Positions 1-64,000 of a stretch of 64,000 nt of DNA are shown here, one piece after another. Below the pieces are notes generated by a model. That model worked only from the letters and a program-made list of their open reading frames with translations, was not told the DNA's origin and searched no databases. How positions within the stretch are numbered: the stretch's first letter is position 1; every line of letters starts with the position of its first letter. This DNA is from Gemmatales bacterium (GTDB taxonomy: Bacteria > Planctomycetota > Planctomycetia > Gemmatales > HRBIN36), in assembly GCA_041640595.1 (NCBI GenBank), contig JBEPZY010000009.1, positions 64,001 through 128,000 of the forward strand. The letters run 5' to 3'. Position numbers and translations under genes: made by a program.

Positions 1-695
1 TGCCCTATGGAGCAATCACTAACGGATGCACCACCACGGTACCGGGACACCCAGGCACAATAGTGTGGGGCACTTTAGCCGATCGGCGTGTTCTGATGTT
101 TCGGGGCAGGTTTCACCGCTACGAAGGCCATGATCGGACGACCGTGTGCTGGCCGGTCATGTTATCGGCCAGTTTGGGAGTACGCCTGTTAGTGCTCACC
201 AACGCGGCCGGTGGAATTCGTACCGATTTGCTGCCGGGCACATTGATGCTTGTGCGGGGCTGGATTGATTGGATTAACTGGGCTGGCCGCGAGCAACACA
301 AACGGCTTCCGGTAGAGGACACAGTACCCGATTGGGCAGTTATTCATCCGCTGCCGATCGGAAAGGAGGTGACGTTGTTGGCAAAGGTTGCCGGGCAACA
401 GGGTCTCGACCTCCGCGAAGGGGTGTTGGCAACGGTGAGCGGCCCCAATTACGAAACACCGGCGGAAATTCGCGCCCTGCGTGCTCTGGGAGCCGATGCG
501 GTTGGCATGTCCACGGCCGCTGAACTGGCCTGTGCCTGTCAATTATCCCTGCCAGTCGTCGCAATTTCCTGTATCACCAATCGTGCGGCCGGCCTGGCGC
601 CTGTGCGGTTGTGCCATAGCGAGGTATTGCAGCAGGCGTCGCAGATGGTGACTGCTCTATCAGGACTGCTGGCGGAATTTCTGCGGCACTGCTGA
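1..695 (+). CDS. purine-nucleoside phosphorylase (5' truncated by window edge)
   Basis: Frame open from the window start (TVPGHPG); PNP motifs GRFHRYEG, TNAAGG, GPNYETPAE, GADAVGMST, CITN. Confidence 0.9.
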   Translation, partial: PYGAITNGCTTTVPGHPGTIVWGTLADRRVLMFRGRFHRYEGHDRTTVCWPVMLSASLGVRLLVLTNAAGGIRTDLLPGTLMLVRGWIDWINWAGREQHKRLPVEDTVPDWAVIHPLPIGKEVTLLAKVAGQQGLDLREGVLATVSGPNYETPAEIRALRALGADAVGMSTAAELACACQLSLPVVAISCITNRAAGLAPVRLCHSEVLQQASQMVTALSGLLAEFLRHC

Positions 696-847
696 ACATC
701 GTGCTGGCAAGTTGCGCCTGGGTCCGCCCACCGGCTAACTGACTCGACTTGTTTATAGGTCGCTTTGCCGATGCTGGGTTGTTTCGCCGATGATTGATTG
801 TCTCGCCGATGCCATCTGAACGTTGCGGAAGGCAGACTGCCCATTGA

Positions 848-2392
<1,545 letters not shown>

Positions 2393-2526
2393 TGCCCGCC
2401 GCTTGGCTCCCCTCGGTCAGCAACCACGAAGGCGCGTAGACACCAAAACAAACTCGGTGTCCTTGGGATCGGCAATTTTCCAAGCCGCTAGGAAGAAAGA
2501 CACCGCTATGGTCAGGCCAGCGGTGC

Positions 2527-2991
2527 TTATTGGCGGCGGAACTCGAATTCTTTGTCGGTTTTGGGGATGACCACGACGTGGTACGGCTGGGTGAGTACCT
2601 GGATGGTAATGCTGCCCGGAGGCGGTGACGTTTCTTCTACGAAAACGAGCAGCTTATCAGCCTTCGCATCGTGCCTGATATCCCGAATGCGGATACTGTA
2701 ACCGCCGGTCGGTTTCGTGCCTGCAAACACCGCTACGACCGTCTGCTTTTCAAAATCCACCTCTGGCAAAGCCGGCTTGGGTTCAACATTGCGGTGGATT
2801 TTGGCCCATAAATCCGCCCAGGCTTTGGCGTCGCGGATGATTAGCTGCGCTGGCTTTTCCACTCCGCAATGGCTGCCTCTCCATTCCCGAAGGATGGAAA
2901 TTTTATCCGGCGTCTTTTCCTGGGCGTTCATCGGAGCGCACACCAGAGCTAGCGTAAGCAGTCCCGCCAGAGTCCGACTCACGGTTTGCAT
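2527..2991 (-). CDS. secreted PrcB C-terminal-like domain protein
   Basis: Signal peptide; PEVDFEKQTVVAVFAGTKPTGGYSI...QVLTQPYHVV pattern; AAGGAG RBS. Confidence 0.75.
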   Translation of the reverse strand: MQTVSRTLAGLLTLALVCAPMNAQEKTPDKISILREWRGSHCGVEKPAQLIIRDAKAWADLWAKIHRNVEPKPALPEVDFEKQTVVAVFAGTKPTGGYSIRIRDIRHDAKADKLLVFVEETSPPPGSITIQVLTQPYHVVVIPKTDKEFEFRRQ

Positions 2992-3245
2992 CGGCATTCT
3001 CCTTTGTAAGCACCCCGAGCATCGCGGCAAGTGAGCCGACCATCGTGATTTTTTAGCGGCAATGTTCGCGGGTTCGCCGTTTACTTTGCTATGACGAACC
3101 ACGCCAGCATAGCCAACCGTCGCGGTGCTGCGGACCGTCTCCGCTGTGCCTTAAGATATGACGAAGAAGCCCGGCGTGCGATCGCATGTTTGGACACGGT
3201 CGCCATTTCAGCCAGGCCTATCAAAAACTTTTTCGGCGGACAGAA

Positions 3246-4394
3246 TCAGGTGGTTACCACCAGGTTATCGCGGTGGATGGCTTCTTCGTAATGGTCGGGA
3301 CCAACGATTTCCGCAACGCGGTCGCTTCGCAAACCGCAAATCTTACGTAAATCAGCCGCGGCGTAGTTGGTCAATCCCCGGGCAAATTCCCTGCCCTCGG
3401 TATCCACGATGGCCACGACATCGCCTTTGTTGAAATTGCCGACGACGCGAACGATGCCGATGGGGAGAAGACTGCGTCCGCGCTTTTCGACAGCATCGCG
3501 GGCACCCGCATCCACAATGATTTTGCCCCGCGGTTGTGCTGCCCAGGCGATCCAGCGTTGCCGGGCACGCAAGATACCGCCGCGCGGTAAAAACAACGTA
3601 CCGACCGGTTCCCCGGCCAGGATCGCTTGCAAAATGCCGGGTTGCCGACCATTGGCGACAATAACACAACCGCCGGCAAGCGTGACCAGGCGGGCTGCCT
3701 TCAACTTGCTCTTCATCCCACCACTGCCGAGTTCACTGCGACCCTGACTGGCGGTCTGAAGCACACGCTCATCAACATCTTCGACCGTTCGGAGCAGTTG
3801 TGCCCCCGGTTCTGCCGGATCGCGGTCGTAAAGTCCATCTACGACCGTCAACAGCACCAGAAGCGGTGCCGGGATCAGATTGGTCACCAGCGCCGCCAGA
3901 TGATCGTTGTCGCCAAAACGAATTTCCGCCACGCTTACCGTGTCGTTTTCGTTGATTACGGGCACACAGTTAAGCTCGAACAGCGTCAACAGGGTGTTGC
4001 GAACGTTGAGATAGCGGACGCGATGATCAAAATCGCCGGCAGTCAGCAGCAACTGGGCGGCATGGTAGCCATAATGGGCGAAAGCTTCCTCGTAAACAGC
4101 CATCAGTGCGCTTTGACCAACAGCGGCGGCGGCTTGCAGGTAACGCAGGTCCTTCGGTCGCTGCTTCAATCCCAGCCGACCCATGCCTGCTCCGATGGCG
4201 CCAGAACTCACCAGCGCCACTCGCCGGCCTGTTTGCCGAACCTGGTGGATTTGTTCCGCCAGGTGTCGCACGCGCTCAGGATCAAGAATGCCCTGAGCAT
4301 CTGTCAGCACTTGCGTTCCCACCTTGACGACAATCGTCTGTGCCTCGGTCAGGACTTCCTGCCGGACCGGATCAATGGCGAATCGCTGTTCCAT
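3246..4394 (-). CDS. proB: glutamate 5-kinase
   Basis: IVVKVGT, VSSGAIGAG, INENDTV, FGDND, GGMKSK and C-terminal PUA domain. Confidence 0.97.
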   Translation of the reverse strand: MEQRFAIDPVRQEVLTEAQTIVVKVGTQVLTDAQGILDPERVRHLAEQIHQVRQTGRRVALVSSGAIGAGMGRLGLKQRPKDLRYLQAAAAVGQSALMAVYEEAFAHYGYHAAQLLLTAGDFDHRVRYLNVRNTLLTLFELNCVPVINENDTVSVAEIRFGDNDHLAALVTNLIPAPLLVLLTVVDGLYDRDPAEPGAQLLRTVEDVDERVLQTASQGRSELGSGGMKSKLKAARLVTLAGGCVIVANGRQPGILQAILAGEPVGTLFLPRGGILRARQRWIAWAAQPRGKIIVDAGARDAVEKRGRSLLPIGIVRVVGNFNKGDVVAIVDTEGREFARGLTNYAAADLRKICGLRSDRVAEIVGPDHYEEAIHRDNLVVTT

Positions 4395-4646
4395 AGTCGC
4401 CGGGTTACTCCATGAAAGGTAAAAATCGTGTCAGGCCAGGCCGCTTCGGTTACCGTCTGGCTGCACGAATGCTCCTTCGGCAATTGCCATTCTATAGGCC
4501 CCGCCCAAACGCTTACTCGCAATGGCGCCAGCACTCCAAAACTTTTCGCGACGAATCGGGCGGAGTCTCGCCGTGCAACACGTCGCTATACCGCCGGGTT
4601 TTTCGACAGCGCACCAAAAGCGGTCGCCCAGCGGATCATGCTGGCT

Positions 4647-4831
4647 GTAACTGTTGCCGGCGGCCATAGATTGTGCGTTCCAGATGCGCACGGCCGTTGG
4701 TCAGTTACAAACCGAGGAGAGTAACTGTAGCCAGCGGCGATCGATTATGGGTTTCAGAACCTGGCACTGTCTATATATGTTCGGCAATTGCGGGTAACTG
4801 TAGCCAGCGGCGATCGATTATGGGTTCCAGA
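4647..4831. repeat. three 38-bp direct repeats with 36- and 35-nt unique spacers
   Basis: GTAACTGTAGCCAGCGGCGATCGATTATGGGTTCCAGA at 4647 (6 mismatches), 4721 (1 mismatch) and 4794; last copy overlaps the stop codon of the M81 peptidase gene. Confidence 0.92.
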
Positions 4832-6287
4832 GCGGGTACATCGGCCGAATGCGGCGATATTGCAGCCGGCGGACATTTACCGTGGTCAGCCCAGGCGTAT
4901 CTACTTCGATGACCGTACCGGCAATGGGCATGTAGGCGGCCTTCCACGCGATCGCGCCTTTGACCACAATGATCCGCAATTGTCGCGGCTCAATTCCCAG
5001 GCAGGTCAATTGACCGAGACTGAATGGCGGATGGCGTTCGGAGGTCAGGACAAGGAGATTGCCGCCGTCCATTTCCAGCAATGCCGTCCAGCCCATGCGA
5101 TGCACTCGCATTCCGCCGTGCCGGGCTTCGCTTTCCTCGTAAGTGCCCGGATGCAATAACCGCACCCGACCGGTAACGGTGACCGGTGAGCCATGCCACG
5201 CATCCGTTTTGCCGCCTACGGTCAGCGTCAGGGTTGCCCCAGTTCCCGCCCGCTGGCATTGCTGCACTGCTTCCGGGTCATACAGGCAGACGAGACTCTC
5301 ACTGGCACCTTGCCTGAGCAATTCCGCCAGCAACACCGTACCATCAGCAGCCGAACCGCCTCCAACATTGTCGCCGAAATCAACGAGGATCACCGGCGTT
5401 CTGGTGGCGCTCAAGGCCTGGCGGACGGCTTCGGTAGCGTCGGGCAATTCCGCCTGCATGGCTGCTCGCTCGTTCCACAGCCGCTCGGATAGCTCCACCA
5501 CCAATCGCCGGGCCAAGTCGCGGTCGGCATCCGTAACCGCCAGAAAACTCGGTCCCATCTGGGGTACATCGGCATAGGGAAAACCGAGCAGGAAACTCAC
5601 CGCCAGCACGCCGGACTGTTGCTCCGCCGAACAAATAGCCTCGAAATAGGCCGCCAGGGGTGGCCGGGAAGTATCCTGTCGCGCCAGGGAAATGATCACC
5701 GGTGGTTTGGCTATCGCGGCTACCGGATGGATTTCCCCGCGCAGTTGGCGTAAAAGTAAACGCGCGGCTCGCCGACCACACTCATACTGATCCACATGCG
5801 GATTGGTGCGATAAGCTACCGCCAGCGGAGACAATTCGGTTATGGATTCCGGCAGGTTACCGTGCAGGTCGAACGTTACTGCCAGCGGAAAGTCCTGCCC
5901 GACCACCCGGCGAATCCGCCGCAACAACTCGGCATCGGCATCCGCGAAACGAGGCGTGACCATCGCCCCGTGCAGAGCCAGCAGCAACGCATCGTAACTG
6001 CCACCCTGCAATTGCCGGCATAAATAGTCCGCCACCTCCTCGAACAAACCATCGTCCACCGCGCCTCCCGGAGTGGCCCAGCCCAGGAACAACGGCTCAG
6101 CCTGGTAACCGCTTTCCTGCAATTCCCGCAAAAATCCCGCGATCTCGTGATGGGAATCGCCCCATTCACGGACCCAATCCGAACCGAAAACCAGCGTTTG
6201 CCGGGCGAACGCCTCCCGATCGGTGAGCCGCGGGTGAAAGGTGTTTGATTCGTGCAGAAAACCAGCCACCGCGATTCGTGCGGCCAT
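4818..6287 (-). CDS. M81 (MlrC-like) metallopeptidase
   Basis: HESNTF, LHGAM, DLHGN, YRTNPHVD, DNVGGG motifs. Confidence 0.92.
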   Translation of the reverse strand: MAARIAVAGFLHESNTFHPRLTDREAFARQTLVFGSDWVREWGDSHHEIAGFLRELQESGYQAEPLFLGWATPGGAVDDGLFEEVADYLCRQLQGGSYDALLLALHGAMVTPRFADADAELLRRIRRVVGQDFPLAVTFDLHGNLPESITELSPLAVAYRTNPHVDQYECGRRAARLLLRQLRGEIHPVAAIAKPPVIISLARQDTSRPPLAAYFEAICSAEQQSGVLAVSFLLGFPYADVPQMGPSFLAVTDADRDLARRLVVELSERLWNERAAMQAELPDATEAVRQALSATRTPVILVDFGDNVGGGSAADGTVLLAELLRQGASESLVCLYDPEAVQQCQRAGTGATLTLTVGGKTDAWHGSPVTVTGRVRLLHPGTYEESEARHGGMRVHRMGWTALLEMDGGNLLVLTSERHPPFSLGQLTCLGIEPRQLRIIVVKGAIAWKAAYMPIAGTVIEVDTPGLTTVNVRRLQYRRIRPMYPLWNP

Positions 6288-6300
6288 GCTCAGCTCCAGC

Positions 6301-7116
6301 TTACGTCGTGTTCTGGCCCGGTGCGGTGTCGCCAAGCCAGTAAAGCAAGGTTTTCACTTCAAATGGCTTCAAGTCGGGCTTCAGGGAAAGCAGTCGCGCC
6401 ACGATACCGGTAAGATGAGCGGCTGCCCAGCTCGTGGCCAGGGTGTTCGCAAAAGGCCCGTAGTAAGCACGGCTATGGGCCTGGAATTCAGTAAACGTAT
6501 CAGGTGCGTAACGAAATTGCAGCGGGGCGGCGAGTTCTCCTTTACGCACCGACAAAAGCGGCGGGGTATGCATGGCAGGCCAGCTCAAAATCAGCGGATG
6601 ATCGTTATGCGCTGCCGCCACCAGAATCACATCGCGGCTGTAGCAAAATTGAAGCGCCTGCCAGAGGGCATAGCGTCGCGCCGGCGATTGCAAACGTTCC
6701 TCTGCCACGCCCAGGGAAATGTTGATCAGCTTGCACTGCCAGTGCGTCACCGACCAGTGCAATGCCTGAACCAGCTTTTCGACGGTGCAGTTTCCTGTAC
6801 CGCCAAACACATCTGCAGAAAAGAGCTGGACCCGGGGAGCTAGCTGCAAAATGATGTCTGCCACCGTGGTACCGTGAGTGGCGCTGTGCCGGCCGGAATA
6901 GGGCAAAACCTCACCCGCAGGGCCGAAAATGACGCCTTCGATCTTCGGTGGCTCATGGCCCCGCTCCCGGCAACGCCGGGCGATTAATTCGGTATCCACG
7001 CCCGTATCCACCAGGGCCACTTTTACCCCTGAACCATCCGCCGCCGGGTCGCGGAGGAGCCGATCCCGATCCAGCCGTTGGAACAGTTCCTTGAAAAAAT
7101 CGCCTGTGGACGCCAT
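6301..7116 (-). CDS. S8 family (subtilisin-like) serine peptidase, no signal peptide
   Basis: VALVDTG, HGTTVA, INISLG, AAAHN, ATSWAAAH catalytic-triad motifs. Confidence 0.85.
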   Translation of the reverse strand: MASTGDFFKELFQRLDRDRLLRDPAADGSGVKVALVDTGVDTELIARRCRERGHEPPKIEGVIFGPAGEVLPYSGRHSATHGTTVADIILQLAPRVQLFSADVFGGTGNCTVEKLVQALHWSVTHWQCKLINISLGVAEERLQSPARRYALWQALQFCYSRDVILVAAAHNDHPLILSWPAMHTPPLLSVRKGELAAPLQFRYAPDTFTEFQAHSRAYYGPFANTLATSWAAAHLTGIVARLLSLKPDLKPFEVKTLLYWLGDTAPGQNTT

Positions 7117-7149
7117 GAGCGGAGAATGTAATAGTTCCGGCTCGGCCGA

Positions 7150-8457
7150 CTAATTACCGGAAGTCTGGCGGGTGCCATCTGGCAGTTCCAGCACTCGACT
7201 CAACAACTGCTCCAGCTGGTCGAGCAGTTGCCGGCAGAATTGCAACGCCGGTGGGCCATACCGTCGCAGCAATTCCCGCAATTGCCAGGCTAACTCGACC
7301 AGTTCGCGGGGATTTTCAGGAAATAATTCCGGCTGCTGAATCGCTTGCTGCAAGTGAGCCCAAACGGCTGGCTGCGCGGCGACGGTGACGCTCTGCGGAC
7401 TGGCAGCCGTACCGGCTTGCAGGGCGGCCTGGAGTGCCCGCCATACTGCAGCATGCAGTTGCCGCTCAGCAAGCAGTTGCTCCAGCACAGCTCGCGCCAG
7501 CTCCTGAAAATGACGCACCAGGGTTCGCTCTCGAGTACCCGGTTCACGTCGGCCCAGCGGAGTATCGAAAACTTCCAGCACCGCGGCCCGCGGTGGCTCC
7601 AGAGGCACGGGGACTACCACCACATTCTCGTGGGCCAGTTCGTAAGGTTGCAACGTGACCCCTGGCGGCACCATTTCTTTCAGGTTTGCGAGCACGCACA
7701 CTTCCTGCATCGCCAGCGCGGTTGCCGCCAGCGTCTCGGCAAACGGCACATTTGCCGTTTCCAGTCGCCGGCCTTCCATGTCGAACAGGTCCACGGAAAA
7801 ATCGGGGACATGAGCACGGTCGGAATTGCCCTGAGCATGCACTGCTGGAGAGTCCGAAGAGGCGTTGCTTGCCTCCATTTTGCTATGTCGAACCAGGAGC
7901 ACACCGTGTCGCGTTTCGAAAATATCCTGGCCGAACTGCAACAGTGCCCGCAATGATTCGCTCGGAGCGATACCGCTCGAAAGATCGCTGGTCGTCTGCA
8001 CAAGCGGCACAATTGCTTCCAGCGCCTGCTGAAACTGGCGCACTCGTTCCAGATGCTGACGCTCCCGCTTGGCCGGTCGAATTTGCTCCAGCTGTCGCCG
8101 AACCACCGCCAGCAAAGTTTCTCGTCGCAGGTCGCGGTTTTTGTCGAGGTAGTCGCGCACACCCATCCGCAACGCATCCAGCGGAGTTGCCTGGTGAGCG
8201 TAGCCCGTAACCAGAATCGCCACCACCTCCGGACAAAACACCCGCAAGTCTTCCAGCAACTGCAACCCGTTATTGCCCGCGCCAAGATTCCAATCCAGAA
8301 TCGCCAGGTCTATACTCCGCTGACTGGCGATTTGCAAAGCCGACTCCGCATCCCAGGCTTCTACCAGCTCACAGTCCGGATCGGCTCCCTGCAACCACTC
8401 GCGAAACGTCCGTCGCACTAATTCCTCGTCATCCACAATCAAAATGGTCTCAGCCAC
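7150..8457 (-). CDS. response regulator with probable GAF-like central domain
   Basis: ILIVDDE, AILD, LVTG, DYLDK receiver motifs; VVVVPV...VLEVF GAF-like segment. Confidence 0.85.
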   Translation of the reverse strand: MAETILIVDDEELVRRTFREWLQGADPDCELVEAWDAESALQIASQRSIDLAILDWNLGAGNNGLQLLEDLRVFCPEVVAILVTGYAHQATPLDALRMGVRDYLDKNRDLRRETLLAVVRRQLEQIRPAKRERQHLERVRQFQQALEAIVPLVQTTSDLSSGIAPSESLRALLQFGQDIFETRHGVLLVRHSKMEASNASSDSPAVHAQGNSDRAHVPDFSVDLFDMEGRRLETANVPFAETLAATALAMQEVCVLANLKEMVPPGVTLQPYELAHENVVVVPVPLEPPRAAVLEVFDTPLGRREPGTRERTLVRHFQELARAVLEQLLAERQLHAAVWRALQAALQAGTAASPQSVTVAAQPAVWAHLQQAIQQPELFPENPRELVELAWQLRELLRRYGPPALQFCRQLLDQLEQLLSRVLELPDGTRQTSGN

Positions 8458-8506
8458 GGCGCTGCCCTCTTCCGAGCCAGCCTGGCAGGAGGTGCGGACA
8501 CGCTGG

Positions 8507-9202
8507 CTAGGTGCGTTGTTCGTTCACCGAACCGTCGGTGTTCGCCGGCTGACTTGCTGATGTGGTCGTTTTCTCGTAAGCGGCACGGAAAACCGGTCGG
8601 CCCTGCTGGATGGCTTTTCGCTCAAAGTTGGTCATCCATTGCGGGTCTGGCGGAGGTGGCGGTGTCGCTGCGGGTTGCAGTTGTGTGTGTGTCCGCACCA
8701 ATTCCTGCATGACGGCGAAATACTCTTCCACGTCGCTGGCTATCCGTAATTGACCTCCCGGCTGCAGGATGCGCTCGGTGTGGCGGACAAAATCTTCCTG
8801 AAACAACCGCCTTTTGCGATGCCGACGTTTCCACCAGGGGTCGGGAAAATAGACATGCACCACCTGAACGCTTGATTCTGCAAAATAGGCCGGCAGAACC
8901 CGTCGGGCATCCCCGTGAATAAGCCGCACATTGGGCACCTGCCGTTTCGCTAGCCGCGTGGCCACGTATAGCACCAGCGCTTTGTCTATCTCAATGCCGA
9001 CATAGTTTCGCTCCGGGTGCGCGAGCGCCGATTGCAGCAGGAATCCCCCTTTGCCGAACCCCACTTCCAGTTCCACCGGATGCGGATTACCGAAAACGGC
9101 GGCGAAATCAAAAGGGCTCGGCGGGTCCTCCAGCGGGAGCAGATATGCGGCCAGTACTTCCAGGGGCAGGCGTTTATCACGCGGTACCAGTGTCCGACCC
9201 AT
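8507..9202 (-). CDS. trmB: tRNA (guanine-N7)-methyltransferase
   Basis: ELEVGFGKG, YFPDPWWKRRH, TNFERK. Confidence 0.95.
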   Translation of the reverse strand: MGRTLVPRDKRLPLEVLAAYLLPLEDPPSPFDFAAVFGNPHPVELEVGFGKGGFLLQSALAHPERNYVGIEIDKALVLYVATRLAKRQVPNVRLIHGDARRVLPAYFAESSVQVVHVYFPDPWWKRRHRKRRLFQEDFVRHTERILQPGGQLRIASDVEEYFAVMQELVRTHTQLQPAATPPPPPDPQWMTNFERKAIQQGRPVFRAAYEKTTTSASQPANTDGSVNEQRT

Positions 9203-9692
9203 GCTTTTTCTCCCTGAAAAATGGTACCCCGATGACTTCGCCTTCAAAGACCAACCGGCCGTTCACAAATCCCTGCGTTTCCGACTGGATCTGCAAGCGG
9301 TGAATGCGGGAGAGTTGTGCCACCAGCACTAACCGATCTCCTGGATACACAGGGGCCCGAAAGCGCACTCGCTCCAGGCCGCCAAACGCCAGGAAGTCCC
9401 CGGCAATCAGTTGCAGGTACCGGGCGTAAAAACCGCTCAATTGTGCCGCCGCTTCACACATCAGCACCCCAGGCATCAGCGGATAATCCGGCATGTGTCC
9501 GCGTAACCAGAACGGTTCCCGCGGAACATCGTAGTAACCGACCGCCAGGCGCTTTTCCGGATCGGCATACACCACCGCCGTCAGCATCTCCATTTCGTAG
9601 CGCTGGGGATTGTATTTGCGTATCTCCTCCAGCGTAAACACAGGTCGGCTGAAATCGAGCTGGCTGATGTCAAAAAGTGCAGCCCGCGGCAT
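9177..9692 (-). CDS. beta-hydroxyacyl-ACP dehydratase (FabA/FabZ family)
   Basis: GHMPDYPLMPGVLMCEAAAQ, FRAPVYPGD hot-dog motifs. Confidence 0.9.
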   Translation of the reverse strand: MPRAALFDISQLDFSRPVFTLEEIRKYNPQRYEMEMLTAVVYADPEKRLAVGYYDVPREPFWLRGHMPDYPLMPGVLMCEAAAQLSGFYARYLQLIAGDFLAFGGLERVRFRAPVYPGDRLVLVAQLSRIHRLQIQSETQGFVNGRLVFEGEVIGVPFFREKKHGSDTGTA

Positions 9693-10497
9693 GACCGCTC
9701 CTTATTTCAGGTCGCATTGCCAGAGGCATCGTCTCGAATCTGCCGAAGTGGCATCCCCGGCAATTTGTTCCGCACTCCGCAATTTTACACACCATCCGTG
9801 CACTGCTGGTGTATCCAGACGTTCCTTGCGGACAAACATCGGTGCGTTGAGCTGCCTTTTCAGCAAGGCGTGTCAACGAGCCTTTCGGTCGGCATGCAGC
9901 CCCGGCACTGACACCGTTGCTGCGACAATGCCGGCCAGCTCCCGTCGTGCCTCCGTTACTCCCCTGGACGCGACTCCTCCGAACCGTCCTCAAACCGCAC
10001 GCAGGCATTGCCAAACTTGCTCCGGTGTTTAGAATTGGTTTGCAGAATGGCGACAGGCACCCGGGCTAGGAAAACCAAAAGCTGACGCGGTGCCGCTCCA
10101 CATGGCGAACTTTGCCGCCCAGCTGCCGGGCTATCATCACCGCCTGCGTCCACCGTGTCTAATGCGGGGGATTTGTCAGGCGATAGCCGCCAGCCTGTCC
10201 CTTACAATGGAAATGCAGCACGCAAGCCACACTTAGCCCGGTCAACTTGGCGAGCTTGGCGGCTTTTATGCCTCCCTCGTCTGAGCCTCAAGGCCAGCAG
10301 CGGCGACTTTCCCGGGCAACGGCTGGTGCTGAACGGCTATCGTCAGGCAAGCCGAACGGCTGCTGAAACCGGACGCGCTGGTAGGCGGGAAAAGGCGATT
10401 GGCGATCGCTTCACCGCCTCCATCCCACGCCCTGACCCTCCGGAACGATAAAGAGCTCTGGGTCAAGAGAACCCCTACCCAGCCCCACGGGGACTTG

Positions 10498-10753
10498 GCA
10501 ACTAATCCGCCGAACAGCTCCATCGCCGCTACACCTTGCGCTGGGCTGGACTGAGACGCCAAGCCACGGCTGCGATTAGTCTGCCCTACGGCTCCAACGC
10601 CGCTTCATTCTATCGCAGCTAAGCGGCGACGCAGGCGGGACGTCCGCAACTAACCTGCCAAACCCTTTCAACGCCGCGCCGCTCCATCGGAGGTAGCCGG
10701 CGATGCGGAATTGACGCTTGCAACCAACGCGCCAGACGGCTCCAACGCTGCTA
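10498..10753. repeat. four degenerate ~34-bp direct repeats at an exact 74-bp period
   Basis: Consensus GCAACTAAyCyGCCnnACrGCTCCAACGCCGCT at 10498, 10572, 10646, 10720; intervening sequences unrelated. Confidence 0.85.
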
Positions 10754-10774
10754 CTGGCTGGGATGCACAAACTT

Positions 10775-10848
10775 GGGCGCTTAGCTCAGCTGGTCAGAGC
10801 GCCACGTTGACATCGTGGAGGTCAGAGGTTCGAGTCCTCTAGCGCCCA
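10775..10848 (+). tRNA. tRNA-Val(GAC)
   Basis: Cloverleaf; anticodon arm CCACG-TTGACAT-CGTGG; GTTCGAG T-loop; CCA not encoded. Confidence 0.97.
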
Positions 10849-11043
10849 CTGGACGATTGTACACTAAGTGGCACGGAGTGCTAAGTAACGATACGGACGT
10901 AACTTGCGGTTGGCTGTTATTTTGGCAGTAGCGCTCTATATCGCTAGAAAACGCCGTTTGGTGCTGCGCTTTTTGCTGCGCCTGCATTTTTGCGCTCTGC
11001 ATTGTCAGAATTTGGTTGCCTTACCAGCTTGGGACACGCTGGC
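10849..11043 (+). repeat. 195-bp tRNA 3'-trailer element, copy 1
   Basis: Homologous to 39233-39427; first 65 nt have 63 identities. Confidence 0.9.
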
Positions 11044-11051
11044 GCTCGGGG

Positions 11052-11423
11052 CTGAGTTATGCCCAGTTTTGACGGGAGCTCCGCTGGACGTCAGGCATGG
11101 GGAGGATAACGGTTACGTCGGACGGCCTGTTTTTCCGGGGGCACTTGGAACACGCAAGCCCCGCCTGTGCTTGCTCAGGTTTTAGCAAAGGTTTAGCACG
11201 CTTTCGGCATAATCGTGAATCTGGCGGCTGTTTGTGCTTCCTCAGGTTCTGGCAAAGGGCCGCCGACCGTTAGGCACATAGTTGGCTGCGGTCGGCTCGC
11301 CTGCACGCGGCAATGATGTTAGCACCCGGTGCGCGAGGCCGGAAAAATAAGAATTTTCGTAAGCTCTTGTCCGGGACTGTTTTTCGAAATCACCCGCCGC
11401 TATCAAAACTGGGGATGAGTCAG
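11052..11423 (-). mobile_element. MITE-like element, copy 1 (inverted relative to copies 2 and 3)
   Basis: Imperfect terminal inverted repeats CTGAGTTATGCCCAGTTTTG / CAAAACTGGGGATGAGTCAG; homologous throughout to 38805-39106; no ORF. Confidence 0.8.
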
Positions 11424-11705
11424 AGATTCACGCCGTGCTCAGATTCACGCCATATTCACCACGTAAACACCGGATGGAAGAATCGCGTCGGAAACTATGC
11501 TCGCCGAGCCAGGACGCACACAAGGCGTTCCAATCGCACATGGAAATTCAAAGGCCAGACCATAGATAAAGTCGCAGGTGAAAGGTTCACGTAGCGAACC
11601 GTGAACGGGCTGTTGGAGGATTGTATGGCAGGTGCGCACGACACTGAGGGGTCGCTGGAACTATTCGAGGAGCAAACGATGGCCAGCCTTGCGGGGCGGC
11701 ATGTC

Positions 11706-11812
11706 GAAACGGTGAGTGAAGCCGGGACGGTGAACCTGGCCCCGTGCCTGGCTCATCAGCCGGAGGTCGTGCTTTCGAGGGGAACGATGAGTGGGGCCGG
11801 GATGGTGAACCT
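11706..11812. repeat. 32-bp direct repeat pair, period 75
   Basis: GAAACGGTGAGTGAAGCCGGGACGGTGAACCT vs GGAACGATGAGTGGGGCCGGGATGGTGAACCT (27/32). Confidence 0.8.
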
Positions 11813-12200
11813 CACACAGAGCGGCGATGAGAATTGGCCAGGCTCGCGGTGGCCGTTACCTGCCGCCCGGAAGCAAACATGCAGAAATGGCTCGGATTTT
11901 CACGGTAGCTGCCAAAGAACGCCGCTTCTGGAAGGCGGAAAGCATGGCTGCGGGAGAAGGCCACGAGATGAAAGCGCCCATAGCTACGGTGCGGCAGGGT
12001 TATGCAAAGGCGATTGGTGTGAAGGAAGGAAATTGCCACGCGACAGAAAAAGCGGTGGCAGCGACCCAGCGTTGCTTTCGGAAGTCGAACGGCCTGGAGG
12101 CAACAAACAGCAGGGAGAAAAAATTAGCGGCAACAATTACCCGTTGTGTGTGCACAGTTCGCAAGGACAAAAGCGGGCGAGGTCGGCGAAAGTCTGGGTG

Positions 12201-15200
12201 ATGATGCTGGCCAGTCTGACGGTGAGCTGGGCGGTGCTCGCGTTGGTGTGGATCACGGTGATCGAGTGCAGGCCAGGCTGGGTTGGTGCCGCGCAGTCCG
12301 AACAAGGTGCAAAGGGTGACCAGGGACGCAAACCAGTCCGACTCTTCGCCGAGGCGGAAGATTTCCGGGTCACCTCCCCCGGCTGGGAGGTGGTGCCATA
12401 TCGGGAAAATTATTTCGCCTGTACATTTGCGATCACGTTTTTGTCGCGGATGGCAGCTCTGGGAGCGCCGGAGCAATTACCGCCGGGTCAGGTGGCGGTC
12501 GCGGAACAGGACATCCAGATTCCCTACGGAGACACTTACGAACTGCTGGTGCGTTACGAACAGCCGTACAACTTCTCCTGCGAGTTCACCATCGAAATCG
12601 AACAGCATGGCAAGGTGGTGGGTCGTTTCCTCTGTGGCCGGTTGACTGATCCGAAAATCTGGGCGTTCAACAACCACAAGCGTGAGCCGATGGTGCGCTA
12701 TACGTGGAGCGGGACGGATAACATCGTCTGGCAGCATCCCGGAGCGGTGAAACTGTCGGGGGGAGCGGCGAAGTTGCGGTTGTTAGCCACAGCCCAGCTC
12801 GACGAAGGCCGACCCCGTCGCAATGCCGCACGCCGGCATGTGGACGTCATCTGCCTGACCAACGACCGTGACGGTATGGAACGCCAGAAAAAGGCAGGTT
12901 ACCTGGAGTTCGACGGCTGGTTGGTGCAGGATGGCGACCTGTTTGTGCGGATCACCAACCCGGCCGACGCTCCGGCGCCAGTGGTGGTCGTGTTACCGCC
13001 CATGCAGGCCCAGCATTCGCCGTATTACGTACACGTCCGCGATTGGCCGACCACCACCGTGCTCAAGTCGGGTCGTGCTGTCTCAGCTACCGATTATCAG
13101 ATCGCCGGGCCGCGTTCTCAGCAAGTTCGGCCGGAATTGCTCGCACCGCTGGTGGAACTGCCCAAGGTCATACCGCCCGAGCAGTATTTGCAGCCCGGCG
13201 ACCGTTCCGGATGGGTTCCGATTGGTCAGTCGTGCGATGCCCTCAATTACGGCCAGTGGTGGGCTGAGGTACGTTATCCGCCGAAAACACCGAACGCTCC
13301 GCCGGCCGGCTCGATGTATCTCCGCTGGGAATTCGGCATACCGGACGGTCAAGGCGGCATTCGCGTTATCAAGGACATCACCATCCGCTGCGATGGCAAG
13401 GATCGGACGGAGTTCGGTTTCGACATTCCCGGGTGCATCCATCCCAATCCGACTCTGGCGGCGATCCTGAAACAACGATACTGGTTGCCGGAAATCCGTA
13501 CCCAGAAGGAAGCGTTACGCTGGCTTCTCGAGCAAGTCCGCAAGTTCCCGCAGGTGGGACGGGTGCCGGAGCGGTTGTTGATTTACGGAATCGAAGCGGG
13601 CAACACGGAAGAAGGCCGGCAATTGGGACTGGCCCTGGGAGACAATACTCGTTATCGCGGCCAGGGAAAGAAACGCGGCATGATCACGCATTGGCCCAAT
13701 CCCGACCTGAAATGGATCGAGCAACAGGTGGCCAAACGCCCCGGCGGTCTGGAAGATGTGCTCATTGTCAGTTACGGCGATGAGATTCACCTGCCTGCCG
13801 AAAAGATCACCGACCAGGAACTGGCCGACTGGCTCAAGGCTCGCGGTGTGGCTTACGATGGCCCCGTTCAGGTCGCCAAAGACCGGTCGCATCCGCTGTA
13901 CTACTACTCGCAACTGGCGGCCAAAGAGAAAGGCGGTGCTCGTTATGCCGCGGCCACGGCGTATTACAAAAGCAAAGGGGTGCTGACCGGCGCGAATTAC
14001 TCACCGCATGCCAACTTCCTGGTCAACGAGCTGGACTATATCCGCACGTTCAAGCTGCGGGCGATGAGCATGCCCTGGACGGAAGATTATGCCTGGCAGA
14101 TAGCGGAGTTCAGCCCGCAAGTCGTGGGGTATCTGCTCAGCGGTTTGCGAGCGGGGGCCAAATACGATCGCCTGCCCATGCACATGTACGTCATGCCGCA
14201 TTCGCCGGGCCAGATTCCCAGTGAGTTCCGCCAGAGTTTTTACTGTTCCATCGCCCACGGGGCCAAAATGATCAACTACTTCACCGCCACGCCTTTAGCC
14301 GTCGGTTACACGGAAAACTACGTGGACACCTACGACCTGGGCATGTGGCAGATGATCCACCGCTGCACGCATGAAGCGGGGATTTTCGAGGACTATGTGG
14401 TGGACGGCGAGGTTCGCCCCGCACGAGTCGGCTTGCTGCTGTCGAGCGTGGACGACATCATCACCGGCGTCAACAACTTCAGCCTGGCTTTGCACAACAA
14501 CGAGCGCAAAGCGATCTATTTCGCCCTGCGTCATGCTCAGGTGCCGGTGGATTTCCTCAGCGAGGATGATGTCATCGAAGGCAGGGCCCGCGACTATAAG
14601 GTCATCTACGTAACCCAGCAGTACCTGCACTCCCGCTGCATCGCAGCGTTGCAGAAATGGGTCGAGGCAGGCGGGACGCTGGTGGCCTTCTGCGGTGGTG
14701 GTTTCCGGGATGAGTTCCAGCGCGACAATCCGGCAGCGGTGCATCTTTACGGTGCCCGCAGCGGTCCCATCCAAACCGACCCGAACCTGGTTCCCAAATA
14801 CCTGCTCGGCCAGGCTAATTCGCCGTTCTTTGCCAAGCAGGATTTGCCGCTTTACGAACCGTGGGACTACGTGCAATGGAATCTCCGTCGGGCCAAGCCC
14901 TTCGCCACCGCACCGGCAGCACCGACCGATGGCAAAACAGCAGCCACAACCGCCGACAAAGCGAATGCTTCTGCCGCCGACGGGGGCGTCGAGCGTGTAC
15001 CCGTCATTGCCTGGAAACAACCGCTCACGGTAACAACAGGAACCGTGGTCGGCACGTTTCAGGACGGCAGTCCGGCAGTGGTTGTGCAAGCCCACGGTCG
15101 CGGACGCACCGTATTGTTTGCCTTTCTGCCGGGCCAGGCCTATCTGCGTAGCGGATTACCAGTGCGGCCAGTGGATCGGGGAGCCCACCCCGGCAGCTTT

Positions 15201-15551
15201 GCCCATTACCTGCCGACCGATATGGATCGGCATCTCCGCCGGCGTCTGGTGGATGATTTCCTGCCGGCAGACGATTCTTCGATCCGTCCGGTGCTGGTGG
15301 ATGCGGAATTGATCGAGACTACCTGCATTGACACGCCAGTCGTCAACGGCCGACCTGCACGTCTGGCCATTCCGTTGATCAACTGGAGTGGCAAGCCGGT
15401 ACCGCAATTGCACGTGCTCATCCGCGACGTGCAAAAAGTCAGCAGGGTGCGGAGTGTCGTTCACGGCGAGCTGAAGGCCACACCGTCACCGCAGGGTTTG
15501 CGGGTCACACTGCCGCTGGAAGTGGCCGACATGCTCCTCATAGACCGCTAA
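12201..15551 (+). CDS. large secreted protein, probable glycoside-hydrolase-like barrel plus beta-galactosidase trimerisation-like domain
   Basis: ORF is open from 11601, but the first ~200 codons look non-coding; signal-like segment near 12201; ALRHAQVPVDFLSEDD...YKVIYV...WVEAGGTLV resembles the GH42 trimerisation domain; start uncertain. Confidence 0.7.
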   Translation: MMLASLTVSWAVLALVWITVIECRPGWVGAAQSEQGAKGDQGRKPVRLFAEAEDFRVTSPGWEVVPYRENYFACTFAITFLSRMAALGAPEQLPPGQVAVAEQDIQIPYGDTYELLVRYEQPYNFSCEFTIEIEQHGKVVGRFLCGRLTDPKIWAFNNHKREPMVRYTWSGTDNIVWQHPGAVKLSGGAAKLRLLATAQLDEGRPRRNAARRHVDVICLTNDRDGMERQKKAGYLEFDGWLVQDGDLFVRITNPADAPAPVVVVLPPMQAQHSPYYVHVRDWPTTTVLKSGRAVSATDYQIAGPRSQQVRPELLAPLVELPKVIPPEQYLQPGDRSGWVPIGQSCDALNYGQWWAEVRYPPKTPNAPPAGSMYLRWEFGIPDGQGGIRVIKDITIRCDGKDRTEFGFDIPGCIHPNPTLAAILKQRYWLPEIRTQKEALRWLLEQVRKFPQVGRVPERLLIYGIEAGNTEEGRQLGLALGDNTRYRGQGKKRGMITHWPNPDLKWIEQQVAKRPGGLEDVLIVSYGDEIHLPAEKITDQELADWLKARGVAYDGPVQVAKDRSHPLYYYSQLAAKEKGGARYAAATAYYKSKGVLTGANYSPHANFLVNELDYIRTFKLRAMSMPWTEDYAWQIAEFSPQVVGYLLSGLRAGAKYDRLPMHMYVMPHSPGQIPSEFRQSFYCSIAHGAKMINYFTATPLAVGYTENYVDTYDLGMWQMIHRCTHEAGIFEDYVVDGEVRPARVGLLLSSVDDIITGVNNFSLALHNNERKAIYFALRHAQVPVDFLSEDDVIEGRARDYKVIYVTQQYLHSRCIAALQKWVEAGGTLVAFCGGGFRDEFQRDNPAAVHLYGARSGPIQTDPNLVPKYLLGQANSPFFAKQDLPLYEPWDYVQWNLRRAKPFATAPAAPTDGKTAATTADKANASAADGGVERVPVIAWKQPLTVTTGTVVGTFQDGSPAVVVQAHGRGRTVLFAFLPGQAYLRSGLPVRPVDRGAHPGSFAHYLPTDMDRHLRRRLVDDFLPADDSSIRPVLVDAELIETTCIDTPVVNGRPARLAIPLINWSGKPVPQLHVLIRDVQKVSRVRSVVHGELKATPSPQGLRVTLPLEVADMLLIDR

Positions 15552-15722
15552 ACTCGCTGGCTGAAAATGCAAGCCAGCATCTTTGGCGCCAGTGGTCTGC
15601 GAATGAAAGAGTGCTGGCTGGCACTGGGAGCCCAGGTGTGGCGGAAAGCCGGAGCATGAGCGCCAGTGCTCTCTGATTCCAATACGTCCTGGTGTCCGAC
15701 GGACACCGCATTAGCGTCGCCC

Positions 15723-16232
15723 TCAGGTCGGGCAAAGAATCACCGGCGGCGAAGCTGGCTGTACAGCATTCCCGGAAGCGGTTCTATTCGACGTGCTGGC
15801 GTTGCTCACCGGCACACTGCCTCGGACCGATTCGGTTACCGCGTGGGCGGTCAGCAACCGTTGCAGTTCGGTATCGCTCATCGCCCCTTCTCGCCGTAGC
15901 GCCTGCGTCTGTCCCCAGCGATCGCTGATGACCAGAGCTGGCAGGTTACGGACAGCGAAAGCCCGTGCCAGAGCCGCTCCGTATCCCCCATCGCTCGCAT
16001 TCGCATAAACGCAATGGAAGTGTTGTCTGGCCAGCTCCAGGCTCCTGGCCGACCAGCTTTCCCGAACCAAATTTTTCCAACCGCTGTCTCCTTCCCCGAT
16101 GACCACCAGAACCGGCTTGCCGTCTTGCCTGCACGCTCGCAAGGCCGCCCCGTAATCCCTGTTCCACACATCGTCCGATGGCGAGAGCGAGACGGCCAGC
16201 AATACCGTCATCCAGCCAGCTACAGGTTGCAT
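15723..16232 (-). CDS. secreted thioredoxin-like fold protein (no CxxC)
   Basis: AAGGAGG RBS; signal peptide; WNRDYGAAL...GKPVLVVIG...LPALVISD pattern. Confidence 0.7.
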   Translation of the reverse strand: MQPVAGWMTVLLAVSLSPSDDVWNRDYGAALRACRQDGKPVLVVIGEGDSGWKNLVRESWSARSLELARQHFHCVYANASDGGYGAALARAFAVRNLPALVISDRWGQTQALRREGAMSDTELQRLLTAHAVTESVRGSVPVSNASTSNRTASGNAVQPASPPVILCPT

Positions 16233-16454
16233 AGCTGCTCCTCCTTGTGGCATCCTCATTACCAGCGCAGACGACATAGCCTGCGCATCTTGAGGCATTG
16301 GTTTTAGCAACCCGAGGCCAACAGGGCAAACAAAATTTTGAAAAAGTTTCTGCTGCTTCCGCCAACCGCTGCGTTCATCGTGAAATTCCAAACTTGTTAT
16401 TCTCACCAAAACATCGCAAGTTAACTCGCCCACGGCTCATGCTTGTTCTCGCAC

Positions 16455-16691
16455 ATCGGCAGCAACGCATTGCCATCGGGCTACTCCGTCCAGTTGCGAC
16501 AAAATGCGGCAGGCGGCATGCGACCCCAATACAGCGACGCCTTGCCTTTGGTGCTACAGGGATAAACCACGTGCTGCTGCACTTGTCGGCAGCAATACAG
16601 CGACGCCCTGGTTTTCGTGCTACCCTAGCTGCGGCGAAATACGGGAGGCGGAACTCGAACGCCCACAGCGACGCCTTGGTTTTACTGCTAC
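16455..16691. repeat. four degenerate ~31-bp direct repeats with unique spacers
   Basis: CAATACAGCGACGCCTTGsyTTTsGTGCTAC at 16527, 16593 (27/31), 16661, weaker copy at ~16455; spacers 35 and 37 nt between the best copies. Confidence 0.85.
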
Positions 16692-17047
16692 CCCGGGCCG
16701 GGTCAGCGATAGATAGTGCAACTGTCCGGCGCCGCTGTATCGGACGCAAATCGCTGGGCGGCGCTGCGTGCTGGTTGTGGTCGCGGCAGGGAAAACCTTT
16801 TTGATCCGACGAATGCCAATCGCTGGGATCGCGAGCCACGTTCTGCCGGAAGTGTTATTGTGATATATGGCGTTTTTCACCGGGGCGTGTCCGAGCCAGG
16901 CCAGGTGCGGCGCCGCAAACTATTTCGCCGTGCCAACCCGAAAACACTTGCCCACTACCCTTTGAGTCTGGATACGGTCGTCTCGACGGCGATGCCGGTG
17001 ACTTCGTGCCTGCGTGAAAAGTCCGGCGCACAACGAAAGGACTGCAC

Positions 17048-18418
17048 ATGGAATCTCGCAATCAGCATTGGGCTATCCTCGGCGGTTTACTGGCCGGGGC
17101 TCTGGTGGGCCTGCTGGTCAACGTGTTCCGGGATACGCTAGACGCCACTGTAAGCTGGATACTGAACAAGGAGGTACAAGCTGTCGAGTGGGTGGTGGTT
17201 TATGTCGCCGAGCCCATCGGGCGAATTTTTCTCAACCTGCTACTGATGACCGTGGTGCCGCTGGTGTTTGCATCGCTCTCGGCTGGCATAGCGCAGCTCG
17301 GCGATTGGCGGCGATTGGGCTCTATAGGTCTGCGAACATTCCTGTTTTTCGCGCTCAGTATGACCATCGCCTGCATTACGGGATTGGTTCTGGTTAACTG
17401 GTTCGAGCCGGGCCGGGCCTTGCCTCCTTCCGTCCGTGAGGAACTTTTCGCTACGGCAAAGCGGACCGGCCCGGAAACGTCCCGAACAATGAGTGGGCAG
17501 CAGTCCCAGCCGAAAAGTGCTGGTGTTGCTCAAGATGGCCGCACTTCCGAAGCGCCGAAATTCGGTGTGGACTTTTTGATCGGACTGGTGCCGCGGAACC
17601 CCTTCCAGGCAGCGGTAGAAATGAACATGTTGCAGATAATCGTGTTTGCCCTGCTGGTGGGGGTCGCGCTTACCTTGCTTGCCGAGAGCCGCCGGCACTC
17701 GTTACTTTCGCTTCTGGAAGCGACCAGTGACCTGATGGTCGTGCTGATCGGTCTGGTGATGCGAATCGCTCCGCTGGCCGTGTTTGCGCTGCTGTTCGCC
17801 AGGACCGCCAGTTTCGGCCTTACCTACCTTCGACCGCTGGGGCAATACGTGCTGATTGCCTTGCTGGGTATGGCTGTTCATCTGCTGGTAACCATGAGCC
17901 TGCTGGTCTGGTGGCTGGGTAAGCGCAGGCCGTGGGATTTTTACCGACGAATCTGGCCGGTGATAGTAACGGCCTTTTCCACCAGTTCCAGCAATGCGAC
18001 GCTGCCGACCAGTTTGCGTACCGCTCAGCAAGAACTGGGCATTCCGCCGCAGGTGGCCGGGTTCGTCCTCCCCCTGGGAGCTACCATGAACATGAACGGC
18101 ACGGCTTTGTACGAGGGCGTCACGGTGCTGTTTCTGGCGCAAGTCTATTTCGGCACAAGTCCGGACTGGACAGCGCAACTGATCGTCATCGGTCTGGCTG
18201 TTGTTACTGCGATTGGCGCCGCTGGGGTACCCGGTGGTTCGTTACCCTTGCTGGCGACGGTGCTCACCGCCGTAGGCGTGCCCGGAGAGTACATTGGCAT
18301 GATCCTGGGCGTTGACCGTCTTCTCGACATGGCCCGAACAGTGCTCAACGTCGTCGGCGACCTCGTCACCGCTGTCTTTATAGCACGCAGCGAACAAAGC
18401 CATTCGGCCGGCCCGTAA
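17048..18418 (+). CDS. dicarboxylate/amino acid:cation symporter (DAACS/GltP family)
   Basis: AFSTSSSNATLP, PLGATMNMNGTALY, IGAAGVPGG, DMARTVLNVVGD. Confidence 0.95.
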   Translation: MESRNQHWAILGGLLAGALVGLLVNVFRDTLDATVSWILNKEVQAVEWVVVYVAEPIGRIFLNLLLMTVVPLVFASLSAGIAQLGDWRRLGSIGLRTFLFFALSMTIACITGLVLVNWFEPGRALPPSVREELFATAKRTGPETSRTMSGQQSQPKSAGVAQDGRTSEAPKFGVDFLIGLVPRNPFQAAVEMNMLQIIVFALLVGVALTLLAESRRHSLLSLLEATSDLMVVLIGLVMRIAPLAVFALLFARTASFGLTYLRPLGQYVLIALLGMAVHLLVTMSLLVWWLGKRRPWDFYRRIWPVIVTAFSTSSSNATLPTSLRTAQQELGIPPQVAGFVLPLGATMNMNGTALYEGVTVLFLAQVYFGTSPDWTAQLIVIGLAVVTAIGAAGVPGGSLPLLATVLTAVGVPGEYIGMILGVDRLLDMARTVLNVVGDLVTAVFIARSEQSHSAGP

Positions 18419-18642
18419 GCCCTGCCACAACTGCTTCCACCCGTTTGTGCCCTCCAGGCACTGTTGCCGGAAAAAACAAGTTTCTGCCTTTACCTGTCGC
18501 TTGACGCAACAGACAAAGCGGGTAGCATACGTAATGGGCGAACAGACAGAGCGGGAGTTTGTTTGCCCCGACCGAAATGGTAACCTGGTGTGTGACGGGG
18601 ACACGCTGGACCAGGGTTTTCCTTATTGCGGGAGGCTTAGCC

Positions 18643-19569
18643 ATGCAAAACCGTTTCAAGCTCCGTCGTGCTTTTACCCTCATCGAATTGCTGGTGGTCA
18701 TCGCCATCATCGGATTGCTCATGGCCTTACTTTTACCGGCCATTCAACGTGTGCGGGAAGCGGCTAACCGGATGCGTTGCAGTAACAATTTGAAGCAGAT
18801 TCTCCTGGCCGTGCATAACTTGCACAACGATTACAACGTTTTGCCACCCTTTTCGGCTCCGTGTGCTGCTCAGGTCAACGTCAATCCTGGCTGTGCCATT
18901 AGCCTGGATGGTCCTTACAAAGGCTACAACTACACGGTGCATGCGTTCCTGCTGCCGTATATTGAATTGGACAACTTATACCGGCAAATGTCGCCCAACG
19001 GATACGGTGGCGGCCGATACTACGAGGTGATCCGTCTTTACCTGTGTCCGAGCGACCCTTCAGTAGCCGGCGGCAAATGCATGACCACTTACGGCGGCGC
19101 CAACAACTGGGGGGCAGCTTCGTATGGGGCCAATTATAACGTGTTCGGCTGGCACAATAGCAGCGCTGTACCGCGAGAAACGGTCATCCCCGCCAGCATC
19201 CCCGACGGCACGTCCAACACCATGTTTTTCACCGAGCTATATGGAACCTGCGGCTGGACAAACAATTTGAGCTTCGCCTATGGTAGCTTGTGGGCCGATG
19301 CCAATAGTGTCTGGCGGCCCGTTGTTTGTACGAACGTTTCCAATAAAAACCCAGCGAGTGGCTACACCAATTGCCTGATTTTCCAGGTGCAACCGCATTA
19401 TTTGCGGGATTGCGATCCAGCCCGGGCCCAATCGCCGCACACAGGTGGAATTAATGTCGCGCTGGGAGACGGTGCGGTACGTTTTGTTTCGGCCGGCGTA
19501 AGTCCGACCACCTGGGCCAATGCTTGCCATCCGGCCGACGGCAATCCGCTGGGCTCCGATTGGCAGTAA
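18643..19569 (+). CDS. DUF1559 prepilin-type N-terminal cleavage/methylation protein
   Basis: [55 protein letters not shown] (H-X9-DG). Confidence 0.95.
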
Positions 19570-19640
19570 CCCGTCCACGCGAACCAGGCCAGGCTAACGC
19601 GGTGAAGGAATTTTGCCGCTCTGGGGCAGGGGAAAAAGCT

Positions 19641-20054
19641 ATGCTGCGAACCGGCTGCTTGCTGCTATTGGGCGGTTTGCTGGGTTGCCTGGGATGTCAG
19701 CGAGTGGTGGTGTATATACCGCAGACGCAGGAGGTTCGTGGCGTGGTCTCGTATAAAGATGGCCGGCCGCTCACCGGGGGCGTGGTGGAGTTTCGTTACC
19801 TTCGCGACCCCTCTATTCGCGCTGTGGGCAAGATTGAGCCGGACGGAAGTTTTACTTTGGAAACGCTAGCCGGCGATCAGCGGGTTTCCGGGATACCTCC
19901 GGGACGGTACCATGTATCTATCGCCCCGCCGCCGGAAATGGGTCAAACACACTCCCCTTACGTGTTTCCCAGCGTGGAAATCGCTCCCAATCAGAAGGAA
20001 ATCCGTCTGGAATTCGAGGGGTTTCCCGTCAACAGCGACGAAGCACCAAAATAA
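19641..20054 (+). CDS. lipoprotein with carboxypeptidase-regulatory-like domain (usual DUF1559 partner)
   Basis: LLGC lipobox; VRGVVSYKDGRPL...DGSFTL...GIPPGRYHVSI. Confidence 0.85.
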   Translation: MLRTGCLLLLGGLLGCLGCQRVVVYIPQTQEVRGVVSYKDGRPLTGGVVEFRYLRDPSIRAVGKIEPDGSFTLETLAGDQRVSGIPPGRYHVSIAPPPEMGQTHSPYVFPSVEIAPNQKEIRLEFEGFPVNSDEAPK

Positions 20055-20190
20055 ACCAGGCCGCGTGATGGTTGGCCTGGCTCGCTTCTACCGTGCGATA
20101 CCGGTAACGTAAGCCAGCTGAAGAGTCCCGGAGAACCGGAGTCGAGAAACCTGGTCGCTGGCAAGAACCGTTCGGCAAGATGGTGCCGTT

Positions 20191-21516
20191 TCAGGCGACG
20201 CGGCGAAGCAGGAGAGTGGTGTTTGCCCCGCCGAAGCCGAACGAATTCGACGCGACAATCCGTAGCCGGGCCGGTCGGGCCTGATGCGGCACGTGACATA
20301 AAGCACATTCCGGATCGGGTTCATCCAGGTTGATGGTCGGAGGAATCGTCTGCCGTTGCAGGGCACCCAGGCAGGCAGCGGCTTCGAGAGCGGAAGCGGC
20401 GGTGACAGCATGCCCGGTCATGCTCTTGGTTGAGCTCACCGGGATGCGTGTGGCGGCTTCACCCAGGGCCAGGTGAATGACGCGCGTCTCGCAACGGTCG
20501 CCGACGGGTGTGCCGGGAGCATGGGCGTTGAGGTAATCAATGGCGTCAGGAGCGAGCTGAGCATCGGCCAGAGCTCTGCGCATGGCCTCTGCGGCCGGGG
20601 CAGGATCGCTGTTGGGAATGACCAGGTGGCTGGCATCGCTGGTCGCCCCGAAACCGATAATAGCCGCCAGCGGTTGAGCGCCGCGACGACGAGCGGAAGA
20701 CGAACTTTCTAACACGAACATCGCACCACCTTCGCCCATGACGAATCCGTCGCGACGGCGGTCAAAAGGTCGGCAGGCCGCCTGCGGCTGATCGTTACGA
20801 CGCGACAAAGCCCGCAGGTTGCCGAAACAGGACATGGCCAGGGGAGTCACGGGCAGATCGCAAGCCCCGGCCAGGCACAAATCCAGTCGGCGCGTGCGAA
20901 TCCAGTTGCGGGCTAATCCCAGGGCGTAGTTGCCGCTGGCGCAAGCGGCAGCCAAAGTGATGGTGGGGCCGCGCAAGCCGAGCCGTCTCGCTAATCGCTG
21001 TACCAGCGGTTCCCGCGGCACTTCGGCCTGTGCTGAGTCGCTCGCCAGCGGACTGGCTGGCGTCGGTATGTCCGAACCGCAACTGGTTTCTTTGCCGATA
21101 GCGGCCGGTTCCTGCGGATGCGGTATTTCGCACTTCTGGCCCGCCGAATGCGTAGCGAACCAGTGGCGTTCCCAGAAGTAGGGCCATTCTGCACCAAGAC
21201 CGCAAACCAGTCCGATTCGCAAACGATCACGCTGATGCCACAAATCGGCTTGCTGGAGAGCCTGCACCGCACACCACAGAGCCAGTTGCTCCAGCGGTGC
21301 GAGAGTTTGCCACTCCTCTAAGGGGATCACTTCCGGTCGAGGTATTTCGGTCAACTCGGCGGCGATCTGGCTGGGAAGTCCGGCGGCGGGCATTTTACTG
21401 ACCCGGCGAATGCCACATCGTCCCTGCAGCAAATTGTCCGTGAACTGAGCCAGATCGCAGCCCAGCGGTGATGCCAGACCGACACCCGTGATCCAGACCT
21501 CGTCGCGTGGACTCAT
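20191..21516 (-). CDS. beta-ketoacyl-ACP synthase (FabF-like)
   Basis: AAACASG, RPFDRRRDGFVMGEG, NAHAPGT, KSMTGH, SNSFGFGG. Confidence 0.93.
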   Translation of the reverse strand: MSPRDEVWITGVGLASPLGCDLAQFTDNLLQGRCGIRRVSKMPAAGLPSQIAAELTEIPRPEVIPLEEWQTLAPLEQLALWCAVQALQQADLWHQRDRLRIGLVCGLGAEWPYFWERHWFATHSAGQKCEIPHPQEPAAIGKETSCGSDIPTPASPLASDSAQAEVPREPLVQRLARRLGLRGPTITLAAACASGNYALGLARNWIRTRRLDLCLAGACDLPVTPLAMSCFGNLRALSRRNDQPQAACRPFDRRRDGFVMGEGGAMFVLESSSSARRRGAQPLAAIIGFGATSDASHLVIPNSDPAPAAEAMRRALADAQLAPDAIDYLNAHAPGTPVGDRCETRVIHLALGEAATRIPVSSTKSMTGHAVTAASALEAAACLGALQRQTIPPTINLDEPDPECALCHVPHQARPARLRIVASNSFGFGGANTTLLLRRVA

Positions 21517-22634
21517 GCTGCCTCCTCACGCCAGACGGAGAGCAATTGCTCGGCCTGGTGGAGCTTCCGCAACTCCAGCACGCCGACTTCCGGCAGATAC
21601 CAGCGAAAGACCATGAACTCTCTGGGATGACGTTCACCAGCAGGGCGATGTCGGGTCGCAGTGCCGGCAGCAGGCGAAGCATCCTCGGCAGGCGGAGCGG
21701 TCATGCTGACCGACGCGATCGGGGTGTGCAGGGCGCGCAACAGTGTTTCCATTTGCAGCGGTGTGCGCGGCGATTCGGATTCGTCCAGGATTCGCGGCCA
21801 GGTTTGCCATCGTAAAACGGCTCGGGGCGACAAACGGGCCGACGGGCAACGTTCGGAACACCTGAATTCTCTGGCACGATGCGGCGAATCCGTGCCGGGA
21901 CTTTGCTCTTCCCCGTTCGCCAGTTGCTGCTCGCCAGAACCTGGACATAACGAACCCGCTTCAGTGCTTCGTAGCTGGCTGGTAGATGCTTGTGGCTCTT
22001 CAGAGCTCATGCGGCAAACGGCCAGGGCCATCGCCAGGCAAACGGGAGCAGTAGCATTACTCAGGCCCAGTTCCCCTGGCAACGTTCGCCAGCCCGTGGC
22101 GACCAGCCAGAAGCCAGGAACCGGCTGCTGCACTGTTTCGAGCATACCGGCCAAAAGCAAGTCCACCAGTTGTCCCGGTCCGCCACCGACACCGTAATTC
22201 GGCCCGTGAAGACCGAGCAGCACGCTGAGCGACCCGGACAGAGAATGCAGGCAATGGTTGGGGATGAGATGCGGGGAAATGGCTCCGGGACCATCGAGGC
22301 TATAACGTTGCAAAGCGGCCAGTGTCGCTTCCTTGCCGAAATACTCAGGTGCTGCCAGCACACCCCAGCGCTCCGGTTGCGGCAACGGTGGCAGCTGTTC
22401 ACGAAGTTGCAGCGCCACTGCCAGAGCCGCCAGAGTTTGCTCGTCAGCATGACGCACAAAGGCATGGGGCAGCGGTTGACCGTCGGGTAATCGCAACTCT
22501 GTTCGCAGCTGTTGCAATTGCTCCAGCCCAAACGCATAGCTGCTCCAGCCGAGGATTCCCACCTGGATGGCCGAGTGGGGCAAGCGAATTGGAGAAGCTC
22601 GGCGGCGCACACCTTTCTCCTCGATTGACCCCAT
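21513..22634 (-). CDS. ketosynthase N-terminal-only / chain-length-factor-like protein
   Basis: ISPHLIPNHCLHSLSGSLSVLLGLHGPNYGV resembles the KS N-domain; no catalytic Cys motif; lies between ACP and KS; start uncertain. Confidence 0.65.
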   Translation of the reverse strand: MGSIEEKGVRRRASPIRLPHSAIQVGILGWSSYAFGLEQLQQLRTELRLPDGQPLPHAFVRHADEQTLAALAVALQLREQLPPLPQPERWGVLAAPEYFGKEATLAALQRYSLDGPGAISPHLIPNHCLHSLSGSLSVLLGLHGPNYGVGGGPGQLVDLLLAGMLETVQQPVPGFWLVATGWRTLPGELGLSNATAPVCLAMALAVCRMSSEEPQASTSQLRSTEAGSLCPGSGEQQLANGEEQSPGTDSPHRAREFRCSERCPSARLSPRAVLRWQTWPRILDESESPRTPLQMETLLRALHTPIASVSMTAPPAEDASPAAGTATRHRPAGERHPREFMVFRWYLPEVGVLELRKLHQAEQLLSVWREEAA

Positions 22635-22666
22635 GTGCGGGGGATTTTGTCGGCAATTGCGGGCCA

Positions 22667-22933
22667 TCAGGCCGCCTGGGCTGCGGAAGCCTGTTGCAGT
22701 TTGCTTTGCAGCAGATCGAGCAAATCGCCCACTTTTTCCAAACGCTGCAACTCCTGGCTATCCAGGCGAATGTGGAATCGGTTTTCGATCTGCATGACCA
22801 GACTCACCAGGTCCACCGAGTCCAGCCCCAAACCTTCTTTCAACGTGACGCTGTCGTCCAGGCGATCGTAGCGTTGTCCTGTGTCCTGATAGAGCAACTC
22901 CAGCAATTCCTGGCGCAGTTGTGCACGATCCAT
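22667..22933 (-). CDS. acyl carrier protein
   Basis: LGLDSVDLVSLVMQIENRFHI phosphopantetheine site; GGAGGTG RBS. Confidence 0.92.
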   Translation of the reverse strand: MDRAQLRQELLELLYQDTGQRYDRLDDSVTLKEGLGLDSVDLVSLVMQIENRFHIRLDSQELQRLEKVGDLLDLLQSKLQQASAAQAA

Positions 22934-23140
22934 ACTCACACCTCCACACGGGGAGCGGGTTTGCCCAATCGGGTTGGGGTACATCCGAGGCGGGATAAGA
23001 ACGATTTTCCCGCAATCTGACAAGCCCAGTTGTGCGGACTGCTTCCCGAACAGCCAGAGTCATTGTCCCGCATGGCTCCATCTTCGGGTCACGATGGCCG
23101 ATGCTGTTGCAGGCCGGCTACGGTGATGCCCGCACGCTGG

Positions 23141-23236
23141 GTGTGTCCCTTTCCATCGCCGGGTTGCAAGCTTGGTAGAGCTCAGAGCAGCCATCACCAT
23201 CGAGCGTGTGTCCCTTTCCGTAGTCGGGTTGCAAGC
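23141..23236. repeat. 31-bp direct repeat pair with 34-nt spacer
   Basis: GTGTGTCCCTTTCCATCGCCGGGTTGCAAGC at 23141 and 23206 (28/31). Confidence 0.88.
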
Positions 23237-23287
23237 GCGGACACTTGTTGCAGATATGCCTTTGCGATTCGCCAGGACGCTTCGTTG

Positions 23288-24136
23288 GCACGGCGGGCTG
23301 ACGTCCGCCGCTCCTGGTCGTGTGTGGGACTCCGCATTGCGAATCACGCATTTCGCGACGAACGAACGTCGTGCAACCAGGAGCGGCTGGCGTAAGCCAG
23401 CCGTGGTACGCGAACGTAGCCCGTCGGCGAAAGACGGTTGCATGTGCAGGTGCGTTACTTAACCACGGCGGGCTAACACCCGCCGCTCTTGGTTGTCGCT
23501 CCGGTCGTCGTCCAACATAGCGCGGTTGCAACCGCACAGCGCCCGGTTCAGCGAACCACGGCGGGCTGACGCCCGCCGCTCTTGGTCGTGTGTGGGACTC
23601 CGCATTGCGAATCACGCATTTCGCAGCAAACCAACGTCGTGCAACCAGGAGCGGCTGGCGTAAGCCAGCCGTGGTACGCGAACGTACCCCGTCGGCGAAA
23701 GACGGTTGCATGTGCAGGTGGGTTACTTAACCACGGCGGGCTGACACCCGCCGCTCCTGTTCGAATGTGCGTTTGTGCATCGCAAAAATCGTTGTTTCGC
23801 CGGCGGACGTCCGCACACCAATACAAGAGCGGGGGGCGTAAGCCCCCCGTGGCGCCAATGGACACGATTGTAATCCGGAGCCGTATGAGCCATAAACGAT
23901 TCTGGCGCTACGTTAGCCCCGTGGCGCTTATAAACGCGAATGCAACGGCAATCCGCACACACCATCGGCGGTCTGCTGACGAATGGCGCCGGTCTCTGCG
24001 GATGCGGGTTTGTCCACCCACGGCGGGCTAACACCCGCCGCTCTTGGTTGTCGCTCCGGTCGTCGCCGAACAGAACACGACTTCGACCGCACAGCGCCCG
24101 GTTCACCGAATCACGGCAGGCTAACGCCCGCCGCTC
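23288..24136. repeat. REP-like palindrome cluster 1 (9 intact 26-bp units)
   Basis: CCACGGCGGGCTrACrCCCGCCGCTC at 23288, 23463, 23556, 23731, 24018, 24111; opposite-orientation GAGCGGCTGGCGTAAGCCAGCCGTGG-type units at 23381, 23649, 23827. Confidence 0.92.
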
Positions 24137-24216
24137 TTGGTGGTGATGATCGCCGCTCATGGCGAAATCGTTTCCCGTTGCCAGCGCGGTACTCGCGCTT
24201 GCCTGGGAATATTGGC

Positions 24217-24312
24217 ATCGTGACCGCTTTAGAGAATGAAGAGGACATTGATGATGCAGAGCAGCATGCGGGCCAGATGCAAGTCTCGACCGCTCTGGAG
24301 AGTGAAGAGGAC
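24217..24312. repeat. ~30-bp direct repeat pair, period 66
   Basis: Core GACCGCTTTAGAGAATGAAGAGGAC at 24222 vs 24288 (22/25). Confidence 0.82.
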
Positions 24313-24433
24313 CGCCCCGGTTGAAGTACGTGTTGGTTCTGAAACATTGGCCCAGCGTCTTGACGGGGCTGTGGGAGTCTGGTAGCATTACACAAACGGA
24401 AACGGGAAATCGAATCGGAGGGGAGCGGATAAG

Positions 24434-24484
24434 ATGGTGTGGCTGGCGCTGAGCCTGGGGCTATGCCTTAGCCTGCGGTCCTGA
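24434..24484 (+). CDS. leucine-rich leader peptide (MVWLALSLGLCLSLRS)
   Basis: 16 codons, 6 of them Leu including CTA and CTT; GGAGGGGAG upstream; precedes a terminator and leuA. Confidence 0.8.
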   Translation: MVWLALSLGLCLSLRS

Positions 24485-24530
24485 CCGCAGGTCTCAGGCT
24501 CGGTTGCCATCGTGATGCTTGTGGAAATCG

Positions 24531-24564
24531 AAGCCCTGGGACCTGACGGGTTCCAGGGCTTTTT
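24531..24564 (+). terminator. attenuator terminator hairpin upstream of leuA
   Basis: AAGCCCTGGGACC-loop-GGTTCCAGGGC followed by TTTTT. Confidence 0.85.
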
Positions 24565-24708
24565 GATTTCTGGCTGGGGCAATGCGAGCGGTGGCGGTCG
24601 CTCCTGGCGAGAACACGATCGCTGTTTGCTGCCGGGACACCTGAACGCGGATTGGCTAATCTCCATTGCTCCGCGTGTATTTGCTGCCGCGAGGCAAAGG
24701 AGTCCGTC

Positions 24709-26283
24709 ATGGCTGAGAGCAATCGTGTGATTATCTTCGATACGACGTTGCGGGATGGGGAACAATCGCCGGGCGCCAGCATGAATCTGGAAGAGAAGCT
24801 GGAAGTAGCACGTGCCCTGCGTGATTTGCGAGTGGATGTCATCGAGGCAGGGTTTCCCATCGCGTCGCCTGGGGATTTTGAAGCGGTACGCGCCATCGCC
24901 GAACAGATCGAAGGGCCGATCATTTGTGCTCTGGCTCGCTGCCGAGCCGAAGATATTGACCGTGCTGCGGAGGCTTTGCGACCAGCAGCCCGCAAACGCA
25001 TCCACGTTTTCCTGGCCACCAGTGCCATTCATCGCGAGTTCAAGTTGCGGATGACCAAAGAAGAGATCGTCCGCTGGGCGGTAGAGGGGGTCAAACGGGC
25101 CAAAGAATACTGCGAGGATGTCGAGTTTTCTCCGGAAGATGCCGCTCGCACGGAGCTGGATTTTCTGTGTGAGGTTGTCGAAAAGGCGATCGAAGCCGGG
25201 GCCACGACCATCAACATTCCTGATACGGTTGGTTACGCCATGCCGCAACAGTACGGCCAGATTTTCCGCCACTTGCGGCAACACGTGCGGGGCATCGAAA
25301 AAGTGATCTTGAGCGCCCACTGTCACGACGATCTCGGCTTAGCGGTGGCCAACAGCCTGGCCGCTCTGCATGAGGGTGCCCGTCAGGTTGAGTGCACTAT
25401 CAACGGTATCGGGGAGCGAGCCGGAAACTGTGCTCTGGAAGAAGTGGTGATGGCCCTGAAAGTGCGGCAGGATTTCTTCGGTCTGACAACGCAGATTGAT
25501 ACGAAACGGCTGTATCCGACCAGCCGGCTGGTGTCCACGATTACAGGTTTGCAGGTGCAACGCAACAAAGCCATCGTCGGCCAAAACGCCTTCGCTCACG
25601 AAGCGGGCATCCATCAGCACGGCATTCTGGCACACCAGGCCACTTACGAGATCATGCGCCCGGAGGATGTCGGTCGCAGTTCCAGCGATCTGGTGCTGGG
25701 CAAGCATTCCGGTCGCCATGCCCTGCGAGCCCATGCCGAAAATCTCGGTTACCATCTCAGTGAGGAGCAACTCGACCGTGTTTTTGAGTCGTTCAAACGC
25801 CTGGCCGACAAGAAGAAAACCATTTACGACGCGGATTTGCAGGCGCTCATTGAGGGTATTTTGCACGATGGCCGACCGGAAATGTGGAAATTAGTTTCGT
25901 TCCACACCAGTGCCGGTTCGGGCGTGATTCCGACGGCAGCGGTCTGCGTACAGCGAGCGGATGGCCAGCAATTCCGGGATGCCGCTTGCGGTGACGGTCC
26001 CATTGACGCCGTCTTTCGCACGCTCATGCGGATCACCGGTTTGGAAGTGCAGTTACGGGATTTTCAGGTGCGTTCGGTGTCGCAGGGAGAAGATGCCCAG
26101 GGCGAGGCCCTTGTCGAAGTCGAACATCAGGGGCGATTGTATCGAGGACGGGCTACCAGCACCGACATTATCGAAGCCGGGGCTCTGGCTTTCCTGAGCG
26201 TGCTCAATCAAATTGCCTGGCGAACACAACCGGATAGCGGCGTGAATAAGAGCGAACGGCTTACCTCGATTCCCAGTCCGTGA
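24709..26283 (+). CDS. leuA: 2-isopropylmalate synthase
   Basis: IFDTTLRDGEQSPG, HCHDDLG, GIGERAGN, LGKHSGR, C-terminal regulatory domain; AAGGAG RBS. Confidence 0.97.
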   Translation: MAESNRVIIFDTTLRDGEQSPGASMNLEEKLEVARALRDLRVDVIEAGFPIASPGDFEAVRAIAEQIEGPIICALARCRAEDIDRAAEALRPAARKRIHVFLATSAIHREFKLRMTKEEIVRWAVEGVKRAKEYCEDVEFSPEDAARTELDFLCEVVEKAIEAGATTINIPDTVGYAMPQQYGQIFRHLRQHVRGIEKVILSAHCHDDLGLAVANSLAALHEGARQVECTINGIGERAGNCALEEVVMALKVRQDFFGLTTQIDTKRLYPTSRLVSTITGLQVQRNKAIVGQNAFAHEAGIHQHGILAHQATYEIMRPEDVGRSSSDLVLGKHSGRHALRAHAENLGYHLSEEQLDRVFESFKRLADKKKTIYDADLQALIEGILHDGRPEMWKLVSFHTSAGSGVIPTAAVCVQRADGQQFRDAACGDGPIDAVFRTLMRITGLEVQLRDFQVRSVSQGEDAQGEALVEVEHQGRLYRGRATSTDIIEAGALAFLSVLNQIAWRTQPDSGVNKSERLTSIPSP

Positions 26284-26397
26284 TCCATCGGTTCTTCCGA
26301 ATACGCGGCGGACATTGTCCGATACTGGTGGCCATCTACAATAGCGCGGGTGCCTGGCCGAATTTCTCCGGCAATACTTTGGCCATTCCAGGAGCAG

Positions 26398-27141
26398 ATG
26401 GCTGTGGAGAGTCGGGATAAATCGCCTTGCGAGAGTAATGTAGCTGAAACGGCCCGGCTCAAGGCCAGTGCTGACGCTGAGCTTACCGGAGCCGACTCCG
26501 AAGCCAGTGTTGGTGTGAACTCGACAAGCGAATCAGGCTCACCATTGGCTACTCGTGCTCAGGTGTTGCCGGGTGGCAAGGTGGACCTGGAGCGTATCGC
26601 CCGGGCGGTGCGCGAAATCTTGCTGGCGGTAGGCGAGAATCCCGATCGCGATGGACTGCGCGATACCCCGATGCGGGTTGCCCGTATGTATGCCGAGTTG
26701 TTCGGGGGTCTATACCAGGACCCGCGTTGCCATCTCGATAAGTACTTCGTGGAAAAATACGACGAGATCGTCCTGGTCAAAGGGATCAGTTTTGAAAGCA
26801 TGTGCGAACATCACCTGCTTCCGTTTCACGGCCAGGCTCACGTGGCGTATATTCCGAACGGCAAGATCGTGGGTTTGAGCAAGCTGGCCCGGGTGCTGGA
26901 ACTTTTGGCCCATCGGCCACAGGTGCAGGAACGGCTCACCGAACAACTCGCCGATCTGCTTATGCAGGAGCTTGAACCCAAAGGTGTGGCGGTGATTATG
27001 GAAGCTACTCACACCTGCATGACCATTCGCGGTATCCGCAAGCCGACCAGTGTTTGCACCACCAGCGCTATGCGGGGAGTGTTCAAGTCGAATCTCTCCA
27101 CCCGCACCGAACTGATGTCGCTGATTTATGGGTCGAAATAG
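26398..27141 (+). CDS. folE: GTP cyclohydrolase I with N-terminal extension
   Basis: TPMRVAR, SMCEHHLLPF, GLSKLAR, QVQERLT, HTCMTIRG. Confidence 0.95.
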   Translation: MAVESRDKSPCESNVAETARLKASADAELTGADSEASVGVNSTSESGSPLATRAQVLPGGKVDLERIARAVREILLAVGENPDRDGLRDTPMRVARMYAELFGGLYQDPRCHLDKYFVEKYDEIVLVKGISFESMCEHHLLPFHGQAHVAYIPNGKIVGLSKLARVLELLAHRPQVQERLTEQLADLLMQELEPKGVAVIMEATHTCMTIRGIRKPTSVCTTSAMRGVFKSNLSTRTELMSLIYGSK

Positions 27142-27261
27142 GGCTGTTGCCTGGTGGTGCCGAACTGTCTCGGGTAGGCTAACGCTCGCCGACCTTGCGA
27201 AAAGACCGTGCCACAACAGGCCCGCACCGACCGCTTCCGGTTTCCTGGTAAGCCTGGCTCC

Positions 27262-28008
27262 ATGCTAGAGATCTTCGCTTTGCGATTGGCCGTGGGAATG
27301 CTGGTGGCGCTGCTGTTGCTGCCCGTACCGGAGGTACCCTCGCGTTTTTACCGTTTGCATTTGCTGATCGCCCTGGGATTGGTGACCCTGGCGGGGGTAT
27401 CGGCGGGCCAGAATGATAGTGCTGTGTACTGGTTCGGGCTGGGACTGGCCGGTGCGGGTTGCTTTGTGGGTACCTGGTTCTGGCTGGGGGAAGCGAATCG
27501 CCTGGGGTTGCTGCCCATTGTCCTGGCGGCCGGTGCAGGTATGCTGGCCCTTATGTCCGAAGCGATCGGCGAAGCAAGCCAGGTTTCGTCGCTCCTGGCG
27601 ATAAGTTTCGAGCATGCCAGCTCGGCCTTGCAGCTTGGTCTGGTGCTCACCGCTATGCTGCTGGGCCATTACTATCTGATTGCCCCGAGTATGACCACGC
27701 GGCCCCTGGTTCGGCTGACCGTGTTGTTGCTGGGAGCGATCCTGGCACGGGCGGTGATTGTCGCCAGCAGCGAGGTAGCATGGTTGTATAGCACAGCCGG
27801 CTCTGCTCGCGCTCCGGAACAATGGCTGTGGCTGGTCTTGCGCTGGCTGGGCGGAATTGTGGCGGCGGCAATGTTCAGCTTCCTGGCCTGGCGATGCGCT
27901 CGCCTGCGGGCCACGCAGTCAGCCACAGGAATCCTGTACGCGGCCGTCATTTGCACTTTCCTGGGTGAACTGGCCCACTTGCTGGTACATACGCGAACCG
28001 CTCCTTAG
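27262..28008 (+). CDS. multi-pass membrane protein
   Basis: About 8 hydrophobic segments; AMLLGHYYL and TQSATGILY motifs. Confidence 0.75.
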   Translation: MLEIFALRLAVGMLVALLLLPVPEVPSRFYRLHLLIALGLVTLAGVSAGQNDSAVYWFGLGLAGAGCFVGTWFWLGEANRLGLLPIVLAAGAGMLALMSEAIGEASQVSSLLAISFEHASSALQLGLVLTAMLLGHYYLIAPSMTTRPLVRLTVLLLGAILARAVIVASSEVAWLYSTAGSARAPEQWLWLVLRWLGGIVAAAMFSFLAWRCARLRATQSATGILYAAVICTFLGELAHLLVHTRTAP

Positions 28009-28066
28009 ACCGTACTCGCAAGCATGGGCTTCCTGCATACCGGCAGTGTCCCCGTAGGTGCGCCCT

Positions 28067-28531
28067 ATGCGGATGGCGATTCCCTGCTCCCATTGCGGTG
28101 AAGTCTTCAGCACCACTGACGTAGATGCCCAGCGCTGGCGGTGTCCGAATTGCCAGCAGGAGATCCTTGCCCAAGCGGCGGGAGGCGGGGAAGTTTTGTC
28201 GCGCTGTCGGGTGTGCGGCAATGAACAGATTTACGTGCAGAAGGATTTTCCCCACAGCGTTGGCCTGACCATCGTGGCGGTCGCCATTGCTCTTTCCTGC
28301 GTGTTCTATTACTGGCACTGGCTGGTCTGGACGTGGGCGGTGCTGATCGGTTCGGTGCTGGTGGATGCGCTTGTGTACTGGTGGGTGGGGACAGTTAGAG
28401 TGTGCTATCGCTGCCAGGCCAGGTACTGGGGTTTTGCTCCCAATCCCCAGCACCATCCTTTTGAGCTGGAAATTGCGGAAAAATATCGCCAGGAACGGCT
28501 TCGCCGCCAATCTCTGTCCCGCTCAGGCTGA
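28067..28531 (+). CDS. Zn-ribbon membrane protein
   Basis: CSHC, CPNC, CRVC, CYRC pairs around two TM helices. Confidence 0.75.
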   Translation: MRMAIPCSHCGEVFSTTDVDAQRWRCPNCQQEILAQAAGGGEVLSRCRVCGNEQIYVQKDFPHSVGLTIVAVAIALSCVFYYWHWLVWTWAVLIGSVLVDALVYWWVGTVRVCYRCQARYWGFAPNPQHHPFELEIAEKYRQERLRRQSLSRSG

Positions 28532-28769
28532 GCGAAAGTGCTGGCGACTCCCCCAGCCCCTGAACTTGAGTGTCCGCTGCGCCTGGACCGTTTTGCCAAG
28601 CAAACCGCCTTGCCAAGCACTGGCGTATCTGTTAGCAAAATCCCAACCGAGATCGGGAGTGCCAGCGATCCCGACAGGCTGACCCATGGCGGTCTCAATC
28701 ACTACTTACGCTACGGTAAGCGGCGAGCTGACGCTCACCGCTCTTGACGACCGAGACGAGGATGAATTC

Positions 28770-29651
28770 ATGGTACCCATAGACCTCAGCGGCAAAATCG
28801 CCCTGGTAACCGGCGTGGGGGATAACGAAGGTTTCGCCTGGTACATTGCCAAGGCATTGCAGGCGGCGGGATGCCGACTCATCTTCGCCTGTCACCCGCG
28901 AGTCTTTACCATCGTCGAGAGCATCCTCACCCGCGAGCAGGATGCTGAGTCGCGCATTCTCCCTTACGGTGCCGGGACGTTGCAGGTGGAGAAACTTCTG
29001 CCCTGTGACGTTCGTTTCGACACCATGCAGGATGTGGATGAAGCCACGCGGAACGATCGCCGTTACCAGCGTTTTGCCGACTATTCCATTCAGGGCGTCA
29101 TGGACGTGATCAGCCGCGATTATGGTGGCCTCGACATCCTCATTCATTCGGTGGCATTCAGTCCGGAGATCAAGAACATTCAACTGGAAACGAGTCGGCA
29201 GGCGTATTTGACGGCGTTGTCGGTGAGTGCTTATTCACTAACGGGATTATTGCGGCGAGCCTGGCCGCTCATGAAAGACCGACCGGGCGGGGCTTCGGCA
29301 GTGGCGTTGACTTATCTGGGTGGCGAACGGGTTGTGCCGCATTACGGGGGTGGCATGTCCGCTGCCAAAGCGGCTCTGCAAATTGACGCCCGACAGCTGG
29401 CGCACAACCTCGGCAAATACAATATCCGCGTCAATCTCATCTCGGCCGGGCCTTATGCCTCTCGTGCCGCTCGCGCCATCGGCGACATTCAGCAGATGAT
29501 CCAGTACGCTGCCCAGCGCAGTCCGTTACCGCGTCCCATTCAGCCAGAGGAAGTTGCCAATGCCGTTTTGTTCCTGTGCAGTCCGCTCGCCTCTGCTGTT
29601 ACCGGACAGATTTTGTACGTGGATTGCGGCTACCACATCATGGGCGTGTAA
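28770..29651 (+). CDS. fabI: enoyl-ACP reductase
   Basis: TGVGDNEGFAWYIAK, HSVAFSPE, YGGGMSAAKAAL, ISAGP, YVDCG. Confidence 0.92.
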   Translation: MVPIDLSGKIALVTGVGDNEGFAWYIAKALQAAGCRLIFACHPRVFTIVESILTREQDAESRILPYGAGTLQVEKLLPCDVRFDTMQDVDEATRNDRRYQRFADYSIQGVMDVISRDYGGLDILIHSVAFSPEIKNIQLETSRQAYLTALSVSAYSLTGLLRRAWPLMKDRPGGASAVALTYLGGERVVPHYGGGMSAAKAALQIDARQLAHNLGKYNIRVNLISAGPYASRAARAIGDIQQMIQYAAQRSPLPRPIQPEEVANAVLFLCSPLASAVTGQILYVDCGYHIMGV

Positions 29652-29940
29652 AACGCTCGCCCGCCAATGCCCTTACCAGCACCGCACCAGATCAGTCCGT
29701 CTTCGTGCATGTGCATAGGGTGTGGAATGCCTGGTCGGCAATGTCCCTTACCAGCACTCCGCGGATTTTTGCCGGCAAACCAGCTCTGGGTGTCCACCAC
29801 CCGGCAACGGCTCTTATCCTCCGCGAATAAACCGGCTGACTCGCACTCTCCGCACGCGGAACCGGGCCGCCCTCACTATGCGCGAGAAAGACCGCCCATA
29901 GCTTTCCAAACCGTGGCGGTGACGGCGAACCGCGCGGCTG

Positions 29941-30050
29941 GCGTTGCAGCAACAATCGGGCCGAGCGGTGCGGCCATATGACTAGGCGACGTGGAAAATC
30001 TCCCAGCGATTGCCTTGCAGCGACAATCAGCCCGAACGATGCAGCCAGAT
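29941..30050. repeat. ~39-bp direct repeat pair, period 71
   Basis: GCGTTGCAGCAACAATCGGGCCGAGCGGTGCGGCCATAT vs copy at 30012 (31/39). Confidence 0.82.
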
Positions 30051-30255
30051 TCGACGGCAGAACGCGCTGAGCAGCGAACAATCAGCAGTGGCCGACGCAT
30101 AACGAGCCGCGCGCAGCGTGTAGCGAAGGCCAGAACGTGCTGATGCTTCAGAATCCGCGAGTAGTGAACAAGCGATGGCGAGCGGGCATATGTAAGGAAG
30201 AGGCAGCAACGAGCGGTTGGCGAGCCACCATCAGCAACCGGCGAGCAGGCGAGCG

Positions 30256-31416
30256 TCAGTCGCAACGTTCGAAGATGGTGGCGATGCCCTGGCCGCCACC
30301 GATGCACATCGTGGCCAAACCCAACCGCGCACCCCGGCGTTGCATAGCGTGGATGAGCGTGGTGGTAATACGGGCTCCGCTGGCGCCGAGCGGGTGACCG
30401 ATGGCGATTGCCCCGCCGTGGACGTTGACCTTCTCCAGGTCGGCTCGCAACAAGCGCAGCACGGCGAGCGTCTGAGCGGCGAAGGCTTCGTTGATTTCGA
30501 TGAGGTCAATGTCCTCGAGGCGGAGTTTGGCGCGTTCGAGAGCTTTTTGCGTCGCGGGCACCGGTCCCAGTCCCATAACGGCGGGGTCGAGCCCGGCAAT
30601 GGCCATGCTGCGAATCCGCACTTTCGGTTGCAGGCCGAGTTCGCGGGCGCGATCCTCGGCCATCAGCAACACCGCCGCCGCTCCGACGTTAAGCGGACTG
30701 GCATTGCCAGCCGTGATGGTTCCGCCATCGGGCAGGAACGCCGGTTTCAGTGCTGCCAGCGCCTCCAGGCTGGTGTCGCGGCGAATGCCCTGGTCCTGGG
30801 TAATCAGCTTTTTGCTTCCGGATTCGTCCCGTCCCCAGGTCGGGACAATTTCATCGCGGAAATAACCCTGATCGGTCGCCGCTGCTGCCAGCCGATGACT
30901 GCGCAGGGCAAATTCATCCTGTTCGCGTCGGCTGATCTGAAACTTTCTGGCCAGAAATTCCGCGGTCAGTCCCATCTGAAACACCGCCGGGCTATGCCGG
31001 TAGTACAACCGCGGACTGGCGTCGAAGCCCTGTTCGAGCGGGCAATGGTGCATGTGTTCGACGCCGCCCGCGATCAGAATATCGTGGCACCCGGCCATAA
31101 TAGCTGCCGCTGCCTGATTAATCGCCTGCAGGCTCGACCCACAGTTGCGGTTGACGGTAACTCCGCCGATGGAAAGCGGCAGGCCAGCAATCAACACGGC
31201 CTGGCGAGCAATATCGTAACCCTGTTCGCGTTCCTGTTTGACGCAGCCCCAGTGGACATCTTCGACAAGCTCCGGCGGGATCGGCACGCGGTCGAGCAGA
31301 GCCTGTATGATGTGGGCAGACAGGTCGTCTGCCCGTACATCGCGGTAGTAACCCTTTTCGGGGTGAGCCCGGGCGATCGGGGTGCGCACTGCCGCTACGA
31401 TCACTGCCTGCCGCAT
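30256..31416 (-). CDS. acetyl-CoA C-acyltransferase (thiolase)
   Basis: NRNCGSS, NEAFA, GHPLGASG, CIGGGQG. Confidence 0.95.
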   Translation of the reverse strand: MRQAVIVAAVRTPIARAHPEKGYYRDVRADDLSAHIIQALLDRVPIPPELVEDVHWGCVKQEREQGYDIARQAVLIAGLPLSIGGVTVNRNCGSSLQAINQAAAAIMAGCHDILIAGGVEHMHHCPLEQGFDASPRLYYRHSPAVFQMGLTAEFLARKFQISRREQDEFALRSHRLAAAATDQGYFRDEIVPTWGRDESGSKKLITQDQGIRRDTSLEALAALKPAFLPDGGTITAGNASPLNVGAAAVLLMAEDRARELGLQPKVRIRSMAIAGLDPAVMGLGPVPATQKALERAKLRLEDIDLIEINEAFAAQTLAVLRLLRADLEKVNVHGGAIAIGHPLGASGARITTTLIHAMQRRGARLGLATMCIGGGQGIATIFERCD

Positions 31417-31701
31417 GGTCTTCTCCCAGGGTCGCGGACGAAGCTGACGAAGCCGTCTTCGGCTGGGCTGAGCCACTCAGTTCGGCGAGCGATTCTGCAC
31501 TGCGGTCGGCTCTGCTTCGCGCGACCGAAAACCCAAGCGCGTGGCATCTCCGGCTCTGGTTACCATAAGCACCACCGCAGGAAACGCCAAGCACGCTCAC
31601 ACCAGGCGACGAAAAAATCCGCAGCCCTGGGCCGCTTGCCAGGTCCGCAAGGCGAGATGATGGGTATCTTGCAGGATGGCGGAAATGCGAGAATTTGACC
31701 G

Positions 31702-33078
31702 CTAGGGAGCGAGCGACCCGCGCACCTGGCGCAGGTTGTCTTCACTGACCTGGAAATAACCGCGTTGCACAGTTCCGTGGCGAATGATGAAGTAGCGCAG
31801 GGGCAGAAAGCTGGCCAGCTCGGGATGACGCAAAACGTAGGCCAGGTTGTCGTAGTTGAGCGTCTCCCATTGATGCAGGCCGATGAGGATGTCGCCGGGC
31901 TGGATACCAGCGCGCTCGGCGGGCGAATTCGGGGCGACGCTGAGCACTACCATGCCACCCCGTAAGCTGGCTTGCACTCGCTGCACCTGTTCCGCCGACA
32001 CCGGGCGAAGCCGCATGCCCAGCAGTTTCCAGACCAGTTCGGCATGTTGCTGTTCCGGTGTATTACGCGGAAAGCGGAGCTGGGCGGTGCGCTCTTCCTG
32101 ACCGCGCCGGAAACGCACGGATAACGATTCACCCGCAGGCAGGTCGAGCAGGGCACGTTCCCAATCCAGCGAGTGAGCGATCGGCAGGGAGTTGGCTTCC
32201 AGGATAATATCGCCCGGTTGAATACCAGCACGTGCGGCGGGGCTATCTGCTTCCACACGTTCCACGCTGACCCATCGCTGAGCCGGGCGGTTCGGATCGC
32301 TGACGTCCACACAATCGCGCAGAACCAGGCCGGTGCGCAGTTCCACGGGCCGAAGGCTTGCAAACATGTCCGCCGTCAGCCGCAATACCTCGTCAATGGG
32401 CAAAGCAAAGGCGATACCCTGAGCCCCGGCCCGAATGGCCACATTCACGCCGATCAATTCGCCGTCCACGTTGAGCAACGGGCCTCCGGAATTGCCTGGA
32501 TTAATGCTGGCGTCGGTCTGAATCAGTCCCTTGTAAACGAGGTCGCGGTTGAGCGTTACGTTACGCCCCAGAGCGCTGATCACCCCCACGGTGACGCTGT
32601 GTTCGTAGCCGTAGGCATTGCCGATAGCAATCACCGTTTCGCCCAGCATGAGATCGCTCGAGGTGCCGATGGGCATGGTGGGCAGGGATCGGGCGGCCTC
32701 GATTTTGAGCAAGGCGAGATCGTTTTCGCGGTCGCGTGCCACCAGCCGGGCCGAATATCGGCTCCCATCCAGCAGAATGACGCGGATGCTGCTTACATCT
32801 TCAACCACGTGATGATTCGTCAGGATGTAACCGCGTGGGTCGAGAATGATGCCGGTGCCCATGCCGCTGGAGCGCGAAGTGGGCGGAGGATGAACGAAAT
32901 CATCACCGACGATGTTGCGAACCTGGCGTTCGCTTTGAATGCTGACAACCGCCGGGCGGGCACGTTCGACCGCTTTGACAATGGCCGTCCGCCGCGTCGC
33001 TGCCGAAGCCCAGACCAGTCCCCAGACGGCAGTAAATGCCGCTACCCACCCCGTCCATTTCACCAGTTGCCAAGCCAT
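31702..33078 (-). CDS. HtrA/DegP-like serine protease with two PDZ domains
   Basis: ILTNHHVV, DLALLKI, QTDASINPGNSGGPL, two SPA.RAGIQPGD PDZ motifs. Confidence 0.95.
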   Translation of the reverse strand: MAWQLVKWTGWVAAFTAVWGLVWASAATRRTAIVKAVERARPAVVSIQSERQVRNIVGDDFVHPPPTSRSSGMGTGIILDPRGYILTNHHVVEDVSSIRVILLDGSRYSARLVARDRENDLALLKIEAARSLPTMPIGTSSDLMLGETVIAIGNAYGYEHSVTVGVISALGRNVTLNRDLVYKGLIQTDASINPGNSGGPLLNVDGELIGVNVAIRAGAQGIAFALPIDEVLRLTADMFASLRPVELRTGLVLRDCVDVSDPNRPAQRWVSVERVEADSPAARAGIQPGDIILEANSLPIAHSLDWERALLDLPAGESLSVRFRRGQEERTAQLRFPRNTPEQQHAELVWKLLGMRLRPVSAEQVQRVQASLRGGMVVLSVAPNSPAERAGIQPGDILIGLHQWETLNYDNLAYVLRHPELASFLPLRYFIIRHGTVQRGYFQVSEDNLRQVRGSLAP

Positions 33079-33347
33079 GGTGTCTGCACTCCCGGTGTGC
33101 TGCAAGGAGAGGCGCGCTGGGTGGCCCATGCGATCTCGGCAAGGCGAACGCTTTTCTCCAGGCGAACCGGCCCGATATACCGCGAAAATTCACCGCCAGG
33201 GTTGCGGCTGTGCTTGCGGTAACGATTGGGCCCGAAAGTGCCGGCGATTCGCTGGGAGCGGGTGGAAACAATCGCAGCAACTTTCCCGCGCTACAATAAA
33301 GCACGGAACCAGCGGTCAACGGAGCTGGACATTCTGGGGGCAAGACC

Positions 33348-33668
33348 ATGTCGCAACCACCGACGCGCCGGCAAAAACTGGAAGCGCTGCTGGCTCAGGA
33401 ACCGGACGATCCGTTCTTGAAATATGCCCTGGCAATGGAATGCGCTAACGAGGGCGATGACCACGCTGCCGTGGATTGGTTTCAGCGTCTCACCCAGGAG
33501 CATCCCGATTATATTGCCGGTTACCACCAGTTTGGCAAACTGTTATTGCGGCTGGGACACGTGCAGGAAGCCGAAGCGGTGTTGCAGCGAGGCATTGCCA
33601 GAGCTCGCCAGCTTGGCGATCTGCATGCCGCCGAGGAAATGGAAGCGTTGCTCACCAGCCAGGCCTGA
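33348..33668 (+). CDS. small TPR protein
   Basis: PDDPFLKYALAME...PDYIAGYHQFG TPR pattern. Confidence 0.85.
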   Translation: MSQPPTRRQKLEALLAQEPDDPFLKYALAMECANEGDDHAAVDWFQRLTQEHPDYIAGYHQFGKLLLRLGHVQEAEAVLQRGIARARQLGDLHAAEEMEALLTSQA

Positions 33669-33759
33669 AATGTCGCCTGCTTCGGACGAACAGGACGCCT
33701 GGTGCCACCGTGAGCGCTTTCAGCAGCGGCGCTCAAGAAGGCACGCTCGCCCAGCGAAA

Positions 33760-34557
33760 TCAGCCTCGCTGATGCAGTTGCACGGGCGGCACTGATTGCG
33801 GTAAATCCATGCGGATAATTACCGGTTCGGAGAGTGGTTCCCGGCTGGGCCGATTCGGGGTCAATATATCTTGCTTCCCGGTGGTAGCTGAAGATGGATC
33901 GCTGAGGCGAAGGAATGGCAGGATGGCCGGCGAAGCAGACCGCAACTGTTGACGGGCCAGCAAAATGTGCAACTGGCAGCGCCGCCGCAAATCGCCGATC
34001 GCAGCTTTGTCCCGATGCAACAGGCGGGCTTGTTGCACTAACCGTTCCGCTTCGGCAAAACGATCGCAGGCCAGCAACAGTTCCAGCAACCAGGCGAGAT
34101 ATCGCAACGAATGCGGCGCCAGCGACCAGGCACGATGCAGATACCGCAACGCCAACCGCGGTTTCCCGGCATCGGCAAGGCATCGCCCCAATTCCGCCCA
34201 GTAGGCGGCACGACCGGGAGAGCGTTTCACTGCCAGCCGCAAATGGCGTAACGCACGCTGCCAGCAGTCCGGACGCTGTTCCTTTCGCCACAACCGGCCC
34301 AGGCGGTAATGCCAGCGGGCCTCGCCAGGCTGGCAGCGCAACAATTGCCGAATATGCCCGCGAGCCTCCTCCCGGTTTCCGAATCGCTCAGCAATCCGCG
34401 CCAGATAAACCCGTGCCAGTCGCCACGGCCGTGAACCAGGCTCGCTCAACCGCAACATTTGCTCGAAACAACCTCGGCTGGCATGCCACTGCTGCACCTG
34501 GAGCAACCGTTTTCCCCGACGCAGCAACCATGAGAGAATGCGCAATCGGGCCGTCAT
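33760..34557 (-). CDS. TPR protein
   Basis: Repeated ARWHYRLG / AAYWAELG helical motifs; AAGGAGG RBS. Confidence 0.8.
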   Translation of the reverse strand: MTARLRILSWLLRRGKRLLQVQQWHASRGCFEQMLRLSEPGSRPWRLARVYLARIAERFGNREEARGHIRQLLRCQPGEARWHYRLGRLWRKEQRPDCWQRALRHLRLAVKRSPGRAAYWAELGRCLADAGKPRLALRYLHRAWSLAPHSLRYLAWLLELLLACDRFAEAERLVQQARLLHRDKAAIGDLRRRCQLHILLARQQLRSASPAILPFLRLSDPSSATTGKQDILTPNRPSREPLSEPVIIRMDLPQSVPPVQLHQRG

Positions 34558-34913
34558 GGTTAGCCTCCTTGCTGATTCTTGTCGGTCCTCCTGACCGGAT
34601 GGGCGTTCATTGTAATTGCGGCATAGCCTGGTTCAAGTCCAGCTGCTGTCGAGTCTGTTAATCCCCCGCCAGCCCCCCGGCGACGCGGTACAACGAACCA
34701 GGGCCAGCAGCCACCCAAATTCCGGAGAGAAACACGTGTTTCCTTGCACGGAATTCGCGTCTCGCTAGCACGGCTAATGTCCGCCGCTCTCAAAGCGGAG
34801 TACGTTATTCGCGGCAACATCCCCGCGGGCGTCCGATCCCCGCTCTTGGTACGGACGGAACGTGTGCCGGTGAAATGGCGACTTTTGCGATGTACAAACG
34901 CACGTACAGCCAG

Positions 34914-36542
34914 GAGCGGGGGGGCGTAAGCCCCCCGTGGCTGGGCAACCGACCGGGACGGCAATGACGTTTGGCAGTATTGGACCGCATCGTGCGTGTG
35001 GAGCCTCTTACAGAGCGACCACGATGGCAACGACGTCTGCCAACCCAGCGGCAGCAGTTTTCTGCATGTTTGCGGTACCGCCCATGCAAATGCATTTCCG
35101 CGAGCCACGGCGGGCTAACGCCCACCGCTCCTGTGAATGTGCGTTTGTCCATCGCAAATAGCGCTTTGGCAGCGAACGAACACCGTGCACCAAGAGCGGC
35201 TGGCGTAAGCCAGCCGTGGTTGGCGAGCGTTCCCGTTCGCAAACAGCGTTCATGACCGCCAACACGTTTCCGAGCCACGGCGGGCTGACGCCCGCCGCTC
35301 CTGATCTTGTGCTCGCCAGCCGCTGGACAATGTTCGATTCTCGCGGGACAGCGTCCCGTTCACCGAGCCACGGCAGGCTAACGCCCGCCGGTCTTGTGGC
35401 GCTGCGTGTGTGCGGTGCGGATGGCGTTTCCCGCAATAATCAGGCGCGGTGCACCAGGAGCGGCTGGCGTAAGCCAGCCGTGGTGAACGCAACCGTTGCA
35501 CCGGCGGGAAACGCACTTTTGCAACGGCGTCCGGCTTGCAATCAGGAGCGGCTGGCGTGAGCCAGCCGTGGTTGGCGAGCGTTCCCGTTCGCAAACAGCG
35601 TTCATGACCGCCAACACGTTTCCGAGCCACGGCGGGCTGACGCCCGCCGCTCCTGTGAATGTGCGTTTGTCCATCGCAAATAGCACTTTGGCAGCGAACG
35701 AACACCGTGCACCAGGAGCGGCTGCGGTAAGCCAGCCGTGGTGAACGCAACCGTTGCACCGGCGGGAAACGCACTTTTGCAACGGCGTCCGGCTTGCAAT
35801 CAAGAGCGGCTGGCGTAAGCCAGCCGTGATGGGCGAGCGTTCCCGTTCGCAAACAGCGTTCATGACCGCCAACACGTTTCCGAGCCACGGCGGGCTAACG
35901 CCCGCCGCTCCTGAGCTTGTGCTCGCCAGCCGCTGGACAATGTTCGATTCTCGCGGGACAGCGTCCCGTTCACCGAGCCACGGCAGGCTAACGCCCGCCG
36001 CTCCTGATCTTGTGCTCGCCAGCCGCTGGACAACGTTCGATTCTCGCGGGACAGCGTCCCGTTCACCGAGCCACGGCGGGCTAACGCCCGCCGCTCCTGA
36101 GCTTGTGCTCGCCAGCCGCTGGACAATGTTCGATTCTCGCGGCACAGCGTCCGGTTCACCGAGCCACGGCGGGCTGACGCCCGCCGCTCCTGTGAATGTG
36201 CGTTTGTCCATTGCAAATAGCGCTTTGGCAGGGAACGAACACCGTGCACCAGGAGCGGCTGCGGTAAGCCAGCCGTGGTGAACGCAACGGTTGCACCGGC
36301 AGGAAACGCACTTCCGCAACGGCGTCCCGCTTGCAATCAAGAGCGGCTGGCGTAAGCCAGCCGTGGTGAACGCAACCGTTGCACCGGCGGGAAACGCACT
36401 TCTGCAACGGCGTCCGGCTTGCGATCAGGAGCGGCTGGCGTAAGCCAGCCGTGGTGAACGCAACCGTTGCACCGGCGGGAAACGCACTTCTGCAACGGCG
36501 TCCGGCTTGCGATCAGGAGCGGCTGGCGTAAGCCAGCCGTGA
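34914..36542. repeat. REP-like palindrome cluster 2 (18 intact 26-bp units in modular array)
   Basis: 10 units GAGCGGCTGGCGTAAGCCAGCCGTGG-type and 8 units CCACGGCGGGCTAACGCCCGCCGCTC-type joined by recurring linkers (periods 81, 88, 89, 93). Confidence 0.95.
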
Positions 36543-36847
36543 TGGGCGAGCGTGATTGCAATGGCGAAAACGCAGTTGGTAACGGCGATCGGGCGGTCGC
36601 ATGTTGTTGGAACCGCGTAGGCATTCCGTGAAATGAACCCGGCTGGCCAACCTCTGCCGCTCCAGGTTGGGGGCGTGGATTTTCCACTTTGCAGGCGGAT
36701 TCGCCGAGTGTAAATTTGTGGGGGGACGAACAACTGCGGAGCTTTCGGCAACGGCTGCCTTGGTCAAAAGCCGAGGCGAAATTGAACCGCTCCGGACGGC
36801 AGCCATTCCCCTGACACTCGGGTGGTGTCCTCGTAAGGAGAACCAGC

Positions 36848-37507
36848 GTGGGCAGATCAGCAATAGCGAAGGATGATCGCGACGGCCTTCGTTCTCGCGT
36901 TGGCTGGCAATGGTGGACGGGTGCCTGGGTAATTCTCGGCCTGGCTGCTGGGTTCAGCGCGGCGGTTTGGGCACAGGATACCGAAAATCTGCCGCCGGGC
37001 ATTCGCAAAACCGAGCAAGGCTATTTGCATGTGGCATCGCAATTTGAGCTCCGGCCGGGCAAGGATTGGCTCGTAAAGTCGCCTGAACTGGTGCAGAAGT
37101 TTCCCGCGTTTTCGCTGCGGCGACGCCTCCCTGGCCAGGAAAAGGGGGTGGTCGAGGTTAGCATTACCCTGGTGCCCATGGGGGAGTTGCCGCTCCAGGA
37201 AATTGTCCAGCAAGAACTGCAGGTCTTGCAACTGATTTACGGTGCGAAAATGGTTGGCGATGCGGAAGAGGTGGACCTGGCCACACAACCGCCGCGCAAG
37301 GGTTACCGTATTCTCCTGCAGGATGGCCCTTCCCGCAACGGTCGGGAAGCGGGGGTCGTGTATCTGTTTGCGACCGGCGACGATCCGAAAACGGCCTGGC
37401 GGGTTCGTGTCCGGGCTAGCTGGAACAAACCGGCCACCAAAGAAGCTGCTGCCGAGGTCGAAAAATTGTTGCCTTCCCTCCACATCGTCCAGCAGGAAGG
37501 GCAGTAA
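36848..37507 (+). CDS. hypothetical secreted protein
   Basis: AAGGAG RBS, signal-peptide-like segment ending VWA-Q. Confidence 0.7.
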   Translation: MGRSAIAKDDRDGLRSRVGWQWWTGAWVILGLAAGFSAAVWAQDTENLPPGIRKTEQGYLHVASQFELRPGKDWLVKSPELVQKFPAFSLRRRLPGQEKGVVEVSITLVPMGELPLQEIVQQELQVLQLIYGAKMVGDAEEVDLATQPPRKGYRILLQDGPSRNGREAGVVYLFATGDDPKTAWRVRVRASWNKPATKEAAAEVEKLLPSLHIVQQEGQ

Positions 37508-37534
37508 GCTGCCGACTTGCTGACTGCTTCCTCC

Positions 37535-37885
37535 TCAGCGAACCAGACCGTCTTTGAATACGAAAGCCACCGCTGCGATAATGAGCAAAAACGCCACCAG
37601 GTAATTCCACTTGAAGTCCTCACGCAAATACCAGATCGAGAACGCCGAAAACACCATCAGCGTAATCGCTTCCTGAATGATTTTGAGCTGGGCGACGGTC
37701 ATGCGTTCGTGCCCGATCCGGTTGGCTGGCACCTGCAGGCAGTATTCGAAAAAAGCGATACACCAGCTGGCCAGTATCGCCGACCACAGGGCGCTTTGTT
37801 TGTAACGCAGATGCCCATACCAGGCGAAGGTCATGAAGATGTTCGAGAGTGTGAGCAAAAGGACTGTCAGGGCGATTTCGCGCAT
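37535..37885 (-). CDS. DMT family small membrane protein
   Basis: SNIFMTFAWYGHL, FFEYCLQVPANRIG, QLKIIQE. Confidence 0.9.
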   Translation of the reverse strand: MREIALTVLLLTLSNIFMTFAWYGHLRYKQSALWSAILASWCIAFFEYCLQVPANRIGHERMTVAQLKIIQEAITLMVFSAFSIWYLREDFKWNYLVAFLLIIAAVAFVFKDGLVR

Positions 37886-37949
37886 AGACCGAATTTCCAC
37901 CTTTCAGCCGTTCGCTGAGCAGGGCACTACATGCCGCGACACACCGTCC

Positions 37950-38059
37950 GTTGTCAAGACGATCCGCACGGCACGCCTGCCACGGACTGCCTCAGCCCCC
38001 ACCATCGCCACAAAAGCGGTCATGGTTGTCAAGACAGTCCGCGCGGCATGGCTGCCACG
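37950..38059. repeat. 35-bp direct repeat pair, period 75
   Basis: GTTGTCAAGACGATCCGCACGGCACGCCTGCCACG vs copy at 38025 (30/35). Confidence 0.85.
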
Positions 38060-38259
38060 TATTGCTTTTGCCGGGCTTGAATCCAAGCACGCTTCCGGCG
38101 TCCCTGAATTCTTTGCACACGCTTCCCACTCCGCAAGGGGCGGGAACCTCATCGTGCCTGGAAAATCAAGGAAAAACGCGTCGGAGACTCTCCCGCAAGC
38201 GACGGTAGAGCTATTCTCCCCAACCGCGTGACCAGTCCCAAACTCGCCGGCGCGAACGT

Positions 38260-38410
38260 AACCCAGATACCACACCCGCACCGAGCCATCCTCACATCCG
38301 CATACAGGATACCGGCCATCGAGCATCACGGCCAGACTTAGGAACCAGTTTTGCGGGACGCTTCTGGCAGATAAAGCGTGTCTGGCTACCAGTCGCGGCC
38401 AGACCTGGAA
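38260..38410 (-). pseudogene. WD40-repeat gene remnant
   Basis: Translates as NWFLSLAVMLDGRYPVCGCEDGSVRVWYL, one decayed WD40 blade; no intact gene. Confidence 0.55.
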
Positions 38411-38432
38411 CCTATTTTACTCTGTCTAAAAG

Positions 38433-38795
38433 ATGACCTATCCCCAGCTTTAGTTGGGCAGGCCGCTTCGCAGAACCCCGTCAGACAATGGCTTATAAAA
38501 GTCCTATTTGTCGGTCTCGGGAACCAAACGCCCCCTCGTTCCAGCATTCGGTACGAGAATAGGACTGGCATTGCTGCAGACGACCATCACCAAACGCCAC
38601 CTCATTCCAGCGTTCGGTCTGCCCATTGCAGCCCACCGCGTGCCGGGCGATTGACTACCTCCTTTGAAGCCCCGAAGAAACTCGGCGGAGTTCTCGATGC
38701 TCCCTCTGTCCCCGGAAAAACAGGCCATCTGACGGAACCGTCATTATCCGCCCGCCTTACGTCCGGGTGAGCCCCAAAGCTGGGGGATGAGTCAG
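38433..38795 (+). mobile_element. MITE-like element, copy 2
   Basis: TGACCTATCCCCAGCTTTAG...CAAAGCTGGGGGATGAGTCAG termini; homologous to the adjacent copy 3. Confidence 0.8.
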
Positions 38796-38804
38796 CAATC
38801 ACGG

Positions 38805-39106
38805 CCGACCTATCCCCAGTTTTGGTAAGGGCAGGCGATTTCGCAACACACCCCCAGACAAGAGGTTACGAAAACTCCCATTTTTCCGGCCTCACGCACC
38901 TGGCGCTCACATCGTTGCAGCGTTTGGCCAAGCCGATCGCAGCCAATTGCGTCCCTAGCGGTCGGCGGCCCTTTGCCAAAACCTGAGCAAGCACAGGCGG
39001 GCCTTGCGTGTTCCAAATGACCCCGGAAAAACAGGCCATCTGACGTAACCGTTATCATCCGCCCGCCTTACGTCCGGTTGAGCCCCAAAGCTGGGGGATG
39101 AGTCAG
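38805..39106 (+). mobile_element. MITE-like element, copy 3 (shortest, no internal duplications)
   Basis: CCGACCTATCCCCAGTTTTG...CAAAGCTGGGGGATGAGTCAG termini. Confidence 0.8.
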
Positions 39107-39158
39107 CAATCACGCCGCTTGACGCCCATGCGGCGCGGACAGTAAAATACGCTGTGCT

Positions 39159-39232
39159 GGGCGCATAGCTCAGTTGGTCAGAGCGCATCCCTGATAAGGA
39201 TGAGGTCGCAGGTTCGAATCCTGCTGCGCCCA
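39159..39232 (+). tRNA. tRNA-Ile(GAT)
   Basis: Cloverleaf; anticodon arm CATCC-CTGATAA-GGATG; CCA not encoded. Confidence 0.97.
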
Positions 39233-39427
39233 CTGGACGATTGTACACTAAGTGGCACGGATTGCTAAGTAGCGATACGGACGTAACTTGCGGTTGGGGG
39301 CTGTTTTGGCGGCTGTGCTCTATATCGCTTGATAACGCCGTTTGGTCATGCGGATTTCGCTGCGCCGGGATATTCCCGCTCTGTATTGTCGGAATTTCGT
39401 TGCCTTGCTGGTTCTGGACACGCTGGC
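39233..39427 (+). repeat. 195-bp tRNA 3'-trailer element, copy 2
   Basis: Homologous to 10849-11043. Confidence 0.9.
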
Positions 39428-39860
39428 TCCGGGCAATGGAACTGGTGCAAAAATGGCTTCTCCGTCATAGCCACGGCTTCGTACTCCGCTGTCCATGAGA
39501 GGGGATAAATTGTCCCTTTCCACTATCCGCACTCTGGTCATTCACAGTCTTGGCCACTCTGCTGGGCCTCTATCCACCTGGTAAACGCCGCGGCAGATCA
39601 CGCATCTACGAGGATTCCCTCACTCTCTGGCCGTTTCAGATCCGTCACCGGCTCTCCTACCGCGAAGGTGCTCAGTATCGCCCAGCAGCAGGGATTTCGA
39701 GTGCCGTCTTTGCAAGCCTGCCACTACCGCGTGCATGAGTTGGATCCTGAGTTACTGCAAAGACCTTCACTGCCGAATCTCGGCCGGGGACACCGTGGAA
39801 CAAAAAAAATTATTGTTCACCAGAGGGCGATGCCGAGCGTATATTAATACAGAGCAACCC

Positions 39861-40244
39861 GGGGGCGAACTGGCTTCGACCGGGTGTGCGAAAGCGTCAG
39901 TGGCGTGTCGTGGTTGGTCGGTGGGCCACGTAAAAAGCCGACCGAACCCAAAGTGCCGAAGCGCACTACGCTCTGGCTGCCTAACCCTACACCGCAGCCC
40001 CGAACCGCGAGCCTTGCCTGAGGGCGAGCGGATCTCGGCGATGCTTATCAGGCCCCCAGCAGCAGCTACCGGCGGAACTGCTGGCGGTAACCATGGCCGG
40101 TTAGCGATGGGTCGGTCCCGCCTGCTGGATCGCCCGGAGCGAAACGGCACGACCGATTTTCGGTACGGCCACAAAAGCAGGCTACACACGTAGAAGCTGG
40201 CGCGGAGCCACTCCGGGACGCGGGTTCGATTCCCGCCGCCTCCA
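39861..40244 (+). ncRNA. ssrA: tmRNA
   Basis: 5' GGGGGCGAACTGGCTTCGAC; 3' GCGGGTTCGATTCCCGCCGCCTCCA; tag ORF 39955-39984 AEAHYALAA*. Confidence 0.97.
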
Positions 40245-40424
40245 CTGTCATGCCTCTCCATGTTGGTTCGCAAAGCCTCGTACCGAGCCGTCCAAACCGT
40301 TTCCATGCGATCGCCCCGCCCGCACTACCGTAGCGCGGTTGACGATCTGACGCTGCTTGCAAGCGGGACCGCTCCATCCGCATAAACCCGACAAGTGTCC
40401 CCAGACACGTCCATAGTCGCAGAA

Positions 40425-40703
40425 ACGATCGCGGACAATCGTGGCGGAAACTCCGGGCATAGATGGAACCTCCTTCGGGGTGCCCGCGACCACCGCGGAT
40501 TATCCTTGCGGTAAGACGCTCTGAACGCTCTACTAGGCACTGTGTGCGATACATATCCGAAAACGCTGCTGACCATCGCGGGCAATCCTTGCGGAAGGAT
40601 GCGGCTGTCCCTGACCATCGCGGATTATCGTTGCGGTAGCACGCTCCGATGCCGGCCAAATAGCGGAACGCTTGCAAAGCCACCGCGGACAGTCCTTTCC
40701 AGA
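40425..40703. repeat. five ~25-bp degenerate direct repeats
   Basis: ACCAyCGCGGAywATCsTTGCGGwA at 40425, 40489, 40572, 40614, 40679. Confidence 0.8.
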
Positions 40704-40982
40704 CGAACGGTTTGCGGACGTGCTTCTCATCGAGCTTGCGGCCAATCGCCGGGAGCATTCGTTCGCTCAGCGTGCAGCTAGCTGAAAACGACATCCGTTT
40801 CCGTTCGCCATTTTCCAGTTCTTGATGTGGCGTAACGCTTTCCGGGCTTGAAGTTTGCAACCGATATTTGCCTCCGTGTTTGGGACGTCACGCAACCATC
40901 CCTGCCTGATTTGTAACGTTTGCAAACTCTCCAGCGTTAACCATCTGGGCCGAAACAAGGGCAACCGAAAAGGAGACCCAGC

Positions 40983-43961
40983 ATGAATCTCGTCAACAAC
41001 CAAGGCTTCCACAATCCTCAACCCGCGACTGGTGCCGAGTTGTTCAGCGCCGACCGGCATCCTTTGCTTGAACGCGAAGCCGTGCGACAAATTGGTATCC
41101 ACGGGGCTCGGGGCACCGGTAAAACCTGTTATCTTGCCTCGTTGTACGGCCGCAGGATTAACTACGACCTGGGGTTCAGCCTCTCGTTGGACGACAACAA
41201 TCCCGAGGATTCGCTCGATCACCTCAGCCACGCCTGGCAGGCGTTGCAGAAAGGTAGCGTGCCTCCCGCCACGGCAGCGGTCAATCCGTTCCGTCTCTCT
41301 TTCACCGTAACGCATTGTGGCCAGAGCTGGTCTGTCCGGACTCTCGATTACGCCGGCGTTCTCGTCGAGCGTACCCCCACCGGCGCCCAGGACCTCAAGA
41401 TGGAAGTGCAACAATGGCTCTGCCAGTGCGACGGACTGCTCATTTTCGTGGACCTCAGCGAACAGCCTCAGAATTTGCTCGACCGCCTCAACGAAGTGGA
41501 CCTTCTGCTCAACCGCCTCCGCAAACTCAGCCCGGATGGCCAAACCGTACCCATCCCCGTAGCCGTCGTCTTCACCAAATGGGATTGCGTGGCTAAAGAC
41601 CTGCAAGGGGCTGATTTCGCCAGTCAACAGCAGAAACTCCGTCACTATCTCGCTAACCATGCCGAGTTCAAGCAGTTTTATGACCAGATCCAGCTCAGCG
41701 GCGAGCGAGTCGAGGTTTTTCCGGTTTCGGTTTTCGGCAAATATCAGGGCAATAATCTCCCGCCGCCGCAGGGAGCTCAACCTTTCGGTATTCACGAGCC
41801 CATCCTCTGGGTGCTTCAGGAATGCGATCAGGCAATTTTCGATGCCACCGAGGCGCGAGTGACCCCGCTCCTGAACAAACGCTGGGCCAACTACGCGAAA
41901 GCCATTGCTACTTATAACTCAATCGCCAGAAAACGCCTGATTGTTCGTGGGCCGGTCGCAGATAGTTTCGCCCAGGCCATTCGCCAGCTGCGTATGCGTG
42001 CCGCCTTTCGCTTCACACGCCTGGCCGCTTCTATCCTATTCACCTCGGTGCTGCTGACCCTGTCCGGAATGTTAGGCTGGGATACCTATCGCTACCACGC
42101 CGCCCTTAGGGCACTAAACGACGTTCGGTATTTGCCGGAAATGAAAGAACAAGCCGCCCTGGATTACATCAAAACAGCTAACCCCTTTGCACAGTGGCTC
42201 GGTCGTCGTCAGCGCGTCGAGGAACATCTCGCTAAGTTGCGCAATGACTGGCACGACGCTGACTATAATGAATTACTATCGTTCTGGACAGCACACGAAG
42301 CGGACGAAACTAAGCAGCAGGAAATCGTAACCCGCACACGCCAGTTTCTAAATCGGTGGCCCGATAGTCCTTGCCGTTCTGAAGTTGAAACCTGGCAGCG
42401 AAACGCCGATGCCATTGTCCGTAAGCAACACGAGCAAAAAGCCTGGGAGGGTCTGGTGCAATTCTTCACCCAGCATGATAAAGACTCCGAGGCGGAACAA
42501 CGCATTAACAGGATCGAAACGTTTTTGCGTGAGTATCCCGAGTCTGACTATAAGGAAGATGCACTAAGCTTAAAAAGAACCGCCGAAGATGCTCACAAGC
42601 GCTGGCAACAGTTCCAGACCCTGCTAAGTGACTGGCCACAAATAAAGCAGGAATGTGAGACCTTGACCATCGGCGGTAATTCTGATGCGGCCGTTAAAAG
42701 GTGCGTGGAATTCCGAGCCAAATGCCAGCAGTTTCAACGGTCAGTATGGTCATCTCCAACTTATAAAGAGTATAGCGACGAGCTGGCCCGGCTCCTAGAC
42801 GAGATTGACAAGACCGGCGACCAATGTCAGTGGCGGGGAGTCGAACTTTATACCGCTCGCAACCCTTCAAACTATGACGAAATCATCAAGAGGGCGAAAG
42901 CATATAAGGACAGCACAACATTCGCCACTAAGTATTTCGAGAAGGCAGCGGATAAGCTTATGATGCAGACCCTGCGAAGTGAATGGTCCCAGATACAAGT
43001 CGAATGTGAGAACCTGACCAACGGCGGTAACTCTGATGCGGCCGTTGAAAAGTGCAAGGAATTCCGAACCAAATGCCGGCAGTTTCAACAGTCCGTCTGG
43101 TCATCTCCAACTGATAAAGAGTATCGCGACGAGCTGGCCCAGCTCCTTGACGAGATTGACAAGACCGGCGACCAATATCAGTGGCGGGGAGTCAAACTTT
43201 ATGCCGATCGCAACCGTTCACACTATGAGCAAATCATCGAGAAGGCGGAAGCATATAAGGACAGCAAAATCTTCACCACTAAAAGCTATGATAAGGAAGC
43301 GGATAGTCTCATCGAAAAGACGGCTGAGAGCTGGGACTCCGCACTGTATAACGGTTTTCGGAACGCTGCCATCTACGCCGCTGGTCTGGCAGTCGAGACC
43401 AACGATATGGAGCGAAAGACCCGCGCATTTGAAGATGCGGCCAAGTTAGCCCGTGCATATCTTGAGAGCAAATGCCCAAAGAAAAAACATAAGTCAACCG
43501 TGGAAAAATGGTTGCAATGGTTCGATGGAATCAACAAACCTGCCGTAGCGTTAACGGTGATTATCGTCGATGCTCAATTAGCTGACAATGCGGAGACCAT
43601 CTATGATCCGTTCGATCCGCCTGATGTGGAAATTACCCTGGAACTCAGCACACAGGCAGGCCAAAACCAGCAATGGAAAACCCCCGTCGTGAATAATAGC
43701 TTTGCTCCGAGGTATAACGTCGAATGCAGGAATGTTATGGTAAGCTGGAACGACCGCAACGCAAAGCTAAAACTGACTCTAACCGACAAGGACATAGCCT
43801 CTGATGACGAGTTGCCTATAACTTTCCAGGGGCCAGATGTGATTTTCCTGCTGGAAGGCTGGGTTTGGGTACAGGATGGGCCAGGACGCCATCACATTCG
43901 CTTTTCCTGTGAGCAATTGCGGCCACCAACCTTGCCTGAGTATGGTAACAATCCTCTATAA
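40983..43961 (+). CDS. membrane-anchored TRAFAC-type GTPase with duplicated helical repeat and C-terminal C2-like domain
   Basis: G1 GARGTGKT, G3 DYAG, G4 TKWD, G5-like VSV; TM LAASILFTSVLLTLSGMLGW; 117-aa tandem duplication; C2-like KTPVVNNSFAPRYN...LTLTDKDIASDD; AAAGGAG RBS. Confidence 0.85.
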   Translation: MNLVNNQGFHNPQPATGAELFSADRHPLLEREAVRQIGIHGARGTGKTCYLASLYGRRINYDLGFSLSLDDNNPEDSLDHLSHAWQALQKGSVPPATAAVNPFRLSFTVTHCGQSWSVRTLDYAGVLVERTPTGAQDLKMEVQQWLCQCDGLLIFVDLSEQPQNLLDRLNEVDLLLNRLRKLSPDGQTVPIPVAVVFTKWDCVAKDLQGADFASQQQKLRHYLANHAEFKQFYDQIQLSGERVEVFPVSVFGKYQGNNLPPPQGAQPFGIHEPILWVLQECDQAIFDATEARVTPLLNKRWANYAKAIATYNSIARKRLIVRGPVADSFAQAIRQLRMRAAFRFTRLAASILFTSVLLTLSGMLGWDTYRYHAALRALNDVRYLPEMKEQAALDYIKTANPFAQWLGRRQRVEEHLAKLRNDWHDADYNELLSFWTAHEADETKQQEIVTRTRQFLNRWPDSPCRSEVETWQRNADAIVRKQHEQKAWEGLVQFFTQHDKDSEAEQRINRIETFLREYPESDYKEDALSLKRTAEDAHKRWQQFQTLLSDWPQIKQECETLTIGGNSDAAVKRCVEFRAKCQQFQRSVWSSPTYKEYSDELARLLDEIDKTGDQCQWRGVELYTARNPSNYDEIIKRAKAYKDSTTFATKYFEKAADKLMMQTLRSEWSQIQVECENLTNGGNSDAAVEKCKEFRTKCRQFQQSVWSSPTDKEYRDELAQLLDEIDKTGDQYQWRGVKLYADRNRSHYEQIIEKAEAYKDSKIFTTKSYDKEADSLIEKTAESWDSALYNGFRNAAIYAAGLAVETNDMERKTRAFEDAAKLARAYLESKCPKKKHKSTVEKWLQWFDGINKPAVALTVIIVDAQLADNAETIYDPFDPPDVEITLELSTQAGQNQQWKTPVVNNSFAPRYNVECRNVMVSWNDRNAKLKLTLTDKDIASDDELPITFQGPDVIFLLEGWVWVQDGPGRHHIRFSCEQLRPPTLPEYGNNPL

Positions 43962-44035
43962 GGCCGACAGCAACCGACTCGCGGCCATGCAGCTTAGTTA
44001 GAAATGACCACCATGGGAAAGACAAGTGGACCCCT

Positions 44036-45544
44036 ATGTACCCCAACCTAACTGCTATGAGCAACGAAACGCCGACTGTCAGTACAAGTGGCAGCGCACC
44101 GCCCCCGCAGGAGATCAGCGCTGAGATTGAGGTTCCCTACGCGGTTCATCGCTGGTTCGCCAGCGGTGAAGGCTGGGCATACCATCCGGACATAGACCTC
44201 AAGCAGGTGCGAAGGTGGGCGACCAGGATACTTGCAAATCGTAGCGACGTCTGGCAGCCCACGCCCGAGGGCGAACAGGTTAGTGAGGCCCTGGAGAAAG
44301 AACAGTTACCTTGCGATACCGGGCATAACCTATGCCTCGTATATAGGCATTACGCGGATAAGGAGTGTCCGGATCCGAGAGCAAAGCAGCGTTTCCCAAC
44401 CGTACTTATCGTGGCATTAGCTCACGACCTCAATGATGCAGAAATCAAAGAAGTGCAAAAGCAACTTAGTGCACTCCACGACAAGGACTTACCGCAACAA
44501 CCAGGGCGCCAGGATACCCTCAAACTCATAGTAAAGCGAATCCCCGCGCCTACCGCGAACGACCAACCGGTAACTCCTGATAATATCCCGGCCAGTAATC
44601 AACCTGATGCTCATCCTGACGTTCATCGGCCGGCCCATCGTTCGTTCAAGCCGGTTATGCTGTGTGGGGCGGTGTCCGTGTTGTTAGCGGTTGGTGTCGC
44701 AATCTACTTGGAACTTTTTCTGCCGGAAACACCGGTCAAATCGCAAAGAGTAGATATCAGTCCGACTGTACCGAGTGAAAGCGGGAATGGTACTGCTTTG
44801 GTTGCTCCTACACTGCCTTCTAATGCTGCGCTGTTTGCAAATAACACGAACACTAAGTCCACTGATAATCAATCTCCTGGTAGCGCAGCACGTGTGAAGT
44901 CCCAACCAGAAGGCGCGGCGCGCTGGAGAAAAGAGGCTGCCGAAGCTATGCTCCGTCATCTGAAACGCTGGCATAAAAGTGGGCCGCTTATCAAGGAGTT
45001 AGACCATGTGCCTTCTCTCAGGCAGGAAGCGCGTCGGCTTCTGGAAGCGAACTTGGAAACCGTGCCTACAGGCGGCACAATTCCCATGGAGCTGGAAAAT
45101 CAGATCATGAGCCGATTCTTTCTCGTGCTCAGCCAGGAACCGGTAAGGGATTTATTGAACGAAGATGTTAAGAACAATACCTGGCAGGGAAAGTTTATGT
45201 GGCAGTTTCGTGAGGAACATCCGTATGCTAAGGGGACTTGTCCCAGATGGTATCCAGAATCGGAACAGGAACTGCGACAGTGGCTCCAAGATCTGGAGCA
45301 GTGCTTTACAAGTCATTCCCCAGGTGCACCGAAAGATCATATCGCAGGTGAACCAAATATTAGGTCTCACGAGGCATCGGACGCAATATCAGACCTGGTT
45401 GATCGGGTAGCCGGACGCATTGATTACTTTGCCTGGAAGCAGGCAGTTGAGTCTCTTGGCGGGAAGCTCAAGGATTGCACAGATACGAGATTGAAAAAAT
45501 GGGTCGAAAATTTCAGAGCCAGCACGAATGGACCGTCCAGGTGA
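44036..45544 (+). CDS. hypothetical single-pass membrane protein (possible GTPase-associated N-domain)
   Basis: 502-aa ORF; globular N-domain, Pro-rich linker, TM VMLCGAVSVLLAVGVAIYL, helical C-domain. Confidence 0.75.
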   Translation: MYPNLTAMSNETPTVSTSGSAPPPQEISAEIEVPYAVHRWFASGEGWAYHPDIDLKQVRRWATRILANRSDVWQPTPEGEQVSEALEKEQLPCDTGHNLCLVYRHYADKECPDPRAKQRFPTVLIVALAHDLNDAEIKEVQKQLSALHDKDLPQQPGRQDTLKLIVKRIPAPTANDQPVTPDNIPASNQPDAHPDVHRPAHRSFKPVMLCGAVSVLLAVGVAIYLELFLPETPVKSQRVDISPTVPSESGNGTALVAPTLPSNAALFANNTNTKSTDNQSPGSAARVKSQPEGAARWRKEAAEAMLRHLKRWHKSGPLIKELDHVPSLRQEARRLLEANLETVPTGGTIPMELENQIMSRFFLVLSQEPVRDLLNEDVKNNTWQGKFMWQFREEHPYAKGTCPRWYPESEQELRQWLQDLEQCFTSHSPGAPKDHIAGEPNIRSHEASDAISDLVDRVAGRIDYFAWKQAVESLGGKLKDCTDTRLKKWVENFRASTNGPSR

Positions 45545-45565
45545 GCAATAAAGGAGACGGCACGA

Positions 45566-46630
45566 ATGTTAGGAGCCAGCTTGCGAAGAACGGTCAGGGC
45601 AGTCTTACGAGGGTTGGTTGCCGTATTAATCGCGGTATTAATAACCGCGGCCATAGTTGTAGGCGTACATGGTGCGTTGCGTGCCGCTCAGGATAGGCGT
45701 GAATTACAGCCAGCCCTCGAATATATGGCCTCGGTGGTAGAAGCAGCGATCGGCTATACACCTAAAGACCGCGAAGGGATCACCGAGGCTTTTTTCACTC
45801 TTTACAGCAGAACGCACTGGCAGACTGGGGAAATAGGCAACAAAAACCATCCCGATGCACAGTTCCTTATGCGTCTGCCGGATAACGTCCAGCAAGTACC
45901 TCGGTCTTTTCTGGCAAGGTGGCGAACGAGGCCATTGTACGACTATATAGAGCAACACACGCTGGGATTATTGAACGCGGTGAGCGCACCAACCGACGTG
46001 TCTAATTTTCCGTTGGCTGATCGGATAAGGCTATGCAGCGAGCGATGTCGCTATCAGTTGTGGTGGGAGAAGGATGGCGCAAATAAACTTGACGTGTTGG
46101 GACTGGATTCACCCGCCCTGGATGCGAAACGGTTGCAGGCGTTTTATCAATTGTTTTGCAAGGATAGCAAACCTCCTGCGTGGCAGGTGGAAACAGCCAA
46201 GCTGATACTCGGCGACTTACGCCGCTGGCGAGTGGGGGGACTTAGCGATGCCGATTGCGAACATCGTCCATACTTAGTGTTCGCGTGTTACTTTCATCTG
46301 CTCTCCCACAAACATTTCAGGAATGACGAATTGAAGCTCGATTGCTATGCTTCGCATTTCGTATTGCGCCTCCCGGATAAACCCATTTCTCTCCATGGCA
46401 AATTTGACTCTGAGAAAGAACTGGCCCAGGCATTCGAAAAGCTGCTCACTTCTATCTCGCAGCAGAAACCGGCACAGGATGTTAGAAACGTTTTGGAGCA
46501 AATTCGCAAGGAACTGGATTACGATGTTTGGCTCGCCAGGTTCAGGGTCCTGATAAAGACCTCCGATGAGGACAAGACGACCGTCCATCTGAAGAATTTC
46601 GTGGCTCGATTTTCGAGCGGGAAAAATTAG
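45566..46630 (+). CDS. hypothetical membrane-anchored protein with two related helical domains
   Basis: AAAGGAG RBS; N-terminal TM; internal repeat similar to the C-domain of the upstream protein. Confidence 0.8.
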   Translation: MLGASLRRTVRAVLRGLVAVLIAVLITAAIVVGVHGALRAAQDRRELQPALEYMASVVEAAIGYTPKDREGITEAFFTLYSRTHWQTGEIGNKNHPDAQFLMRLPDNVQQVPRSFLARWRTRPLYDYIEQHTLGLLNAVSAPTDVSNFPLADRIRLCSERCRYQLWWEKDGANKLDVLGLDSPALDAKRLQAFYQLFCKDSKPPAWQVETAKLILGDLRRWRVGGLSDADCEHRPYLVFACYFHLLSHKHFRNDELKLDCYASHFVLRLPDKPISLHGKFDSEKELAQAFEKLLTSISQQKPAQDVRNVLEQIRKELDYDVWLARFRVLIKTSDEDKTTVHLKNFVARFSSGKN

Positions 46631-46928
46631 TTCGGCACCTGAACCGTGTCCTGTCACGTTTGGCGTCCTGCGTGCGTTAAGGTGTTGGAAAACGAGGAGA
46701 CACGCAGATAGCTGTAAGGTGCATGCGAAAACACCAGCACTTGCTTCCACTTGTGCATCACCACGGGGCTAAGCAAACGGGCGAAGAAGAACAGGAGCAG
46801 CTAGTTGCGTGTTCGCGGCGGGGTTGGTCCCGGTAGGGGTTGGCGTTGCGTTGTGGCGGTTGAGGATCGTAGCGGAGCGGCGTTGGGCCGCTCGTTATCG
46901 TTTAAAAGTGCAGTCACGGATGAGGCGA

Positions 46929-47036
46929 GTTGATGGAATATTGCCTCCGAATGAGGTGCGGCGGACCGCTTACAGGACTCAGCCAGCATTTCAGTGACGT
47001 GTTGGTGGAATGCTGCCTCCGAATGAGGTGCGGTGG
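46929..47036. repeat. 36-bp direct repeat pair with 36-nt spacer
   Basis: GTTGATGGAATATTGCCTCCGAATGAGGTGCGGCGG vs copy at 47001 (32/36). Confidence 0.9.
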
Positions 47037-47054
47037 TGCGTACAATAGTGAGCT

Positions 47055-47729
47055 ATGCGAGCGGTGATCTTTTTTGACATAGACGGGACATTGCTGCGCA
47101 GTGGTGGGGCAGGTAAACTGGCGATGGAAACCGCTATATGCCAGACGTTCGGCGTACCGCCTGCCGGTGTTCGCATTCCCTATAGCGGGCGAACCGATCG
47201 TGCTATCATACGCGACTTGATGCAGGCTCACGGCGTACCTCTCACCGAGGAGAATTTCCAGCGTTTCGTGCAAACGTACTTGCAGCTGTTGCCGGACTGC
47301 CTCAGGCGAATGCAGGGACGAGTGCTGCCGGGTGTGCTCGAACTGCTCGATCGGCTGCAAGGTCAGGAAAATTGTGCGGTCGGTTTGCTCACGGGCAATC
47401 TGCGCTGTGGTGCACGAACCAAGCTGGGGCATTTTGGTCTAGCGGAGCGCTTCCCTTTTGGTGGATTTGGCGACCACCATTACGAACGGGATCGGGTGGC
47501 TCGAGACGCTCTGGCAGCTGCTCACGCTTACTTGAACGGTCAATACGACCCGAACCGCATCTGGGTGATTGGCGATACGCCGCTCGATATCCAATGCGCA
47601 CGCAGCATCGGTGCGCGGGTTCTGGCTGTGGCGACCGGCACGCATTCGCTGGAAGAACTTGCCGCTCACCGCCCCGATTTACTCCTTCCTGATCTGAGCC
47701 AATATCAACTGTTTCTAGAGCACATTTGA
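47055..47729 (+). CDS. HAD-superfamily hydrolase
   Basis: FFDIDGTL, LLTGN, IGDTPLD. Confidence 0.92.
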   Translation: MRAVIFFDIDGTLLRSGGAGKLAMETAICQTFGVPPAGVRIPYSGRTDRAIIRDLMQAHGVPLTEENFQRFVQTYLQLLPDCLRRMQGRVLPGVLELLDRLQGQENCAVGLLTGNLRCGARTKLGHFGLAERFPFGGFGDHHYERDRVARDALAAAHAYLNGQYDPNRIWVIGDTPLDIQCARSIGARVLAVATGTHSLEELAAHRPDLLLPDLSQYQLFLEHI

Positions 47730-47785
47730 CCAGTTGACAAATATACACTATTCGCCTAGCATAGTTACGAGAGCGGGAGGAAGTT

Positions 47786-48853
47786 ATGAACGCGCAACCA
47801 GCGGATAGCCGCCCAAAGCAAAGCCGCGAAACCAGGCGATGGCAACGCAGTTGCGGTCGCACCTCAGGTCGGCGACACAAAGACGTTTGTCTGTCTCGTC
47901 CCCGCCGGCTGGAATGCTGGAAAATACCTGGCGTGGAAGCGTTGCCCCAGGCAGGGCGGATACGTCGCAACGTGGTGCTCTCGTTGGCCAGTGGTCTGGA
48001 CGTGGCGGAACTCGATTTGCTGAGTAGCAGTCCCCTGACTTCGGTATCCGCTCCCTGGCGAGGGCCATCAACAGAGCAAATGCCACTACGCTGGTTGGCT
48101 GAAACTTTACCGTACTGGCAAAACCGGGCAGGTCATTTGGCATCTCGCTTCCAGGCAGTGTTCTTGTCGCCGCGATTCGACCCGTTACCGCCCTGTATTG
48201 CGGTGCAGGAAGCCGTCGCTGCCTGGATAAACCTGTGTGCTCGGCTCGGTCTGGCTTGCTGGTTGCAGACCCGCGGCGTGATTTTGCCGGTTGTATGGCG
48301 GGCTTTGCGGGAACATGCGGGCTTTGTGCGGGTAACGATTGCCCTGAGCACGTTGGACGCGACTTTGAGCCGAGTCTTAGAACCAGGAACAGCACCGCCG
48401 CTACTGCGGTTGCGGCAACTGAAAAGATTGCGCGAACTGGGCGTGCCGGTGCAGGTGACTCTCGCGCCACTGGTGCCAGGCGTGACCGATAGGGCGGAGA
48501 ATTTGCAGCCGGTACTAGCGAGCCTGGCCGAGCTCGGTATTAGCCGCGCCACGACCGGCTTTTTGCTTTTGGATCCGCTGGCGGAGCTAGGTTCTCATGC
48601 TGGTGTCTGCCCGGCCGACTGGCTGAAGCCGCTGGAGGAGTTATACCTGGCAGGCAGTCTGCGTCGCTGGGGCGCCAGCCAGCTCGCCCGATGTTTACCC
48701 TACCGCGACCGGCAACGCCGATATGCAGTGATCATGGCACTGGCAGCACAGTTCGGCATGGAAGTCCGGCCCAACACGCTCTCCGATCCCGATTTCCGCA
48801 GTGGCTCGGCCGGTGGTGAGCAACTGGCGCTGGCCTGGTCAGCAAGCGAATAA
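47786..48853 (+). CDS. degenerate radical-SAM-like protein (SplB/Rv2578c-like C-half)
   Basis: STLDATLSRVLEPGTAPP..RL...GVPVQVTLAPLVPGVTD; no CxxxCxxC. Confidence 0.6.
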   Translation: MNAQPADSRPKQSRETRRWQRSCGRTSGRRHKDVCLSRPRRLECWKIPGVEALPQAGRIRRNVVLSLASGLDVAELDLLSSSPLTSVSAPWRGPSTEQMPLRWLAETLPYWQNRAGHLASRFQAVFLSPRFDPLPPCIAVQEAVAAWINLCARLGLACWLQTRGVILPVVWRALREHAGFVRVTIALSTLDATLSRVLEPGTAPPLLRLRQLKRLRELGVPVQVTLAPLVPGVTDRAENLQPVLASLAELGISRATTGFLLLDPLAELGSHAGVCPADWLKPLEELYLAGSLRRWGASQLARCLPYRDRQRRYAVIMALAAQFGMEVRPNTLSDPDFRSGSAGGEQLALAWSASE

Positions 48854-48861
48854 GGTGCACC

Positions 48862-49581
48862 CTAACCGCGCGACCGCACCAGCATCAGATGGCGTGAGAA
48901 GCGTTCCTTCAGGTGGCGGTGGACTTTTTTGAGCAATTCCAGGTCGGATTCGGTGATCTCGCGCTGCTGGATAACCAGACCATGATGGCTGGCCAGCTCG
49001 TGAGCAGCGTCGAGCAGGCTTTCGATAGCTTTCAGCTTGCGATCCACAGCCTCGCCGCTGGTCTGGTCGCCCAGGTCCCAGAATTTACACGCCTCGGCAA
49101 AAGTCAAATCAAAAGTCTGGCCCGTAACGTACTTATCCACGGCGGAAGAATCGAGCAGGTGCAGGAGTAACTTCTGTTGCTCGCGGGAAAGGCGCTGACT
49201 GGCGGGTGGTTCCTCTTCGGGTTCCTGCCCTTCGAGAATGCGTTTAGCGATGCGCTGACCCTCTCGGGAGACGCTGTAGAGTTTCTGTCCGACCTTGGCC
49301 AGCCAGCCCCGTTTGGCCAGGCCACGTTCACCCATAATCGCGGACAATACCCGATTGGCATCCGGGTACTGGTCGGCGTAACCGCGCAGGCCAAACGCGT
49401 TGGGAAATTCTTTCCAGGCGGCCACAATCAGGTCTTCGGCACTGAACGGGGAGTGGCCCTGCTGTTCGAGCTTGTAAGCAGCCAGAAGAATCATTTCAGG
49501 CAGTGTCAGGTCGGTGCGATTGGGGACGGTGCGAATCAAGGCTGTACCCTTCCGATAGGGCTGCCTTCCCGGCAGCCGCAA
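48862..49581 (-). CDS. hypothetical protein, possible winged-helix N-terminus (start uncertain)
   Basis: Well-formed ORF following the MerR gene; DLIVAAW..FP..FGLRGY..YPD motif. Confidence 0.65.
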   Translation of the reverse strand: MRLPGRQPYRKGTALIRTVPNRTDLTLPEMILLAAYKLEQQGHSPFSAEDLIVAAWKEFPNAFGLRGYADQYPDANRVLSAIMGERGLAKRGWLAKVGQKLYSVSREGQRIAKRILEGQEPEEEPPASQRLSREQQKLLLHLLDSSAVDKYVTGQTFDLTFAEACKFWDLGDQTSGEAVDRKLKAIESLLDAAHELASHHGLVIQQREITESDLELLKKVHRHLKERFSRHLMLVRSRG

Positions 49582-50142
49582 TTAGCCCACCCAGAGTCCT
49601 TTTCTGGGTGCACGAACCTTCTGCGCTGGGTAAGCTCGACGTTGACCGGCACGGTAGGCCGGGAGAATTTCCAAGGTCTCTTCCGGAGCCAGACGGGCGA
49701 CCTCCCGCTGCACTTCGCAGGCCAAACGACCAATAGGCACCAGAAACAACATCTGTCCGCCCGCCAGGGTGTCAATGACCTTGCGATTCTGGCAGGCCTC
49801 CGTGGGATCACTCGTCAACAGAAACACCGAGTTGCCGTCCGTCAGCAAATTCAGGTTGGCCAACGGTTGCTCCAGCTGCGGATAAGTTTCCCGGAGAAAG
49901 CGAATGCATCGGCGAATCTTTTGCAGACTAATCCCTTCTCGGCGAAGCGTCACAGCCGTTTTGATTGCCAGGACATCGAGGAAGGAATAAATGCGACGGC
50001 TGCCACGTCCGTGAGCGCGAGCAATCGAGGGACGTACCAACTCCGTCCGATCCCAGTGGATGAGCTGTTTGACTGTTGCCCCGGTCAAACGGGCCACCGT
50101 GTCCACCATAAACCCGCCCATGGTTCCCTCAATGGCTTTCAA
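49582..50142 (-). CDS. MerR-family transcriptional regulator
   Basis: VARLTGATVKQLIHWD..LVRPS...RRIYSFLD...GISLQKIR. Confidence 0.88.
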   Translation of the reverse strand: MKAIEGTMGGFMVDTVARLTGATVKQLIHWDRTELVRPSIARAHGRGSRRIYSFLDVLAIKTAVTLRREGISLQKIRRCIRFLRETYPQLEQPLANLNLLTDGNSVFLLTSDPTEACQNRKVIDTLAGGQMLFLVPIGRLACEVQREVARLAPEETLEILPAYRAGQRRAYPAQKVRAPRKGLWVG

Positions 50143-50352
50143 ATGACATCGGTGTCATTCTAAAGCCCCTCGGGCAATCGTCAAGCTCAATGTACAGAAT
50201 TCTCGATCGCTTGCCAGCCCCGTCGCCTGACTTTGCGGAAGGTGGAAGGTCGGGCGTTCCCGTGGTTTGCCTGGGCGGAAGCGAAACAGTAAGATGCACA
50301 AAAACGACCGCTGGAACAAAAAGCAAAAACGGCTGCAAGGATCGGAATAATC

Positions 50353-51468
50353 GTGGTTATGCTGAGGGAAGTGCTGCAAGCTGCCGTGCATGCTGTGACC
50401 GATGGTCAACCGGCAGTGCTATGCTCGGTGGTCGAGACGCGCGGCTCGACACCTCAAAAAGCCGGAGCCGCCATGCTGCTTTTTCCCGATGGCCGGCAAG
50501 TAGGAACATTGGGAGGCGGCTGTGTCGAAGCCGAGGTCAAGCAGCGGGCCTTTCGTTGCACCGACCCTCACCGACCACAACTCCTGACCTTTCACCTCGA
50601 CCATGATTACGGCTGGGATGACGGTTTGATCTGCGGTGGGCGAATGACCATAGCCGTGCAGCCTCTGGTGTCGCAGGCATGCTCTGCGTCCGTCGGCGAT
50701 TACTTTCAGCGCTGGCTCGAACATCTGGCGTCGGGGAAAGGCAGCGTCGAGGTGGTGGCTCTGTCAGCAGGGGAACACTGGTGCCCGGCAGCACGATGGT
50801 TGTTCGACGGGGAAAGGCGATTGGTTGCTTCGCTGCACGCGCAGACCGTACCGGAGGCGGTTCCGGCCCTGCTGGCTTCGATCCATGCACGACCGCGTCC
50901 CTTTAGCCGGGACGGATTCGCGATTCTACCGATCGCCCCACGAATCCGGTTGCTCATCGTAGGGGCAGGGCATGTGGGGCAGGCTGTTGCTCGTTACGCC
51001 GCGGAAGCCGACTTTGCCGTCTGGGTGCTGGATGACCGGGAAGCCTATGCCAACCGCCAGCGATTTCCCCAGGCCGAGCGCATTCTGGTCGGGTCGCATG
51101 GAGAGATGTTACAACGGCTGCTCCAGCATGAGATCACGCCGCAAACCTATTGCGTGATCGTTACGCGCGGCCACCATCACGACGAAGAAGCGCTGTATTA
51201 TCTGGCGAACAGCCCGGCCGCGTATGTGGGTATGATCGGTAGCCGCCGCAAAATTCGGCTGATTTTTGAGGATTTGCTGGCGCGAGGCGTTCCCAAAGAA
51301 GCGTTGCTTCGCGTCAAAGCACCGATTGGCATCCCCATTGGCTCGCAGACGGTGCCGGAGATCGCCATTAGCATCGTGGCGGAATTAATCGCATTTCGCA
51401 ATCTGGGCAGGGAAGCGGAAAGTTTGCGGAATTGCAAGCCGGTTCCGGTGATCGAGGATGGCCCATGA
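50353..51468 (+). CDS. XdhC/CoxI family molybdoenzyme maturation factor
   Basis: GSTPQKAGA, GTLGGGCVE, GLICGG, GAGHVG, GMIGSRRK, PEIAISI. Confidence 0.93.
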   Translation: MVMLREVLQAAVHAVTDGQPAVLCSVVETRGSTPQKAGAAMLLFPDGRQVGTLGGGCVEAEVKQRAFRCTDPHRPQLLTFHLDHDYGWDDGLICGGRMTIAVQPLVSQACSASVGDYFQRWLEHLASGKGSVEVVALSAGEHWCPAARWLFDGERRLVASLHAQTVPEAVPALLASIHARPRPFSRDGFAILPIAPRIRLLIVGAGHVGQAVARYAAEADFAVWVLDDREAYANRQRFPQAERILVGSHGEMLQRLLQHEITPQTYCVIVTRGHHHDEEALYYLANSPAAYVGMIGSRRKIRLIFEDLLARGVPKEALLRVKAPIGIPIGSQTVPEIAISIVAELIAFRNLGREAESLRNCKPVPVIEDGP

Positions 51469-52067
51469 TCGCTGCCATTGTCCCGGCAGCTGGCAAAAGC
51501 ACGCGATTCGGGCGAAATAAACTGGCACTGTCAATCGGCGGTCGCACGGTGCTGGAGCGTGTTACCGATGCGCTTCGGACTGGTGGTGCATCGCCGGTGC
51601 TTATGGTCCTTTCCCCTGAAAACGCCCCGCTGGCGGATCTCGTGTCGCGTGCGGAAGGCCTGCCGCTGGTGCTGGACGAACCTACTCCGGATATGCGTGC
51701 AACGATTGAAGCGGGTCTGGCCTGGTTAGCCGACCAGTTCCCAGGAGCACTGCGCGGCTGGCTGGTATGCCCTGCCGACCATCCAGCCGTTCATCCGAGC
51801 GTTGTTCGGGCGCTGATCTCAGCCTTTCATGCGGGTCCAGCCGATGCCGTGTACGTGCCGACTTATAACGGTCAACGCGGCCATCCGGTATTGTTGGGCT
51901 GGCAGCATGCCGAACGATTCCGTCGGTTTCAGGAATCGGCCGGCCTCAACGTGTATGTGCGCCAGCAGATTGTCGTGGAAGTACCAGTAAACTGGCCCGG
52001 CATTCTCTGGGACCTGGATACGGTCGAAGACCTGGCCCGGTTCCAGACTTTCCCCGGTTCGATGTGA
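51465..52067 (+). CDS. MocA/YgfJ-like nucleotidyltransferase
   Basis: PAAGKSTRFGRNK, PADHP, RGHPVL, DLDT. Confidence 0.9.
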   Translation: MIAAIVPAAGKSTRFGRNKLALSIGGRTVLERVTDALRTGGASPVLMVLSPENAPLADLVSRAEGLPLVLDEPTPDMRATIEAGLAWLADQFPGALRGWLVCPADHPAVHPSVVRALISAFHAGPADAVYVPTYNGQRGHPVLLGWQHAERFRRFQESAGLNVYVRQQIVVEVPVNWPGILWDLDTVEDLARFQTFPGSM

Positions 52068-52808
52068 GAAATGGCCAGACCGTAGAACTGTGGAGTGACC
52101 GGGCCGTTTGGTTGGCGCCGACCATGACCGGCAGGGCGCAGGCGGAGCGACACCGTTTCGAGCGCTGCAAAGCAAAACAGCATTGCCGCAAAACGCTACA
52201 GAGGCCCAGGCGATTACCGGGATAAGTTCCTGCCGAGCCGGTCTCTTGGATTTTTCACAGTCGCAAGTTGTTACCGCAGCGGGCAATACGGCGCATGTTC
52301 GGTGGTGATGGTTCTGGCACCGTCCTTGCTGCTGACTTAGGAATGGTGGGGCTTGCAGGCGAGTCGTAAGTCCCACGGAGAGGCCCAACTCTCCCGACCC
52401 TCCCCACACCTTCTGGGCGCGAGGCGAAACCGCAAGCGAGTCCCGGTGCACAGCCTCGCGCCCAATCTTTTTGCCCGACCGCTCTGCCAGATCGGTCGCA
52501 CCAGTTAGGCGAATTCACGGTTATGGGCTATCGAAGAAAGGTGCGCACCCTCGAATGAGCCTGGCTCGGTGAAAAGGAATGGTAATTCGAGGAACGATCG
52601 TCCTGGCTACCCGCGGAGAAGTGGTGTTCCTCGCTCGTGAGTCTGATGGAGCGTTTGCCCGGTTGCGAATCGCTTTCGGGTTTCGGGACGGAAAAGCCCG
52701 TTTATTGGCTGCCCCGGTGCATCAACTTTTCGGGCGGCATGGCCGTAATTTCAGGCGTTGCCAGTTCGCCAGAGGTGTGCTCTGCGGGGAATAAGTCTGC
52801 CCTGGTCG

Positions 52809-55800
52809 TCACCGTCGCGACTGCCGAACCGTGGCCAGGCGTTGATAGGCGGGAAAGCGATCCTGGATCGCACACACCTGGATTTGCCGCTGTCGCAAAG
52901 CTCGACAAGCCTGAACAGCAGCTTCGGCTGCCGGCAAGGTCGTGATGCAGGTGACCCCTAATTGCACGGCTGTCGAACGGATTTTTCCTTCGTCGGTGTG
53001 ATAACCGCGACCGCTGGGGGTGTTGATGATCAAAGCGACTTCGCCATTGCGCATGAGGTCGAGGAGATTCGGCCGACCTTCCTGAATCTTGGGAATGATA
53101 TCCACCGGTATTCCGGCAGCTTTCAGATGTTGACCGGTGCCCCGTGTCGAGATAATGCGATAGCCGAGAGCGGCAAACTCCCGGGCAATCGGTACAATCC
53201 GCTGCTTGTCGCGATCGTTGACGGAAACGAAAATGGTTCCGGCAAGGGGCAAGGGTGTACCGGCAGCCAGCATACTTTTGGCAAACGCCATGGGGAAATC
53301 ATCGTCTATACCCATGACTTCGCCGGTGGACCGCATTTCCGGCCCCAGGACAATGTCCACTCCTGGGAACTTATTGAACGGCAACACGCTTTCCTTGCAA
53401 GAAAAATGTCGGGGCGTGGGCGGTTCTTCGACTCCAAGTTCGTCCAGTGTGTAGCCGACCATCACCAGTGCGGCATAACGAGCCAGCGGGAGTCCCACTG
53501 CTTTGGACACAAACGGCACAGTGCGACTGGCCCGCGGATTGACCTCCAGAACGTAAATTTGCGGTTCGCCTCGCCCATCCAATCCCGTAATTGCAAACTG
53601 GACGTTCATCAGGCCGCAAACCTTCAGTTCCCGCGCCAGCGCACGGGTCTGCTCGCGGATAGCTTCGACGACTGGCTCCGGCAAACTGTAAGGCGGAATC
53701 ACGCAGGCCGAATCGCCAGAATGCACGCCGGCCTGCTCAATGTGCTGCATCACACCGCCAATGATCGTTCGCCGCCCATCGCACAGCGCATCTACATCCA
53801 CCTCGACGGCATCTTCCAGGAACTTGTCAATCAGCACGGGTTTGCCAGGCGACACCTCCAGGGCACGGGTTACGTAGCGAACCAGCGCTGGCTCGTCATA
53901 GACGATTTCCATGGCCCGACCACCGAGTACGTAACTGGGCCGCAATAGCAGCGGATAACCAAGCCGCCGGGCCACCCGCAAGGCCTGCGGTAAGTCGTAG
54001 GCCACGCCGCTTTCCGGTTGTCGCAATCCCAACCGTTCCACCAGAGCACTGAAGCGTTCGCGATCCTCGGCCAGATCAATGGAGTCCACGCTGGTGCCAA
54101 TAATCGGCAACCCGGCGGCTTCCAGCGCTTTGGCCAGATTCAACGGCGTTTGTCCGCCGAATTGTACAATCACGCCATCAGGACGCACCTTTTGGCAAAC
54201 GGCAAGGACATCCTCGACCGTGAGCGGCTCGAAGAACAGCAGATCGCTGGTGTCATAATCGGTGGAAACGGTCTCCGGGTTGGAGTTGATCATCACCGTC
54301 TCAAAACCGGCCTCGCGCAAGGCAAAGCAGGCCTGCACGCAACAATAGTCGAATTCGATGCCCTGGCCAATACGGTTCGGCCCGCCGCCGAGGATGACTA
54401 TGCGTTTGCTGTGACCCTTGGGACGCACCTCATCTTCGCAGACGAGTTCTACACGAGCCTGACCATTCGTCGAAGGCTCCACCAGAGCTGCGGCCGGTCG
54501 TTCATAGGTGGAGTAATAGTAAGGCGTGTAGGCTTCAAACTCCCCCGCGCAGGTATCCACGCATTTATAGACCGGTTCTATTCCCAGGCTGATGCGGTGG
54601 CGGCGAATTTCGGATTCGCTTACACCCCAGATGTGGGCCAGCTGATGGTCGCTGAAACCATATTGTTTCGCCTGGCGCAGAAGTTCGGCATGAACTTCAC
54701 GGTAGTCGCTGTAGCTTCGCAATCGCTTTTCCAGTTCGACAATTTCCTCGATTTGCCGTAAGAACCAGGGGTCTATATGGGTTCGCTCCGCGATATCCTC
54801 CACCGCCATGCCAGCCAGCAGGGCGTAGCGGATGTAGCGGATTCGTTCGGCGTTGGGAGTGATGAGTTTGCGGCTGATTTCTTCGAGGGAGGGCTGTTGC
54901 GGGGTTCCCCATAAATCGTGGCGGTCGCAACCGAGGCCAAACCAGCCAGTTTCCAGACCGCGAAGAGCCTTTTGCAGGGATTCCTTGAAATTTCGGCCAA
55001 TGGCCATGGTTTCGCCGACCGACTTCATCTGGGTAGTCAAAGTGGGGTCGGCTTCCGGGAATTTTTCAAAAGCCCAGCGCGGAATTTTGGTCACCACGTA
55101 GTCAATGGTCGGCTCAAAGCAGGCCGGCGTCTCTCGGGTAATATCGTTACGGAGTTCATCCAGGCGATAACCCACCGCCAGTTTCGCGGCAATTTTGGCA
55201 ATCGGGAACCCCGTCGCTTTGGAGGCCAGTGCACTGGAACGACTCACCCGCGGATTCATCTCGATAACCACCATGCGGCCGGTCTTTGGGTCCACGGCAA
55301 ACTGGATATTGGAACCTCCCGTCTCCACACCGATTTCCCGAATGACGCGGATGGCAGCGTCGCGCATCCGCTGGTATTCCTTATCGGTGAGGGTTTGGGC
55401 AGGGGCAACGGTGATGCTATCGCCCGTGTGCACGCCCATGGGATCGACATTCTCAATGGAACAGATAATAACAACGTTGTCGGCGTTGTCCCGCATCACC
55501 TCCAGCTCAAACTCCTTCCAACCCAGTACCGATTCTTCAATCAGGACACTATGAACCGGACTCATTTCCAGGCCGCGGGTTGCCAACTCCGTGAATTCCT
55601 GGCGGTTGTAAGCGATGCCGCCTCCGGTGCCGCCCAGGGTGAAACTGGGCCGTAACACACACGGCAAGCCCACGTAATCGCGCAGTGCCAGCGCTTCTTC
55701 CAAGCTGCGTGCCAGACCGCTTTTGGGAACCTCCAGGCCGATTCGCAGCATCGCCTCTTTGAAAAGCAGCCGATCCTCGGCTTTGCGGATGGCCTCCGGC

Positions 55801-56156
55801 TTGGCACCGATCATCTCAACGCCGAACCGTTCCAGGATGCCGCGTTCATGAAGGGCGATAGCGGTGTTCAGCCCTGTCTGACCGCCGAGCGTTGGCAACA
55901 ACGCATCTGGCCGTTCCCGTTCGATGATGCGAGCCACTACTTCCCAGGTAATCGGCTCGATATACGTGCGATCAGCCATTTCCGGATCGGTCATGATGGT
56001 GGCGGGATTGGAATTGACCAGCACCACCTCATAACCTTCCTCCCGCAGGGCTTTGCACGCCTGGGTACCGCTGTAATCAAACTCACACGCCTGGCCGATA
56101 ATGATCGGCCCCGAGCCGATGATCAGAATTTTGTGGATATCCGTTCGTTTGGGCAT
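52809..56156 (-). CDS. carB: carbamoyl-phosphate synthase large subunit
   Basis: [17 protein letters not shown], duplicated ATP-grasp domains, MGS domain. Confidence 0.98.
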
Positions 56157-56425
56157 GGTGGCGTAATGGATTTCCTGGTAATCAGCCTGGAAAGAGACGG
56201 TTTCACCTGGGCTGGGGTAAGATGCTACCAGCTAACGCCCTTCCGGCGCGCTCCCGTCCATGTTAGGGAATCTTTCTTGTGGTGAAAAGAGCGCAGCCTA
56301 AGCCGCACTTCGGTCTGGCCGGCTTACGGAAACAAAACACACCCTATCCGGTGGCCTGGCAAATTATTCCGACCGCTTTTCGCCCGACAATGCCCAGAAC
56401 CGGAACTTTCGGGCAGAGCTTAGAG

Positions 56426-57175
56426 CTAATTGCGGCTCCTGAGCAATGCCAGGAGGATGTAGTAGAAGAGCGTTACGACAGAAGCAAACAGTCCCAGGGC
56501 GGCAGCGACATGCTGGTCGGTGCGATAGTGATACATCACGTTGGAAGTCTGGTAAATAATCGCTCCGCTCACCAGGCCCACCATCGCCAGTGCAAACCAC
56601 AATCCCAGATTGAATCCGAACAAAATGGCGGCGACAATCAGGCCCAGGGCCAGCCAGGAAAGCACCCAGAGAATCGGCCCGAGGTAACTGAAATCTTTGC
56701 GGGTCGTGAACACGCAAGCCGTCAATCCACCGAACACCGCCAGCGTCAAAATGGCGGCCTGACCGATGAGTGTTGGTTCGCCCAGCACGTGCTTTACCAC
56801 AAACAGCAGCGGCAGGCAAATAATCGCCTCTGCAACCGTGTACACGGCCAGGCCAGCATACTGCAAAGCTGGCGAAGCGTCGGACATCGCCCACTTTTCC
56901 GCCAACCAGGCCACCAGCATGAATAGCCCCAGCACGACCAGCCAGCTGTAGTTTCCCAGCGCGACCATGCTCTTCAAGATTTGCACCGATAACGGCCACA
57001 AGGGCACCAGGAGCAGGTACTCGATGGCTACGAAAGCTAAAAGTGCACCGGCCACATGCGCATACACTCGGCGAATAAAAGCCGCCCGTTCCGCCGGAAT
57101 CGCAAACGCTGCTGGCAGCGAACGCACATCCTGACCTTCGTAGAATTCGTACTCGGCCGCATGGTATTGGGACAT
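56426..57175 (-). CDS. Bax inhibitor-1/YccA family membrane protein
   Basis: FIRRVY, TRKDFSYLG, IIYQTSNV; about 7 TM; AAGGAG RBS. Confidence 0.9.
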   Translation of the reverse strand: MSQYHAAEYEFYEGQDVRSLPAAFAIPAERAAFIRRVYAHVAGALLAFVAIEYLLLVPLWPLSVQILKSMVALGNYSWLVVLGLFMLVAWLAEKWAMSDASPALQYAGLAVYTVAEAIICLPLLFVVKHVLGEPTLIGQAAILTLAVFGGLTACVFTTRKDFSYLGPILWVLSWLALGLIVAAILFGFNLGLWFALAMVGLVSGAIIYQTSNVMYHYRTDQHVAAALGLFASVVTLFYYILLALLRSRN

Positions 57176-57328
57176 GGCTAGCTCCTTGTAAGCAGGTGCC
57201 ACACTTTGCTTACCCCCGCTGACCAATTTTAGCACCGCAGCCAGCAACATTCAATAGAGCCACCAGCGAGTGTCGGCCTTCGCTTATTAGCGTTATGACG
57301 ACTGCAACCAGGTCACGGCCGAAGAAAC

Positions 57329-57439
57329 ACAGAAGGTCGTCGTGACTCGCACGTCAGCCATCCGCGCAAAGACGAGCGAAACCGGTCACACACGCACAGC
57401 TGACGGAAGGTCACCGGGATTTGCACGTCAGCTATCCGC
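57329..57439. repeat. 37-bp direct repeat pair with 37-nt spacer
   Basis: ACAGAAGGTCGTCGTGACTCGCACGTCAGCCATCCGC vs copy at 57403 (30/37). Confidence 0.87.
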
Positions 57440-57550
57440 TCTGCGGTCGGATGTCGTGGCAGAAGAGACACGGAAGGGCGCCCATTGCGCTTTCTACAAT
57501 GCCATCGGTCAGGAACGGCAAGCAGCTCGTTCACGAATGGAACTTTTGCC

Positions 57551-58123
57551 ATGCCCGCAAGCAGCGCCTATCCAGAAACGATTGCCTCTTTGCTGCAACC
57601 TCGCCTGATGGCTCTGGGGCCGGGTGAGCCGGTACTGGAACAGCGTCCGCGTTTGGAACGGCTAAGCCCCGAGCATCTCCTCAAGCCGGGACAATCACTT
57701 GCCGACCAATCCGCCGCCGCATGTTGCCTGGCAGGGCTCTGGCTGCTCTACGACTTTCTCGACGAATGCCATGGCATTTGCCAGCGGATTTCGACTGCGG
57801 AGGGCAGTTACTGGCACGCCATCATGCACCGCCGCGAACCAGACGAGGGTAACAGCAAGTACTGGTGGCGGCGTGTCGGTAACCACGCCATTTTTCCGCA
57901 GCTTGCCCGCGAGGCGTCGGCGTTAGCGTCGAAGTTTGGCCAGCTGCCTTCGTATGCGACATGGCTAGCTGACGGGCAACGCTGGGATCCTTTTTCGTTT
58001 GTGGATTTATGTGCCACCGTTCGCGACACCGGCTCGCCCCTGGAAGTGCTCTGCCAGCAAATACAACTTGCGGAGTGGCGTCTCTTGTTTGATTACTGCT
58101 ATGCTCGGGCGGTGGTCGGTTGA
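57551..58123 (+). CDS. conserved-looking hypothetical protein
   Basis: GSYWHAIMHRREPD..NSKYW, WDPFSFVD motifs. Confidence 0.75.
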   Translation: MPASSAYPETIASLLQPRLMALGPGEPVLEQRPRLERLSPEHLLKPGQSLADQSAAACCLAGLWLLYDFLDECHGICQRISTAEGSYWHAIMHRREPDEGNSKYWWRRVGNHAIFPQLAREASALASKFGQLPSYATWLADGQRWDPFSFVDLCATVRDTGSPLEVLCQQIQLAEWRLLFDYCYARAVVG

Positions 58124-59124
58124 GACACTTCGGATGAATCAGGAAGCAGCCGGACGAGCAGCGTCTCCAGCACCAATCGCGGTGGCAGATTGGTGCTTTT
58201 GAGTTGGGAGTCGGCTTGCAGAAGCCAGTCATACAGCCGCAACGCTCGCCGACCAAGACGCCGCAAAAGCACCAGCACACGTTCACGCTGCCACGGTTGT
58301 AAACCCACACGCGGCAACGCCTGCTGCTCGGTCCAACCCTGCCGCAACAGCCGCGCTATCTGAGCTACTTTTCGCAATTGCCAGCTCAGCGCTGCCAGTA
58401 TGGCCAGCGGTTCCTGGCCCTGATCGAGAAGCTGGTTCAAGATGGTCAGGGCTCGATGGCCCTCTCCCGCACCTGCTGCCTCCAGAATCTCCCACACCGT
58501 TTGAACCCGATTTCGGGCCACCAGACCATCCACGTCCTGCACCGTGATGGTGTCGCGCGAACCAACGTAAACGGCCAATTTCGCAAGTTCCTGCTCCAGC
58601 AAACCCAAATCGCCACCGGTCAATTCCACAAGTAATTCCGCCGCGTCGCTGCTGATCTTTTTGCCGTGCACGTTCTCCGCTCGCGCTACGAACCAGGGTA
58701 CCAGCTGCCTGGGTTTGGGCGGGTCGCAAACGATTACCGCGTCGCCCGGCAAAGCCCTGGCCAGTCGGGTATTGCTCGCCCACTTGTCAACCAGCAAAAC
58801 CAGCACTGCCGTCGCACTGCCCCCTGCCAGTTTCTCCAGCGATTCCCGAAACCGTGATACAAACCCGTCGGCATCATCTACCACGATCACTCGCCGCGGA
58901 CCCCAGAGTGCAGGCGTTTGCAACTCGCTGAATACTTCCGCCAGATTCTCGCTTTCCCCAGTGTAAAACGACCGCGACCAGTCCGAAGCATCTTCGCCAG
59001 CCAAACGGCCTAACAGTCGCTCCAGCACCAGCCGTTTCAGATACCGATCGCCGCCTGCCAGCACATAGATTGGTCGAACGCTACGCAGGGGTTTGTTTTC
59101 CGCCAGGAATTGCAGTGCATCCAT
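58099..59124 (-). CDS. holA: DNA polymerase III subunit delta
   Basis: PIYVLAGGD, LQTPALWGPRRVIVV, LEQELAKL..Y. Confidence 0.9.
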   Translation of the reverse strand: MDALQFLAENKPLRSVRPIYVLAGGDRYLKRLVLERLLGRLAGEDASDWSRSFYTGESENLAEVFSELQTPALWGPRRVIVVDDADGFVSRFRESLEKLAGGSATAVLVLLVDKWASNTRLARALPGDAVIVCDPPKPRQLVPWFVARAENVHGKKISSDAAELLVELTGGDLGLLEQELAKLAVYVGSRDTITVQDVDGLVARNRVQTVWEILEAAGAGEGHRALTILNQLLDQGQEPLAILAALSWQLRKVAQIARLLRQGWTEQQALPRVGLQPWQRERVLVLLRRLGRRALRLYDWLLQADSQLKSTNLPPRLVLETLLVRLLPDSSEVSQPTTARA

Positions 59125-59179
59125 TGTGCTTCGCCGCCACGATCAACGTTCATTTCGCCTCAGGCTTCATTGCCTTGTT

Positions 59180-59608
59180 TCATTGTATCGGGCGTGGCTG
59201 CGGTAGCTGCAAAGGCGGTGGCGAGGATAGTCGCGTGGCCTCGGGAACTGGCAACGGTGCCTCCCCTTCAGGCGGTAACGCTCCGGGGCCAAACCAGTAG
59301 CCCGGCATGTGCACATAGTAGTTGTAGTACGCATAAGGGTACCAGTAGTAATCGGTGGCAAACCGGATGTTCGGATAATACCGCCATGCCGATGGATAAT
59401 ACAGCTCCACCTGGGAAAAGTTCGGCTGTACCGGTGGGACATAGGGAATGAAAACTGCCCCGGCGGGATAATAGTGGCTGATGGATGGCACCGTGCTCAC
59501 CCGTACGAATACCCGTCCGCTCGGACTGAGTATTTCCTGGGCCGTGGCTTGCCCGGATGCCCACAAAGCTACCACGAAACACGCTGCCACGCACCACTGA
59601 TTTTTCAT
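59180..59608 (-). CDS. secreted Tyr/Pro-rich hypothetical protein
   Basis: AAAGGA RBS, signal peptide ending ATA-Q. Confidence 0.7.
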   Translation of the reverse strand: MKNQWCVAACFVVALWASGQATAQEILSPSGRVFVRVSTVPSISHYYPAGAVFIPYVPPVQPNFSQVELYYPSAWRYYPNIRFATDYYWYPYAYYNYYVHMPGYWFGPGALPPEGEAPLPVPEATRLSSPPPLQLPQPRPIQ

Positions 59609-59795
59609 TCCTTTTCTCCCTGTCGCACGGTTACCGTCGGCCCGTCAAGTCATGGCCGGGGTCCGGGAAACTTCGCCCGATTTTTCTCGTGGGGCACTTT
59701 CTACCAGCCAGTCCAAGCATAGCTTACGGGGAAACTCTCGGCCAGTGTCTGCGGCTGAGCGTTCGCAAAGCCGCCCGCACTATACAATGGCAGGT

Positions 59796-60986
59796 ATGCG
59801 GGTGCTGCATTTTGATTGCTTCAGCGGTATCAGCGGCGATATGACCCTGGGAGCCCTGGTGAGCCTGGGTGTCCCGCCGGAGGTTATCCACGATGCTCTT
59901 GCCCAGTTGCAGCTGCCTGTGCGAGTCGAGTTCGAAGCTGTGAAGCGTTGCGGTTTTGCCGCCATCCACGCCCGCGTAATTGCAGAAGAGGATGTTGCTC
60001 ATCACAGGCATCTCCGCGATATCGAGGTCATTTTGAACCAGAGCCGATTGCCTGAAGAAGTTCGCCAACTCGCCGGGCGTATCTTTCGCCGTCTGGCCAG
60101 CGCCGAAGCAACAGTGCACGGGCAACCCGTGGAAACAGTGCATTTCCACGAAGTTGGGGCTCTGGACAGCATTGCGGATATTGTGGGAGTTGCTGCCGGC
60201 TTGTGCTGGCTGCGAGCCGAACGCTATTCGGCAAGCCCGGTGCCTACCGGTTACGGTCAAATACGCGGTGCCCACGGTTGGATGCCGATACCCGCTCCCG
60301 GAACCCTGGAACTGCTCAAAGGCGTGCCGCTGGCTCCTTCCCAAATTGAAGCGGAATTGACCACGCCCACCGGTGCCGCCATTCTGACCACCCTGGTTCA
60401 GGAATGGACTCCGACGCCTGCCCTGACCGTGCAGCAGGTGGGTTACGGTGCCGGCAGCCGCGATTTTCCCGATCGGCCTAATATTCTCCGCCTCATCCTG
60501 GGCACAACTTCCGGCCTGTCTGGTGTGGTGGAAGAAACCGTCGCCGTGCTCGAAACGCAACTCGATGACGTCAGCCCCCAGGTGCTGGCTTATTGTCAGG
60601 AACAGCTCTTTGCCGCGGGCGCCCTGGATGTTGTGCTACAACCGGTTTACATGAAGAAGAACCGACCCGGCACCTTGATTACCGTGCTGGCCCGACCGGA
60701 ATCAGTAGCGTCGTTGGAAGCGATACTATTTCGCGAAACGCCCACCCTGGGAATTCGCCACTATATTTGCACCCGTCATAAACTTCCTCGCCAGCAAGCC
60801 GAGGTGCAAACTCCCTGGGGCAACGTCCGCGGAAAAATAATTCACCTTCCCGCTGGCCAGGTGCGTTTCGCTCCGGAGTACGAAGACTGCGCACGTATCG
60901 CCCGCCAGACCGGTTTGCCAATTCACATCGTTCGCGAAACGGCCCTAAAATGTTTTCAACCGCCCGCTACTCAACAACAGACCTAA
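59796..60986 (+). CDS. larC: nickel pincer cofactor biosynthesis protein LarC
   Basis: DCFSGISGDM, VHFHEVGALDSIADI, ELTTPTGAA, MKKNRPG, PEYED. Confidence 0.95.
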   Translation: MRVLHFDCFSGISGDMTLGALVSLGVPPEVIHDALAQLQLPVRVEFEAVKRCGFAAIHARVIAEEDVAHHRHLRDIEVILNQSRLPEEVRQLAGRIFRRLASAEATVHGQPVETVHFHEVGALDSIADIVGVAAGLCWLRAERYSASPVPTGYGQIRGAHGWMPIPAPGTLELLKGVPLAPSQIEAELTTPTGAAILTTLVQEWTPTPALTVQQVGYGAGSRDFPDRPNILRLILGTTSGLSGVVEETVAVLETQLDDVSPQVLAYCQEQLFAAGALDVVLQPVYMKKNRPGTLITVLARPESVASLEAILFRETPTLGIRHYICTRHKLPRQQAEVQTPWGNVRGKIIHLPAGQVRFAPEYEDCARIARQTGLPIHIVRETALKCFQPPATQQQT

Positions 60987-61019
60987 GTCAGGGATTCCTG
61001 TCACAGGGAGCGCGGAACT

Positions 61020-62438
61020 ATGGATCGGCCTCGCACTCTCGGCGAACTCAAAGCCTCCGGTTATCAGCCAGTCAGTGTCAAGGAGGAAATGCGCAGAAAC
61101 TTGATTCGCATGCTCCAGCAGGGAGAACCTTTATTCCCCGGCATCCTTGGTTATGAAGAAACTGTTATCCCCGAGATTTGCAATGCTATCCTTTCTAAGC
61201 ATGATATGCTGTTATTAGGTTTACGGGGCCAGGCCAAGACTCGCATCATTCGCATGCTGACCCGATTTCTCGACGACTATATTCCCGTGCTGGCTAATAC
61301 TCCGACGAACGATAATCCCTTCGCTCCTATCAGCCGGGAAGGGAAGGATTTGATCGAACAACTCGGTGACCAGGCACCTATCGCATGGCTGAGCCGCGAC
61401 CAGCGCTACCACGAAAAGCTGGCGACACCTGACGTTACCGTCGCCGACTTGATAGGTGAGATTGACCTCATCAAGCACGCTGAAGGGAAATACCTCTCCG
61501 ATGAGCGAATCATTCACTATGGCCTGATTCCTCGCACCAATCGAGGCATTTTCGCCATTAATGAGCTACCGGATCTAAGCCCGAAAATCCAGGTAGCACT
61601 GTTCAACGTGCTCGAGGAGCGGGACGTTCAAATCCGTGGTTTTCCGATACGCCTGCCGCTGGACATTTGCCTGGTATTTACGGCCAACCCCGAAGACTAT
61701 ACGAACCGCGGAAGAATCGTTACGCCTTTGAAAGACCGTATAGGTTCCGTGATTCGCACACATTATCCCCGCGACCGCAAGACAGGCGTTGCTATTATCG
61801 AAAACAATGCCTGGCTTAGACGGGAAACTTTACCCATTTACGTACCCGATTACATAAAGGCGATCATTGAAGAGACCGCGCGACTGGCACGGCAATCGCC
61901 GGCCATCAACCAGACATCCGGCGTAAGCGTCCGCTTTTCGGTCGCGGCTATGGACAATGTCCTAAGCAACGCGGAACGTCGGGCGATTTTGCTGGGCGAA
62001 GCGGTTGCCGTTCCGCGGATTACAGACTTAGCATACATAGTGGCCAGCGGCCGAGGCAAGATCGAGCCGGTCATCACCGAGGACGACAGCCAGGAAGACC
62101 GTATCCTGCACAAGCTGCTGGGCGAGGCGATTAGAAATATATTCGCGGAATCTTACGATCTAAAGTCGCTGCGGGCTGTTGTTGAATGGTTTGACAGCGG
62201 TCATACCTTTATTATCGGCGACTTATTACCATCACGCCGGTATTGGGAACAGCTGGAGGAAATTCCGGCCCTCCGGAAAGAGGTCGTTCAGCAACTTAGT
62301 GAACACGCCGGGAAAGTGCCCGCAGCGGGACGGGATCCGCTTGCGGCCAGCCTGAGCGAGTGGATACTTGAGGGGCTTTACGTACATAACAAGATTAGCA
62401 AGGCCAGTCGGGAAGGGCAGATTGCTTATCGGCGTTGA
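61020..62438 (+). CDS. magnesium-chelatase-like AAA+ ATPase
   Basis: GLRGQAKTR, NRGIFAINELPDL, TANPEDYTNRG. Confidence 0.9.
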   Translation: MDRPRTLGELKASGYQPVSVKEEMRRNLIRMLQQGEPLFPGILGYEETVIPEICNAILSKHDMLLLGLRGQAKTRIIRMLTRFLDDYIPVLANTPTNDNPFAPISREGKDLIEQLGDQAPIAWLSRDQRYHEKLATPDVTVADLIGEIDLIKHAEGKYLSDERIIHYGLIPRTNRGIFAINELPDLSPKIQVALFNVLEERDVQIRGFPIRLPLDICLVFTANPEDYTNRGRIVTPLKDRIGSVIRTHYPRDRKTGVAIIENNAWLRRETLPIYVPDYIKAIIEETARLARQSPAINQTSGVSVRFSVAAMDNVLSNAERRAILLGEAVAVPRITDLAYIVASGRGKIEPVITEDDSQEDRILHKLLGEAIRNIFAESYDLKSLRAVVEWFDSGHTFIIGDLLPSRRYWEQLEEIPALRKEVVQQLSEHAGKVPAAGRDPLAASLSEWILEGLYVHNKISKASREGQIAYRR

Positions 62439-62604
62439 CACGAAGCGGTCACTTTTTCGCCTGTTTAAAAAACCAATAAGCCCGGCGAAACTTAGCAGGG
62501 CAGGCATTTCGGTCCGAGCCTGTTTTAGGAGATCCCCTAATCTCGTTCGGCCCGCGTTGACCGGAGTATGCTTTGTTAGAAAGCTAGCGATTCGACTTGC
62601 ATGC

Positions 62605-63078
62605 TTAGACGGGCAAACCGAGGGCACGTCGCTTTTCTTCGATAAATTTTACGTGGTGGGGAATGTGGTTAATCGCGGTTTGCAATAACTGTTCGACCGT
62701 CCGCGGTCCTGCCTGATTGTGTACGGCCACACGTTGAAAATCCTCAGGCTTGAGTGTGCGCAGGATTCGCGCCAGTTGCCGTCTTGTCCACTCGATAATG
62801 TTAAGTTCCTCTTCCAGGTCGCGCTCGTGATAAGCAAGGCGCTGCACGAATAAGTCGTGATTTGCCGCAAGAATCGTGGGGCGATCTTCGGCGATCGCGC
62901 GTTTAATGCGATCGGCGAAAATCGGCTCAAAGTCGGCCAGATGGCAAACGACTTCCATAGTGCTCCACCGACCCGGAACCGGTCGGGCCAGGAGTTGCTC
63001 TTTAGTCATCCCGGCTACAGCACGACGCACTAAATCCGGGCCAGCTAAATATTCTCGAATCCGCGCTTCTATATCCAT
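62605..63078 (-). CDS. DinB family protein
   Basis: GRWS..EVVCHLAD.E, HIPHH; AAGGAG RBS. Confidence 0.9.
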   Translation of the reverse strand: MDIEARIREYLAGPDLVRRAVAGMTKEQLLARPVPGRWSTMEVVCHLADFEPIFADRIKRAIAEDRPTILAANHDLFVQRLAYHERDLEEELNIIEWTRRQLARILRTLKPEDFQRVAVHNQAGPRTVEQLLQTAINHIPHHVKFIEEKRRALGLPV

Positions 63079-63103
63079 AGTGTTGCTCCTTGATGGCGAC
63101 CGG

Positions 63104-64000
63104 CTATAGTTCAAGTTGTTGTTTTTGCCACAGCCATTGCCGACGCAAGCCTTCATCGAGACCGACCCGCGGCTGCCAGGAGAAATGAAGCCGCAATTTA
63201 GTGGTGTCCGCGAAAGTATAGCGCTGATCTCCAGGACGAGCGGCTTCCTGGCGAATCCTGGCTCGCCGACCGGTGATCATTTCCAGCTTGCGCACAATAT
63301 CCCAGACAGTAGCAGTTTCGCCACCACCGACGTTGTATGTCTCGCCTGGACAGGCGTCCATAGCGCGGAGAGTGGCTTCGACGCAATCGCTGATATAAGT
63401 GTTACCACGCACCTGCAGGCCGTCTCCGTAAATAATCACCGGCTCATCGCGCAGGAGCGCCTCGATAAAACGATGATAGGCCATATCGGGCCGTTGCCGG
63501 GGGCCATATACGGAAAAATATCGCAACACCACAAGCGGCAAACCATAAGCCTCGGCGTGAGCGCGGCATAGATGCTCAGCCGCCAGCTTGGTCACTCCAT
63601 AGGGGGAAATTGGTTTCAGGGGCAGACTTTCATCTCCGGAAGCGTAACGGCCATAGACGGAGGAAGTGCTGATATAGAGGAATCGTCTTAGCCTCGAAGC
63701 AGCAGTGCGAATCGCCTCTAATAGTCGGTGTGTAGCCAGCACATTGCAGGTCCAGTATCCTTCAAAATCCTGCCATGCCTGTACCAGACCAGGCATAGCC
63801 GCCAGGTGAAATATGTATTCGACCGAACTCACCAGCTGATTGAGATCGGCGGTTCGCAGATCAAGATCGTAAAAGCGAAAACGTGAATGGTTCAGCAATT
63901 CGGCTAAATTACGTTTTTTGATGGCGGGGTCATAGTAAGGGATGAATGCGTCAATTCCAAGAACTTCGTGCCCCTCTTGCACAAGCCGCTCGCACAAATG
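63104..64000 (-). CDS. NAD-dependent epimerase/dehydratase (5' truncated by window edge)
   Basis: HLAAMPG, STSSVYG, YGVTK, YGPRQRPDM. Confidence 0.93.
   Translation of the reverse strand, partial: HLCERLVQEGHEVLGIDAFIPYYDPAIKKRNLAELLNHSRFRFYDLDLRTADLNQLVSSVEYIFHLAAMPGLVQAWQDFEGYWTCNVLATHRLLEAIRTAASRLRRFLYISTSSVYGRYASGDESLPLKPISPYGVTKLAAEHLCRAHAEAYGLPLVVLRYFSVYGPRQRPDMAYHRFIEALLRDEPVIIYGDGLQVRGNTYISDCVEATLRAMDACPGETYNVGGGETATVWDIVRKLEMITGRRARIRQEAARPGDQRYTFADTTKLRLHFSWQPRVGLDEGLRRQWLWQKQQLEL

What the first reader, a model, noticed from the sequence alone, without database searches (positions are those of the whole stretch)
4647..57439. Window-wide scars with CRISPR geometry: a different repeat at every locus, in two size classes
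Seen: at least 12 mostly intergenic sites have 2-4 direct repeats separated by unique spacers, usually 34-37 nt. Short class (repeat ~30-31 bp, period 65-68): 11162, 16527, 23141, 24217, 38523. Long class (repeat ~32-39 bp, period 71-75): 4647, 10498, 11706, 29941, 37950, 46929, 57329. Repeats are unrelated between loci and can be ordinary local sequence (a gene end, MITE interior). Known: Cas1-Cas2 inserts a spacer-length fragment and duplicates a repeat-length target, and off-target integration creating new mini-arrays has been shown experimentally. Inference: this genome carries fossil off-target spacer integration at roughly one site per 5 kb, possibly by two integrases with ~30 and ~36-37 bp rulers. 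That would be a natural mutational process reshaping intergenic DNA.
Basis: partly seen in the sequence, partly recalled or inferred. Interest (0 to 1): 0.92.

Follow-up and report, generated by a model that had tools for sequence, protein, structure and literature searches.

The report
Misplaced CRISPR spacers scattered through genome
The small repeat-insert-repeat units between this hot-spring bacterium's genes are scars left where its two CRISPR spacer-inserting enzymes pasted spacers into ordinary DNA, an error known mainly from laboratory E. coli but here fixed hundreds of times.

Summary
Observation confirmed; interpretation supported. All 12 cited sites are real, and I found at least 3 more. 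Genome-wide, direct repeats 30-200 nt apart peak only at periods 65-68 and 72-76: 286 pairs at 229 loci by a strict test, 433 loci by a loose one.

- **Geometry:** the genome has two giant CRISPR arrays, one with 30-nt repeats and about 36-nt spacers, one with 37-nt repeats and about 37-nt spacers. Each sits beside its own cas1-cas2. Scar repeat lengths (modes 30 and 37-38) and period distributions match them.
- **Empty sites:** paralogous MITE/IS copies carry one repeat and no insert.
- **Spacer source:** one scar spacer comes from the same protospacer as a canonical spacer.
- **Two rulers:** one site was hit by both integrases.
- **Relatives:** a same-genus relative with only the 37-nt system shows only long-class candidates.
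- **Not tandem duplication:** inserts are unrelated to their flanks.

Not found: orthologous empty sites, a clear PAM, or recent polymorphism. Earlier notes of this scan report the same thing on other pieces of this genome. The mechanism is known (neo-CRISPR); the natural scale is new.

The parts
4647..4831 (.). Long-class scar. Three 38-nt repeats (4647-4684, 4721-4758, 4794-4831) with two unrelated inserts of 36 and 35 nt; periods 74 and 73.
   Evidence: (family D5). Copies 2 and 3 are 97% alike and copy 1 is 82% alike, so there were two successive insertions. The third repeat overlaps the stop-codon end of ORF 4818..6335(-).
10498..10683 (.). Long-class scar, old and decayed. About three copies at period 74, just upstream of tRNA-Val (10775-10849).
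   Evidence: (20-22 of 28 matches at period 74).
11162..11258 (.). Short-class scar inside a MITE: a 30-nt duplication around a 36-37-nt insert (period 67).
   Evidence: four paralogous MITE copies elsewhere in the genome have one copy of the 30-nt segment and lack exactly 66 nt. A contig of another strain spans the site (record 12).
11706..11812 (.). Long-class scar, period 75, repeats 87% alike.
   Evidence: (D13). It lies in the unconserved 5' extension of ORF 11601..15551. Relatives align only from about window 12320 onward.
16527..16691 (.). Short-class scar. Three 31-nt repeats with two unrelated inserts; periods 66 and 68.
   Evidence: (D7). It lies between ORFs 15723..16433(-) and 17048..18418(+).
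23141..23236 (.). Short-class scar, period 65, 31-nt repeats 90% alike.
   Evidence: (D11).
23845..23945 (.).
   Evidence: (D14).
24217..24312 (.). Short-class scar, period 66, 25-nt core 88% alike.
   Evidence: (D15).
29941..30050 (.). Long-class scar, period 71-72, decayed.
   Evidence: 23 of 28 matches at period 71.
37950..38072 (.). Long-class scar, period 75.
   Evidence: (D8).
38326..38418 (.). Weak short-class candidate, period 67, 73% alike.
   Evidence: (D16). It fell below the threshold.
38523..38618 (.). Short-class scar, period 66, 30-nt repeats 90% alike.
   Evidence: (D12).
46926..47036 (.). Long-class scar, period 72, 39-nt repeats 87% alike.
   Evidence: (D9). It lies between ORFs 45566..46630(+) and 47055..47729(+).
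57329..57439 (.). Long-class scar, period 74, 37-nt repeats 81% alike.
   Evidence: (D10). It lies between ORFs 56426..57250(-) and 57485..58123(+).

Best explanation
These units are fixed scars of off-target spacer integration by the cell's own two Cas1-Cas2 integrases.

- **Mechanism (established for Cas1-Cas2; inferred here):** the integrase makes two staggered attacks on ordinary DNA, one ruler length apart. Gap repair then duplicates the stretch between the attacks, so the target becomes repeat - spacer - repeat.
- **Two rulers:** the adaptation module beside the 30-nt-repeat array (Cas1, Cas2 and Cas4 with type I-B-like and type III-B genes) made the short class, 30 nt duplicated plus about 36 nt inserted. 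The reverse-transcriptase-linked Cas1-Cas2 module beside the 37-nt-repeat array made the long class, 37 nt duplicated plus about 37 nt inserted.
- **Target choice:** targets need no likeness to the real repeat. There is only a mild preference for G as the first and C as the last duplicated base.
- **Reuse of sites:** some sites were hit again and grew to 3-4 repeats.
- **Fate:** the scars are mostly old. Their repeats have decayed at the same rate as the flanks, and they persist mainly in non-coding, MITE-rich parts of the genome.
- **What is shown and what is inferred:** the geometry, the match to the arrays, the empty sites, the shared protospacer and the presence of cas genes are shown. That the enzymes did it is inferred.
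For: 1. **Period peaks.** Direct-repeat periods peak only at 65-68 and 72-76, both before and after the canonical arrays are removed. The strict test gave 286 pairs at 229 loci, against 1-6 pairs per neighbouring period.
2. **Two arrays, two cas1.** Array A has 246 repeats of 37 nt and 244 spacers, mostly 36-37 nt. Array B has 317+27 repeats of 30 nt and 315+26 spacers, mostly 36-37 nt. The genome has exactly 2 cas1 genes, each beside one array, and 2 cas2 matches, one near each cas1. RT lies next to the array-A cas1; Cas4, Cas3, Cas5, Cas7 and Cmr1-6 lie next to the array-B cas1.
3. **Matching lengths.** Scar repeat length modes are 30 (short class) and 37-38 (long class), and the insert mode is 36 in both. 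Period distributions mirror the canonical ones: 20/54/34/18 scars against 36/165/108/26 canonical units at periods 65-68, and 14/40/31/33/7 against 12/81/99/37/10 at 72-76.
4. **Empty sites.** The window's scar at 11162 is a clean 66-nt gain relative to 4 paralogous MITE copies. An automated test found spanning paralogous empty sites for 24 of 286 pairs. Six that I inspected showed clean 65-75-nt indels.
5. **Shared protospacer.** The spacer of the scar at C2:174386 (short class) matches a canonical array-B spacer at 30 of 31 positions, offset by 2 nt. Another scar spacer matches contig C15, which 31 array-B spacers and 1 array-A spacer target, 26 of the 31 with CC at positions -3 and -2.
6. 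**Two rulers at one site.** At C10:38659 a 30-nt duplication (period 67) was later overlaid by a 37-nt duplication (period 75) from the same left edge. The second duplication copied 7 nt of the first insert.
7. **Inserts unrelated to flanks.** They are 27% identical to the same-register flank, against 25% for random sequence, while the repeats are 92% identical.
8. **Relatives.** Same-genus G002, where only an array-A-type cas1 (352 aa) was found and a related 37-nt repeat is seen, was sampled over 419 kb. It gave 0 hits at periods 65-68 and 5 at 70-77 by the strict test. By the loose test it gave 19 hits at 70-77, and its 4 hits at 65-68 all lie in one low-complexity coding repeat.
9. **Terminal bases.** The first duplicated base is G (51% short class, 44% long class) and the last is C (55%, 40%). 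This echoes the G1/C30 positions studied in Pyrococcus furiosus (PMC6698737, passages read).
Against: - **No orthologous empty site.** The closest genomes are only 70-76% identical in coding DNA.
- **No polymorphism seen.** A contig of another strain carries the scars at 11162, 11706 and 16527. No 65-76-nt skip appeared among the joints shown, although 86 further joints were not shown. So there is no evidence of recent activity here.
- **Perfect pairs do not show recency.** The 26 of 286 perfectly identical repeat pairs are about what 8% mean divergence over 30 nt gives by chance.
- **Weak PAM support.** Of 3 scar spacers with self protospacers, 2 have CCN on one side, and only after I chose the orientation and adjusted the edges by hand. 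The scar spacer that matches C15 has none.
- **Thin link to the canonical spacer pool.** Only 1 of 286 scar spacers shares a protospacer with a canonical spacer.
- **Large arrays are not sufficient.** An order-level relative, G019, has two cas1 genes and two large arrays, yet shows no period peak in 320 kb.
- **Uneven density.** It ranges from 1 pair per 10 kb on C2 to 1 pair in 256 kb on C6 and tracks MITE density. That could reflect retention as much as targeting.
- **False positives.** The strict set holds some whole-unit or protein repeats. I removed 35 of 286 by hand-listed regions before later statistics.
Confidence: 0.92

Rival explanations
1. The units are whole-unit tandem duplications (replication slippage) in which half of the unit has decayed beyond recognition.
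For: Some hits in the raw scan are true whole-unit tandems, including protein repeats of period 72 and MITE tandems of periods 88 and 93.
Against: Inserts are no more like the same-register flank than random DNA is (27% against 25%), while the repeats are 92% alike. Paralogous empty sites lack the insert as well as one repeat. Slippage would not produce two sharp period classes equal to the CRISPR geometry.
Confidence: 0.01
2. Another insertion process, unrelated to Cas1-Cas2, happens to give the same geometry. Examples would be an unknown integrase, or filler DNA at staggered breaks.
For: No enzyme activity was shown. Target preference is weak. G019, a relative with large arrays, lacks scars.
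Against: Two size classes coincide with the two arrays in both repeat and spacer length. One scar spacer shares a protospacer with a canonical spacer. The relative with only one system shows only that system's class. Only two cas1 genes were found in the genome.
Confidence: 0.04
3. The units are functional elements kept by selection, such as mini-CRISPR arrays that make guide RNAs or regulatory repeats, and not neutral scars.
For: They persist in another strain, and some have grown to 3-4 repeats. One small array, at C3:328836, has a degenerate canonical-type repeat and a spacer that matches contig C15.
Against: Repeats differ at every locus and lack the conserved 3' end shared by both canonical repeats. 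They decay as fast as their flanks, 10.2% against 11.5%. They are not more hairpin-prone than controls.
Confidence: 0.03

Closest known systems
Neo-CRISPR loci from non-canonical (off-target) spacer integration by E. coli type I-E Cas1-Cas2 (Nivala, Shipman and Church 2018, Nat Microbiol). The paper is not held. I know it only through passages of citing papers: 10.1101/148544, PMC7054753 and PMC6698737.
   Same: A spacer-length insert flanked by a duplication of repeat length at non-CRISPR sites. Such sites can seed new small arrays.
   Different: That work used over-produced integrase and supplied oligonucleotides, and gave only 'circumstantial evidence' in two other species. Here the events are natural and fixed, number in the hundreds per genome, and come from two other kinds of adaptation module (one I-B/III-B-linked, one RT-linked), each with its own ruler.
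In vitro off-target integration by Pyrococcus furiosus Cas1-Cas2 (PMC6698737; passages read).
   Same: A system with 30-nt repeats. Integration occurs at non-CRISPR sites, and the first G and last C of the repeat were among the positions studied.
   Different: Those off-target sites are said to share specific sequence features with the repeat. Here I found no likeness to the canonical repeat beyond the terminal G and C. I compared only one scar repeat with it by eye (5 of 30 positions match) and ran no systematic test.
Ectopic spacer acquisition in Streptococcus thermophilus and S. mutans arrays (PMC7999890, PMC8265633; search listing and abstract openings only).
   Same: Spacers placed away from the leader-proximal repeat.
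   Different: Those events lie inside a true array and use its own repeats. These lie in ordinary DNA and create a new repeat.
Isolated or orphan CRISPR arrays away from cas genes (Shmakov et al. 2020). The paper is recalled, not read; I searched a phrase from its recalled title and the hits were other papers.
   Same: Small arrays with no adjacent cas genes. My recollection is that emergence by off-target integration was discussed.
   Different: Orphan arrays carry a recognisable CRISPR repeat family. Apart from C3:328836, these units carry a different, locus-specific repeat each.

Membership tests
Off-target Cas1-Cas2 spacer integration (neo-CRISPR scars) | A unique insert of spacer length flanked by a direct duplication of the target | tested here: met
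   with paralog alignments.
Off-target Cas1-Cas2 spacer integration (neo-CRISPR scars) | Duplication length equals the repeat length of a resident CRISPR system (integrase ruler) | tested here: met
   Modes of 30 and 37-38 nt against canonical repeats of 30 and 37 nt. Both rulers acted at the single site C10:38659.
Off-target Cas1-Cas2 spacer integration (neo-CRISPR scars) | Insert length distribution equals that of the resident spacers | tested here: met
   The period distributions of scars and canonical arrays are alike.
Off-target Cas1-Cas2 spacer integration (neo-CRISPR scars) | cas1 and cas2 present in the genome | tested here: met
   Two cas1 and two cas2 matches, all above the Pfam cut-offs, each cas1 beside an array.
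Off-target Cas1-Cas2 spacer integration (neo-CRISPR scars) | An empty allele that differs by exactly one repeat plus one insert | tested here: met
   Met with paralogous copies only: 24 of 286 pairs by the automated test, 6 shown, and the window site. Orthologous empty sites were not found.
Off-target Cas1-Cas2 spacer integration (neo-CRISPR scars) | Inserts drawn from the same prespacer pool as canonical spacers (shared protospacers, PAM) | tested here: inconclusive
   One scar spacer shares a protospacer with an array-B spacer, and one matches contig C15. A CCN flank was seen for 2 of 3 self protospacers, after hand adjustment. There were no phage database matches for the two window stretches tried.
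Off-target Cas1-Cas2 spacer integration (neo-CRISPR scars) | Integrase shown to catalyse the events | not testable with these tools
   Needs biochemistry or genetics.
Canonical CRISPR array | One conserved repeat sequence shared by all units and recognised by the system's processing enzyme | tested here: not met
   Repeats differ at every locus and lack the shared 3' end of the canonical repeats. The only exception found is the small array at C3:328836.
Whole-unit tandem duplication | The whole unit, 'spacer' included, is homologous between copies | tested here: not met
   Insert against same-register flank is 27% identical, against 25% for random sequence.
Transposon or MITE insertion with target-site duplication | The same inserted element recurs at many sites | tested here: not met
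   Inserts are unique. 60 of 286 had some other hit in the genome, and most of those lie in tandem repeats or duplicated elements.

The most novel reading that the evidence does not exclude
In this lineage, off-target integration by two different adaptation modules is a standing mutational process. It has written an estimated 18-30 kb of the non-coding DNA. It repeatedly re-uses sites, so that arbitrary sequences become growing arrays of 3-4 repeats. That would make it a natural route to the birth of new CRISPR repeat families. Its strong regional bias (MITE-rich zones hit, more than 1 Mb nearly spared) would reflect where the integrases can reach DNA, and not only where scars are tolerated.
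Probability: 0.3. Interest if true: 0.85.

Novelty: new member of a known kind. Interest (0 to 1): 0.72.

Why it matters
Off-target integration is usually treated as a rare laboratory side reaction. One citing paper I read says it is unclear whether it commonly occurs in bacteria (10.1101/148544).

- **A natural record.** This genome holds hundreds of such events from two systems with different rulers.
- **Target rules without an assay.** The scars give a ready-made data set on what Cas1-Cas2 accepts as a target, what its ruler measures and how often sites are re-used.
- **Cost of CRISPR adaptation.** They show that adaptation has a measurable genomic cost and leaves a footprint.
- **Origin of arrays.** The question of how new CRISPR arrays and repeat families arise becomes testable.
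- **Annotation.** CRISPR finders may report such units as tiny arrays.

Tried and rejected
- **ssDNA cytosine deamination in the gapped intermediate.** This predicts an excess of R1=A/R2=G and R1=C/R2=T mismatches. I observed 203 against 189 of the opposite kind, p = 0.51. Rejected.
- **Error-prone gap filling, or survival only of diverged repeats.** One locus suggested it (pair 176). Over 13 loci with close paralogs, repeats differ from the paralog by 10.2% and flanks by 11.5%, p = 0.34. Rejected.
- **Hairpin-prone targets.** Scar repeats fold slightly less stably than nearby control windows. Rejected.
- **Frame-preserving insertions inside ORFs.** Periods divisible by 3 are no commoner inside ORF cover of 150 aa or more (50 of 122) than outside (51 of 129). 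ORF cover is a crude proxy for genes.
- **Orthologous empty sites.** Same-genus genomes align only in coding DNA, at 70-76% identity.
- **Polymorphism in other strains.** I laid contigs of 4 metagenome runs on window 4500-24499. No 65-76-nt skip was listed, but the tables were cut. This is no evidence either way about recent activity.
- **Phage origin of window inserts.** I searched two window stretches against the phage collection. One gave nothing and the other only chance-level hits at E = 0.8.
- **Identity of contig C15.** Its proteins match no PHROG family (0 of 9), and no relative was found in viral contigs.
- **Closeness to MITE hairpins and tRNA genes.** The enrichment is modest: 13.5% against 7.4% within 300 nt of a hairpin, and 13 of 210 loci within 1 kb of a tRNA gene against 3.2% of controls.
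- **Prior publication.** Four full-text searches of the held library found no paper on genome-wide natural scars. The library lacks most subscription journals, and supplements were not seen.

Full report
**Observation.** The window holds many small units of 2-3 direct repeats separated by unrelated inserts. The repeat finder, restricted to copies at most 120 nt apart, returned families at 4647, 11708, 16527, 23141, 23845, 24222, 37950, 38326, 38523, 46926 and 57329, with spacings of 65-68 or 72-75 nt. Printing the units in register showed sharp edges between the conserved repeat and the unrelated insert at all 12 cited sites, including the more decayed ones at 10498, 24217 and 29941. A loose scan of the window (at least 20 of 28 matches, periods 40-110) gave 8 hits at periods 65-68 and 13 at 71-75. 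It gave none at 46-64, 69-70 or 76-80, and otherwise only MITE tandems at 88 and 93 and 5 stray hits. By the ORF list, the sites lie between the long ORFs or at their ends.

**Genome-wide signal.**
- The window is C9:64001-128000 of a 4.45-Mb assembly of 42 contigs.
- A scan of the whole assembly (28-nt windows, at least 24 matches, periods 30-200) showed two sharp peaks, at 65-68 and 72-76, plus their multiples.
- Much of that signal comes from two giant canonical arrays. After removing them and requiring a non-matching gap of at least 15 nt, the peaks remain: 23, 61, 42 and 19 pairs at periods 65-68 and 19, 44, 42, 43 and 10 at 72-76, against 1-9 at neighbouring periods.
- With length limits applied, this is 137 short-class and 149 long-class pairs at 229 loci.
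- A looser threshold gives 388 and 504 hits at 433 loci, over a background of about 12 per period.
- Some strict hits are protein or whole-unit repeats. I removed 35 of 286 by a hand-made list of regions before the later statistics.

**The two CRISPR systems.**
- Array A (C1:359748-377935) has 246 repeats of 37 nt and 244 spacers, mostly 36-37 nt.
- Array B (the end of C10 joined to C8:1-21090) has 317+27 repeats of 30 nt and 315+26 spacers, mostly 36-37 nt.
- The genome has exactly two cas1 matches, each next to one array, and two cas2 matches, one near each cas1.
- Beside array B lie Cas1 (458 aa), Cas4, Cas3, Cas5, Cas7 and a full Cmr set. Beside array A lie a reverse transcriptase (550 aa) and Cas1 (342 aa).
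- System B is clearly active. 31 of its spacers, nearly all near the leader end, match the 9.6-kb contig C15, mostly on one strand, and 26 of the 31 have CC at positions -3 and -2.

**Match of the scars to the systems.** Repeat length modes are 30 nt in the short class and 37-38 nt in the long class, and the insert mode is 36 nt in both. The period distributions of the scars follow those of the canonical arrays. At C10:38659, three copies share a left edge. Copies 1 and 2 share about 37 nt at period 75, and copies 2 and 3 share about 28-30 nt at period 67. This is what results if a 30-nt duplication came first and a 37-nt duplication followed from the same edge, copying 7 nt of the first insert. 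At the strict threshold, 9 loci have three or more repeats, and 8 of the 9 are of a single class.

**Direct evidence of insertion.** The scar at window 11162 lies in a MITE. Four other copies of that MITE have the 30-nt segment once and lack exactly 66 nt. An automated test that joined the flanks to one repeat found spanning paralogous matches for 24 of 286 pairs. Six that I inspected show clean indels of 65-75 nt. Across 251 pairs, the insert is 27% identical to the same-register sequence after the second repeat. Random genome sequence gives 25%, and the repeats themselves are 92% identical. This excludes decayed tandem duplication.

**Origin of the inserts.** 60 of 286 inserts have another match in the genome, and most of those lie in tandem repeats or duplicated elements. 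The informative matches are these:
- The short-class scar at C2:174386 carries an insert that matches a canonical array-B spacer at 30 of 31 positions with a 2-nt offset. These are two captures of one protospacer.
- The scar present at both C2:407699 and C3:561426 matches contig C15.
- Three inserts match single places in the chromosome. One of them looked to me, from recall of the E. coli sequence, like a 23S rRNA gene fragment.
- Two of those three have CCN beside the protospacer once orientation and edges are chosen. That is only suggestive.

Two window stretches searched against the phage collection gave nothing useful.

**Target choice and distribution.**
- The first duplicated base is G in 51% of short-class and 44% of long-class scars. 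The last is C in 55% and 40%.
- The repeats are not unusually hairpin-prone.
- ORFs of 150 aa or more leave 8.7% of the genome uncovered. Yet 81 of 251 pairs lie wholly outside that ORF cover and 48 straddle an edge.
- Density is very uneven: about 1 pair per 10 kb on C2 and C3, but 1 pair in 256 kb on C6, 2 in 242 kb on C7, and almost none in C1:350-900 kb.
- Density tracks MITE hairpin density, with Spearman 0.71 over 79 bins of 50 kb.
- Whether this reflects targeting or tolerance of insertions is open.

**Age.** Repeat pairs are mostly 85-95% identical, and 26 of 286 are identical. That number is about what the mean divergence predicts by chance. Relative to close paralogs, repeats and flanks have diverged equally, and there is no strand-asymmetric transition signature. 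About 20 hot-spring and mat metagenome runs hold roughly 60% of the sampled 31-mers of a 10-kb stretch of the window. In one of them a single contig spans window 11059-18714 with only 7 small gaps, so the scars at 11162, 11706 and 16527 are present in that strain too. The scars in this window are therefore older than the divergence of these strains.

**Relatives.** Of 30 relatives, 19 have a cas1 match.
- **G002** (same genus; only an array-A-type cas1 was found, and its array repeat is related to A): a 419-kb sample gave 0 hits at periods 65-68 and 5 at 70-77 by the strict test. By the loose test it gave 19 at 70-77 and 4 at 65-68, all four inside one low-complexity coding repeat. At this genome's density, about 13 short-class pairs would be expected.
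- **G027** (no cas1 found): 200 kb showed no peak.
- **G019** (two cas1 genes and two large arrays of period about 72): 320 kb showed no peak.

So the scar classes follow the cas1 repertoire within the genus, but large arrays alone do not produce scars.

**What is known.** The closest precedent is the neo-CRISPR work of Nivala, Shipman and Church (2018). I could not read it. According to papers that cite it, it found off-target integration events in E. coli over-producing Cas1-Cas2 (PMC7054753) and 'circumstantial evidence' in two other species. [quoted passage not shown] In vitro, P. furiosus Cas1-Cas2 also integrates at non-CRISPR sites (PMC6698737). Four full-text searches found no report of natural genome-wide scars. 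The held library is incomplete and supplements were closed.

**Earlier notes of this scan.** Earlier notes report the same phenomenon on other pieces of this genome, described there as a hot-spring planctomycete, and a similar one in a marine archaeon. These are not independent evidence. Everything above rests on my own calls.

**Verdict.** The mechanism belongs to a known kind. The natural scale, the two rulers and the double-ruler site are new.

Noticed in passing
genome contig C15 (locus L013, 1-9585): A 9.6-kb contig is matched by 31 array-B spacers, nearly all near the leader end and on one strand, with a CC motif at -3/-2, and by 1 array-A spacer. Its 9 larger ORFs match no PHROG family, and no relative was found in viral contigs. 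It is probably an unknown mobile element or virus under active, primed CRISPR attack.
   Followed up: partly
genome C10:38659-38875: One site carries a 30-nt duplication (period 67) overlaid by a 37-nt duplication (period 75) from the same left edge. Both integrases appear to have hit the same site, each measuring its own length.
   Followed up: partly
genome C3:328836-328932: A small orphan array has two copies of a degenerate array-B-type repeat, and its spacer matches contig C15 (31 of 34 positions).
   Followed up: no
genome C3:484583 (scar) and C5:166631-166664: A short-class scar insert matches a chromosomal stretch that I recognised, from recall only, as part of the 23S rRNA gene. If so, this is a self-derived spacer.
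   Followed up: no
genome C1:350000-900000, C6 and C7: More than 1 Mb of the assembly is almost free of both MITE hairpins and scars, while C2, C3, C4, C5 and C9 are rich in both (Spearman 0.71 over 50-kb bins). The cause is unknown.
   Followed up: partly
window 23461-24144 and 35273-36543: Two hairpin-bearing MITE-like families occur in tandem units of 93 and 88 nt, and many further copies occur genome-wide.
   Followed up: partly
window 42615-43282 and 42000-46000: There is a 351-nt tandem repeat (1.9 copies, 87% matches) inside the 992-aa ORF 40983..43961. The surrounding region has lower G+C (0.51-0.53 against about 0.58).
   Followed up: no
window 10775-10849, 39159-39233 and 39861-40245: tRNA-Val, tRNA-Ile and a tmRNA gene (tag AEAHYALAA) lie here, with scars within about 1 kb of both tRNA genes. 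Genome-wide, 13 of 210 scar loci lie within 1 kb of a tRNA gene, against 3.2% of control positions.
   Followed up: partly
genome contig C20 (4.7 kb), about 1206-1587: A further small array has a different 30-nt-class repeat and periods of 67-70. It is unlike arrays A and B, and its origin was not examined.
   Followed up: no

Follow-up and report, generated by a model that had tools for sequence, protein, structure and literature searches.

The window (the whole 64,000-nt stretch of DNA analyzed here) carries, 310 nt behind a tRNA-Val, a 372-bp non-coding element that we call MITE copy 1 (11052–11423, plus strand), bounded by IS4-type terminal inverted repeats at 11052–11070 (left, plus strand) and 11405–11423 (right, minus strand) and equal in length to the family unit of ~306 bp plus 67. 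Inside it, a 30-mer at 11162–11191 and a diverged second copy at 11229–11258 (both plus strand; 24/30 identical, 23/26 in the core, and each 27/30 to the MITE consensus) enclose a 37-nt insert, the putative ectopic spacer (11192–11228, plus strand), which gives a repeat–insert–repeat period of 67. Base 11161 also matches across this lag and extends the matching envelope to 31 nt (i.e., a duplication of 30–31 bp around an insert of 36–37 nt), such that a 30-nt duplication fits in either of two registers, 11161–11190 or 11162–11191. The insert is unique: a BLAST search with 11192–11228 returned no further match anywhere in the genome, its identity to neighboring blocks is at most 37%, and comparison with seven empty MITE copies or with their consensus revealed no significant likeness (p = 0.81 and 0.80, respectively; 400 shuffles), so that an origin from the MITE itself was rejected (p = 0.8 against shuffles).

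Two further copies of the element lie in the same window, both on the minus strand. Copy 3 (38805–39107) is empty at the site, with a single 30-mer at 38970–38999 that is 29/30 identical to repeat 1 and has continuous flanks, whereas a second, more diverged copy (38434–38795) is also empty at the copy-1 site and yet filled elsewhere, by a 30 + 36 + 30 unit (38523–38618, period 66) at a position where copies 1 and 3 are empty—thus forming a reciprocal pair within one window. These results bear out the first-pass annotation, which had described a 30-mer pair around a unique 37 nt in copy 1 and a single, uninterrupted 30-mer in copy 3, and both the paralogues and an orthologous locus (L031) now support its proposal that a CRISPR-sized insertion with target duplication gave rise to the pattern.

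The MITE family is multicopy and non-coding, with a unit of ~306 bp and 19-bp inverted ends, and 17 full or partial stretches were analyzed (recovered by BLAST, an end-motif scan and nhmmer; the set excludes short fragments and a copy on C2 that is split). The copy-1 site is empty in 13 of these 17, outgroups included, and the insert is absent from the family consensus, such that neither a duplication common to most copies nor an insert native to the element is what the family shows. The four filled stretches are copy 1 (+67), C3_570119 (+67), C1_307130 (+76), and C3_609982 (+75/76); the insertions of the first three end at consensus position 141, and that of C3_609982 reaches about there with mismatches. 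In a tree of the right arm, copy 1 and its orthologue are nested among four empty copies with support of 95/96 (the left-arm tree is poorly resolved). The insert is also present in the orthologue, which is 96.6% identical across 5017 aligned bases, and in all four sequencing runs examined (4/4), among which one X14 contig spans the insert from 11059 to 17000. No empty allele of the exact locus was seen in L031 or in these four runs; joints in runs X2 and X14 that skip 67 nt were considered as empty alleles and rejected as paralogues, given that the contigs align only inside the MITE edges. Aligning the MITE copies to polarize the event, as the earlier annotation had proposed, thus yields a gain: judged by sequence comparison, the copy-1 insert is an acquisition older than the strains compared, with its polarity resting on paralogues. 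A separate insertion nearby, at 9943–9963, is polymorphic: runs X2, X3, and X10 have a spacer-sized 36-nt insert there with an apparent 21-nt duplication, shorter than either ruler described below, and the insert is absent from the window and from L031.

Across the family, insert-bearing expansions come in steps (+66/67, +72–76, +133, +135, and +200), with two that are not quantized (+16 and +33) being short tandem duplications without an insert, and one lag of 63 nt reflecting, in our reading, internal likeness of the MITE. Some copies hold several spacers, e.g., four repeats with three different inserts in register at C1:308468 and two spacers at C3:609982, and the insertions recur at the same edges. 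Using the same detector as for the genome at large, 15 MITE stretches (5492 bp in total) contain nine units, where the rate in non-coding DNA would predict 2.3 (p = 7e-4).

We label this family “IS4-type” because the same end motif encloses, at locus L093, an IS4 element of 1208 bp that encodes an IS4 transposase (NF033591, above cut-off) and has a 9-bp target duplication. At the ends of the MITE itself, a 9-bp target duplication is legible at 8/9 in one copy, at 6/9 in one other, and at ≤3/9 in the other 8 of 10, copy 1 included. As in an IS4-family MITE, the host element has inverted ends of ~19 bp whose motif is identical to that of the IS4 element; what sets the copy-1 event apart is that its 30-bp duplication is internal and not a product of the element's transposase. 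A search of this genome for an intact partner transposase bounded by such ends found none, and the MITE was not recovered from the 40 genomes of relatives that were searched. A split copy at C2:458403–463927 (L034) has MITE halves around 5.3 kb with a Ser/Thr kinase–WD40 gene and REP-like repeats; this 5.5-kb structure was considered as the autonomous parent and rejected, as the kinase–WD40 gene lies inside and no transposase does.

The genome (G000) has two cas1 genes, each beside a CRISPR array. A type I-B cas1 (above cut-off), accompanied by cas2, cas4, cas3, cas5, and cas7 and by a III-B module, adjoins an array of 30-bp repeats on C8, and the second cas1 adjoins a reverse transcriptase beside an array of 37-bp repeats. 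The canonical spacers number 341 of 35–40 nt in the 30-bp array and 244 of 33–40 nt in the 37-bp array, and 273 of the 341 I-B spacers are 36 or 37 nt long, matching the size of the copy-1 insert. Their periods are sharply distributed, at 65 (36 cases), 66 (165), 67 (108), and 68 (26) in the 30-bp array and at 72 (12), 73 (81), 74 (99), 75 (37), and 76 (10) in the 37-bp array. At 26 of 31 strong canonical protospacers on C15 the PAM is 5′-CCN. This C15 (L035) is a 9.6-kb, 50% GC virus-like contig that was binned with the genome, has a weak family B polymerase match, and is targeted by many leader-proximal I-B spacers.

Several other features of these systems were observed. The reverse transcriptase is group II intron-like and immediately precedes the second cas1 and an array of 246 repeats (C1:356904–359617). 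The type I-B Cas1 (C8:22440–23816; L005:1941–3317) has a ~100-aa low-complexity, acidic insertion in its N-terminal domain, and in a clade of relatives Cas1 measures 359–458 aa against the usual 330–336; as a cause of promiscuity this insertion is not sufficient, considering that the relative G001, in which the other Cas1 alone was found, is just as scarred. Next to a piece of 30-bp array lies the remnant of a DDE transposase (C10:64771–65228), a short contig carries a small array whose 30-bp repeat is different and AT-rich (C20:1210–1581), and a one-spacer unit has a near-canonical I-B repeat (C3:328836–328932).

A scan of the genome for repeats at fixed lags returned 3057 repeat-spacer-type hits (a count that takes in canonical arrays and REP-like families), versus four in one codon-block shuffle. 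Masking the arrays and runs of N left 868 units, and dropping 40 tandem-like ones and 261 whose repeat has >12 genomic copies left 567 orphan units, of which 448 lie at lags of 64–77 (i.e., 32 per lag versus 1.8 outside). Their periods fall into a 30-bp class (65: 32, 66: 81, 67: 56, 68: 28) and a 37-bp class (72: 22, 73: 56, 74: 66, 75: 51, 76: 15), with peaks at 66 and 74 that parallel both canonical arrays. By our own gene caller 496 of the 567 are non-coding, and 425 units have repeats that are single-copy in the genome. The repeat pairs mostly differ by 2–7 mismatches in 30 and are perfect in just 9 of 387, and this record is therefore old and long-running.

The window contributes its share of orphan units in addition to those in the MITE. 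Two comprise three repeats with two inserts, namely 4647–4831 (38-nt repeats, periods 74 and 73, 37-bp class) and 16527–16693 (periods 66 and 68, 30-bp class), and a further 37-bp-class unit (period 75) occupies 11708–11812. The others are found at 23141–23236 (period 65, with an insert 24/35 identical to C15), 24222–24312 (period 66), 29941–30050 (period 71), 37950–38065 (period 75), 46926–47036 (period 72), and 57329–57439 (period 74). Elsewhere in the genome, C4:199329–199850 presents a nested insertion: a first insert, similar to canonical spacer 189 and with matching ends, was partly duplicated, along with part of its repeat, when a second one entered.

As for donors, inserts of the 30-bp class match array spacers or C15 (E < 0.01) in 11 of 195 cases versus none of 192 in the 37-bp class, with shuffles giving 0–2; these 11 include two copies of a single unit and a match of 16 nt to a spacer of the 37-bp array. 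Similarly, 66% ungapped identity to C15 is reached by 7 of 195 30-bp-class inserts (1.0 when shuffled) and by none of 192 in the 37-bp class. The MITE-borne insert at C1:308575, first in its mini-array, matches canonical spacers 203 and 186 with the same PAM-side start, and in our reading two further inserts allow the same PAM-side register as canonical spacers (three in all). Some orphan inserts match the chromosome itself, up to 36/37. For the copy-1 insert, no donor was found in the genome, in C15 (best 54%), among canonical spacers (best 18/37), in 50,697 phage records (best E = 2), or in IMG/VR (exact 20-mers, 0).

Taken together, we consider it very probable, on comparison of sequences, that the copy-1 insert records off-target integration by the genome's type I-B Cas1–Cas2, which serves an array with a 30-bp repeat and 35–40 nt spacers, and that it is most likely one of ~400 such scars in this bacterium. 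By established integrase chemistry, Cas1–Cas2 attaches the two ends of a trimmed prespacer to different strands at a distance of one repeat length, and the target is duplicated when the gaps are filled. By the route proposed here, type I-B Cas4–Cas1–Cas2 would have put a 36–37 nt prespacer into MITE copy 1 rather than into the CRISPR array, its ends would have been joined 30 bp apart in the MITE, and repair would have duplicated the 30 bp between. The site was probably picked for a loose likeness to the CRISPR repeat, above all to its A-rich 3′ end, and the scar may have been kept because the MITE is dispensable non-coding DNA.

Target sequences across the genome were compared with the canonical repeats in the same respect. 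Resemblance to the canonical repeat is highest at the inferred register (9.38 matches versus 8.2–9.3 at other offsets; n = 112), as it is over the last eight bases in the 37-bp class (3.15 matches at register versus 2.2–2.7; n = 88). Fitted logos single out G1, A12, A29, and C30 in the 30-bp class and T32, G33, and A36 in the 37-bp class, with a weak target motif overall (information 4.4 versus 3.2–3.5 in controls). G/C borders, present in 21 of 41 cases at register versus 9–20 at shifts, did not clearly account for site choice. In copy 1, the register 11161–11190 aligns the site's AAA with the AAA of the canonical repeat 3′ end, and the right edge common to 67- and 76-type insertions suggests that both integrases anchor there. 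Two other candidate determinants were rejected. The CGTAA-N19-TTACG pseudo-palindrome, present in the MITE and in the 37-bp leader, occurs 93 times versus 55–102 at other spacings and shows no positional peak near orphan units, and a hairpin preference is contradicted by target, flank, and insert folding alike.

One explanation that dispenses with Cas1 is that two MITE copies recombined or took part in break repair, and that both their versions of the 30-mer were retained around captured filler DNA. It draws on the unequal affinities of the repeats, repeat 1 being closest to copy 3 (29/30) and repeat 2 to C2_27910 (27/30), and on a ~60-nt patch, ~25% divergent within the otherwise near-identical MITE of L031, that looks like exchange between copies. 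The patch does suggest such exchange, as far as an alignment can, and this would account for two bases common to repeat 1 and copy 3 at which repeat 2 agrees with other MITE copies, a sharing that one duplication leaves unexplained and that needs later conversion or parallel change. However, repeat 2 of L031 equals the family consensus except for one added A, so the likeness of repeat 2 to C2_27910 in the window is recent, and both flanks of copy 1 have the same two MITE copies as their nearest relatives. Neither the period of 67, nor the quantized gains of the family, nor the 425 units with single-copy repeats are accounted for by recombination between copies, and we regard it as very unlikely to have made the insertion, while part of the difference between repeats 1 and 2 probably does reflect later mutation together with patch exchange between MITE copies.

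A non-Cas integrase, or a tiny mobile element, that makes target duplications of both 30 and 37 bp would fit the weak target motif and the lack of a clear PAM at orphan matches: of seven orphan matches to C15, whose targets are diverged (61–86% identical), none has CCN where it would be expected, and of six self or C15 orphan matches two do, which is within chance in our reading. It would also fit the uneven load of units, which is high in two congeners and low in G002 despite a 37-bp Cas1. Against this, the inserts have no sequence or ends in common, some match array spacers, the IS4 ends make 9-bp duplications, and the two size classes not only copy two arrays but follow the Cas1 inventory of relatives. 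Specifically, G001 has 22 orphan units in 242 kb with periods of 69–76, none at 65–68, and only the 37-bp-type Cas1 was found in it (in an assembly 87% complete, such that a I-B Cas1 could be unassembled), whereas G003 has both Cas1s and both classes (three and three units in 354 kb). Densities are rough, since relatives were sampled by stretches, the genomes are related, and the G001 contigs are short; with that proviso, G000 has 10.1 orphan units per 100 kb, while G002 has one in 133 kb, G004 has three in 236 kb, G006 has one tandem-like unit in 200 kb, and G014 has none in 200 kb. The period class thus tracks the integrase inventory in G001 and G003, and an integrase other than Cas1 strikes us as highly improbable. 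Perfect duplications of 31 bp in G003 (L204:1319–1416) and 37 bp in G001 (L224:3746–4278) surround spacer-sized inserts, and because they sit on cas-gene contigs, they represent recent events near the cas loci of these genomes.

That the filled form is ancestral, with empties arising by deletion between the 30-bp repeats, or that an old tandem duplication has a diverged middle, is barely credible: the absence of an empty orthologue and the second +67 at the same register, in C3_570119, lend it something (the two inserts agree at 19/37 ungapped, or 18/37 for the L031 version, levels that 13 and 45 of 18,906 canonical spacer pairs reach), but many independent precise losses would be needed, a tandem origin is at odds with an insert unlike both its neighboring blocks and the MITE, and the flanks resemble each other (83/109) much more closely than the two inserts do. 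C3_570119 and copy 1 may derive from one inherited event, still a gain if so, or C3_570119 may be a second hit.

Returning to off-target integration by the type I-B Cas1–Cas2, the product at copy 1 has the character of a neo-CRISPR unit but not of a functional CRISPR array. Its repeats are MITE sequence rather than the cognate CRISPR repeat, and no leader was found beside it, in that its flanks have no BLAST match to either leader region. We take it to be, most likely, a neutral scar rather than an array that works. Coverage by RNA run X10 was rejected as a sign of transcription, as only contigs are available and all 30 bins are evenly covered. Relative to the canonical I-B array (C8:1–21080), the units here share a 30-bp repeat, spacers of 35–40 nt, and, for some inserts, common donors; unlike that array, with its CRISPR repeat and leader, the copy-1 unit has MITE repeats, one spacer, and other repeat ends. 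A more ambitious reading—that the MITE both gives rise to new CRISPR arrays and disperses them, i.e., leaderless fixed sites for both integrases with growth in register, spread by the IS4 transposase, read-through transcription, and some working guides—appears unlikely to us, and if true it would mean that the birth and spread of arrays have been caught in a wild genome.

Cas1–Cas2 is thought to be confined to the leader–repeat junction, which protects the genome. Nivala, Shipman and Church reportedly described in 2018 non-canonical spacer integration that leads to “neo-CRISPR” arrays with the type I-E system of E. coli. Over-produced E. coli Cas1–Cas2 is reported to integrate off target and create new arrays (PMC7054753; 10.1101/148544), with circumstantial evidence of off-target integration in two other species (10.1101/148544). 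In vitro, the P. furiosus Cas1–Cas2 integrates outside CRISPR at paired positions spaced 30 bp, where the conserved bases include G1, A12, and A29 (PMC6698737). The copy-1 unit is like the E. coli case in having a spacer-sized insert outside an array with a repeat-length duplication of ordinary DNA. It differs from laboratory over-production in that native I-B and RT-linked Cas1s would have left ~400 fixed, aged scars, and in that two size classes, filled and empty paralogues, and several spacers in register are seen here. The in vitro system (PMC6698737) likewise shows a 30-bp ruler, full-site integration, and recurrent, loosely repeat-like sites (G1, A12, A29), though on a plasmid in a tube rather than as inherited scars, and its preference for G/C borders has no clear counterpart here (21/41 versus 9–20). 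Within the openly accessible literature that we searched, we found no genome-wide natural record of off-target integration.

If two native integrases did produce these hundreds of fixed insertions, off-target acquisition would be a real mutational force in this lineage, and the scars would constitute an old record of past viruses outside arrays. The MITE family offers the same site before and after insertion, with repeat hits at one edge by 30- and 37-bp rulers, and its series of copies displays leaderless growth to three spacers. A defined 306-bp substrate makes both leader-independent site choice and the way in which new arrays begin testable.

Several features beside the MITE copies are of interest in their own right. 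A ~200-nt element, always after GCCCA, starts exactly at the 3′ boundary of five different tRNA genes (Val GAC, Ile GAT, Val TAC, Val CAC, and, in part, Met/CAT) and at one more site without a tRNA call; it occupies 10849–11050 and 39233–39430 of the window and recurs in G000 at C2:26160, C5:76391, C3:147730, and C4:216770. It resembles one terminus of an integrative element that is not strict about its tRNA target. Clusters of REP-like palindromes with a CCACGGCGGGCT-type core (up to ~400 genomic hits; periods 88 and 93) are located at 23287–24141 and 34819–36667. The window further contains a TPP riboswitch before thiC (876–978), a tmRNA (39861–40247), and, within a double-GTPase gene, a tandem repeat of 351 bp (42615–43282).
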